32,000 nucleotides of DNA from Chlamydiota bacterium (lineage in GTDB: Bacteria > Auribacterota > JACPWU01). Both the position numbers and the translations under genes were made by a program. Positions within the stretch are counted from its first letter, which is position 1. Each line of letters opens with the position of its first letter. Below the pieces are notes generated by a model. That model searched no databases and was not told the DNA's origin. It saw only the letters and a list, made by a program, of their open reading frames with translations. Positions 1-32,000 of this stretch are shown here, piece by piece. The DNA is taken from positions 60,001 through 92,000 of the forward strand of contig JACPWU010000003.1 in NCBI GenBank assembly GCA_016196885.1, read 5' to 3'.

Positions 1-3000
1 CGCCAGGATGTGGCGTTGGCTTTTGTCATCACATTGAGACGGCAGGGATTGTCCACAGAAAATGCCTTTGCGCATCTTCAAGATCTTCAACGAGCCGTGG
101 AACGGAGTCAATCTAGTTTAAACTATTTAGAATCATTGCTAGGTTCTGAGACTTCAAATCAGGTACGTGAAGCGGTTGAACGAGGAGATCGACAGGCTTT
201 ACTTCTCTTGAAAAGAGAGATTATGGATGGATCGAAGGTTTGTATTGATCCTAATGTCGATCGATATTTAATATCCCTTCTGCAGTTTATTTCAAGTGAG
301 GGTGCTGTCCATATGGACCTCATGCTAGATAAGATGGCCGAAGTGCTCAAGGCCCATCGTAAATCTCATCTTTCTTTACAGACCGATCTTGTCCCAGGTC
401 TTCAGATTTGGCAGGCAGAAATGTCGGTTTATGGCTGGGGGGAACTTGAGAAGGTTTTTGGGAAAGACATCCTTCAACAAATTCAAGAGGCTGTGAGGCT
501 TGACAAGCCAGAAGATGTTGCGAAAATTACACTTTCTCCTGACATTCGTCACCGGGCCGAAGAGGCCATGGTGGGATCCAGCCGAGGAAGGCCGGTGGAG
601 CAATATATTCGATATGTCCTTCTGATTTTAGAAATCGAGAAGGCTCCCTTGACACTCCCCTTTCATGAAGTGACTTTTTTTGGAGAAGATTTTTTTAAGC
701 GAGGCGCCTCTCCTACTTTCATTTTGGATTATTTTAAGGCCAGAACTTACCTAAGATCCAGTTATTCTCTTTATCATCGTGCCGCGGGCAATTTTGAAAG
801 TTTGGAGCCGTTTATTGAGGAAGTGGATCGCGAGAATAAAACGATCATGGGTTCACAGAAAGAGAGAAGGCTTTTTGTCCAACCTCTAACCCCCCCCGAG
901 AAATTGTCACCGGGGGAAGAGGGGTCCTATCTTTATCGCTTCGAAATGGGACTCGATTCCTATTTTGACATGGGTAATCATGATATTCAGATGTCGGCCT
1001 TGATTGTTCGCGGCGAACGAGAGATGTTATGGAAATTTGAAGAAATGAGGGTGAAGCATATTCCTGAGCTTAGGGAACAGTTGGCTGAGGCAAGAGAGCG
1101 CGGAGATGAAAAATTAATCGAGCAACTCGAAAAGGCTTTAGAGAAATGGAAAGAGGCTCGGATCGTGCCGTTTACTTATCGGGAAGTAAAAGAATTTCTC
1201 GAAGCAATTAAAAAGGGGGAAATGGATAAGCATGAGATTGATCTATTTTTTGAAACCGCTCTTTATTTTCAAACCAAACTTTTGGATTCGGGTCTCGTGA
1301 CGCTGGACTACTTTAATGGTGTGTCCTATTTAGTGAATCATTTTTGGAACGAACCCGGCCTTTTTGAGTGGCTGATGCAGTATCGTACGGAAACTAAAAT
1401 TGTTGAATTGTGGACCCAAGAGCCTGACAAAAAGGATTTGGGGCCGGAGGGAAACCGCTGGAAAATCTATTCACTTTTGGGACGCATGATTGCTCAAGGA
1501 ACTCCGTCTAGCGAATTGGTTGAGCGCCTGGTGAATCTTGATTTAGAACTTTCAGGGAAAGGGGTTCCCAATGATCGGTCAAAAACTCGGATGAAAGAGG
1601 GCATTGAAGCATTTCAAATTTTGAGGGATGTGATGATAGAAATGTTGGGGCCGAGCCTTCATAATCAAGAAAAGAAGACGGCCTTTCGCCGTTTGATTGA
1701 GGAATTGCTTGAGAGCCCATCTTCTTTAGGTCCATCTTTAGAAAATTGGCTTTGGGGTGTTCTGGAAAGCCGTATTGGAATCACGGAGGCTCAAGATTGG
1801 AAATTAAATAAAGAACGACTCTCTCAAGTTAGAAAGGATGATGAAAAGACAAAGGCGGATACGGCTGATCGTGCAAATGCCATTATGAGAGAACGTCCCA
1901 ACCTTTTAATGAAGACAGATCTTAAAAAATCTGATTTGCGTCTTTTAGGAATGGATCCAAAAACGGCGGATGAGTTCTGGCAATATTTAACTCAATCAGG
2001 ATTTCTTGAACCGAATCGGGAATTGGACGGCCTTTTAGCGGGCAACGTGAGTCAGGACTTAAGAATCCGGTTAGTTGCGGACGAAAGGTTAGGAGGAGAA
2101 CTAGAGGCCTTGAGGGTGGGGATGTCAGAAGAAATGCGAGAGGAAATGACAAGGTTATTGGGGTCGCCTTTGATGCAGGGTTTGGATGATGTGCTTTTTT
2201 CTTCCGTCAATGCTGTAGAGGAACTTTTGAGTGCAAAGATCCCAGAACCCTTGAAAAGATATTTACCGGTCACTCTATTGAGTTCCATGACAGCTTTGGA
2301 GAAAGTGAAGTGGATTCGGGAAGAATTTTTAAGTGATCCAGCCACTTTCGAGTTGGTGATGAGTCGCTCTGTTCAAGTACAACCAAGAGAGCCTGGGATG
2401 GAGCACGCTCTTGAACAATTGAAAACCATTCTTCTTTCTAAAAATGCCTCTTTAAAAGGGATTTTTGAAAAGCATGCAGATGCCGTGGGTCGCATTCAGG
2501 GCGCTTTAAGAGATGCTGGCCCTTCTTCAAGAGAATATTTAGAGGGGCTATTGGCATTGGTATTGCCCGATAAACTGGAGCAGTCGCATGGGAAAGATGT
2601 TGTCAATGACAACGATCCTTTTAAACCTCTTAAGCCTCTTCAATTTACTTTAAAGTGGGAGAGAAAATTAAGTCCTGAACTGCGTTTGCATTTGGGTCAG
2701 CTCTTTGAAGATCTTATCAGACACCGAGAGGAGTTTGAGATACAGCCTTTCACGGATGAAAATCGTTCTTCTATTCGTCAAATTCTTGGAATAGCCTCGA
2801 CAGATCGAAATCAGGCTTTTGAAGGTTTAAAAGCCTATTGCAGAGATGAAGCAGTCATAACTCGAGCCCTAGACAGGGCTGTAGAAGGAGATATCGAGGG
2901 GGGGCTTGCTTTATTAGAGCCTTTTGCGAAAGAGGATTGGATCTTGAGGGGAGTTTTTCGGCTTAAGGCTGAAAAGGCCGATGTTCAAACGGCGGTAGCC

Positions 3001-6000
3001 ATTTTAGATCAGTTGTATCCTGGATTTCACATTGATCCAGGTTATTTAGAAACTTTAGAAACACGGATGAAGGAAGGATATCGTGCCTCTGATATCCGTC
3101 ATTATCTCGAACACCGTGAGCGTGCGAATGCCCTTCTTCTTGTGATGCACAATTTGGATGATGAACAAGTCAAACGTTCGCTCCTTCGTTTGGAAGGACG
3201 GTTCCCAGACAATTTTTCAGAACTTTTCCCTGAAGAACGAAAGAAATTCGATGATGCGGTTGATGGACCTCTAAAAACAGAAATAACTCAACTGGCTTAT
3301 TTGGTAGAGGCTTATCGCAAGCTTCCTTATCGAGGGCCTCGCGTTCAGTTTAAAAAAACAGGGATTCTTTATCCAACTTATCACCCTGAAGTTCGTGTGT
3401 TGATGGCTCTCCCTGAAAATGAGTTGGAAGCAAAATTAGTTCAGGCTTTACAGGATTCTTTAGGAATTAGACTTACCCCCGAGCAGTTAGAACGGCTTAA
3501 GATGCGAGATATCAGTAACGGGGATAGTGGTGAAGTTGTAAATCGAATTCTCAATTTTGGAAATGATACAGCCGATGTCTTGCGCAAACTCTCTTACAGT
3601 AATTTTGGAGTAGATTGGCGGGTGAAACTGATGCTCTCGAATTTGGAAGGACTCGATCGAGAAATGCCAGACACGGTTCGCGATGAATTAAACAGCGCTT
3701 TAGGAGAGGATGTTGTTCATCAGATTGAGACAGCTCTTCAGATGACGAGAACATCAGCAGATTCTCTCCATCAAAGCCATATTTCGATGTCTGAGCCTTT
3801 ACGAACGGAATTAACGGGTCTTTTGGGTGCACCGCTTCTTGACTCAATGAATGTTATTTTTGCCTCTGAGACTGTATCCTTAGGGGAGTTGGGTGAAGGT
3901 AAAGGGTTAGAGCCTCTAAAGCCTCTTTTGGGAGAGACCCTTGTCTCTTCAATTCAAGCAGTTTTATTGGATCATACAATCCCAGACCCTCAGAAGATCA
4001 CAACTCTAAGAAATATTCTATCTCGAGATGAGCATGGAGCTACGATACTCCGTATGGTTTCTTTATTCCCTGGAGATTTAGCCATTCCAAATACTCTGGA
4101 TAAGCTTCATGAAATTTTGCCTGATCTTGATAACAATTCATTAACGATACTGGTTCATTTGAGAACCTTATTGGACCCTGACTATTTTAATCGGCTGAGA
4201 GTATTAGTTTTAGCTGATACAACGGCTTGTGATGTGATTCGTTATCACCGAATGGATACAAAAGATCCTGCTTATGAATATTTCAGAGCCCTCAGAGTCA
4301 TTGTAGATGACAAGTCTCGTGTCGATCTTTTAAAGGAGATTGTCCTCGATCAAAAGTTTTCTTCTCCACAAGAAGGTAAAAAAATAAGTCCTCCAAAACT
4401 TTCTGAACAGGCTAGACAATGGCTTTCTCTGACCATGCTCCTCACAGAAGGGTCTTATCGGCCTGAACTTTATAATCTTATCCGAGAAAATCCTGCCACG
4501 GTCGTCTCACGCATGCGGGGGATGATTTTGGTGGATCAAGCCAGCGTTGACATCATGGCCAATGCTTATGTTCGCGAGGGACTTTCCTATCATGATGCCC
4601 GGCAATTGAGGGATGGATGTACGATTTTGAGCGAGGCCATTCTCTCCAAGCACAAGGACTTGAGAATAGGCTCAAAAGCGCCAGAACTAACTGAGATGGT
4701 GTACTACCTCTCAACGGTCCTTCAAGACTCGGTTTGGGGTCAACCGGTTGTTCCAACTCCGGTGGTGACTCCTTCTATGATAAGGGAAGTCGTGGAGGAA
4801 TGGTTTGGCACAATCAAGGCTGATTTAAACCTTTCAGAGGCTGATTATAAGGCTTTAATAGATCAAGTGACAAAAAATGCCCTGACACCTGATGGCAAAA
4901 AAGTTCGGGTGGCTCCACATGAGATTAGACTGGTGGTTGAAAATGCCAGAGCCATCTGGACGGGCGCAAAATTTACGGGTGAAGAGTTTTTTCCCGACAA
5001 ACCAAATCCTAAAGCTGAAAAGGCTTGGAAATTACTACGCATTTATTGGGAGCAAGAAAACAAAGGGCGACCCCGCACATTCGGGGATGTTTTTATTCAC
5101 GCCCTTCGAAGTGGGAAAACCAATTTATTAGAGTATTTACCTCAAGAGGATCTTGCGTCCCGTTCTCTTCCTCAAGAAGAGGAATTGGAACAATATCTTG
5201 AGCGCAATGCAGAAATTTTAAAGTCCGTTGGGTTTGGTGACCTGCATATATCAGATATTCGTGAGCATGAACTTAAGATGAACGATGCCATGGAGAAGGT
5301 CTGGACCTATCTTTTAAAGGATGATCTTGAGAAAAAATATGGGGATAAGATTGAGACACCGAAGGGATCAGATGAAAAGATACCCAAAATCCTTCTAGGA
5401 ATGGGTGCAGTCGGATGGGGGGTGGGAATATTAGCTAACGTCAAAACATCTGTGAAATCAGGAAGGATTTCAAAAATTCTAAAAGGGTCTGCATGGTTGA
5501 CAGGTATAGCGGGAAGGCTTCTTTTCAGAGTCGCTTGTCATTTTTTAATCGCCTTTGCTGCCGCCTATCTCTTTGATTTATCTTTTGAACGAGGCTACTT
5601 GGATTCGTTCTTAGAATCTCTCGGAGATTTTTTTGGTTTTATCCCTCCTAAGTTTGAGACAGGTTCACTACCCAGAATATTTTATGTCCTGAAATTTATG
5701 AGTCTCAATGTTTATAAAAATGGTCTACCACTCCTGGCTATTTTGGTTTCTTTCTTTTCTATTTATGCGGGAGGACTTGTGGCCCATGGCCTCTTTGACC
5801 GCAAAAACCAATTGAAAAATCGTACCCGAAAAATCGTACATACTGCCATTGAAATTCTTCTTCCGGTCGGAGTCTTTTGGGGATTGGTCTTCACAGAGTC
5901 TTTTGGGCCCATAGGACCTGCCTTTGAGGCCCTGGGACATTTGGTGACATTGACCCTTATTTTTATTCTCACCCTCTATCATACGGGAGCGATTCGTAAG

Positions 6001-9000
6001 TTGATTCTCGAAACCCTTCCTCATTATCTCAAGGTTTATTTGAAGGCTTTGTTTTTAAAAGAAAACATGGATCGTGAAAAAGAGCATGCCCTTGCCCCCT
6101 TAAGAATGAATCTCTACATGATTCCACACCGTTTTGTCATGCTCATTTTCGCGATCTTTTACGGTGTTCTCATCACCATGCACGTATCCTCATCTCCCTG
6201 GTTGACAGCCCTCGTTACGGCGATGGTCTCACTTCTTTTTTGGTCCAATGCCTATGTCTCTGTCACAGGTGTGGGGGATGTGATCATTGCGCCCCGTACA
6301 TTGAATGAACATCCCTGGATTAAGAACCATGGCATTATGCCCATGAAATACCATAGTGCCCTCTTTGTTCCCTTTATAGCAAGTTCTAAGACGGATGCCC
6401 GAGATGTTCTTATGTTGGTTCATCGCTCGTTCCTTGAAAATGTAAAAATGTGTGAGGTAACCAAAGATGACCATGGCACTTACACCATTCAACATTTTGA
6501 TGGAACAAAGGATCCAGATGTTCCGATCGAATTCTTTAATCAGAAGTTGCGGGAAAGGATACAGGGTCTTAGTCGAGGGGGAGAGGACTTCATCAAAATT
6601 CCAGACCCACGAGATCAGCTCAAGGTGATTATCAACAGTCAGGTGAAGGATAAAGAGGTGATGCAATTAGAGATAGAATTGATCAAGAAATTTCAGGAGG
6701 AATTGGGAGACGATCGTTTTATTTGGATACATCGCAACATGGATGATCCTTTCTTGAGAAAGCCCGGAACGATGTATGATGCCCTTGCGGGGTTACTCTT
6801 AAAATATTTTCGCCCCGCGGTCTATACAGGTTCTGTCATAGATAAGAGAGAAAAAATCATCAGAACAGATAAAGAAAGTGGAAAAAAAGTAGAGCTTTTA
6901 AGGTATGACCCTTCTGACCGGTATGGGCTGAGGGAACGGAGGGTGTTCAAAGTGGAGGGAATGAAAATCAGCGACGACGCGGATTTCTCGTTTCACATGT
7001 ATTTCTATGGGGATGATCCGGAAAATCCCCTTTTTGAAATTGAGGAAGGTGCACTTTATGAAATCCAATACCGTGAAGAAGGGGATAGAACAATCAGAGA
7101 ACGTGTTCATCTTGCGCATGAACATGAATATGAAATCAGCGATTTAGATCTTAATCATGTTTCGATTATGAGTCGTGAAACAGGAAAGCCTTTCAAGGAT
7201 TCAAGGGGAAGGGTTTTAACACCTCGTCCTCTACGCTTTTCAATGGACAGCATACTTGAATATAAAGATTCCGAAGATCGTGCTGTCAAATTAAGCATTG
7301 ACCCCGAAGGAAATACTCTTTGTCTGGAAGATTATACGGATCCTAGAACCAATATTTTCTATCCCAGAGGAAGTATTTATTCCAGGGCAGGTACGCATGA
7401 GTTGGATTTCACTTATCATCTTTATAAAGTAGATTGGAAAACGGACAAGGCTACACTTGTAAGAGATGAAGAGAATAAACCCCTCCGTGTGGACATTGTG
7501 AAAAGAACCTATACTGCAAATGAAAATCATGTGGACTTGCAGTTCTTGAATGATTTTAAAGATACAGAACCCGCTGTCTTTTTAAGGGTTGGAGATTTAA
7601 CAACACCTAAAGGCGAACTTCCTAAATACAAAGGTCAAGAATTAACCTCTAAAAATTTTGAGTATAGTGGCGATGTTCTGGAAGAAGGGAAAATTATCAC
7701 TACCAAAATCATTGGTTCTAAGCAGTTTCGACTGAGAGCGGCAAGAGATCAAAATGGAAATTTGATTCCTGAAAATGAGGTAGAAATTTTATATTTTGAT
7801 TTGGTTCCTGTGGATGGTGAAAACGCAAAGCCAGAAATTAGGGCGGTTCGAATCGCAACCCCAGAAGATTTGCTTCATAGAACAAGAAAAGGAGATTTAA
7901 TTTCTGGAGGGAAGATTAACGAGGAGGTTGAGAAGAAGCAGGCTGTTTTAATCAAAGAAGACGGTTCTCTGGAATTTGGTGAAAATTTTCTCGGGAATGC
8001 TCTTAAAAAAGGTTTATGGAAAACCACGTATGGAAATGGGTTTTTCTTGAAGGATAGAAAGGGAAATTTGGTTCAGGATCCGAATCAAGAAGGGCGCCCC
8101 TTCATACAAGGACAGTTTTTCGGTGAGGGGGATTGGAGAAGGCAAAATCCCTTGCTCCCTATATGGAAGGTAAATCCAGATTTGATTGGAGGCTTTCAAG
8201 AGAGTGGAGTTTTAACGGCTAAAGAAGCTCGCCAGATGTCAGAAAAAAATACGGTGCTTGGAGATGTTCACAGTCTTCACATGGGGAAACGAGGGGATGA
8301 AAAGCATTATTTAATTTCTCGACTAAAAGAGGGTGGAGCCCCTACCCCTGGAAGACAGGTCCGAGGTGGCTTTTTGGTGAATGAAGCAGATGACTATTTT
8401 GAAGTGACGCGAGAGAATTTAAGTGAGGCCACGCGTAAAGGAAATGATACGGGGGGCGCTAGAAAAGGTGCTTTGGTCCACAAACGCATCGAGCTAAAAA
8501 ATGGTCGATGGATTGAGGTTTGGAGTGTCGTGGCTGAGCAGGCTAGAGATTTTGATCTCTTAAAGCCAGTAGAAGATAAGGATACAATGATTCTTCGTGA
8601 GAAAGGTAAGCCTCCTATTCTTGGTAAGAAAGGCAAAGAAGGAAGTGGCCTTTTTTATCTTCATAACGCTCAAACAGGGCAAGTGGTTTTAGATCTTGCA
8701 GGCCATAAAGTCGAAGCGGATCATGCGGTAGAAATTTTTCATCAGCCTGATGGGGATAATGAGTTTCTGATTGGGACAGTCCATTATGTAGGATCCAGGC
8801 AGGCCCTAGAACGCGAATTTGACAATGACTACAGCATTTTCCAAGAGGAATTGCCTTTTGACCTGGGCAGTTGGGGAAGGGCACATTACCCGACTACGCA
8901 AACGATTGCACAAAATAAACTATTTTATCCCCTGGCATTGATGTGGAGACTCGCAGGTAAAACTGCCTTTTTTGGAAAGGGATCTCACACGGGATCTACC

Positions 9001-12000
9001 TTCCTTCGCAGAATCATTCTGATGGAGGCGACCAAAGCCATCCAGAGAAGTCACGATCATACAGAGGCCGGGGCGGGGGGTTCCGCTTTGATTGAAGCCG
9101 TAGAGGCAGGAAGGCCCAGGCGCGGGGTCGCGTGGGCTTACCGAATTGTCTTCTTAGGGATAGGTCTTTTAGCTTCTGCATTTGCCCCTTCTTATATTTC
9201 AAAACCGGTATGGATTATTTTTCTCCTCATGGTCAATCCCTGGTGGCTTAAAAATGAATTTAAACATAAAGGAAAGCAAATGGAGGAGGCCCATTCGAGC
9301 TATACTTTTTCAAAGGCCCGTTTACAAGAGTGGCGAGTCGGGGACAACAAGATTCAGCATATCAAAAATCTTTATTATCGGGCCTTTGTCTATTTTATCA
9401 GAAGCTATACCCAGCCTCGCAATTTCCCTAAGGCGATTAAAACCCTCTTTCAGGCCTTTAAGGAGACTCCCACGCTCATCGAAAAATTTATCACCTGGAT
9501 GAATTTTATGGGCATTCAAAATGATCCAACCTTTGCGGGTTGGCTGGGTCTTTTATTTTTTACGGTTTTTAAGCCAGGCATGAGGGAATTGGCTTTCCCC
9601 TGGCTCTCAGACCTTCTCTTTATCAGCGCCATGATGCTTCTCATCAGTGTGACCTATCAAATCCGTCCCGTTCTGCGTAGAATTTTTAGGGAGCCATCTC
9701 CTAATATGAGAGTTTGGCTCTTGCGTACGGGGCGCAATTTGCTTGCTTTTGTCATCCCAATTATTATTGCTGTTTTGGTGGGTGATTTCGTCTCCACAGA
9801 GTGGACAGGCTTAACCCAGGATCTTTTTGACGGCCTAAGCCACTTTTTCAGAATGAGTTATAGCTTAACAGTAGGTCAAGGAAATCGTTTCTTAAGCATT
9901 AATCCGTGGATTCATATATTTAACAGCGTTCCCTATGTGCTGACCATGGTTTTAGGCTGGGGCTTCACATCCGTAGGAAGAGACATTGTCCGTGAATTTT
10001 ATCGCGGCATGTATTTGGTGTTCTGCAGTACATTGGTCCTCATCCGTAATTTATGGAATGTGACAGAAGCAGGGATCGTGGCCCTCAAATCACATGTGAG
10101 ATCTATTCCCGCAAAATGGACCACAGGGTCGGTGATCGAAGGATTTATGATGGATAATCTTATTAAAACAACCGACTTCTTCAAAAATGGTCTACCCCTT
10201 TTCTTGATTGGGTCAGGGCCTGTTGTCCTAACTGTTTTAGGCATTATACAACCCACCTATTTGGGTACTTCTTATACCATTATTATCTTTTCATTGATGC
10301 TAGGCTGGCTGGCGGATAAATGGACTACCGATTATGGCATGAAACGCTTCTATAGATTTCCTCAAATGGGCGTGGCGGAGGACCGCATTCAGGAACTCGT
10401 GTTTAGTTTGGAGGAATTCAATCTGAGATATAAGAACAGTGATAAAGATGAATACGCCTTCCGCCGTCGTATTCGTCAAATCGGAGGTCCCGTCCTTGTG
10501 TTTAGTAAGGACAAAGGTTATGAATTAGGAGAACGAGATTTAGCGCGACTTTACTTATCTAAAAATTATTTTCTGGCAGAGCAAGAACTCCAAGAAATAT
10601 TTCCCCTTTTATACATCCAAGACAATCTTCTCGATCAAAATATTAATAGAATTCTAAAAAGAATCAATAAGCGTAGAGAGGGACATGTTGAACTACTTCA
10701 GAAAGAAGTCTTGGAAGCCATTTTAAATATATTGAGAGGCAAAGAGAATGAAATCAAGGAAACCGATTTACGTCCTTTTCTTGAATATTTAGGAGAGATC
10801 TATGATTTAAACCATCGTGATGTAGAGCGTCTGTACGCTTGGTGTGCGATGAATTTTGAAAAATTTAACAGGCGGATTGTCTCAACATTTTTTACGTGGC
10901 CTTATGAGCCTGAGCTAAGAAAATGGTTAAAAGATCGAAAAGAGAAAAAGTCTTGGCAAACCATCGAAGGCAAAACGCTTGACCAAAAATTGGAAATTTT
11001 TGCCGAGCGCTTTTTGTTTAAGCCGGGCGTCTTTGCGGGTCACACCCGATTCTGGCAATATCCCCTGGCCCAGGATGGACCCTGGTGGGCCTATTTATTG
11101 GTTTTTTCAGCCGTCTTTGTCCCTGCCTGGCTTTTCTTTTGTGCCTATCTTGGATTTTTCTCCTTCATCGTACCTCTTTCTTTTGCCCTCTTGGCGACCT
11201 TGGGCATGTTAGGATCTGGACAATACTTAGCACTCAGCATAAAATCCTTGGCTCATCCTGAAGCCCGTAAACATCAGGTTTCCTTGCCCCGATATCTTCT
11301 TCAAACTATTTTTAAGAAATTGATGTTTTGGAAATCTGGATCTGAAAATGTGATGACCACCCTATTCTATTCAGTCCTTGCACTTCTAAAGATAGCAGCC
11401 ATCGGCCTCCTTTTTAATTTTAGCCATGTGAGTGCAATCATTTTGTTTGTTGCAGGCACCATTGCCATCATGTCCTGGGCTATGAAGCGTTCTCACAAGA
11501 TTCTCTTTGCCGTTTTTGGAACGGTCTTTACCTTTGGCCTTTTTGCGGAATTTCTTCTCATGGTTGAAATATCGGTGGGAGCAACCCTCTTTTTGTCAGC
11601 CCTTCCAACCCTTCCTTTGGTTTTTGCCGCAATCGCCTTATATCTCCTCTATCATATTCTGAATTATTACTTAGCTCGAACGGACGAATTCTGGAAGAGC
11701 GCTGAAGATGAAAAAAGGATGGATGCTATTGTACAGTCAGGGTTGGGACTCAGAGAAGAACTTGAGCCTGGATTTCAAGAAGGAAATAATTTTCGCACAA
11801 CGAACCCAGACACTCAGCTCTTGATTGACCTTGGTATTTTGGAAGGGGTGACCTCGTGGAACCGTCAGGGCGGTGGGGGATCAGATTCTGAGCCTTCTGA
11901 CGTTCCCCCAGCTCCCTGGGCGCCTCCTTTAGGCGAGGTCGAAGGTGGAAGGCCGAGGGTGGAAGGAAAATCACACGAGCGAGAAGTTGTTGACTCAGGT

Positions 12001-15000
12001 GTCCAGGCTCCAGCTTTGAGCCCAGTTCGTCCAATGACCTACGAGAAATCTGCTGGAATTAATGTCCCTCACATCATGACCCTGGATGAAATTCGAAAAG
12101 CCATTGCTCAGATTCCTCGGGATTCTTACCCGGGACTAGGGTTGGCAGCATATGCAGACGGTCTTTTTGTTTACTTGGAGGTACGTCCATCTGTACGGGG
12201 AGAGGGATGGGAGATTCCAGATGTGGTGGAGTTTTTTGTTGAGGATGAGAGGGTGTATTTTGCTACGAGTTGGAAGGGATCGGTATTGTATTTCTACTGT
12301 TCTAATCAAGTGGATGAGGGTGGAGATTTGTTGCCTGCTGCTCCTATTGAAAGAGACGCCTTTGAAGCGGCTCGGGCGAGGAGCCAAGGGCAAGCGCCTT
12401 CTATAGAAGAAGGCGGATCGCCAGCTCCAACCGCTTTACCTGCCTCATCGGGCCCGACGAATCAGGTCGCTACAGGGGAGGGTTCGGAATCAGTTTCTAG
12501 TGAATTAACTCCCCCGGCCCCTCCTAAGAACGGTGAGTCTATAAGCGCAGGAAACCTTTTGCCTGATCAAGGAACGGAAAATCCTTCACTTGATTTAAAA
12601 GCAGAAAACCCTCCCCTGGGTGTAAGGGGAGATGGAGGGGTTAGTGCATTAGCATCTGAACTTGCCCATACATCTAGCGTAGCTCAGCCCTCAAGAGTTG
12701 AATATCTCTCCCCTGGATGTGATGTCTCTGCTTTGATTGCTTCAGATGAAGCTTATGTTTCAAGAGAAGGCTTTCGGCATGAAGACTTGGCCCTACCTTT
12801 AGAGGAAGCCATTAAGCATGCTCTGAAAAGCGTAGTAGGCGAGAGCAATTTTATTTTTGGGAAAGAGACCTATTTTATTTCTTATGGGGGTATAAATTTT
12901 GTTGTGAATGACGGATTAGGAAACTCGTTACAGGCGCGAAGATTTTATAGGGTTACGCGGATAAAGACGTTGGAAACAATTCATTTTCTGGATGTGGCGC
13001 CGCGATTGATCAGAGAACATCATTTGTATGGAGATCCTAAAACATCCTATCGTGTGGAGCCTGCTCAAATTATTGAAATGTTTTATCCTTCAGAATTTGA
13101 TCTTGGGGGAGGGGGGGATGAGGGGGGTGATGGATCTCTTGAATCCAATGAGGATTTTGAAGGTGAGAGTTCTTTGGCTCCTTTAGAAGCAGAAGATTTG
13201 GTGATGGAGGCGTGGGGTCATTGGGGGGAGTTTGGTTCATTGAATAGATCCCCTGAAGGGACTGTACAGAGAATGGGGCGGATTCAACATGATATGACCT
13301 TTGCCCGTGGTTTTCTAGCCAGGGCAGAAGGGGCTTCGGATGTTTCGAAAAGCTTGGTTTTGTTAAATAATGCAGAAGTGCTCTTAAATTCGGCATGGGA
13401 ATCTATATCGGAAGCTGATCAATTAGGCCTAGATCTTGACCTGCAGTTAGGGGTGGATGTTCTTAATGAATTGCTGCGACTCGAAAAGATCAGAGAAAAG
13501 ATTTCTGGGGGAGAAGCTTCTTCAAAACTCAATGGGCATAAAACGGTAACTCCCCCAGCCCCTCTTACTCCAAGAGGGGGGAAAACTGTGGATCTAAGAG
13601 CGGGGAAAGCTGCAGATCTAAGAGGGGGGGGAACTGCAGATCAGGGTTCTTTAAATTTTTCTCGTACTTTAAGTATGGATCCCACGATTTTGCTCGTCTT
13701 ATCTCAAATTTTTTATGGATTTGTCTGGGTTAGTTTGGGGGTTCTCTTACTGGCAGGTTTAATCGGATGGTATGTGGGGTCTCATTCTCAAAACGAAAGT
13801 CCCAGTTTGAAAAAGATGGCAGGGATTGCGATTTTAATCTTGGGGCTTTTTGGGATTGCGATTTCTGCTTCTTCTGACCTTTCAAATCAGCCTTTGGCTG
13901 CATTGCTGCCTCAGCAGACTTCTGATCTGCAAGTAATTGCAAGTAAAACAGAAACTCCCAGAGTTGACGGACCAGTGATAGAAGAGAAAAGAGATGAACT
14001 AAAGCTAGTTGAGATTGCTCCACCTCTTAAGTTTGTAGAGCAGCAAACTTATACATGTTATTTGATTGCTTCTCCAAGTGATGAAACAGAAGAGGGAGAT
14101 GAAGATGATGAGGAGCTGGATGAGATGACCCCTGTAGAGGCAGTGGCAGATGATGGAAGTGAACCAGATTATTTTGATATTGATTATTATGCAAGAGGAG
14201 CATCATCTTACACAATTTCTTATCGTTCTCACATGTTCGGAGTTTTTCCGTATGAGATCTCGGGAAAAGGGGATGCCGAAGATGAAAATATAGAAGATCA
14301 AGAAAAGGTCATCCCCGACTTCATGACCCCCCCTCCCGAAATCATCGAAATGATTATTCAAACATTTGTGAGAGAAGCCAAGGGGAATGGCCTGGATGAT
14401 GCAGCCTTCAAAGAAGAGGCTGAAAAATTGGCTCGGGCCTTGCTCAGACCTGATGTGACGCCTCAAGATATCGAAGCAGCTGCAGATGCGATGATCGCGT
14501 TTGTTGCTGAAGACGGGGTTGAAAGTTCAGCTCAAGGAGCCAGTCTCGATGAGAGTGCGTTACGAAAAATGAAAGAAGATATTTTGCCGATTCTTTTTTA
14601 TATGGCAGATCTTCCTTATGCCGAGTCGCTCATTTTTTCTGTGAGCGATGATGGGTTGTCTCCGGAGCTTTTACGCCGTATGAATGTTTCTAAGGAGATG
14701 CTCAGAAAAGAGGTGGTTGTTGATCTAGGGGGTTCTGTAACCATCGATCTTACCCCGATTTCTCCGAATCTTTTCTCGATCGTCTTAAAAGAAATTATGT
14801 CTGCTAATTCTGAATGGATGAAAACAGGAGTTCTTCCGATTCACATTGCAACTTCTAGTACATTGCCAGAAGGCCTTGAGCTTGTCGCCATTTTTGATCG
14901 CGATAGGAACAAAATCAAAGTTTTCCCGATGACCACCCTGGGGGGTACGCCTCCACTGATCCTCACAAATCGCCGAACACAGACTGAACGTATCCGAGAT

Positions 15001-15039
15001 CAGGCTGGAACTGCTGGTTTACGTGGAAGGCAGTATTAA
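1..15039 (+). CDS. Giant multi-pass membrane protein, 5'-partial (>=5,012 codons in window)
   Basis: This frame is open from nt 1 (codons cgc cag gat precede the track's GTG at 10, no stop) to TAA at 15037-15039. Composition is protein-like throughout, with four hydrophobic helix clusters. Only short shadow ORFs occur in other frames. Confidence 0.85.
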   Translation, partial: RQDVALAFVITLRRQGLSTENAFAHLQDLQRAVERSQSSLNYLESLLGSETSNQVREAVERGDRQALLLLKREIMDGSKVCIDPNVDRYLISLLQFISSEGAVHMDLMLDKMAEVLKAHRKSHLSLQTDLVPGLQIWQAEMSVYGWGELEKVFGKDILQQIQEAVRLDKPEDVAKITLSPDIRHRAEEAMVGSSRGRPVEQYIRYVLLILEIEKAPLTLPFHEVTFFGEDFFKRGASPTFILDYFKARTYLRSSYSLYHRAAGNFESLEPFIEEVDRENKTIMGSQKERRLFVQPLTPPEKLSPGEEGSYLYRFEMGLDSYFDMGNHDIQMSALIVRGEREMLWKFEEMRVKHIPELREQLAEARERGDEKLIEQLEKALEKWKEARIVPFTYREVKEFLEAIKKGEMDKHEIDLFFETALYFQTKLLDSGLVTLDYFNGVSYLVNHFWNEPGLFEWLMQYRTETKIVELWTQEPDKKDLGPEGNRWKIYSLLGRMIAQGTPSSELVERLVNLDLELSGKGVPNDRSKTRMKEGIEAFQILRDVMIEMLGPSLHNQEKKTAFRRLIEELLESPSSLGPSLENWLWGVLESRIGITEAQDWKLNKERLSQVRKDDEKTKADTADRANAIMRERPNLLMKTDLKKSDLRLLGMDPKTADEFWQYLTQSGFLEPNRELDGLLAGNVSQDLRIRLVADERLGGELEALRVGMSEEMREEMTRLLGSPLMQGLDDVLFSSVNAVEELLSAKIPEPLKRYLPVTLLSSMTALEKVKWIREEFLSDPATFELVMSRSVQVQPREPGMEHALEQLKTILLSKNASLKGIFEKHADAVGRIQGALRDAGPSSREYLEGLLALVLPDKLEQSHGKDVVNDNDPFKPLKPLQFTLKWERKLSPELRLHLGQLFEDLIRHREEFEIQPFTDENRSSIRQILGIASTDRNQAFEGLKAYCRDEAVITRALDRAVEGDIEGGLALLEPFAKEDWILRGVFRLKAEKADVQTAVAILDQLYPGFHIDPGYLETLETRMKEGYRASDIRHYLEHRERANALLLVMHNLDDEQVKRSLLRLEGRFPDNFSELFPEERKKFDDAVDGPLKTEITQLAYLVEAYRKLPYRGPRVQFKKTGILYPTYHPEVRVLMALPENELEAKLVQALQDSLGIRLTPEQLERLKMRDISNGDSGEVVNRILNFGNDTADVLRKLSYSNFGVDWRVKLMLSNLEGLDREMPDTVRDELNSALGEDVVHQIETALQMTRTSADSLHQSHISMSEPLRTELTGLLGAPLLDSMNVIFASETVSLGELGEGKGLEPLKPLLGETLVSSIQAVLLDHTIPDPQKITTLRNILSRDEHGATILRMVSLFPGDLAIPNTLDKLHEILPDLDNNSLTILVHLRTLLDPDYFNRLRVLVLADTTACDVIRYHRMDTKDPAYEYFRALRVIVDDKSRVDLLKEIVLDQKFSSPQEGKKISPPKLSEQARQWLSLTMLLTEGSYRPELYNLIRENPATVVSRMRGMILVDQASVDIMANAYVREGLSYHDARQLRDGCTILSEAILSKHKDLRIGSKAPELTEMVYYLSTVLQDSVWGQPVVPTPVVTPSMIREVVEEWFGTIKADLNLSEADYKALIDQVTKNALTPDGKKVRVAPHEIRLVVENARAIWTGAKFTGEEFFPDKPNPKAEKAWKLLRIYWEQENKGRPRTFGDVFIHALRSGKTNLLEYLPQEDLASRSLPQEEELEQYLERNAEILKSVGFGDLHISDIREHELKMNDAMEKVWTYLLKDDLEKKYGDKIETPKGSDEKIPKILLGMGAVGWGVGILANVKTSVKSGRISKILKGSAWLTGIAGRLLFRVACHFLIAFAAAYLFDLSFERGYLDSFLESLGDFFGFIPPKFETGSLPRIFYVLKFMSLNVYKNGLPLLAILVSFFSIYAGGLVAHGLFDRKNQLKNRTRKIVHTAIEILLPVGVFWGLVFTESFGPIGPAFEALGHLVTLTLIFILTLYHTGAIRKLILETLPHYLKVYLKALFLKENMDREKEHALAPLRMNLYMIPHRFVMLIFAIFYGVLITMHVSSSPWLTALVTAMVSLLFWSNAYVSVTGVGDVIIAPRTLNEHPWIKNHGIMPMKYHSALFVPFIASSKTDARDVLMLVHRSFLENVKMCEVTKDDHGTYTIQHFDGTKDPDVPIEFFNQKLRERIQGLSRGGEDFIKIPDPRDQLKVIINSQVKDKEVMQLEIELIKKFQEELGDDRFIWIHRNMDDPFLRKPGTMYDALAGLLLKYFRPAVYTGSVIDKREKIIRTDKESGKKVELLRYDPSDRYGLRERRVFKVEGMKISDDADFSFHMYFYGDDPENPLFEIEEGALYEIQYREEGDRTIRERVHLAHEHEYEISDLDLNHVSIMSRETGKPFKDSRGRVLTPRPLRFSMDSILEYKDSEDRAVKLSIDPEGNTLCLEDYTDPRTNIFYPRGSIYSRAGTHELDFTYHLYKVDWKTDKATLVRDEENKPLRVDIVKRTYTANENHVDLQFLNDFKDTEPAVFLRVGDLTTPKGELPKYKGQELTSKNFEYSGDVLEEGKIITTKIIGSKQFRLRAARDQNGNLIPENEVEILYFDLVPVDGENAKPEIRAVRIATPEDLLHRTRKGDLISGGKINEEVEKKQAVLIKEDGSLEFGENFLGNALKKGLWKTTYGNGFFLKDRKGNLVQDPNQEGRPFIQGQFFGEGDWRRQNPLLPIWKVNPDLIGGFQESGVLTAKEARQMSEKNTVLGDVHSLHMGKRGDEKHYLISRLKEGGAPTPGRQVRGGFLVNEADDYFEVTRENLSEATRKGNDTGGARKGALVHKRIELKNGRWIEVWSVVAEQARDFDLLKPVEDKDTMILREKGKPPILGKKGKEGSGLFYLHNAQTGQVVLDLAGHKVEADHAVEIFHQPDGDNEFLIGTVHYVGSRQALEREFDNDYSIFQEELPFDLGSWGRAHYPTTQTIAQNKLFYPLALMWRLAGKTAFFGKGSHTGSTFLRRIILMEATKAIQRSHDHTEAGAGGSALIEAVEAGRPRRGVAWAYRIVFLGIGLLASAFAPSYISKPVWIIFLLMVNPWWLKNEFKHKGKQMEEAHSSYTFSKARLQEWRVGDNKIQHIKNLYYRAFVYFIRSYTQPRNFPKAIKTLFQAFKETPTLIEKFITWMNFMGIQNDPTFAGWLGLLFFTVFKPGMRELAFPWLSDLLFISAMMLLISVTYQIRPVLRRIFREPSPNMRVWLLRTGRNLLAFVIPIIIAVLVGDFVSTEWTGLTQDLFDGLSHFFRMSYSLTVGQGNRFLSINPWIHIFNSVPYVLTMVLGWGFTSVGRDIVREFYRGMYLVFCSTLVLIRNLWNVTEAGIVALKSHVRSIPAKWTTGSVIEGFMMDNLIKTTDFFKNGLPLFLIGSGPVVLTVLGIIQPTYLGTSYTIIIFSLMLGWLADKWTTDYGMKRFYRFPQMGVAEDRIQELVFSLEEFNLRYKNSDKDEYAFRRRIRQIGGPVLVFSKDKGYELGERDLARLYLSKNYFLAEQELQEIFPLLYIQDNLLDQNINRILKRINKRREGHVELLQKEVLEAILNILRGKENEIKETDLRPFLEYLGEIYDLNHRDVERLYAWCAMNFEKFNRRIVSTFFTWPYEPELRKWLKDRKEKKSWQTIEGKTLDQKLEIFAERFLFKPGVFAGHTRFWQYPLAQDGPWWAYLLVFSAVFVPAWLFFCAYLGFFSFIVPLSFALLATLGMLGSGQYLALSIKSLAHPEARKHQVSLPRYLLQTIFKKLMFWKSGSENVMTTLFYSVLALLKIAAIGLLFNFSHVSAIILFVAGTIAIMSWAMKRSHKILFAVFGTVFTFGLFAEFLLMVEISVGATLFLSALPTLPLVFAAIALYLLYHILNYYLARTDEFWKSAEDEKRMDAIVQSGLGLREELEPGFQEGNNFRTTNPDTQLLIDLGILEGVTSWNRQGGGGSDSEPSDVPPAPWAPPLGEVEGGRPRVEGKSHEREVVDSGVQAPALSPVRPMTYEKSAGINVPHIMTLDEIRKAIAQIPRDSYPGLGLAAYADGLFVYLEVRPSVRGEGWEIPDVVEFFVEDERVYFATSWKGSVLYFYCSNQVDEGGDLLPAAPIERDAFEAARARSQGQAPSIEEGGSPAPTALPASSGPTNQVATGEGSESVSSELTPPAPPKNGESISAGNLLPDQGTENPSLDLKAENPPLGVRGDGGVSALASELAHTSSVAQPSRVEYLSPGCDVSALIASDEAYVSREGFRHEDLALPLEEAIKHALKSVVGESNFIFGKETYFISYGGINFVVNDGLGNSLQARRFYRVTRIKTLETIHFLDVAPRLIREHHLYGDPKTSYRVEPAQIIEMFYPSEFDLGGGGDEGGDGSLESNEDFEGESSLAPLEAEDLVMEAWGHWGEFGSLNRSPEGTVQRMGRIQHDMTFARGFLARAEGASDVSKSLVLLNNAEVLLNSAWESISEADQLGLDLDLQLGVDVLNELLRLEKIREKISGGEASSKLNGHKTVTPPAPLTPRGGKTVDLRAGKAADLRGGGTADQGSLNFSRTLSMDPTILLVLSQIFYGFVWVSLGVLLLAGLIGWYVGSHSQNESPSLKKMAGIAILILGLFGIAISASSDLSNQPLAALLPQQTSDLQVIASKTETPRVDGPVIEEKRDELKLVEIAPPLKFVEQQTYTCYLIASPSDETEEGDEDDEELDEMTPVEAVADDGSEPDYFDIDYYARGASSYTISYRSHMFGVFPYEISGKGDAEDENIEDQEKVIPDFMTPPPEIIEMIIQTFVREAKGNGLDDAAFKEEAEKLARALLRPDVTPQDIEAAADAMIAFVAEDGVESSAQGASLDESALRKMKEDILPILFYMADLPYAESLIFSVSDDGLSPELLRRMNVSKEMLRKEVVVDLGGSVTIDLTPISPNLFSIVLKEIMSANSEWMKTGVLPIHIATSSTLPEGLELVAIFDRDRNKIKVFPMTTLGGTPPLILTNRRTQTERIRDQAGTAGLRGRQY
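5390..6275 (+). other. Hydrophobic helix cluster 1 of gene 1 (~8 predicted TM segments)
   Basis: Translated runs include ILLGMGAVGWGVGILANV, LFRVACHFLIAFAAAYLFDL, GLPLLAILVSFFSIYAGGLVAHGLF, LLPVGVFWGLVF, LVTLTLIFILTLY, FVMLIFAIFYGVLITM and LTALVTAMVSLLFW. Confidence 0.6.
9127..10314 (+). other. Hydrophobic helix cluster 2 of gene 1 (~8 predicted TM segments)
   Basis: Translated runs include VAWAYRIVFLGIGLLASAFA, VWIIFLLMVNPWW, FAGWLGLLFFTVF, LLFISAMMLLISV, LLAFVIPIIIAVLVG, VPYVLTMVLGWGF, LPLFLIGSGPVVLTVLGII and IIIFSLMLGWLA. Confidence 0.6.
11080..11675 (+). other. Hydrophobic helix cluster 3 of gene 1 (~6 predicted TM segments)
   Basis: Translated runs include WWAYLLVFSAVFVPAWLFFCAYLGFFSFIVPLSFALLATLGML, LFYSVLALLKIAAIGLLF, AIILFVAGTIAIMSWA, LFAVFGTVFTFGLFAEFLLMV and LFLSALPTLPLVFAAIALYLLY. 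Confidence 0.6.
12506..12643 (+). mobile_element. MITE-like element copy A, in frame inside gene 1
   Basis: The left end is TAACTCCCCC (12506-12515). The right end is TAAGGGGAGATGGAGGGGTTA (12623-12643), preceded by its partner arm AACCCTCCCCT (12607-12617). The same ends occur at 18605-18753 and 30790-31064. Span is 138 bp = 46 codons. Confidence 0.5.
13548..13647 (+). repeat. Partial copy of the element's left end, followed by a 24-nt tandem repeat (x2.8) containing a G8 run
   Basis: TAACTCCCCC lies at 13548-13557, followed by the hairpin CCCCTCTT/AAGAGGGG (13560-13567 / 13573-13580). The 24-nt units lie at 13579-13602, 13603-13626 and 13627-13647 (partial), encoding GKTVDLRA/GKAADLRG/GGTADQ. 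The G8 run is at 13625-13632. Confidence 0.6.
13687..13870 (+). other. Hydrophobic helix pair near the C-terminus of gene 1
   Basis: Translated runs are ILLVLSQIFYGFVWVSLGVLLLAGLIGWYV and MAGIAILILGLFGIAISA. Confidence 0.55.
14957..15033 (+). repeat. 77-bp direct repeat R1 (coding 3' end of gene 1)
   Basis: 75/77 identical to 15702-15778, with mismatches only at 14963/15708 and 14981/15726. Repeat period is 745 bp. Confidence 0.95.
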
Positions 15040-15051
15040 GATTCTTCAAAA

Positions 15052-15062
15052 TGTGTTACAAT
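15052..15062 (+). promoter_or_regulatory. Extended -10-like box TGTGTTACAAT upstream of the DUF433 gene
   Basis: It matches the TGnTAnAAT pattern. It is 9/11 identical to TGTGATAGAAT at 15787-15797, which sits in the equivalent position after repeat R2. Confidence 0.3.
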
Positions 15063-15092
15063 TGCCTCGTTATTTTGAGGAGAGGAGAGTCT

Positions 15093-15317
15093 ATGAATCC
15101 CTGTATAGAAATTAATCCACGCGTTTGCAGTGGGAAGCCAGTTATTTCGGGAACGAGAATTCCTATCACGGTCATTTTAGATCAACTGGCGGAGGGTCTT
15201 TCTCTTCAAGCACTTCTAACAAAATATCCTGAACTTTCTTTGGAACAAGTGACGGGTGTTTTACGCTATTGTCATTCTGTTATAGAGCATACAGAACTAG
15301 AGAGGGAAATCATTTGA
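15093..15317 (+). CDS. DUF433 (COG2442) family protein, putative antitoxin
   Basis: The translation NPRVCSGKPVISGTRIPITVILDQLAEG...YPELSLEQV carries the GKPxIxGTRIxV core typical of DUF433. A purine-rich RBS GAGGAGAGGAGAG lies at 15077-15089, ATG at 15093 and TGA at 15315-15317. Confidence 0.8.
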   Translation: MNPCIEINPRVCSGKPVISGTRIPITVILDQLAEGLSLQALLTKYPELSLEQVTGVLRYCHSVIEHTELEREII

Positions 15318-15688
15318 AGTCTTTGCATTTATTGTTGGATCAAATGATAGATTCAAATGTTGCAAACGAACTTTCTCAAGAGGGGTATGATGTCCTAAGA
15401 GTGTCTCAAGTCGGTATGGCGAGATCAGATGATGAAGAGATTTTCAGTCTTGCCATTAGAGACAAGAGAATTTTGATCACATTGGATGAGCATTTTGGAG
15501 ATTGGGCGGTCCTTCCTTTGAACCAAATACATTCAGGAGTGATTCGAGTGAGGGTTAAGCCTACTTCTGGACGTGCGATTGCTTCTCTCTTAATTCCTTT
15601 TTTAGATAAACACAAACAAAAAAGTTTTAACAATTATCTTGTTATTATTGGGGTTTCAGGTTCTCGCTGGGTTAAAACTGTTGCCTAA
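15314..15688 (+). CDS. DUF5615 / PIN-like (COG4634) protein, putative toxin
   Basis: The translation LLLDQMIDSNVANELSQEGYDVLRV...SDDEEIFSLAIRDKRILITLDEHFGD follows the DUF5615 pattern. A TTG start at 15314 overlaps the upstream TGA (TTGA), with a GAGGGA RBS upstream. An alternative ATG lies at 15344. Stop is TAA at 15686-15688. Confidence 0.75.
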   Translation: MKSLHLLLDQMIDSNVANELSQEGYDVLRVSQVGMARSDDEEIFSLAIRDKRILITLDEHFGDWAVLPLNQIHSGVIRVRVKPTSGRAIASLLIPFLDKHKQKSFNNYLVIIGVSGSRWVKTVA

Positions 15689-15701
15689 CGGCTCAAGCAT
15701 T

Positions 15702-15778
15702 TGATCCCCACAAATCGCCGAACACCGACTGAACGTATCCGAGATCAGGCTGGAACTGCTGGTTTACGTGGAAGGCAG
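15702..15778 (+). repeat. 77-bp direct repeat R2 (non-coding copy of the gene 1 terminus)
   Basis: 75/77 identical to R1. It is followed by atgtaa (15779-15784), so it would encode ...LRGRQM-stop if it were joined to gene 1. Confidence 0.95.
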
Positions 15779-15786
15779 ATGTAAAC

Positions 15787-15797
15787 TGTGATAGAAT
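15787..15797 (+). promoter_or_regulatory. Extended -10-like box TGTGATAGAAT upstream of the MNT gene
   Basis: It matches the TGnTAnAAT pattern and lies 64 nt upstream of ATG 15861. It is conserved with the box at 15052-15062. Confidence 0.3.
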
Positions 15798-15860
15798 GTT
15801 AAGAGTAGCCAGGGAAAAGGCCATTCTGAAGATTCTACAATATTCTGTGAGGATGATGCG

Positions 15861-16190
15861 ATGTTTCTGAGTCCGCAAGAACGCTCTGCGTTGCAAGATT
15901 TCAAAAAAGTTTTACTAGAACGCTTCCGTTCGCAAGTGAGCGAAATATTTCTTTTTGGTTCCAAGGCGCGTGGCGATTCGAAAAGTGATTCGGACATTGA
16001 TGTTTTGGTGATCACCCAGCAAGATGACTGGAAACTCAAGGATAAAATAGGACGACTTGCAACGGATATTCTTCTCGACGAAGGTATTTATTTGTCTATT
16101 AAAGTATTAGGGCAAAAACATTATCAATACATGAAATGGTTGGAGGCGCCGTTTATTAAGAATGTTTTAAAAGAGGGTATTCTTGTGTGA
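15861..16190 (+). CDS. Minimal nucleotidyltransferase (MNT, Pol-beta superfamily), putative antitoxin
   Basis: LFGSKARGDSKSDSDIDVLV is the GS-x(n)-DxD nucleotidyltransferase signature. A GAGGA RBS lies 7 nt upstream of the ATG. The TGA stop overlaps the next start (GTGA). Confidence 0.85.
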   Translation: MFLSPQERSALQDFKKVLLERFRSQVSEIFLFGSKARGDSKSDSDIDVLVITQQDDWKLKDKIGRLATDILLDEGIYLSIKVLGQKHYQYMKWLEAPFIKNVLKEGILV

Positions 16191-16600
16191 ATATTGATGA
16201 AAAAATTCTCGAATATATTCGAGAGGAAATGAAAAAAGCAGATCGTGCCTTGAAATCGGCTCAAAAACTTTTGTCGGAGTCCCTGACTGAGGATGCTGTT
16301 TCCCGTGCTTACTATGCAGTGTTTCATGGTGCTCGTTCGGCACTGATGTTGAAAGGAATTGAAACGGGTTCCCATAAAGGTTTAATCAGTCAGTTTGCAA
16401 TGCATTTGGTGAAGCCAGGTTTGATAGAGGTTGAATATAGCGATATTTTGAGGCAGGAAAAAGAGGATCGAGAAACAGGAGATTACGAGACTTTTGTCAC
16501 CTTCAGCAGTGAAGAAGCTATGAAGTTGGTGAACGATGCTCAAAAATTTGTCTTGCGAATACGAAAATTTCTGCAGGACCAGTCTGGAATTGTCCTTTAG
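16187..16600 (+). CDS. HEPN domain protein (PF05168-like), putative toxin partner of the MNT
   Basis: AVSRAYYAVFHGARSALMLKGIETGSHKG and EDRETGDYE match the HEPN layout found next to MNT genes. The GTG start at 16187 is coupled to the MNT stop. Stop is TAG at 16598-16600. Confidence 0.8.
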   Translation: MNIDEKILEYIREEMKKADRALKSAQKLLSESLTEDAVSRAYYAVFHGARSALMLKGIETGSHKGLISQFAMHLVKPGLIEVEYSDILRQEKEDRETGDYETFVTFSSEEAMKLVNDAQKFVLRIRKFLQDQSGIVL

Positions 16601-16664
16601 GGATAAAGATGGAAAATTTTTATAGGCATATGCACTTGGCTCCAGTATTCTTGATCCCTCAAGC

Positions 16665-16720
16665 GTAGTCGCCCGATTTATCGGGCAATCCATGTATGGC
16701 CCCATAAATGGGGCGACTAC
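16665..16720. repeat. Double-hairpin palindromic (REP-like) element, copy 1
   Basis: GTAGTC [GCCCGAtttaTCGGGC] aatccatgtatg [GCCCCAtaaaTGGGGC] GACTAC. The reverse-complement copy at 30815-30859 has the 12-nt spacer reduced to 1 nt. Confidence 0.85.
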
Positions 16721-16755
16721 AAATGGACGACACTTTTCCCCAATCTTTTCTCGAT

Positions 16756-16809
16756 TTGCCCAACGGCAACGGGTCGAATCCGAGAACAAGCGGGGACTGC
16801 TGGTTTACA
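16756..16809 (+). repeat. Degenerate third copy (R3) of the gene 1 terminal repeat
   Basis: 16775-16809 matches 15734-15768 at 29/35 positions (cgaatccgagaacaagcggggactgctggtttaca). Similarity in the 20 nt upstream is weaker (about 11/20). Confidence 0.6.
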
Positions 16810-17222
16810 TCTCTCCATTTTAATCTCTTTAATCCTCCTCCTTTAAGCCAGATTTTACAATAGACGCGAGAACTCAAGAGCAAGAGCTTGAGCCAGACAG
16901 GCCTTTGCAGTCCCTGTGGGATTGGCCTGAAGAAAGCGCAGGTATGCATAAAAAGATGCCTGTCGAGCATTTCTGAAGGCCAAGTACCCCAAGATGTTGC
17001 GTCGAATTCCGCGGCCTATTGCAAAATCTGGGTTTAAAGACGAGATCCTTCGTCGCAAAAGAGCTCCTCAGGATGACAAATGAGGGAGGTTCTAGAACGG
17101 ATCTTATTTTTAACTTTCTCTCCTAGAGTAACTTAAATTATTAAAAACTCCTCATTTTTCTTTTGACCTTCTGGCCCTTTCAGATGTCTTTAATGTTGAA
17201 AGCTGTTATAGCAAGGTACCTT

Positions 17223-17330
17223 ATGACAAGTTTCAATGTAAATTATGAAAAATCCTTTCGGAAATTCGTTTCCACTCTCCTTTTAATCACTTTTTCATTT
17301 ACGTATCTTGTTCAAGATACGGGATTTGCA
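17223..17330 (+). other. Signal peptide / signal anchor of gene 2
   Basis: In MTSFNVNYEKSFRKFVSTLLLITFSFTYLVQDTGFA|QE there is a basic n-region, a hydrophobic core and an xFA-Q junction. Confidence 0.55.
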
Positions 17331-20300
17331 CAAGAACTCAATACAGCGTATAGCGTTCAGCGGACAGCGGACAGAAAACCAGCGGATACGATTTCTCCTA
17401 AATCAGCTCTGCTTGAAGTTTCTCATGGTGCAGAGGTTTCCATCCCCGCAAACTTAGGCGATGTCATTGACCGCTATGAAGGCAAAGACGACCGCATGAT
17501 TATTCAGATTCAAGACGTGCACTGCCATTTCGAGGCCCAGTCTAATACCGCTAAAATTATTTCTGACCTTCTCCAGAAACATGGGGATCACGGTCTTAAG
17601 ATGATCGGTCTTGAGGCGGCAGAGGGTTCTGTGGATACAACTCTTTTGACTTCCTATCCTGATAAAAAACTTCGAAAAGTCCTCGCCGAATACCTCATGA
17701 AAAAAGGAAAAATTTCCGGTGCTGAATATCTTTCTATCATTCAAGATAAACCGCTTCCTCTTGAAGGCGTAGAAAACATGTTTCATTATTTTGAACATCT
17801 CTTCCAATTTGACCGAGGGTTGGATGTAAAAGACAAAGCCTTGCCCATTTTGGACAAAATAGAAAAGGCAATTACAGATCTGCGCGAAAAAATTTATTCC
17901 CAAGAAGTGTTGGAAGTTTTGAACAAAGAGAAGTCCTATTTGGAAGGGGATACTCAGATTGATGAGTATGGAAAATATTTGGTAGACCAGGCGTTAACTC
18001 TTAAGCTGGATGTTGGGGGGCAGAAAAATTTTCAAGGCATGATGAAAGTGGCAGATTTAGAAAAGCAAATAGATCTTAAAAAAGTAGAAGAGGAAAGAGT
18101 TCATGTCCTTGAGATTTTAAGCAGAAAGCTCGTGAAAGAAGAGATGGTAGAACTGATGACGAAGAGTTTGTATTACAGACTCGAGAAAATGGATGCGTGG
18201 GAATATTATGAATATTTAAAGACTGTCGTGAGTCCCGCGGGGACTATAAAAACATGTCGTGAGTCGTTAGGGGTGAGTGGTCAGAATTCAACGTTAGAGA
18301 AAACTTATCCCAACCTCTCAAAATATATCCAAATGACTGAAATATTTCACGAGATCAAGAGTGATGAGCTTTTGAAGGAATGTGAAAAGATATCAGAGGA
18401 AGTACAGGATAAGTTGTTAAAGACCAAAGAAGAAAAGGCGCTCAGGCAAATTGAGAAAGACTTTATTATTTTGAGAAACTTTTTTGAATTGGAGATGAAG
18501 AAGAGTGAGTTTCAATATTATGTGGAGAATAAGGAGAGGGTTTCAGCAAAAAACATAGTGGATGGGTTGGAAGAAATCCAGGATCCAGGGTCCAGGGTCC
18601 AGGGTAACTCCCCTCGGTCCCCTCTTAAACTAAGAGGGGAGGAAAAACAAAAACAAGAGCAAACAAAGAGCGCTTTTCCTATTTTAAAAGGGGAGGAAAA
18701 GCAGAGATGGGTAACGTCCCCTCCCCTTAGTTTAAGGGGAGATGGAGGGGTTACAAATGACGACATCACATTCCTCGACTCTCATCTCAAAGACCTCGAA
18801 CAATTCTATCGCTATTCAGACAATCGTGAAGAGGCGATGGTCCAGAACACGCTCCGGAAAATGAAAGAGAACGAGAGCCCGATTGCGATTCTATACGCGG
18901 GAGGATTTCATACGGATGGACTCACGAAGCGCTTGGAAGAAGAGGGCGTGTCTTATGTCGTTGTTGCTCCCAGAATCACACAATTCAAACTCAAGACCCC
19001 GTATTTATCTATTATCAAGAACGAGCCTTCGAAATTAGAGAAAATGTTGATGGATTTGGAGAAGAAAGAAAAGGGGACGATGGCGACTCTACCGTTAGAG
19101 GGAGATCTAAAAACAGAAGTTGCTGCTCTCAGTGGTTTGGAGGCAGATGATCCAGCACGAGTGAATGGAGAGGAAACGATTCGGCTTCAAATAGCAGCTC
19201 TTAGATCGGCTTTGATCGTACGTGGGCTGCTAAATTCCGATATTTCGGCAAATGATATTACTTTCACTCGAGAAGGTGACACCGTCACTATTCTCATTTC
19301 TGGCATTCCCAGATTTCAAATCACCCTGAATTCTGAAAATAAAAATAATCCTGAAAAGTTGGTGGAGAGTATTGTGCCTATTGAAGTTTCTGCTCCGACT
19401 GAGCAAACATCGGAGTGGGTAGGTGGCCCTCTTCGTAGTTTGGACGGAAGTTATCAGGCGTTAGAGAGTGAGGAGATTAAGACGTTGAAAGGTCTTGCAA
19501 GCAAAAAAGGGGGATATGCGATTCCTTCCAGTACGGAAACGTTTGGTGATGACGAGGTGGTTTGTCGCGTGGTGGATTATGATGAAAAGAAGGGAGACCC
19601 TGTTTATGATATTTTTCAGCCGCACAGTATCAAGGCCTACCATTATATGGCGGCAGCCGTTCCAAATTCTGAAAGACCAGGTTTAACAAGAATAGTGGTT
19701 TATGCGTTTCTCCCTCGTAGGCTTGACGAAAGGGAATACGCTTTTCGCAAGAGGCATGAAATTTTAGAATCGCTTTGGGAGTACAAGCTTAAAAAAGAGG
19801 GAATAGCCTACCGGAACCGCCTGGAAAAGAATCCTTCAACTCCTCAACCTCTCTGGATGCAATTAGGCCTTTCTCGGGATGTTGCGGCTCATATCCTCGC
19901 TTGGGGACAGCATGTTCTCGAAGAGGGTTGGGATAATATTGAACAGTGCCCCTTCTTGAAAGAAGAAATTCAAAAATTAAATCTTGCCCAACTTCAGGCC
20001 ATTTATTCTGACGAAACCATTCAAGAGAGAAATCGCATTCATAATCCTTTGAGAAAACATTATCTTTCAGGTTTTAACGATGCCGATTGGCAGCGACTTG
20101 AGACCTTTGAAAATTCTGTGAGGGATTTGGCCAGAAGACTTACTTTTCCTTCAAAGTTGGTTCAGGATTTAGATAATCAGGGAAGGGGTCGAAAAGTTTT
20201 GTGTCTTGGAGCAGGTGGAGACTATCAAGAGGCAAATTTCTTTAGCTCCCGTAATTGTGGTGTGGAAGTGGTCAAAATGAGAGGGGACGCAGAAGGTGAT

Positions 20301-23300
20301 GATAAAGACTTTGAGGTATATGAAGCAGAAACACAAGAAGCAGCCGAGGAACGAATCATTAATGACATCTTAAGAAGGCTTCAATTGGATGAGGGGAAAA
20401 AATATGATGCCATTTATGCCCGTTTGAGTTTGCACCATTTGCCCCAGAAGTATCTTTTGCGGGTGCTCAGAAAAATATCCGACATGCTCGAAGTGGGTGG
20501 AAAGTTCTATTGGGTTGTCAAATCCAAAGACGATGTTCTGTATCAAGGTCGGACTGGCGAACCTGGAGAGGACGGTTTGACTCCTTATAGAGATCAGCCC
20601 TCAGGACAGGAGCTGAAGAGAAGGTTTTTTACGCCTGATGAAATGAAAGCATTGTTAGAAGCGAAAGACGATGCTGAGAAAACCATTTTTGGATTTGAAG
20701 TATCTACAATCAATCCTCGTTTTGAACGCTTGACCAGAAGAACAGCGCCCATCACACAGGACAATCATGAATCAAGTTTGTTGGAAGTAGTGGCGGAAAA
20801 GAAAGAGGATGTAGCCCTTGCTTTGGATGTTCCTGCCCGAGTGGTGCGTGTGGGGGCCAAGCTGTTTGACGGTGAAACAGGGGCACAACCGATCGAGCCA
20901 GATGTTCGCCCGAGCATAAAAGGAGATGTTGTGGATGTAACAGAGCTGTCAGATGAGGAAGGACTGACGGATGAAGCGGTAGGCGCTCGTTCTGTCATGG
21001 CTGGAGAGGGTTGTCTTTCTATACTGGCAGCAGGGGGGAGTTCGCGCATGGCCATTGCCAAAATGCCAGAGCGTTATAAGAAGGATATTGGTGATGCTGA
21101 TATAAATTCAAAGGCATTGGTTCCACTTGGAAGTTATAGAGCAAGGACGATAACCTATTTCGGTGCATTTTTTTATAACATAAAGAGATTGTTTGAGGGT
21201 CTTCAGAAAGAAGCGGAAGGGACAAATATAGAAAATCATTTGGAGGATAATGACATTATGTATCTTACAAATGACACATACGCCCAAGAGCAGGCAAAAC
21301 ATTTAAGGCAAAATGAAAGTTTTGGACTGCAACAAAGAATTTATTCTTATGTTCAGCCCTGGGTCAATAAAATTTATGCCCCGCCTGACCAGATAGGACC
21401 GCTCAGGAAGAATTTGAATAACGAAAAATTTGATGCAGCCAAGAAAAGATCCGAGGAGATTCAAGCCGCTTTTGACAATGGCGATGAAAAAGCGGTGGTG
21501 CATAAAGAAAAAGGTCCTTGGGGTCATGGGGAATACTTGCATCAGATGGTGGTCAGCGGCCGTTTGCTCGATATGTTGGAAAAGAATAAAAAATGGATTT
21601 ATGTGAGAAATATAGACAATAGCGGAGCTAAATTTGACCGGGTTTGGTTGCGTGCCTTGGGTCTGTTCCTGAAAAAGGGTGTGGGTTTTATGCCGGAGGT
21701 ATCACCTCGATCCCCTGGACAAAAGGGGGGGGGATTGCTTGTGGTTGGTGGTAGGCAGGGGATTGGTGAGGACGCGATTATTGCGGCTACGGCCAAGGCA
21801 AAAAATGATTCAACTCTTACCGCAGAAAATTGCTATTGGTTTAACAATGGGGCCGGATTCATGACGCCCTCATTTGTAGCGAGTTTGTATATGAGTGAGG
21901 GGCAGACGATTGATGCGTTTATCCAGGAGCTTCAAGATGCGAACGGGGATGTGGAAAAATTAGAGGCGGTTGCAGAGAGGGGGAGGGGTAAATTCCTAAA
22001 ACTATTTGACGTCAAGCCAACTAAAAATGGAGAAGGGGCGGCTCCATTAGAAACGAATCTATGGACTTCATCCATTGTGGCTCCCGTAGATCAATTGGTT
22101 GAAGCGGTCGGGGTTCGCGGAGTGCGTGCGTTGATAGAAAACGAAGGGATGTTGTTAGCTTATTTTGCCTTATCGTGGGAAGATAAAATAAAGGTTTTAG
22201 AAAAAATTCGATTTTTTTCTGCGAAACAATGGGAACTCCCCGAGGAGACTGTAGAGAAAAATAGACGTCAACTGGAAGAGAATTATAACGAAGCCCTTCG
22301 AGCAAAATGGGGGCAAGAAAAGGTCAACAATCCTGATTTAATGCAACCGCCTCGTCGAACTCTGACGAGGGAAGAGGCCCTGTTGGTATCAGAGACGTAC
22401 GAGGGAAATTTGCAAGTCGCTACAGATATGCTTCGATACATATATGAGGCCCCGTTGGTCACGCCGGGGGTTTTTAGAGAGGCTTTATCAGCGGCTGAAG
22501 CAGGTGCTTCAGTCAGTCCTAATTCAAACGTTTTTGCTGAAGTCAAAAATTTATTGGTTCTAGCTTTAACCGCAGCAGCTTTGTTTGTGGCACCAGGCCC
22601 ACAGGCAAGGGCGGCTCTGCCTTCTGTGGAACCTATAAAATCAGCGCTGGTTCAGAAAGACGGGGGCCAGCGGCCAGCGGCCAGGGAAACACATTTAACT
22701 TTAGCTCAGTTGATTGAAAGAGAAGGGGGGGCTTTAGCGGATTTGAGGCGGACACGGCATGCGGTCTATACCGTCATGGCCAAGACGCCTCAAGAAATGA
22801 AGACAATGGATGAACAGGTTGAGAGAGGTGAAGCCAGTCAACTCCGAGAAGGGGTTTATACAATTTATGGATATACTCCAAGTCAAGAAGGGGTGTTAAA
22901 GGCTCGTGTTGCCCGAGGAGAGGCGAGTGTAGAGTATCGGACGGTTTCGAATCCGCCTGTGTTGAGTCAAGCTGATCAGGCGCTTGCCCGTAGTGTCGAA
23001 GGGCATCTTGCAACGCATCGTCTTTATGAAGCGGACCCAGCTTTCAGAGAAGAAGTGGGTCGAATTTGGAAATCCCTTTCTAGGCAAGATCGACAGATTT
23101 TTGCGGAGCTTCTCTTTGTGCGAAGAGGGGATCGTAGTGCGAAGACAGATGCAGTCATATCTGAATTTGCTGCTGCCTTGGCGAATCCAGATTATTTAAT
23201 GGATAGATTTAAACAATTTGCTTATGCGAGCAGTAAGGCGGCTGGGAAAGTTAAGGGACTAATTTTTGAATTTAAAGGAAGTCCAACACCTGAAAAATCC

Positions 23301-26300
23301 GCGGGTCTTTATCTGAGAGACCGAAGTGATCGGGAGAATGAATGGGGCTTTCGAATGAAAGTAGAAACTTTAGCCGCGAGAGTTGCTGCTGCTCAAACAG
23401 CGGCTCAAGGTCGAGCGGGGGTTAAAGTAGCCGAAGTAAAGCCTTTCGACTGGTTAAAACCTGTGATTGAAGGAAAGAAATATGATGCCGTTGGCGCAGG
23501 GCTTCTTGAAAATGGGGCTCAAAATAATGCAAGTGTCTTGGTCAATGGTCTTCGCAACTTCGTCATGGGAGGGTGGCTTATCGGAATCATTTTTATAGGG
23601 GCGCTCACTAGACTTTTGAAAGCCATGCGTCCTTCAAAACCTTTACTGGGGTCTGAAACCTTGGATTCCCGCTTATCCCGACAAGGGGCTGCTTCGCTGA
23701 AGCCTGCGGGAATGACAAATGTTGGTGCAAGCAGTCCTGTTATCCCCGGATCCCCACTTCCTGTCATCCCCGAAATAGATGGATCCCCGATTATAGATTT
23801 CGGGGACGGATCCAGTCCAGCATCTGTTTCTCAAGTAGCTGAAGTCCGTCCCGTTGTTGAAGTTGTTCGTGTTAATTCCAGCCGTTCTTCCGGTAGACGT
23901 TCTAGGAGCAATGTGATTATTGAGTTGATATATGAATCTGGGCTAGGTTTACATTGGGGCACGACTCTGTATCTGGTTGAAACACGGCTTGAAAGAAGGA
24001 TGCGAGAATTCCAAGAAAGCCAAGGAATGACGGAACTGGCTTTTGCGCAAGCTATTCAGGGAATGGAAAAATGGCAAGTCAAGTGGATAGGACGCCTCTT
24101 TTCAATTTCAGATGTGTATCGCCTGTTCACGTCCGAAAATAGAGCAGCTCTATCAAGTTGGGTGACGGAAAAAAAGTTTGGTACAGATGAAGGTGTTTCA
24201 GCGTATGTTCAAAAAATGCAGGGCATGAAGAAGGAAAAGCAAAGGATTCGAGCCGTTCGATCCAGTTTGCCAGCAGGCTTGGCTGGCATGGTTGAAAGGG
24301 TTGTAGTTGCTGAAGGACGAGGCGGTCGAAATAGCATTGGCCCTTGCGTATATATTAAATTAAGAGCGGGTCTTTTTGAATCTTATTGGATGGTGATCGG
24401 AAATAATCTTGGAAATTTAAGCCCTTATCTTCATCGTTTGGGTTCTCAAAAGACAAGGGCTTATCGCTTGCAAGGGCGAGATCTTGGATTAGGCCAATTC
24501 GGAGATTACATAACCTTCTTTAAAGAACCTGGGTTATTCGAAAGAGTGAGAGATTTTGCTCGGGATTTGTTGCTGAAATTAGATTTATCCACATCTGACC
24601 CCACTGTTGCAGGTCGGGCGGCTCAGCTTGCCGGCACAGCCGCCATCGCCTTTCTCTATGGCGCAACGCAGTCGGGATGTTCAAGGCAAGAGGACGATGT
24701 AAATCTTGAATCTTTAGATGCCTCGCAATTGACCAATTTTGGTGGCGTCAACGTTGCGCAATATGACGATCCCAGTGGTGTTTTTAGAGTGCTTGAAGAA
24801 GAAACTCCTGAAGGTGAAATGCCACAATCGGGCAGTATAAATTCCCATCTTTTTGGGACAGGGTTATATGAATATGAAACAGATCATCCAGATTTATTTG
24901 CGTCTCCTCATGCTGTAATGCAAGCGAGGATTGGTGTTATTGACCTGGATTCGTCAAAGGAAGATGCAGGTTATGGAACGACTGAAGATGAGGCAATAAG
25001 CGGTGGAGGGTCTGCGGGAATGTATTTCAATTTTCAAGACAATTCGTTAGATCAATTAGAGGCTGGGGGATACAAAATCTATATTGCCTTTTCAGCAGAT
25101 GGAAGTCTAACTCACGACGAAGTCGTTCTTAAAGTTGAATTAACGGATAAATATGGTGACACCGTAAAACGGGATGTTAAAACAGGATATATTTATTTAA
25201 GCAACGTCAATTCTGGACTGCAGGGCGCATGGATTGATTTGAGAGAAGCCAGAGATTCTGATGGGAATTTACTGGATTGGGAGCCTTCGGACACTGCGCG
25301 AATAGGTGGAGTGGATGGTGTGCAGGTGGATGTTTTTTTAGGATCTATTAATTTTGCTACTGTGTCTAGCGCTCAGAAAGGGATCGTTATCCGCTGGATT
25401 GGAATTGATAAGAGTCCAATCAATCTTATTTACCCTATAGAAGGAAGTTCTGCGGCTGATTTAAGCATTATTGATGGAGTGAATGAACCTAGCGTTGGTC
25501 CCAACTTAACTTGGGATGAGAAGGGAAGAGCGACTCAAGAGTGGGCTGTTCATTTTTTTGATAGCGATTCAAGTGATGCAGCAAAATACTATGAATGGGA
25601 GATCCCTGAAGATAAAAAGACCTATGATCCGAATGGAACAACCGTTTTTGAAGTTGAAAGTTCTGAGCTTGCAAGTTTCAATGTTGAGGTGAAGGAGTAT
25701 CAGAGAGATGCGGACGGAAATATTTTAACGTCTACGGACGAGGATGGAACAGTAAAGCCTCTGCTTCTTCAAAGCACTGTCTTAAACACTCAAGAGATCA
25801 TGAATGGGAAGTTGGGTTGGTCTTCAGCCAATCCTCGTGTGATCATTGATCATCGTTATCTAGACCATCGAGGTTTAAAATATTGGGATGCGATTACATT
25901 GGTTGTTAAGAAAAACCAAACGACTCAGAACTCTATTACAGTCAATATCCGCGGCATACTTTCTGAGGATCTTTTTCCGATTCAATACAACCTCACAGAG
26001 GACACAGGTGAGGGGGATGAATATACGGTTGACAATAATTATGAAATTGCACCCATTGGAACAGAGGTCACAGTTAGAAGTGTTGTGACTGACCAGTATC
26101 CTCATGGAAGTCACACCCTCACTCGAGAAATGATCATGGAAGGAATTATCAATCCAGATGATTATGGTGCAGAGTCCTTTGTCTTTTCCGCAACCAAAGG
26201 AAAAGAAGATTTTCTATACGATCCGAGTGGGACGGTTGACGTTGGAGTGAATGATATTGATAACACACTTACGGGTTTTACAGTGGAGTATCAAATCACG

Positions 26301-32000: not shown

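Follow-up and report, generated by a model that had tools for sequence, protein, structure and literature searches.

Cyclic β-1,2-glucan synthases (Cgs/NdvB/ChvB) are proteins of ~2,800–3,000 amino acids that combine GT84 and GH94 and produce a periplasmic glucan from UDP-glucose. A second membrane glycosyltransferase is OpgH, a GT-A enzyme of the inner membrane that acts on UDP-glucose and whose DxD motif is essential (PMC10491104); a moonlighting, non-enzymatic role has been reported for OpgH of E. coli (PMC3723540). In Omnitrophota, transmembrane (TM) helices scattered along giant proteins are the reported norm (bioRxiv 10.1101/2023.11.21.568195; 10.64898/2026.06.07.730766). The size classes proposed for the Archaeovorins are at least 10,000 amino acids for ‘large’ and at least 30,000 amino acids for ‘giant’ proteins (West-Roberts 2023, bioRxiv 10.1101/2023.11.21.568195). 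Here we describe a stretch of DNA of 32,000 nucleotides (the window), the first gene of which (gene 1) encodes a very long membrane protein with a candidate OpgH-like module.

A 9,014-codon gene for a multi-pass membrane protein

Gene 1 is real, constitutes one gene, and encodes a giant multi-pass membrane protein. Its C-terminal 5,012 codons and stop occupy positions 1..15039 of the window (+ strand, as are all features below). Frame +1 is free of stop codons over 1–15036 and terminates at 15037–15039, as compared with 322 and 372 in-frame stops in the other two forward frames and 231–240 in the reverse frames. At the composition of the window, 5,012 codons without a stop have a probability of ~1e-136. 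GC content by codon position (~0.55/0.36/0.40) is even across the entire frame. The window DNA is that of contig JACOUD010000054.1 of NCBI assembly GCA_016178005.1 (100% identity across 20,330 nt), and the gene 1 product is called at 9,014 amino acids in this record, at positions ~47,870–74,914, so that ~4,002 codons lie upstream and the window portion constitutes the C-terminal 56% of the gene. No Pfam match is on record for the 9,014-amino acid product. The gene 1 sequence is also identical in a Logan contig, and its internal module borders are spanned by collinear relatives. An earlier note on this DNA had described an uninterrupted 15,039-nt frame that was open at the window edge, and this is borne out. 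That several genes had been mis-joined by assembly, a possibility raised there, is contradicted by the uniform codon-position GC, the identical NCBI and Logan contigs, and the relatives that are collinear across module borders.

As first described, the sequence is non-repetitive. BLASTP of the protein against itself detects no internal similarity at E≤1, and apart from a 24-nt unit present three times in tandem at 13572–13642 there is no repeat. Kyte-Doolittle analysis of the 5,012 window amino acids yields 18 hydrophobic helices at a threshold of 1.6 or 21 at a threshold of 1.3; the earlier estimate was roughly 20 or more. The helices are clustered at nt 5380–6264, 9145–10314, 11095–11649, and 13708–13872, which agrees within a few codons with the four hydrophobic clusters reported at the outset.

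Numbered from the first codon in the window, the protein begins with a soluble, helical-looking region (amino acids 1–1793; 1..5379), which has no hydrophobic helix and no library match. TM cluster 1 (amino acids 1794–2088; 5380..6264) consists of six strong helices and a weak one, and its K/R-rich loops alternate with K/R-free loops, as read from the sequence. TM cluster 2 (amino acids 3197–3438; 9589..10314) is followed by a helical soluble domain (amino acids 3439–3698; 10315..11094) that is weakly conserved with the C-terminal domain of the family described below, where some members end. TM cluster 3 (amino acids 3699–3883; 11095..11649) has six helices. As seen in the translation, a Pro/Ser/Gly/Glu-rich linker with small embedded domains comes next (11650..13707) and contains the 24-nt repeat; it leads to a TM pair (amino acids 4570–4624; 13708..13872) and then to an acidic linker and C-terminal domain (13873..15036) that have no family matches. 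The 3’-terminal 77 nt of the gene (14957..15033) exist in three nested copies, of which this is the first; the second is at 15702–15778 (97%) and the third at 16749–16808 (72%).

A rare family and its relationship to OpgH

Gene 1 has no match in Pfam, NCBIfam, PADLOC, PHROGs, PDB sequences, plasmids, or phages. Both halves of the gene were also without a match by tblastn against plasmids and phages, and regular expressions detected no Walker A, DEAD, HExxH, or CxxC motif. Scans of genome and metagenome contigs for loci related to amino acids 1–1200 returned nothing. An exhaustive search with amino acids 2861–4060 against 1.84 billion proteins identified two relatives, P0047 (E 6.6e-7) and P0048 (E 3.8e-4; MCX5657589.1, annotated as Candidatus Omnitrophica), and no relative of TM cluster 3. 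Starting from these two, we obtained a family of six members, collinear with amino acids ~2040–3540 of gene 1 (phmmer and BLASTP matches cover 2039–3537), with further loci L010, L011, L012 (Omnitrophota MAGs), and L014. A word-indexed protein search with gene 1 gave no match, and one with the family alignment gave none among 8,000 candidates, an apparent cap; these negatives are weak, since the latter search missed even P0047 and P0048. The family alignment had no match in viral contigs.

The relatives are 20–29% identical to gene 1, which is the most diverged member of the family. Most named relatives are labelled Omnitrophota or Omnitrophica, and the contig of P0047 (locus L009) is titled ‘uncultured Planctomycetia bacterium’. 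Two independent assemblies of Ca. Omnitrophica 4484_49 (L012, ORF 7763–12109, termed L012b; and L014) contain a stand-alone module of 1,448 amino acids. L012b has three TM helices before the GT domain and ~8 after it. P0048 stops shortly past the module, with a convergent rhomboid gene next to it. Gene 1 has no similarity to the ORF upstream of the stand-alone module (L012a), to gene 3, or to the gene 2 family.

The earlier note had proposed a remote homology search, and such a search, carried out by profile-profile comparison, ties the gene 1 family to OpgH/MdoH. Against a profile of 10 OpgH sequences, hhalign placed the N-half of the family domain on OpgH 232–331 (Prob 90.6%, P 1.3e-6) and the C-half on OpgH 345–499 (Prob 87.6%, P 3.5e-6), with the halves falling on OpgH in the correct order. 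With the insertion between them spliced out, a single alignment of 241 columns was obtained (P 7.7e-10, Prob 96.5%), and the full-family alignment reaches into the TM region of OpgH (366 columns aligned). Decoys, consisting of the reversed profile and 30 column-shuffled profiles, scored 10–21 (P≥0.09), as compared with 52–54 for the real ones. The signal is specific to OpgH versus BcsA or PgaC and persists with gene 1 taken out of the family. Gene 1 alone matches the OpgH profile weakly (P 0.003 and 0.08), and its link to OpgH is therefore transitive via the five relatives. The link is seen by HMM-HMM comparison only: the HMMER family profile scores E. coli OpgH no higher than shuffled sequences and has no match among PDB sequences, and the curated models (Pfam PF13632, PF13641, and PF00535; NCBIfam MdoH) match neither gene 1 at E≤0.1, nor the relatives at E≤0.01, nor the insertion-spliced sequences at E≤10. 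These comparisons suggest that part of gene 1 is a very diverged OpgH-type GT2 module, homologous at the profile level via its family, and provide a first functional lead.

The candidate GT2 module would extend over amino acids ~1794–3440, in the order TM helices, GT-A N-half, ~620-amino acid insertion, GT-A C-half, and TM helices. The last helices of TM cluster 1 are the counterparts of the N-terminal TM helices of the module, and gene 1 2039–2128 aligns to L010 12–101 by phmmer, TM helix included. The putative GT-A N-half (amino acids 2164–2261; 6490..6783) aligns to E. coli OpgH 232–331 and contains ‘RKPGT’, the counterpart of OpgH ‘RKSGN’. The insertion (6784..8640; alignments A2 and A3 and collinear phmmer matches) is Lys/Glu/Asp-rich and β-looking, and is kept in every family member that covers the region. 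The putative GT-A C-half (amino acids 2881–3127; 8641..9381) is delineated by the P0047 match, by invariant columns, and by hhalign against the OpgH profile. The region 6290–9000, which had been listed among the soluble blocks, is better described by these three parts than as a single soluble domain. Instead of a contiguous GT-A domain of ~270 amino acids, ~620 amino acids lie between the KPG strand and the DxD strand, and we know of no precedent for a GT-A domain split by an insertion of this size.

The family alignment has 42 invariant columns, including DxD, QxE, GK, RxHDHxEA, and KxRxxxWxxGD. In the C-half, the DxD motif (D2917-G-D2919; nt 8749–8757) is invariant in six of six members and aligned to D-A-D of OpgH. 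Q2948/E2950 and G2992-K2993 follow. The predicted catalytic-base motif, R3016-S-H3018-D3019-H-T-E-A (nt 9046–9069), in which H, D, H, E, and A are invariant, aligns to OpgH SHDFVEA and to the region 327–352 of BcsA (‘TED’ in BcsA). A Q(R/Q)xRW-type acceptor motif, K3105-A-R3107-L-Q-E-W3111-R-V-G3114-D3115 (K, R, W, G, and D invariant), has an 11-residue counterpart in OpgH. Between the HD motif and the KRxxxW motif sits a hydrophobic hairpin insert of 45 amino acids (3043–3087; 9127..9261), with a single Kyte-Doolittle peak at 3049–3067. The hairpin is unique to gene 1, the position being a gap in five of five relatives (alignment A2). TM cluster 2, from Kyte-Doolittle analysis and collinearity, would provide the C-terminal TM helices of the module; it is collinear with TM clusters of P0047, P0048, L011, and L012b, and P0048 683–983 aligns to gene 1 3196–3537 by BLASTP. 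TM helices thus flank the GT domain, with cluster 1 before it and cluster 2 after it, and the sidedness of the domain was read only from the K/R distribution.

The absence of a catalytic signature noted earlier holds for a P-loop and HExxH; it does not hold for the diverged OpgH-like GT2 motif set, which is located within and around the β-looking block and was found solely via distant relatives and profile-profile comparison. Structure prediction per block, which had also been proposed, was carried out with AlphaFold2 on two stretches, neither of them usable: amino acids 2081–3040 as a single sequence (pLDDT 33, uninformative) and amino acids 2880–3440 with P0047 and P0048 (pLDDT 37).

Proposed function, genomic neighborhood, and alternatives

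We favor the reading that gene 1 encodes a giant inner-membrane protein with an OpgH-like polysaccharide synthase/translocase module, in a groundwater bacterium of the PVC group, and assign it a probability of roughly 0.6. If it works as OpgH and other membrane-embedded GT2 synthases do, the module would polymerize a UDP-sugar in its cytoplasmic GT-A domain and thread the growing glycan through the flanking helices to the other side of the inner membrane. For the other ~7,000 residues (N-terminal soluble part, TM cluster 3, low-complexity linkers, last TM pair, and C-terminal domain), a role in anchoring, regulating, or presenting the product at the envelope is probable. The OpgH-like reading leaves ~70% of the window portion of gene 1 unexplained. 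We infer catalytic activity, sugar, linkage, topology, and cooperation with gene 2 from these comparisons.

Gene 2 (17163–27248) carries a UDPGP domain (UTP-glucose-1-phosphate uridylyltransferase; 21501..21923; PF01704, E 5.6e-10, 38.9 bits versus a cut-off of 22), with which its NCBI protein name agrees, and also methyltransferase domains. This adjoining domain makes UDP-glucose plausible as the substrate of the module and is possibly a local source of it. The gene 2 family is composed of mosaic large proteins of Omnitrophota and Elusimicrobia with metabolic enzyme cargo; gene 1 has no sequence similarity to 46 of its members. No OpgG-like domain is present in the ORFs of the window, and phmmer of E. 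coli OpgG against genes 1–4 was empty. The NCBI contig ends inside gene 2, and a frameshift is probable between genes 2 and 3, at around 27,080–27,100.

Two toxin-antitoxin cassettes lie between gene 1 and gene 2 (15051..16600; Pfam E 1e-20 to 4.6e-10). The first is formed by DUF433 (15051–15317) and DUF5615/PIN-like (to 15688), and the second by an MNT nucleotidyltransferase (15861–16190) and HEPN (16187–16600). These pairs, along with the relatives of gene 2 in Omnitrophica and Elusimicrobia, indicate that the DNA is bacterial. The matching NCBI groundwater MAG is labelled ‘Chlamydiae bacterium’, and the window has no marker gene. A nidovirus-like RNA-virus polyprotein (three huge same-strand ORFs, with TM clusters flanking a block of ~255 amino acids) was considered and rejected, because of the toxin-antitoxin pairs between the ORFs, the bacterial relatives of gene 2, and the identical contig in a bacterial MAG.

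More tentatively, and with the odds against it, gene 1 and its few relatives may constitute an undescribed class of membrane polysaccharide synthase with a split GT-A domain, residing in a ~1-MDa single-chain ‘envelope factory’ that, together with gene 2, would be responsible for the synthesis, modification, and export of a glycan of the cell surface.

Several features suggest that gene 1 itself may be inactive. The first UDP-binding Asp (OpgH ‘LSD’) is lost through a change of SD to SQ (VIINSQ from amino acid 2209), at a position where L010 and L012b carry ‘HSD’, and the Pro and Asn of ‘ExxPxN’ are missing. The relatives retain ‘HSD’ and ‘ENxPxN’ and have no hydrophobic hairpin; this 45-amino acid insert within the domain and the divergence of gene 1, the greatest in the family, point in the same direction. 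The module could then be a catalytically dead relic and gene 1 a structural or scaffold giant, for example an envelope tether or organizer, which is in keeping with the non-enzymatic role reported for E. coli OpgH (PMC3723540). However, the DxD, HD, GK, and KxRxxxW..GD motifs are invariant in the family and kept in gene 1, the intact 15-kb frame argues for ongoing selection, and the UDPGP domain adjoins in gene 2. We consider a dead relic rather unlikely.

We give still less credence to gene 1 being a polyprotein or multi-unit fusion that is proteolysed into an OpgH-like synthase and other membrane proteins. The window part yielded no peptidase domain, and none is on record for the whole product. 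Processing of giant proteins by C39/S8 peptidase domains has been raised by West-Roberts et al. (bioRxiv 10.1101/2023.11.21.568195). The independent 1,448-amino acid ORF found in both assemblies of Ca. Omnitrophica 4484_49, the termination of P0048 soon after the module, and the long Pro/Ser/Gly-rich linkers at amino acids 3884–4569 would fit such processing. This alternative is compatible with our favored reading and not exclusive of an OpgH-like synthase.

An improbable role for gene 1 is that of an adhesion or predation surface protein of the Omnitrophota ‘Archaeovorin’ kind, which would serve in attachment to, and degradation of, the cell wall of host or prey. The mostly Omnitrophota-labelled relatives, the numerous TM helices, and the metabolic enzyme cargo of the mosaic gene 2 family, as in published Archaeovorins, are consistent with this role. 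Against it, 9,014 amino acids falls under both the 10,000 and the 30,000 classes; SecA_DEAD, HEAT, dockerin, hydrolase, and peptidase domains were not found in gene 1; the 46 gene 2 family members sampled are dissimilar to it; and its sole recognizable module is biosynthetic, not degradative. Finally, that the frame is an artefact of mis-joined genes, or untranslated, is scarcely credible: despite a short-read metagenome assembly with a contig break in gene 2 and the probable gene 2/3 frameshift, assembly errors break frames and do not create 27 kb without a stop (the ~1e-136 above is for the window part alone), and uniform codon-position composition, identical NCBI and Logan contigs, and relatives bridging the module borders speak for a real gene.

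The observation in the earlier note is thus confirmed, and its interpretation is partly supported. The number of TM segments spread over such a length, which was called very unusual, is so for bacteria at large but is the reported norm for giant proteins of the Omnitrophota type.

Significance and comparison with known systems

Most giant proteins of Omnitrophota-like bacteria lack annotation, and what they do is a matter of debate, with attachment and cell-wall degradation in predation being the current proposals. A 9,014-amino acid protein without a match in curated libraries here gains a concrete candidate module, an OpgH-like synthase/translocase with identifiable putative catalytic residues. 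HMM libraries and structure prediction from a single sequence gave no functional lead; it emerged once the relatives from an exhaustive search had been compared with OpgH profile to profile. The stand-alone homologue of 1,448 amino acids is small enough to express, and the split domain suggests that very large insertions may be compatible with the GT-A fold. If the ‘envelope factory’ proposal is true, ultra-small PVC bacteria would use at least some of their ‘dark’ giants for biosynthesis, and not as adhesins or degradative weapons.

Like Cgs/NdvB/ChvB, the gene 1 product is an inner-membrane protein of very large size in which several TM helices are spread along a long chain. By description rather than by sequence comparison, it differs from these synthases in being three times longer and in having no GH94/Glyco_transf_36 Pfam match.

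The giants and Archaeovorins of Omnitrophota (West-Roberts et al. 2023; Nielsen & Lui 2026) share more with gene 1: very long single ORFs, scattered TM helices, mostly unannotated sequence, glycosyltransferase content, same-strand gene arrays, and relatives in the same phylum. However, gene 1 is shorter, comes from a MAG labelled Chlamydiae, and has no similarity to the large proteins sampled. Archaeovorins also have a divergent SecA_DEAD and HMM-detectable HEAT, GT, methyltransferase, and hydrolase or peptidase domains; for gene 1, Pfam gave no match in the window part and has none on record for the whole product.

OpgH/MdoH, the osmoregulated periplasmic glucan glucosyltransferase (GT2; Pfam PF13632 Glyco_trans_2_3), is a protein of ~520–870 amino acids with a contiguous GT-A domain, whereas the candidate module of gene 1 is split and located inside 9,014 amino acids, is too diverged to be detected by Pfam, NCBIfam, or HMMER, and has neither an opgG neighbor nor the first UDP-binding Asp. 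What the two appear to share is a cytoplasmic GT-A domain with TM helices on either side, and the motifs KxG, DxD, Q, G-[HK], (S)HDxxEA, and ExxPxN...KRxxxWxxG[ND]L, which follow one another in a common order and at similar spacing.

The OpgH-like module of gene 1

Profile comparisons indicate that gene 1 (1–15039, + strand; amino acids numbered 1–5012 over the part encoded in the window) carries a split and highly diverged OpgH-like GT2 module within a membrane protein of ~9,000 amino acids. Gene 1 has this split module in common with a handful of Omnitrophota sequences. We assign a probability of about 0.6 to the overall explanation, a giant inner-membrane protein with an OpgH-like synthase module.

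A soluble region of unknown function (amino acids 1–1793) precedes TM cluster 1 (1794–2088). The putative GT-A domain is divided into an N-half (2164–2261) and a C-half (2881–3127) by a Lys/Glu/Asp-rich insertion (2262–2880), and the C-half contains a hydrophobic hairpin (3043–3087) present only in gene 1 among the family. These are followed by TM cluster 2 (3197–3438), a helical domain weakly common to the family (3439–3698), TM cluster 3 (3699–3883), Pro/Ser/Gly/Glu-rich linkers (3884–4569), a TM pair (4570–4624), and an acidic linker with a C-terminal domain (4625–5012), all on the + strand. Kyte-Doolittle scans at thresholds of 1.6 and 1.3 gave 18 and 21 hydrophobic helices, respectively, in four clusters (amino acids 1794–2088, 3049–3438, 3699–3883, and 4570–4624; nucleotides 5380–6264, 9145–10314, 11095–11649, and 13708–13872), in agreement with the four placed by the earlier note. 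Self-BLASTP found no internal repeat, consistent with the description of gene 1 as non-repetitive. Its sole tandem repeat (24 nt in three copies, 13572–13642) encodes a Gly/Lys/Ala/Asp-rich stretch, …RGGKTVDLRAGKAADLRGGGTADQ…, just N-terminal of the last TM pair. Loops in cluster 1 alternate between K/R-rich (1813–1839, 1928–1944, and 1993–2044) and K/R-free (1964–1973 and 2064–2069). Read by eye, this alternation would give a cytoplasmic GT domain, like that of OpgH, provided that the weak seventh helix (2070–2088) is real.

In sequence searches, gene 1 appears to be nearly an orphan. It had no match in Pfam, NCBIfam, PADLOC, or PHROGs, among PDB sequences, in a word-indexed search of 5.8 billion proteins, or among plasmids and phages; amino acids 1–1200 had none in genome and metagenome locus scans. 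An exhaustive phmmer search with amino acids 2861–4060 against 1.84 billion representatives returned only two proteins, P0047 (776 amino acids, E 6.6e-7) and P0048 (1,185 amino acids, E 3.8e-4), both matching amino acids ~2880–3031. P0048 (MCX5657589.1) comes from a Candidatus Omnitrophica MAG; the reading frame runs off the 5' end of a 4.4-kb contig and terminates at a stop before a convergent rhomboid gene. An alignment-based scan of GTDB species genomes added three loci, each with an Omnitrophota or Omnitrophica MAG title, and a metagenome scan added locus L014, near-identical to L012, one of the three. Gene 1 matches the family locally at E ~1e-15 by phmmer, and the matches are collinear along 2039–3231 (to ~3537 by BLASTP).

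In Ca. Omnitrophica 4484_49, the whole module is a separate 1,448-amino acid ORF, with three TM helices before the soluble part and ~8 after it, and the ORF boundary is identical in two independent assemblies (L012, 7763–12109; L014, 6141–10499). The existence of this stand-alone homologue lends some support to gene 1 being a polyprotein or modular fusion, a reading compatible with the data. The stand-alone ORF shares ~10 nt with the end of a 2,534-amino acid secreted, coiled-coil-looking ORF (L012, 168–7772; L014, 1–6162), in a layout alike in both assemblies; no similarity links the upstream ORF to gene 1.

The alignment of the six family sequences has 42 invariant columns, grouped in motifs (in gene 1, Q2915-x-D2917-x-D2919-x-E-F, Q2948-x-E2950, G2992-K2993, R3016-x-H-D3019-H-x-E-A, and K3105-x-R-x-x-x-W3111-x-x-G-D). 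By eye, their order and spacing resemble those of E. coli OpgH (LDADS ... QSSP ... WGHN ... SHDFVEA), a starting lead that was then tested by HMM-HMM comparison with an OpgH profile built from E. coli opgH and nine diverse plasmid-borne mdoH genes. The family C-half aligned with OpgH 345–499 (Prob 87.6%, P 3.5e-6), and the stretch directly after the N-terminal TM helices aligned with OpgH 232–331 (Prob 90.6%, P 1.3e-6). The two segments are adjacent in the OpgH GT-A domain; in the family they keep their order and lie ~600 amino acids apart. With the insertion cut out, a single 241-column alignment covered OpgH 239–496 (Prob 96.5%, P 7.7e-10). Control scores, from the OpgH profile reversed and from 30 profiles with shuffled columns, were 10–21 (P≥0.09) versus 52–54, and the signal stayed when gene 1 was removed from the family. 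By these profiles, E. coli BcsA (P 0.04, at the TED region) and PgaC (not significant) are more distant from the family than OpgH is; the values for the OpgH profile were 4.6e-12 with BcsA and 1e-7 with PgaC. HMMER profile-sequence scoring did not detect the relation of the family to OpgH, and Pfam had no match to the insertion-spliced family sequences. Gene 1 alone scored weakly against the OpgH profile, and its assignment is therefore transitive, via the family. Two AlphaFold2 runs on parts of gene 1 gave pLDDT values of 33 and 37 and no structural confirmation. We consider it likely that the module is homologous to OpgH-type GT2 enzymes. The earlier note had seen no catalytic signature in gene 1; Walker A, DEAD, HExxH, and CxxC are indeed absent by regular expression, but the module has a diverged OpgH-like motif set.

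A mechanism can be proposed from established knowledge of membrane GT2 synthases. OpgH, a GT-A enzyme of the inner membrane, uses UDP-glucose and depends on its DxD motif (PMC10491104). In the gene 1 module, the DxD/metal site would bind a UDP-sugar, with D3019 as the base, and the glycan chain would reach the periplasm by way of the flanking helices. A local source of UDP-glucose could be the UDPGP domain in gene 2. That the module is an active synthase in gene 1 is tentative, at somewhat less than even odds. A dead relic or scaffold is less likely but keeps a sizeable minority of the probability, because gene 1 has SQ in place of SD at 2213–2214, and with it no first UDP-binding Asp, because it lacks the Pro and Asn of ExxPxN, and because the hairpin is inserted within its C-half.

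Reading frame and 3' end of gene 1

The uninterrupted 15,039-nt frame described earlier was borne out: frame +1 is open over 1–15036, with no stops, and ends with a stop at 15037–15039. Over the same span, stops number 322 and 372 in the other + frames and 231–240 in the – frames, and 5,012 stop-free codons have a probability of ~1e-136 at the base composition of the window. GC content at codon positions 1, 2, and 3 is ~0.55, 0.36, and 0.40 across each 1.5-kb slice of gene 1, and gene 2 is alike. The stop statistics and even codon-position GC indicate a coding, compositionally homogeneous frame, and we regard misassembly as very unlikely. An exact match to the MNT protein led to NCBI assembly GCA_016178005.1 (a MAG named 'Chlamydiae bacterium' at NCBI), whose contig JACOUD010000054.1 is 100% identical to window 5861–26190. 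The gene 1 product in this record has 9,014 amino acids and no Pfam family, confirming that gene 1 is open at the window edge; by this gene call, the window holds the C-terminal 56% of the product. All window ORFs of at least 150 amino acids share the + strand, and nearly all 1-kb intervals have a positive GC skew, in agreement with the one-strand-per-replichore layout reported for complete Omnitrophota genomes.

The gap between genes 1 and 2 contains a DUF433/DUF5615 pair and an MNT/HEPN pair, typical bacterial toxin-antitoxin modules, which rule out our initial idea of a nidovirus-like polyprotein. The 3' end of gene 1 occurs in three nested copies (14957–15033, 15702–15778, and 16749–16808; see also 14759–14780 and 16734–16755). 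Copy 1 is the genuine end, ...TERIRDQAGTAGLRGRQY*. Copy 2, 97% identical and directly after the DUF433/DUF5615 pair, reads ...TERIRDQAGTAGLRGRQM*, and copy 3, after the MNT/HEPN pair, is decayed (72% identical). From the sequence, this looks like two successive insertions of toxin-antitoxin cassettes at the gene 1 3' end, with the terminus regenerated each time.

Genes 2 and 3

Gene 2 (17163–27248, + strand) encodes a UDPGP domain (E 5.6e-10) and a methyltransferase domain with a weak score. Contig JACOUD010000054.1 ends inside it (window ~26955), where the product is annotated 'partial', and window ~26955–32000 must therefore derive from a different, longer assembly of this organism; protein P0001 is only 98% identical to gene 2 of the window. 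The 45 relatives of gene 2 (2,100–5,800 amino acids, from Omnitrophica, Elusimicrobia, and Endomicrobiales MAGs) match only its N-terminal ~600 amino acids (window 17300–19200, amino acids ~60–680). This module contains the motifs 'IHIQDxHxNxEAQ' and 'GGFH', is always N-terminal, after a signal anchor, and has no Pfam model. It may be Tiki/TraB-like, given a score just under cut-off for PF04187 (ChaN/Tiki superfamily, E 5.2e-6) over part of the shared stretch in relative P0023. Downstream cargo in the relatives includes PGM, PEP-utilising, M48, ABC1, and GT2 domains, and SecA_DEAD in one. Such mosaic architecture has been described for large Omnitrophota proteins (West-Roberts et al., bioRxiv 10.1101/2023.11.21.568195). 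Gene 1 has no similarity to members of the gene 2 family.

Gene 2 runs ~150 nt into gene 3, which is in a different frame (window 27050–27250). The final ~50 residues of the gene 2 product look out-of-frame, no Met occurs among the first 200 residues of gene 3, and gene 2 amino acids 3189–3305 resemble gene 3 amino acids 57–173 (34% identity). Genes 2 and 3 probably represent a single gene of ~4,580 amino acids split by a frameshift, whether genuine or introduced in assembly. A gene 2 paralogue, P0002, whose N-terminal module is 49% identical, lies at one end of contig JACOUD010000014.1 of MAG GCA_016178005.1; upstream of it are an RHH/PemK toxin-antitoxin pair and then, ~7 kb upstream, a canonical SecA. 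On Omnitrophota contig Ga0172379_10000848, relative P0038, with PGM and UDPGP domains, directly follows a 4,126-amino acid gene with epimerase and PFK domains, a pairing that indicates that tandem arrays of large mosaic genes recur in this group.

Comparison with known systems

In the proposed mechanism, the gene 1 module would work like OpgH-type synthases. Unlike OpgH, gene 1 fails curated models and lacks a contiguous GT-A domain, the first UDP-binding Asp, and, within the window, an opgG partner. Our literature search found no paper linking OpgH and Omnitrophota. Compared with published descriptors of Archaeovorins, gene 1 falls short on size, SecA_DEAD, and HMM-visible domains. As to the earlier interpretation, the long non-repetitive membrane ORF stands, but the lack of a catalytic signature is countered by the OpgH-like motifs, and 'very unusual' holds for its TM architecture among bacteria in general but not among giant proteins of the Omnitrophota type. 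Scattered TM helices are the reported norm for very long Omnitrophota proteins, and the architecture of gene 1 is therefore not unprecedented.

Follow-up and report, generated by a model that had tools for sequence, protein, structure and literature searches.

The window analyzed here is a 32-kb stretch of DNA. Its left part is occupied by gene 1 (positions 10 to 15039, forward strand), for which the list of open reading frames (ORFs) gives the 3′ 5,009 codons of a 9,014-codon ORF; the product length in the public record is 9014. A Pfam search of gene 1 returned no domain, homologue searches detected no relative, and the AlphaFold prediction for its last 250 residues (mean pLDDT, 44) was uninformative. 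Gene 1 shows neither paralogy nor a common tail with genes 2 and 3; an 11-mer located at the stop of gene 3 (E value of ~1) is the sole resemblance. Gene 2 (17163 to 27248, forward strand; public call starting at 17223) is the next giant ORF and the right-hand neighbor of an array in which two toxin-antitoxin (TA) cassettes alternate with the tail sequences R1, R2, and R3.

Gene 1 tails and the TA cassettes

R1 (14957 to 15033, forward strand; ..LILTNRRTQTERIRDQAGTAGLRGRQ) is the tail copy that is translated. With TAT TAA following at 15034 to 15039, it completes the gene 1 ORF, which ends RQY-stop. R2 (15702 to 15778, forward strand) is a displaced, untranslated copy that sits 3′ of the cargo and is followed by ATG TAA at 15779 to 15784. 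The two are identical at 75 of 77 positions (BLAST E value, about 1e-32 to 5e-35), with a longest exact run of 52 nt, and the two R2 substitutions relative to R1, at 15708 and 15726, each make a Pro codon. The match extends to the stop, with the last sense codon as the exception (TAT versus ATG, then a common TAA). To the left of the repeat, no similarity was detected (P = 0.89) and the edge is abrupt; beyond the stop codon, the sole common sequence is a 13-nt promoter-like motif. An abrupt left edge with identity up to the stop is what would be expected of two alleles of one gene tail followed by different downstream DNA. These results support the original prediction that the repeats mark true insertion junctions at the gene 1 3′ end, that the reading frame was restored at R1 (as RQY-stop), and that at least two insertions took place.

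Cassette 1 (15034 to 15701, forward strand; 668 bp), by Pfam and gene calls, encodes a DUF433 antitoxin (15093 to 15317; Pfam E value of 1e-20) and a DUF5615 PIN-like toxin (15344 to 15688; E value of 3.6e-20), flanked by 59 nt and 13 nt of noncoding DNA. An extended −10-like element, TGTTACAAT, was read from the sequence at 15054 to 15062; a consensus scan did not call it. Cassette 2 (15779 to 16733, forward strand; identified by Pfam) has an extended −10-like element, TGATAGAAT, at 15789 to 15797 and encodes an MNT nucleotidyltransferase (15861 to 16190; E value of 4.6e-10) that overlaps by 4 nt a HEPN protein (16187 to 16600; E value of 7.5e-18), after which come 133 nt of noncoding DNA. 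Its NCBIfam MntA-like match falls below the cutoff, and it matches the PADLOC candidate-system models PDC-S09 and PDC-M05. Both operons are intact, and all four Pfam matches are above the gathering scores. BLAST and Pfam together thus bear out the claims that 75/77-identical repeats flank a DUF433/DUF5615 cassette and that R2 and R3 bracket an MNT/HEPN cassette.

By their predicted products and layout, both operons are putative type II/VII TA systems, being adjacent small genes with family domains that lie close together or overlap. The cassettes carry TA genes only, with no recombination or transfer genes, and have no common sequence except the 13-nt motif. The GC content at third codon positions (GC3) is 0.30 for cassette 1 versus a host mean of 0.395 (standard deviation, 0.055), and the value for cassette 2, 0.39, matches the host. 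HEPN has 108 homologues, and an MNT partner gene adjoins HEPN in every homologue context examined; 58 homologues of DUF5615 are listed. The nearest homologues are 74% (HEPN) and 58% (DUF5615) identical, so no donor was found.

R3 (..TTLFPNLFSICPTATGRIREQAGTAGL..; 16734 to 16808, forward strand) is an untranslated relic in which a block A′ (16734 to 16755) is joined to a block B′ (16749 to 16808). Block A′ repeats block A of gene 1 (14759 to 14780, forward strand), the codons around PNLFSI, as a direct repeat of 86% identity containing an exact 14-mer (16742 to 16755, equal to 14767 to 14780 of gene 1). Further right, identity is 27/31 at 16778 to 16808 and 72% over 60 nt. At the protein level, R3 and gene 1 share two colinear in-frame matches (E values of 2e-6 and, for block A, 0.004). 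Block A′ is joined in frame, and relative to gene 1, R3 lacks 63 codons, those of the stretch at 14781 to 14969 (forward strand), which appears as a 189-nt in-frame offset difference between the homology blocks. Both R2 and R3 cease to be colinear with gene 1 at positions no more than ~13 nt apart (14957 to 14970), and R3 continues leftwards into block A. In the TQTERIRDQAGTAGL block of R3, 9 of the 12 substitutions fall at third codon positions (P = 0.004). This bias indicates that R3 and R1/R2 grew apart in separate lineages while still functional coding sequence and not by decay in place. On these sequence comparisons, R3 is best described as part of a homologous gene tail that has diverged rather than as R in decayed form. 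R3 had been predicted as a degenerate copy of the 77-nt site; it is real, and the 29/35 identity quoted for it is correct by direct count, but its coding-type divergence and 63-codon gap do not fit that description. Nor does its similarity reach back only to ~16756, as had been claimed, since the match runs further left through the exact 14-mer.

Palindromic elements lie on both sides of R3, whose own end is lost and which adjoins a palindromic insertion. A 56-nt double-hairpin palindrome resembling REP elements (16665 to 16720), formed by inverted repeats, lies at the right-hand end of cassette 2, and another copy, at 30814 to 30860, has the opposite orientation; the DNA fold z scores are −4.6 and −6.9. 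Directly after R3 and upstream of gene 2 is a 210-nt segment (16835 to 17044) between 29-nt inverted repeats (83% complementary). The motif AGATTYTNCAATA is found in both of its arms and occurs four times in the window, always within 15039 to 17029.

Assembly support and searches for sites, enzymes, and relatives

Positions 5093 to 26600 of the window are 100% identical to contig JACOUD010000054.1 of GCA_016178005.1 (three overlapping loci, each at 100%), which apparently ends near window position 26955. Two short contigs assembled independently from other sequencing runs also agree at 100%: one (L004) covers gene 1, R1, and cassette 1, and the other, a Logan contig (L002), covers R2 and cassette 2. 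The junction from DUF5615 to R2 (15625 to 15748) is covered by long contigs only. The array could in principle be an assembly chimera of two strains (gene 1-R-TA1 and gene 1-R-TA2) joined through the common repeat. In favor of this, the DNA comes from a metagenome-assembled genome, and contigs built with k = 31 break at the 52-nt exact repeat, the first base of L002 lying exactly on the repeat edge (15749, the first R2-specific 31-mer). The DUF5615-to-R2 junction also has no short-contig support of an independent kind. However, the array is present in two long contigs of different lengths, its flanking junctions recur in other runs, and an assembler could presumably have joined the 3′ end of cassette 1 to R2, R2-specific bases included, only if the reads contained that path. 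We therefore consider a chimera very improbable.

The giant ORFs, and those small ORFs that were tested across the 32 kb, revealed no recombinase or integrase domain, and no intI or attI was found there; the claim that no recombinase or integron site is visible is thus borne out within the 32 kb. Folding both strands of R1 and R2 as single-stranded DNA revealed no hairpin (z scores of −0.02 to +1.43), and the GTTRRRY core is absent at the boundaries CAG/TATTAA, CAG/ATGTAA, and CATT/TGATCC. An integron attC was rejected because R neither folds nor has a core site. A search of R for a dif-like 11-6-11 palindrome gave only background-level 8/11 matches, and the match inside R1 (at 14980) drops to 7/11 in R2; Xer/dif sites were rejected on that ground. 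A transposon or target-site duplication was also rejected: the cassette ends have no inverted repeats, and a 77-nt duplication with two mismatches is too long. No known RNA or tRNA target was detected by ARAGORN or by Rfam, whether at gathering or at E-value thresholds.

A word-indexed protein search for relatives was negative. So was an exhaustive HMMER search, from which the query's own protein was also absent, so that very long proteins may be missing there. No relatives of gene 1, gene 2, R, or the cassettes were found in GTDB genomes or JGI metagenomes or among viral contigs, plasmids, and phages, and in the collections searched R was never found beside other cargo. Look-ups of a 67-amino-acid antisense ORF and a 162-amino-acid ORF returned no record. 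With every search for relatives negative, there was no donor, empty site, or variant array for comparison.

Origin of the array

The arrangement suggests that two self-contained TA operons entered at the extreme 3′ end of gene 1 on separate occasions, by recombination anchored in the tail; we give this history about an even chance of being correct. Each time, the incoming DNA would have consisted of a tail homologue with a TA operon behind it. Its tail would have become attached to the gene either by one Campbell-type crossover or by a homologous crossover combined with an illegitimate join. The tail already resident would have been shifted downstream, where it would persist untranslated. In the older event, the crossover would have lain at or to the left of block A (14759 to 14780, matching 16734 to 16755), which we propose as the crossover region. 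This event would have delivered the 63 extra codons, a tail ending RQM-stop, the MNT/HEPN operon, and a palindrome, and would have displaced the native, shorter tail to become R3. Before it, gene 1 would have ended in a tail of the form PNLFSIC-PTATGRIREQAGTAGL, minus the 63 codons and minus the cassettes. The younger crossover would have occurred inside the 77-nt R, delivering DUF433/DUF5615 with a tail ending RQY-stop and leaving R2. The empty site of cassette 1 would read gene 1 sequence, R, and then ATGTAAACTG; a circle or tandem junction would read ..GCTCAAGCATT, R, and then TATTAAGATT. Cargo between such direct repeats would easily loop out, and only addictive TA cargo would survive, presumably because cells that lose the TA genes are poisoned. 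The repeats and their edges, the coding-type divergence, the intact TA operons, and the lack of site-like features and of a recombinase in the 32 kb are observations; from them we infer the order of the events, the foreign origin of the donors, the type of enzyme, and the argument from addiction.

Ordinary homologous recombination is most likely the process involved, ahead of a dedicated site-specific recombinase, because 52 nt of perfect identity suffices for RecA. The low GC3 of cassette 1 versus the host-like value of cassette 2, and repeat identities of 97% versus 72%, would fit a recent and an old acquisition, respectively. Several points stand against tail-anchored recombination. Block A today appears as only 22 nt at 86% identity, which is short for RecA; the common point of colinearity loss (14957 to 14970) could mark a fixed crossover site; the origin of the first tail-cassette-tail arrangement falls outside its account; the searches yielded no donor, empty site, or variant array; and related MNT/HEPN cassettes in other genomes lie between tRNA-Pro half-gene repeats, which suggests site-specific capture.

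The original prediction was of att-like, site-specific integration at the gene 3′ end with tandem accretion. Taken as a rival explanation, it makes R1, R2, and R3 the attL, attI, and attR sites left by small circular elements. The recombinase would be encoded elsewhere or lost, and the cassettes would be CIME-like or minimal islets. The junctions, the restored frame, and the two events stand. The identity block, running from an abrupt left edge to the stop, restores the ORF as do elements that target gene 3′ ends; R2 and R3 part from gene 1 at nearly the same point; tandem CIMEs and microCIMEs at gene 3′ ends are documented (PMC7563491); and integrase-less MNT/HEPN islets occur between tRNA-Pro(GGG) repeats in two other groundwater genomes. 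However, the 32 kb holds no recombinase, R has neither an inverted-repeat core nor a hairpin, and the repeat was never found beside other cargo in the collections searched. Cassette 1, with its 59 and 13 noncoding nucleotides, is too tight for arm-type sites. The older junction is also not the same site: the upstream block of R3 and the 63-codon difference indicate different breakpoints for the older and younger insertions (block A versus the left edge of R), which is not as one fixed att core predicts. We consider site-specific integration a plausible but less likely explanation.

Two other histories are harder to reconcile with the array. Regular, head-to-tail direct repeats might arise by local tandem duplication of the tail and a TA operon, through unequal crossing-over or replication slippage, with one TA operon later replaced. 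Such a duplication is improbable, since the cassettes share nothing beyond the promoter-like motif, a second, replacement event is required, and the coding-type divergence of R3 and its 63-codon difference are left unexplained. Alternatively, R2 and R3 might be silent donors for gene conversion that vary the C terminus of the giant protein, like pilS-type silent copies. They are indeed promoterless, start-less tail copies downstream of an expressed gene, and R2 differs at three codons; however, two or three variants offer little diversity, and the R3 end is gone, with a palindromic insertion adjacent, making this role hardly credible. The tail copies are real scars of two insertions, with no sign that a specialized integrating enzyme produced them. 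A trans-acting recombinase of the kind that serves CIMEs is nonetheless a live rival to tail-anchored recombination.

Related islets, known systems, and significance

MNT/HEPN islets with 64 to 65% identical HEPN proteins and no integrase inside were found at loci L012 and L014 to L016. Their repeats, of 43 nt (98%) and 73 nt (96%), are the 5′ half of tRNA-Pro(GGG), ending in the anticodon loop. Half-gene tRNA repeats that end in the anticodon loop are a classical integrase signature. Site-specific capture of this cassette type thus seems to occur, which lends some added plausibility to an enzyme encoded elsewhere. These islets resemble the array in their TA family (that of cassette 2), in repeats derived from the end of the target gene, and in a second TA cassette in tandem. 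They differ in that the target is a tRNA gene with a boundary fixed in the anticodon loop and an intact copy to the right of the islet, and in carrying an extra ORF of 167 to 187 amino acids. Related cassettes at rpoD/tRNA-Val (L007) and purS/purQ (L010) had no flanking repeats.

TA cassettes are common in chromosomal integrons. Integron cassettes resemble those described here in being small, tandem, co-oriented, repeat separated, and often TA; unlike attC, R has no hairpin or GTTRRRY core, and the repeat is a translated gene end. The dif modules, or Xer-dependent elements, are likewise recombinase-less modules, including TA, between repeated sites in arrays. Their sites are 28-bp XerC-6-XerD palindromes in alternating orientation (PMC6449649), whereas R, a 77-nt direct repeat, has no palindrome of this kind. 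CIMEs (1.2 to 13 kb) and microCIMEs (130 to 220 bp) form tandem arrangements in streptococci, where they occupy the 3′ ends of the genes rpsI, rpmG, and fda (PMC7563491). As in the array, small cargo without a recombinase of its own lies in tandem between direct repeats, and one repeat copy overlaps the 3′ end of a protein-coding gene and restores it. The array differs in having no known cognate ICE, IME, or integrase, in its target (an orphan giant gene), in repeats that are a 77-nt coding tail without a recognizable core and with two breakpoints, and in its minimal, TA-only cassettes of 0.67 and 0.95 kb.

For the orphan toxin-CT/immunity modules of cdiA and rhs, homologous recombination in shared upstream sequence has been proposed (PMC9086364), as we propose here. 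In both cases, a new 3′ end comes with a linked protective gene pair, and older, start-less 3′ fragments pile up downstream of a very long gene. The displaced pieces at gene 1, however, are tails of 26 to 40 codons rather than toxin domains, and the cargo consists of autonomous TA operons, each with starts and a promoter-like element of its own. Pfam detected no polymorphic-toxin domain or pre-toxin motif in gene 1.

The array alone does not establish a new class of mobile element. It is a doubtful proposition that the gene 1 tail and the tRNA-Pro anticodon region are attachment sites of one cassette-capture system that moves sub-kilobase TA circles with a recombinase in trans or none. If true, such a system would be an integron-like platform for addictive cargo, with a translated gene end as its recombination site, in uncultivated groundwater bacteria of the PVC group. 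If the tail-anchored reconstruction holds, the locus would be a clean, datable record of the entry of TA operons into a chromosome, in which the two displaced tails differ in age and the host reading frame was repaired each time. The C terminus of an orphan 9,014-residue protein would have been replaced at least twice, and the locus would illustrate why TA modules survive as cargo between direct repeats. Together, the array and the tRNA-Pro islets point to sub-2-kb, recombinase-less TA islets in groundwater bacteria.

Repeated gene ends and toxin-antitoxin cassettes

The 3' end of gene 1, the giant ORF at 10-15039, is present as a 77-nt repeat at 14957-15033 (R1) and 15702-15778 (R2). The copies are identical at 75 of 77 positions (BLAST E ~1e-32 to 5e-35), with a longest exact run of 52 nt. 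No similarity was found to the left of the repeat; to its right, one wholly different codon (TAT versus ATG) is followed by a common TAA stop and then by divergence. R1 and R2 bracket cassette 1, a toxin-antitoxin (TA) operon comprised of DUF433 (15093-15317) and the PIN-like domain DUF5615 (15344-15688), with non-coding margins of 59 nt ahead of its two genes and 13 nt behind them. Cassette 2, between R2 and the diverged relic R3 (16734-16808), encodes MNT (15861-16190) and HEPN (16187-16600). All four domains scored above the Pfam cut-off, and PADLOC candidate defence models also match MNT and HEPN. Inspection of the sequence revealed extended -10-like elements shortly past R1 (TGTTACAAT, 15054-15062) and R2 (TGATAGAAT, 15789-15797); a consensus scan called neither. 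The 13-nt motif AGATTYTNCAATA has four copies in the window, all within 15039-17029, and sits after R1, before the MNT start and in the arms of a segment at 16835-17044. The DUF5615 stop is in frame with the tail copy at R2 (15686-15784), and read-through would add the tail peptide; this match is probably a coincidence, with a one-in-three chance of occurring.

The locus was also recovered in JACOUD010000054.1 (GCA_016178005.1, a MAG deposited as 'Chlamydiae bacterium'), at 100% identity over window positions 5093-26600, a span combined from three overlapping fetched loci. Gene 1 has 9,014 codons in that record, of which the last 5,009 fall in the window. A second, longer contig on record measures 105,051 nt. 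The path from gene 1 through R1 to cassette 1 is covered at 100% by a short Logan contig from a different run (L004), and a Logan contig from another run (L002) starts at 15749 and continues through MNT/HEPN. The first 31-mer to include the R2-specific base 15779 begins at 15749; we take this to be where a k=31 graph would be expected to resume when a repeat branches into two paths on its right side. The DUF5615-to-R2 junction is present in long contigs only; since an assembler output it, reads must contain it. It is very improbable that the array is an assembly artefact. The coordinates and counts of the original prediction were correct, including 75/77 for R1/R2 and 29/35 for R3. The feature is real and records two insertions at one gene end, in a single instance.

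The R3 relic and other elements of the window

R3 had been described as a degenerate 35-mer with fainter similarity reaching ~16756. It instead extends further left and consists of two blocks in one reading frame, diverged as coding sequence. Sixty nucleotides (16749-16808) are 72% identical to R, and an exact 14-mer (16742-16755, equal to gene 1 14767-14780) forms part of a 22-nt stretch matching at 86%. Both blocks are colinear, and they translate as TTLFPNLFSICPTATGRIREQAGTAGL, the gene 1 counterpart being TPISPNLFSIV...TQTERIRDQAGTAGL (BLASTP E=2e-6 and E=0.004); the offset changes by 189 nt from one block to the other, exactly 63 codons. Third positions hold 9 of the 12 substitutions in the 15-codon conserved block (P=0.004) and all 5 that separate R3 from R1/R2 across the 11 codons RIRDQAGTAGL. 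This bias indicates that R3 diverged from R1/R2 while both were translated, rather than decaying in place as a copy of R. Judged by its sequence, R3 is a piece of another, homologous gene end, diverged in sequence and shorter by 63 codons. Directly after R3, ahead of gene 2, lies a 210-nt segment (16835-17044) with 29-nt inverted-repeat ends (83%), perhaps a miniature inverted-repeat element, perhaps a divergent regulatory region.

Other palindromes were noted. A REP-like double hairpin, GTAGTCGCCC(G/C)ATTTAT(C/G)GGGC...GCCC(C/G)ATAAAT(G/C)GGGCGACTAC, occurs at 16665-16720 and, inverted, at 30814-30860; the 23-nt arms of the two copies match at 100%, folding is strong (z -4.6 and -6.9) and there is no T-run. 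It matched no Rfam family, and a search of viral contigs returned no copy. Elements of a second short palindromic type, whose ends read TAACTCCCC...GGGGAGA(T/C)GGAGGGGTTA (-48 to -126 kcal/mol), lie at 12506-12643, 18605-18753 and 30790-31064, with a partial left end at 13547. The 138-nt and 149-nt elements are inside the gene 1 and gene 2 ORFs and are translated through, which recalls the palindromic elements of Rickettsia. The third (275 nt) is intergenic and encloses the REP-like palindrome; within it, 30900-31040 is a G+C-rich stretch in a region otherwise 40-45% G+C, has an internal direct repeat, CGAGGAAGTGGTTG, ~44 nt apart, and gave as its best Rfam match an unrelated miRNA model (E=0.02). 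Just past the partial TAACTCCCC end, gene 1 carries three tandem 24-nt units, TC(C/T)AAGAG.GGGG.AA.CTG..GATC (13569-13642). The ORFs 17163-27248 (gene 2) and 27100-30774 share 149 nt, read in different frames, have a common 119-residue repeat (34% identity) and may together represent a single giant gene interrupted by a frameshift or sequencing error. Across the three giant ORFs, Pfam recognised a single domain, a UDP-glucose pyrophosphorylase-like segment (gene 2 residues 1447-1587, 21501-21923; E=5.6e-10). Gene 3 ends (30765-30775) in GKQM-stop with CAGATGTAAA; R2 finishes with this 10-mer too, a match that alone is not significant (E ~1).

Search for recombination sites, and related islets

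The original prediction that no integrase, transposase or integron core is visible in the window held: no recombinase or transposase domain was detected in the giant ORFs or the small ORFs tested in the 32 kb, and no integron core at the R edges. R showed no folding on either strand (z -0.02 to +1.43) and no dif-type palindrome above background, and Rfam and tRNA searches were empty. An integron cassette was therefore rejected (R unfolded, edges without core), as was a dif module, its palindromes being at background level only (cf. PMC6449649). In architecture the array comes closest to the accretions of CIMEs and microCIMEs at rpsI, rpmG and fda, again at the 3' end of each gene (PMC7563491); class membership would rest on a cognate integrase. 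The orphan modules displaced to positions behind cdiA and rhs also come close (PMC9086364).

A degenerate pattern for RIR[DE]QAGTAGL was absent from 185,579 species genomes, JGI metagenomes and viral contigs. The gene 1 C terminus and gene 2 N terminus had no relative in the species genomes or JGI metagenomes, nor in protein libraries, which missed the query's own protein too; plasmids and phages held nothing similar. The nearest homologues of HEPN and DUF5615 are 74% and 58% identical, respectively.

Related MNT/HEPN cassettes form islets at tRNA-Pro in two different groundwater genomes, ~1.7 kb in length and with an additional ORF of 167-187 aa. In an Omnitrophica genome from the same accession series (L012, 1382-3335; 187-aa ORF), the islet is bracketed by a 43-nt direct repeat (98%) whose right copy corresponds to nucleotides 1-40 of an intact tRNA-Pro(GGG), ending in the anticodon region. 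The islet of other groundwater assemblies (L014-L016; L014 3486-5237, L015 1325-3076) is 82% identical to it in nucleotide sequence, has different neighbouring genes and lies between copies of a 73-nt repeat (96%) that also stops at ...CTTGCATGGGGTG. The bracketing repeats represent the 5' half of a tRNA-Pro(GGG) up to the anticodon loop, a fixed boundary that is presumably integrase-made, as with tRNA-targeting integrases. Neither islet contains an integrase, and at each locus a second MNT cassette lies directly upstream. L012 additionally repeats 18 nt from the tRNA 3' end at 130 nt downstream, forming a micro-islet. No flanking repeats were found at the related cassettes after tRNA-Val (L007) and between purS and purQ (L010). 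Together with the present locus, the tRNA-Pro islets indicate that TA islets lacking a recombinase, set between duplicated gene ends, are a recurring arrangement.

A proposed history of the array

The simplest history is two events. The R3 tail, ...PNLFSIC PTATG RIREQAGTAGL..., would have been the original gene end. In the older event, DNA with a homologous, diverged 3' end would have crossed over at or left of block A (gene 1 14759-14780, repeated at 16734-16755), bringing in block A, 63 more codons, the RQM-stop tail, MNT/HEPN and the palindromic element; block A would thereby be duplicated and the native tail left downstream. In the younger event, an RQY-stop tail with DUF433/DUF5615 would have recombined within R, leaving R2 behind. 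This order fits both repeat identity (72% versus 97%) and GC3, which equals the host's in cassette 2 (0.39) and is ~1.7 sd under the host mean in cassette 1 (0.30).

The locus had been predicted to be an att-like array. The two insertions at the gene end bear this out in part; R itself lacks site features, and the duplicated segments differ. Because the homology is plain gene sequence and nothing at the locus resembles a recombinase site, we favor homology-driven recombination, and give it about an even chance, over site-specific recombination by an enzyme acting in trans. The latter, which we regard as possible but rather doubtful, is consistent with the tRNA-Pro islets and with the loss of colinearity with gene 1 by R2 and R3 at nearly one point (14957-14970), but it does not sit well with two events that duplicated different segments. 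Homology-driven recombination could yield the same product in two ways: a circle could integrate by one Campbell-type crossover, or a linear fragment could enter through a homologous crossover combined with an illegitimate join.

The 52 identical bases in direct repeats would permit recombinational loss of cassette 1. Judging from the behavior of TA systems, post-segregational killing by the pair would select against that loss; such addiction, if it operates, would account for the surviving cargo being TA only.

Follow-up and report, generated by a model that had tools for sequence, protein, structure and literature searches.

Cytoplasmic-type sugar-nucleotide and methyltransferase-like domains behind a predicted signal peptide in a long membrane-anchored protein of an uncultured groundwater bacterium

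The window, i.e. the whole stretch of 32,000 nucleotides that was analysed, comes from an uncultured groundwater bacterium and encodes a membrane-anchored protein of 3,300-4,500 residues (Table 1). AAGG lies six bases 5' of the annotated ATG, and the same ATG was called as the gene start in GCA_016178005.1, contig JACOUD010000054.1, which shows identity with the window across 20,414 bases. The long ORF is open over 10 kb, and the NCBI record carries the identical ORF. Behind the apparent frame break, the ORF that probably continues the gene opens with a module that shares 34% identity with the last one of the long ORF; joined, the two ORFs would give a protein of ~4516 aa. In the continuation, a short hydrophobic helix (29149-29190) precedes RARVRRD and a tail of 527 aa.

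Table 1. Features of the long gene in the window (nucleotide positions of the window)
Feature	Position	Strand	Residues	Basis or remark
Mechanical ORF	17163..27248	+		opens at TTG 17163
Long gene as annotated	17223..27248	+	3341 aa	ATG 17223
Predicted Sec-type signal peptide	17223..17330	+	aa 1-36	sequence reading, hydropathy
Conserved N-terminal domain, no assigned function	17400..19052	+	aa ~60-610	common to ~13-16 homologues, right behind signal peptide
Class I SAM-methyltransferase-like domain	20145..20822	+	aa ~975-1200	family profile, model, Foldseek
Divergent UDPGP-family (UGPase/UAP1/USP-type) nucleotidyltransferase domain	20832..22496	+	aa 1204-1758	Pfam, profile, AlphaFold, Foldseek
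UDPGP-like motifs	LAAGGSSRM (21024), SKALVP, QP, GHGE (21522), NIDN (21609), KGG (21723), FNN, KP (22014), ETNLW	+		sequence
Hydrophobic helix H2, adjoins enzyme domain	22542..22598	+	aa 1774-1792	hydropathy; sequence NLLVLALTAAALFVAPGPQARA/A
Hydrophobic helix H3, maximum hydrophobicity of all segments	23559..23618	+	aa 2113-2132	hydropathy
Marginal hydrophobic segment H4 (24627-24683), then acidic, Lys/Arg-poor, beta-rich repeat modules	24627..27107	+		hydropathy, composition
G5 run, apparent reading-frame break	27104..27108	+		sequence
Probable continuation of the long gene, +1 frame	27100..30774	+	1224 aa	module similarity

The N-terminus of the protein reads MTSFNVNYEKSFRKF-VSTLLLITFSFTYLV-QDTGFA/QE (predicted cleavage GFA/QE). 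By sequence, hydropathy and charge it has what is expected of a signal peptide (basic n-region, core of 7-16 residues, small residues at -3 and -1): three K/R are followed by a 16-residue hydrophobic core, VSTLLLITFSFTYLV, and the residues at -3 and -1 are small. No K/R occurs in the 15 residues after the core, and neither a twin-arginine (RR) motif nor a lipobox Cys is present in the signal-peptide sequence. Signal peptide and helices were called by hydropathy and charge rules only, the helices by Kyte-Doolittle and crude Hessa-scale scans over the long protein. Between residues 31 and 1769 neither scan gave a membrane-helix candidate; the strongest hydrophobic segment in this range corresponds to a beta-strand in the UDPGP-like fold, and the first plausible helix past the signal peptide starts at residue 1774. 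This confirms an earlier note on the sequence, which had described a basic n-region ahead of the first hydrophobic segment and, by the positive-inside rule, predicted residues ~55-1790 to be exported. The same note had considered that the N-terminus is not a cleaved export signal or that the true start lies downstream, for which we found no support. In P0023, P0049 and P0051 the signal-like N-terminus and the next domain align with the window protein from residues 4-11, and ~35 of the ~60 large homologues begin with a canonical signal peptide without a helix ahead of the UDPGP-like domain (29 pass a signal-peptide heuristic without a helix before the domain, and ~6 obvious ones were missed by it). 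Nine homologues have variable helix numbers ahead of this domain, so that simple parity gives no single location for the whole family.

The domain behind the signal peptide carries the motifs IQDVHxHxEAQ, LEG and AGGFHT and is split at 18610-18754 by a palindromic in-frame repeat. It matched neither Pfam nor solved structures; a weak match to ChaN/Tiki (E 0.062) appeared in just one of eight members.

A SAM methyltransferase-like fold, as had been proposed, is present further downstream. The single sequence stays below the Pfam threshold. The family profile matches class I SAM methyltransferases (phosphoethanolamine N-methyltransferases, TehB and others) with E 6e-21, and the model (pLDDT 77) has a Foldseek fold match to this class with E 3e-9; profile, model and Foldseek all point to the Rossmann-like seven-strand fold. 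In class I methyltransferases, motif I reads GxGxG and the ribose of SAM is bound by an acidic residue that ends beta-2. At motif I, VLCLGAGGD (20196) stands in the window copy, against LG(S/A)GDF in the long-protein subfamily and the canonical LGCGTG in small relatives. Where beta-2 ends, the window copy has Lys (VEVVK), whereas Glu or Asp is found in all 11 aligned relatives. Judged by this Lys, the window copy may be catalytically impaired and bind SAM abnormally.

The adjoining UDPGP-like domain had been called well-matching. Its presence is indeed clear from Pfam PF01704 (38.9 bits at a gathering cut-off of 22, E 5.6e-10) and from the fold, but it is divergent, and only positions 159-294 of the 413 in the profile are aligned. 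It is also larger than the 20992-22230 assigned to it before, with an earlier start and a later end (~20832-22496). Homologues score 28.8-83 bits with PF01704, and the family profile matches Leishmania UGPase with E 4.7e-14. The AlphaFold model (pLDDT 89, pTM 0.90) has the three-part fold of UGPase and UAP1 with its central Rossmann-like nucleotide-binding domain, and the top 50 Foldseek matches are all UAP1/AGX, UGPase or USP (E 7e-15 to 5e-12, TM 0.44-0.59; E ~1e-14 and probability 1.0 for UAP1/AGX1, UGPase and USP).

Fold and above-threshold PF01704 score are thus shared with the known UDPGP enzymes (UGPase, UAP1/AGX1, USP), and so are the core motifs. The core motifs align to residues 185-260 of L. 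major UGPase (PGHGD/GHGE, NxDN, EV...KGG). Active-site residues of UDPGP enzymes are the His of PGHGD, NxDN, E..KGG and the Lys ahead of the (L)ET strand; the window copy has GHGE, NIDN, EV..KGG, KP and ETN. Among the relatives, these active-site residues are conserved in 82-95 of 87-95 domains, and the catalytic motifs are kept in 86-95 of ~88-95 domain hits. The wider motif set (Arg, Lys, Gln, GHGE, NxDN, E..KGG, FNN, KP, ETNxW) is retained in >90% of ~90 domains, equally in exported-type and stand-alone forms, and an alignment of 16 sequences, stand-alone cytoplasmic ones among them, shows no variation in the catalytic motifs. The glycine-rich nucleotide loop of UDPGP enzymes has the signature L(X)2GXGTXM(X)4PK. 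In the window this loop consists of LAAGGSSRM, 14 residues and SKALVP; it retains Gly, Arg, Met and Lys, but Ser stands at the second Gly and at the Thr, and its parts are much further apart. For the family as a whole, the consensus is AGASSRM...SKAAVP. Compared with the known enzymes, the family has the loop AG(A/G)SSRM instead of GxGT(R/S)M, with ~20 residues inserted ahead of the conserved Lys. It also carries two additions, YWxGxLxTTPIxRPFRxSRKEDV as a conserved N-terminal segment and a helical extension at the C-terminus. Identity to solved UDPGP structures is just 11-16%. Moreover, the known enzymes are soluble and cytosolic, whereas the window domain lies behind a signal peptide inside a membrane protein of 3.3-4.5 kaa. 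Since the catalytic motifs are near-invariant in ~90 relatives and fusions to enzymes of the pathway occur, we infer that the domain is a working sugar-nucleotide enzyme and not a binding relic. Of the two domains that the earlier note wanted checked for degenerate catalytic residues, the UDPGP-like one looks intact, and the methyltransferase-like copy has lost a conserved SAM-contact residue.

H2 itself resembles a signal peptide, with a hydrophobic core and PGPQARA/A; in P0042 and P0047, the corresponding helices are preceded by basic residues and followed by AXA. H3 is flanked by one K/R before and four after. The repeat modules behind H4 have an extracellular-type composition (K+R 6.3% in the C-terminal modules), unlike the enzyme block, which with 13.6% K+R has an ordinary cytoplasm-like one.

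Relatives were found in Omnitrophota and Elusimicrobiota, and stand-alone cytoplasmic versions of the UDPGP-like domain (28-41% identity) in Omnitrophota, Elusimicrobiota, Planctomycetota and Binatota. In an Elusimicrobia genome, a stand-alone copy lies among three TMEM260-like GT-C genes. Behind a signal peptide, relatives combine the UDPGP-like domain with a PGM/PMM fusion (P0013, P0014, P0009, P0030); other fusions in this position are GHMP kinase (P0020), UDP-glucose dehydrogenase (P0003, P0051), PGK (P0019) and NUDIX (P0047), and a response-regulator receiver was found there as well. The paradox of cytoplasmic-type enzymes behind a signal peptide, to which the earlier note had drawn attention, is real and conserved family-wide.

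The order of parts resembles that in the large clostridial glucosylating toxins (TcdA/TcdB type). These have an N-terminal enzyme that needs a nucleotide sugar of the target cell, central hydrophobic segments and C-terminal repeats. They are not known to have a Sec signal, however, and carry a glycosyltransferase instead of a pyrophosphorylase, and we know of no sequence or fold relation to the window protein, in which no autoprotease domain was detected. In Chlamydia trachomatis, glycogen enzymes (GlgA and others) and the phosphoglucomutase CT295 are exported and work outside the bacterial cytoplasm on UDP-glucose or Glc-1-P that the host supplies (PMC4829429, PMC9251005). Under the export reading, the window protein would be a similar case, in which a bacterium that depends on a host sends out housekeeping enzymes for sugar phosphates and sugar nucleotides. 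Yet the Chlamydia enzymes are separate proteins of normal size with type 3 secretion signals that act in the inclusion lumen, whereas the window enzyme is a domain of a membrane-anchored long protein with a Sec signal.

The window protein belongs to the long, envelope-anchored, multi-enzyme type typical of Omnitrophota- and Elusimicrobiota-like bacteria. The paradox has already been reported for the giant proteins of Omnitrophota, described as 'Archaeovorins' (West-Roberts et al. [quoted passage not shown] Both preprints predict "cytoplasmic" sugar enzymes outside the cell, for which their authors offer no resolution; according to the former, most domains are predicted extracellular, sugar-phosphate enzymes included, and topology predictions for such proteins are at times unreliable. 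The words 'UDPGP', 'pyrophosphorylase' and 'uridylyltransferase' are absent from both main texts. In the Omnitrophota literature, 39% of 916 long proteins have a signal peptide and TM segments, and Omnitrophota are described as carrying host-dependent traits. The giant proteins share with the window protein the signal peptide with few helices, methyltransferase and sugar-metabolism domains and mostly unannotated sequence. They differ in size (>10-30 kaa against 3.3-4.5 kaa; with 3341 or ~4516 aa the window protein is far below the at least 30,000 aa of the defining Archaeovorin set), and the family of the window protein extends to Elusimicrobiota. From the Archaeovorin enzyme mix (GT, MTase, GH, peptidase, NUDIX), the window protein has the methyltransferase-like domain, together with signal peptide and helices, and NUDIX and PGM occur in its relatives; a Pfam search of the window protein found no glycosyltransferase, GH, peptidase, NUDIX, HEAT or SecA-like domain.

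Our best reading, held with slightly less than even confidence, is genuine export, with a host or prey cell as the supplier of substrates. Via the Sec signal peptide, the N-terminal 1,740 residues would cross the inner membrane, H2 and H3 would anchor the chain, and the acidic beta-rich C-terminal modules would also lie outside. The exported block would comprise the N-terminal domain, the possibly impaired methyltransferase-like domain and a UDPGP-family enzyme competent to convert NTP plus sugar-1-phosphate into NDP-sugar plus pyrophosphate or the reverse (its direction we infer, as we do export, catalysis and substrate source). Because the substrates are absent from the ordinary periplasm, the enzyme would use another cell's metabolites, be it where predator meets prey or symbiont meets host, in a periplasm that receives host cytoplasm, or in the partner cell after delivery, as a component of an externalised sugar-nucleotide pathway. 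Enzymes acting outside or in another cell would be the most economical way out of the paradox. This is supported by the three-region signal peptide that is conserved jointly with the next domain, the missing helix in 31-1769, the family tally, the retained catalytic motifs, the fusions behind signal peptides, the Elusimicrobia copy between GT-C genes, the Omnitrophota giant proteins and the Chlamydia precedent. By parity, a model in which H1, H2 and H3 span the membrane also puts the C-terminal modules outside, whether or not the weak helix at 29149 is counted, and this location suits their acidic, Lys/Arg-poor composition. Against export, the bacterial periplasm has to our knowledge no UTP, SAM, NAD+ or ATP; PGK, UGDH and a receiver stand behind the signal peptide of relatives despite this substrate problem; the K/R around H3 break the positive-inside rule in the export model; the nine homologues with variable helix numbers have no single location by parity; topology predictions for such proteins are at times unreliable according to West-Roberts et al.; and the window shows no recognisable machinery for secretion or delivery.

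The main rival, less likely in our view, is that the topology is misread: the N-terminal segment would tether without translocating, H2 would be the first true N-in/C-out crossing, and the enzyme block would sit on the cytoplasmic face, use the cell's own UTP and SAM and feed membrane-side envelope or glycan synthesis. The signal-like appearance of H2 and of its P0042 and P0047 counterparts speaks for this and against export, as does the cytoplasm-like composition of the enzyme block. The family's domains are all cytoplasmic in type (UDPGP, PGM, GHMP kinase, UGDH, PGK, NUDIX, receiver), stand-alone cytoplasmic homologues exist, and the literature warns of overlooked or spurious helices in such proteins. 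A path in which H2 crosses in-to-out, H3 out-to-in and H4 in-to-out obeys the positive-inside rule at H3 and leaves the acidic modules outside. However, H4 is only marginally hydrophobic, the net-basic 1793-2112 loop would fall outside, and nothing that marks an N-in/C-out signal is missing from the N-terminus, AXA-type site included, which is conserved in this form in ~35 homologues; no mechanism is known by which 1,700 residues behind a signal of this kind would stay cytoplasmic.

That the exported domains are pseudoenzymes or binding modules, which recognise nucleotide sugars, glycans or methylated ligands of a partner cell without catalysis, appears improbable. The Lys at beta-2 and the atypical motif I keep such repurposing, as the earlier note had suggested it, possible for the methyltransferase-like copy. 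The UDPGP-like loop with its long insert could be read likewise, but the retention of the motifs in exported-type and stand-alone domains alike and the recurrent fusion to enzymes that make the substrate or use the product suggest catalysis there. An artefact of annotation or assembly (a wrong start codon, genes fused via lost stops or a chimeric contig) is very improbable. The window is a piece of a metagenome-assembled genome with palindromic repeat elements in frame inside the coding sequence and a probable 1-nt break at the gene's 3' end; yet the 10-kb frame recurs in the NCBI record, the enzymes lie 4.6 kb upstream of the break and are unaffected by it, and the order signal peptide, N-domain, UDPGP-like domain is repeated in independent genomes from two phyla.

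Returning to export, a more far-reaching and tentative possibility is that host-dependent Omnitrophota and Elusimicrobiota export all enzymes of a nucleotide-sugar pathway, built as domains into long Sec-targeted proteins, and run this pathway outside their own cytoplasm on the nucleotides and sugar phosphates of a partner cell. Such a pathway would lead from a sugar kinase or phosphoglucomutase via the UDPGP-like pyrophosphorylase to UDP-glucose dehydrogenase, and could be located in the contact zone, in a host-fed periplasm or in the partner's cytoplasm.

The earlier note had described a SAM methyltransferase-like fold and a UDPGP domain, whose substrates are cytoplasmic, behind a signal peptide. 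In our analysis this arrangement was confirmed for the protein of the long gene, with adjusted boundaries (see table). Sequence and predicted structure indicate that the UDPGP match is genuine yet divergent. Pfam PF01704 scored 38.9 bits (cut-off 22) with only profile positions 159-294 aligned, and a Leishmania UGPase was matched at 7e-5 with the single sequence and at 4.7e-14 with a 16-sequence profile. The AlphaFold model built from the 16-sequence alignment reached a pLDDT of 89 and a pTM of 0.90; the best 50 Foldseek matches to it were UAP1/AGX, UGPase or USP throughout (E 7e-15 to 5e-12). The limits first proposed, 20992-22230, were too narrow. Degenerate catalytic residues, which the earlier note had named as a refuting condition, are clearly not the case as judged from the alignment: AG..SR, SKAxVP, QP, GHGE..H, NxDN, E..KGG, xNN, KP and ETNxW, at UDPGP active-site positions, are invariant in the 16 sequences, and the active-site residues are present in 82-95 of 87-95 domain hits.

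The methyltransferase (MTase)-like domain remained below the Pfam threshold as a single sequence. A 12-sequence profile of it matched class I SAM methyltransferases at 6e-21, and its model (pLDDT 77) matched their fold; at the level of profile and model the MTase fold of the window copy is confirmed. Strand beta-2 ends in a Lys in the window copy, where all 11 aligned relatives have the acidic residue that in this fold normally makes contact with the ribose of SAM. Normal SAM binding by the window copy is doubtful.

A word-indexed homologue search with residues 990-1790 gave no match, and an exhaustive HMMER search gave 121 relatives. About 70 of them share the UDPGP-like domain of roughly 550 residues (28-44% identity), mostly embedded in proteins of 1,000-6,000 aa; some are stand-alone, signal-free forms of about 460-520 aa. 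In a scan with one genome per species, embedded forms were found in Omnitrophota and Elusimicrobiota including Endomicrobium, and stand-alone forms mainly in Planctomycetota, with one Binatota and one Elusimicrobia genome. The gene neighbourhoods of the Planctomycetota copies were uninformative. In the Elusimicrobia contig CAZFYO010000006.1 (5923-13691), three TMEM260-like (GT-C type) + TPR genes flank a UDPGP-like gene of the stand-alone kind (518 aa), with ends adjoining or overlapping. Such an arrangement points to an operon for protein or envelope glycosylation and ties the family to envelope glycosylation.

Among the homologues, the domain is fused, behind a signal, to complete phosphoglucomutase/phosphomannomutase (P0013, P0014), to domains I and/or II only of this enzyme (P0009, which also carries RidA, and P0030), to GHMP kinase (P0020), to complete UDP-glucose 6-dehydrogenase (P0003, P0051), to phosphoglycerate kinase (P0019), to NUDIX (P0047) and to a response-regulator receiver (P0002). 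An apparent helix right behind the domain in P0003 turned out to be a Rossmann strand of the UDP-glucose dehydrogenase. The fusion enzymes make sugar-1-phosphates or use UDP-glucose, and thereby support the prediction that the UDPGP-like domain genuinely acts as a sugar-nucleotide pyrophosphorylase. With them the paradox extends to enzymes needing ATP and NAD+. Judged from sequence, a conserved UDPGP-like module recurs in two phyla, together with its pathway neighbours, and the signal peptides that precede it are clean.

The N-terminus of the long-gene protein reads MTSFNVNYEKSFRKF / VSTLLLITFSFTYLV / QDTGFA↓QE (arrow, cleavage site). Three Lys/Arg precede a hydrophobic core of 16 residues, the next 15 residues are without Lys/Arg, and the cleavage site has Gly at -3 and Ala at -1. 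A Tat signal was rejected for lack of a twin-arginine (RR) motif, and a lipoprotein signal for lack of a lipobox and of Cys. In the public record the gene starts at ATG 17223, with AAGG six bases upstream. A true start further downstream, a case that the earlier note had named among its refuting conditions, is argued against by 13-16 relatives in which the N-terminal domain of this protein also follows directly after the signal; three of them (P0023, P0049, P0051) align with it from residues 4-11. A profile of this N-terminal domain found no relative with a solved structure and a single sub-threshold match, to ChaN/Tiki, on which no name for the domain was based. Another conserved post-signal N-terminal segment, with the motif GLPxPGxMVxLS, is found in many relatives, among them P0004, P0005, P0008, P0019 and P0027. 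Altogether 29 relatives lack a helix ahead of the domain and pass a signal-peptide heuristic, about 6 others carry an obvious signal peptide that escaped it, and nine have a signal followed by a variable number of helices.

Pfam was blank for the first 970 and the last 1570 aa of the protein and for the ORF in the +1 frame, NCBIfam gave no usable match, and a cluster look-up returned 'hypothetical protein' only. Beyond a G5 run the long ORF is rich in Cys, Arg and Trp up to its stop at 27248; the +1 ORF goes on with a module that shares 34% identity (E 2e-24) with the last one in frame. Probably, as far as the reading frames tell, a one-base indel splits what is a single gene of about 4516 aa; the break would stem from an error in assembly or from slipped-strand variation at the G run.

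Two very long genes dominate the window. The upstream one has many hydrophobic segments, runs in the same direction as the long gene, has repeat elements in common with it, and gave no Pfam match over 4999 aa. Both toxin-antitoxin cassettes between them look, from the sequence, like insertions accompanied by duplication of a flank. The REP-like hairpins, whose 23-nt arms are each 100% complementary, flank the long gene and its continuation. The palindromic element translates as PPL(S/G)xRGDGGV in both giant genes and looks like a small repeat tolerated within genes.

Features of the window; residues count from the Met at 17223
Feature	Window position	Residues	Strand	Description
Upstream giant gene	10..15039		+	3' part of 9014-aa gene of the public record
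77-nt direct repeat	14957-15033, 15702-15778, 16749-16808			first copy forms the 3' terminus of the giant gene upstream; 97% identical copy after DUF433/DUF5615; 72% over 60 nt after nucleotidyltransferase/HEPN
Two toxin-antitoxin pairs	between the two giant genes			DUF433/DUF5615 and nucleotidyltransferase/HEPN
REP-like double hairpin	16665-16721, 30811-30863			GTAGTCGCCCGATTTATCGGGC … GCCCCATAAATGGGGCGACTAC; opposite orientations
Palindromic ~35-nt element	12609-12644, 18610-18643/18717-18754, 31044-31065			CCCTCCCCT..TAAGGGGAGATGGAGGGGTTA; in-frame in three coding regions
Long gene	17163..27248		+	3341 aa from ATG 17223
MTase-like domain	20145-20822	~975-1200	+	class I SAM methyltransferase-like
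UDPGP-like domain	20832-22496	1204-1758	+	
H2		1774-1792		itself signal-peptide-like: …LLVLALTAAALFVAPGPQARA↓A
H3		2113-2132		most hydrophobic segment; four Lys/Arg follow
H4		~2469-2487		marginal
G5 run	27104-27108			
ORF in +1 frame	27100-30774		+	probable continuation of the long gene
Short hydrophobic helix	29149-29190			in the +1 ORF; then RARVRRD and a tail of 527 aa

If the N-terminal signal (H1) acts as an N-in/C-out segment, the acidic modules would sit outside together with the enzyme block. Models that place them there would use H1, H2 and H3, with the last helix optional, or H4 instead of H3, and have to accept that the positive-inside rule is broken once, at H3. The acidic C-terminal modules are poor in Lys/Arg (K+R 6.3%), as expected for a location outside the cell; the loops after H2 and H3 are net basic, and the composition of the enzyme block is ordinary (K+R 13.6%). 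Real export, with substrates derived from a partner cell, is the reading we tentatively prefer, at somewhat less than an even chance. It has a mechanistic precedent in Chlamydia, which exports glycogen enzymes and its phosphoglucomutase; outside the bacterium these act on UDP-glucose and Glc-1-P that the host supplies (PMC4829429, PMC9251005), and host-dependent traits are documented in Omnitrophota (Seymour et al., 2023).

Alternatively, the topology is misread and the enzymes are inside, the chain first crossing the membrane N-in/C-out at H2. This has some support, since H2 resembles a signal, as do its counterparts in P0042 and P0047, but all such models require the N-terminal signal to be ignored; we regard this reading as the main rival, less likely than export. 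A helix hidden within the enzyme block was rejected: when residues 31-1769 were scanned with a crude Hessa-type scale, the best segment proved to be a beta-strand of the UDPGP-like fold, modelled with confidence, and thus signal and enzymes are not separated by an overlooked helix. That the domains serve as binding modules or pseudoenzymes is improbable, and more plausible for the MTase-like copy, with its Lys, than for the UDPGP-like domain with its invariant motifs. An artefact is very improbable; 20,414 bases of the window are identical to contig JACOUD010000054.1 of another assembly (GCA_016178005.1).

West-Roberts et al. (bioRxiv 2023, 10.1101/2023.11.21.568195) described giant proteins of Omnitrophota that carry signal peptides and many helices, along with domains of the glycosyltransferase, methyltransferase and NUDIX types. 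Most of their domains were predicted to be extracellular, including triosephosphate isomerase, phosphoglucomutase and aldolase, with the caution that an overlooked helix possibly gave a wrong localisation. In a 2026 preprint (10.64898/2026.06.07.730766), 39% of 916 long Omnitrophota proteins combine a signal peptide with helices. The main texts of both preprints do not mention UDPGP, pyrophosphorylase or uridylyltransferase. The long-gene protein is a smaller instance of an already reported paradox, to which it adds the conserved UDPGP-like module. In contrast to the proteins of 30,000-147,000 aa for which the paradox was raised, the proteins of this family measure only 1-5 kaa, and with its clean signal, a usually helix-free stretch before the enzyme and an easily assayed activity it offers a tractable test case. 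If the topology is misread, the family would be a warning against trusting signal-peptide calls on such long proteins. Should the block be exported and active, ultra-small, host-dependent bacteria would run nucleotide-dependent central metabolism beyond their own cytoplasm, with a bearing on the ways in which they feed on partner cells or manipulate them.
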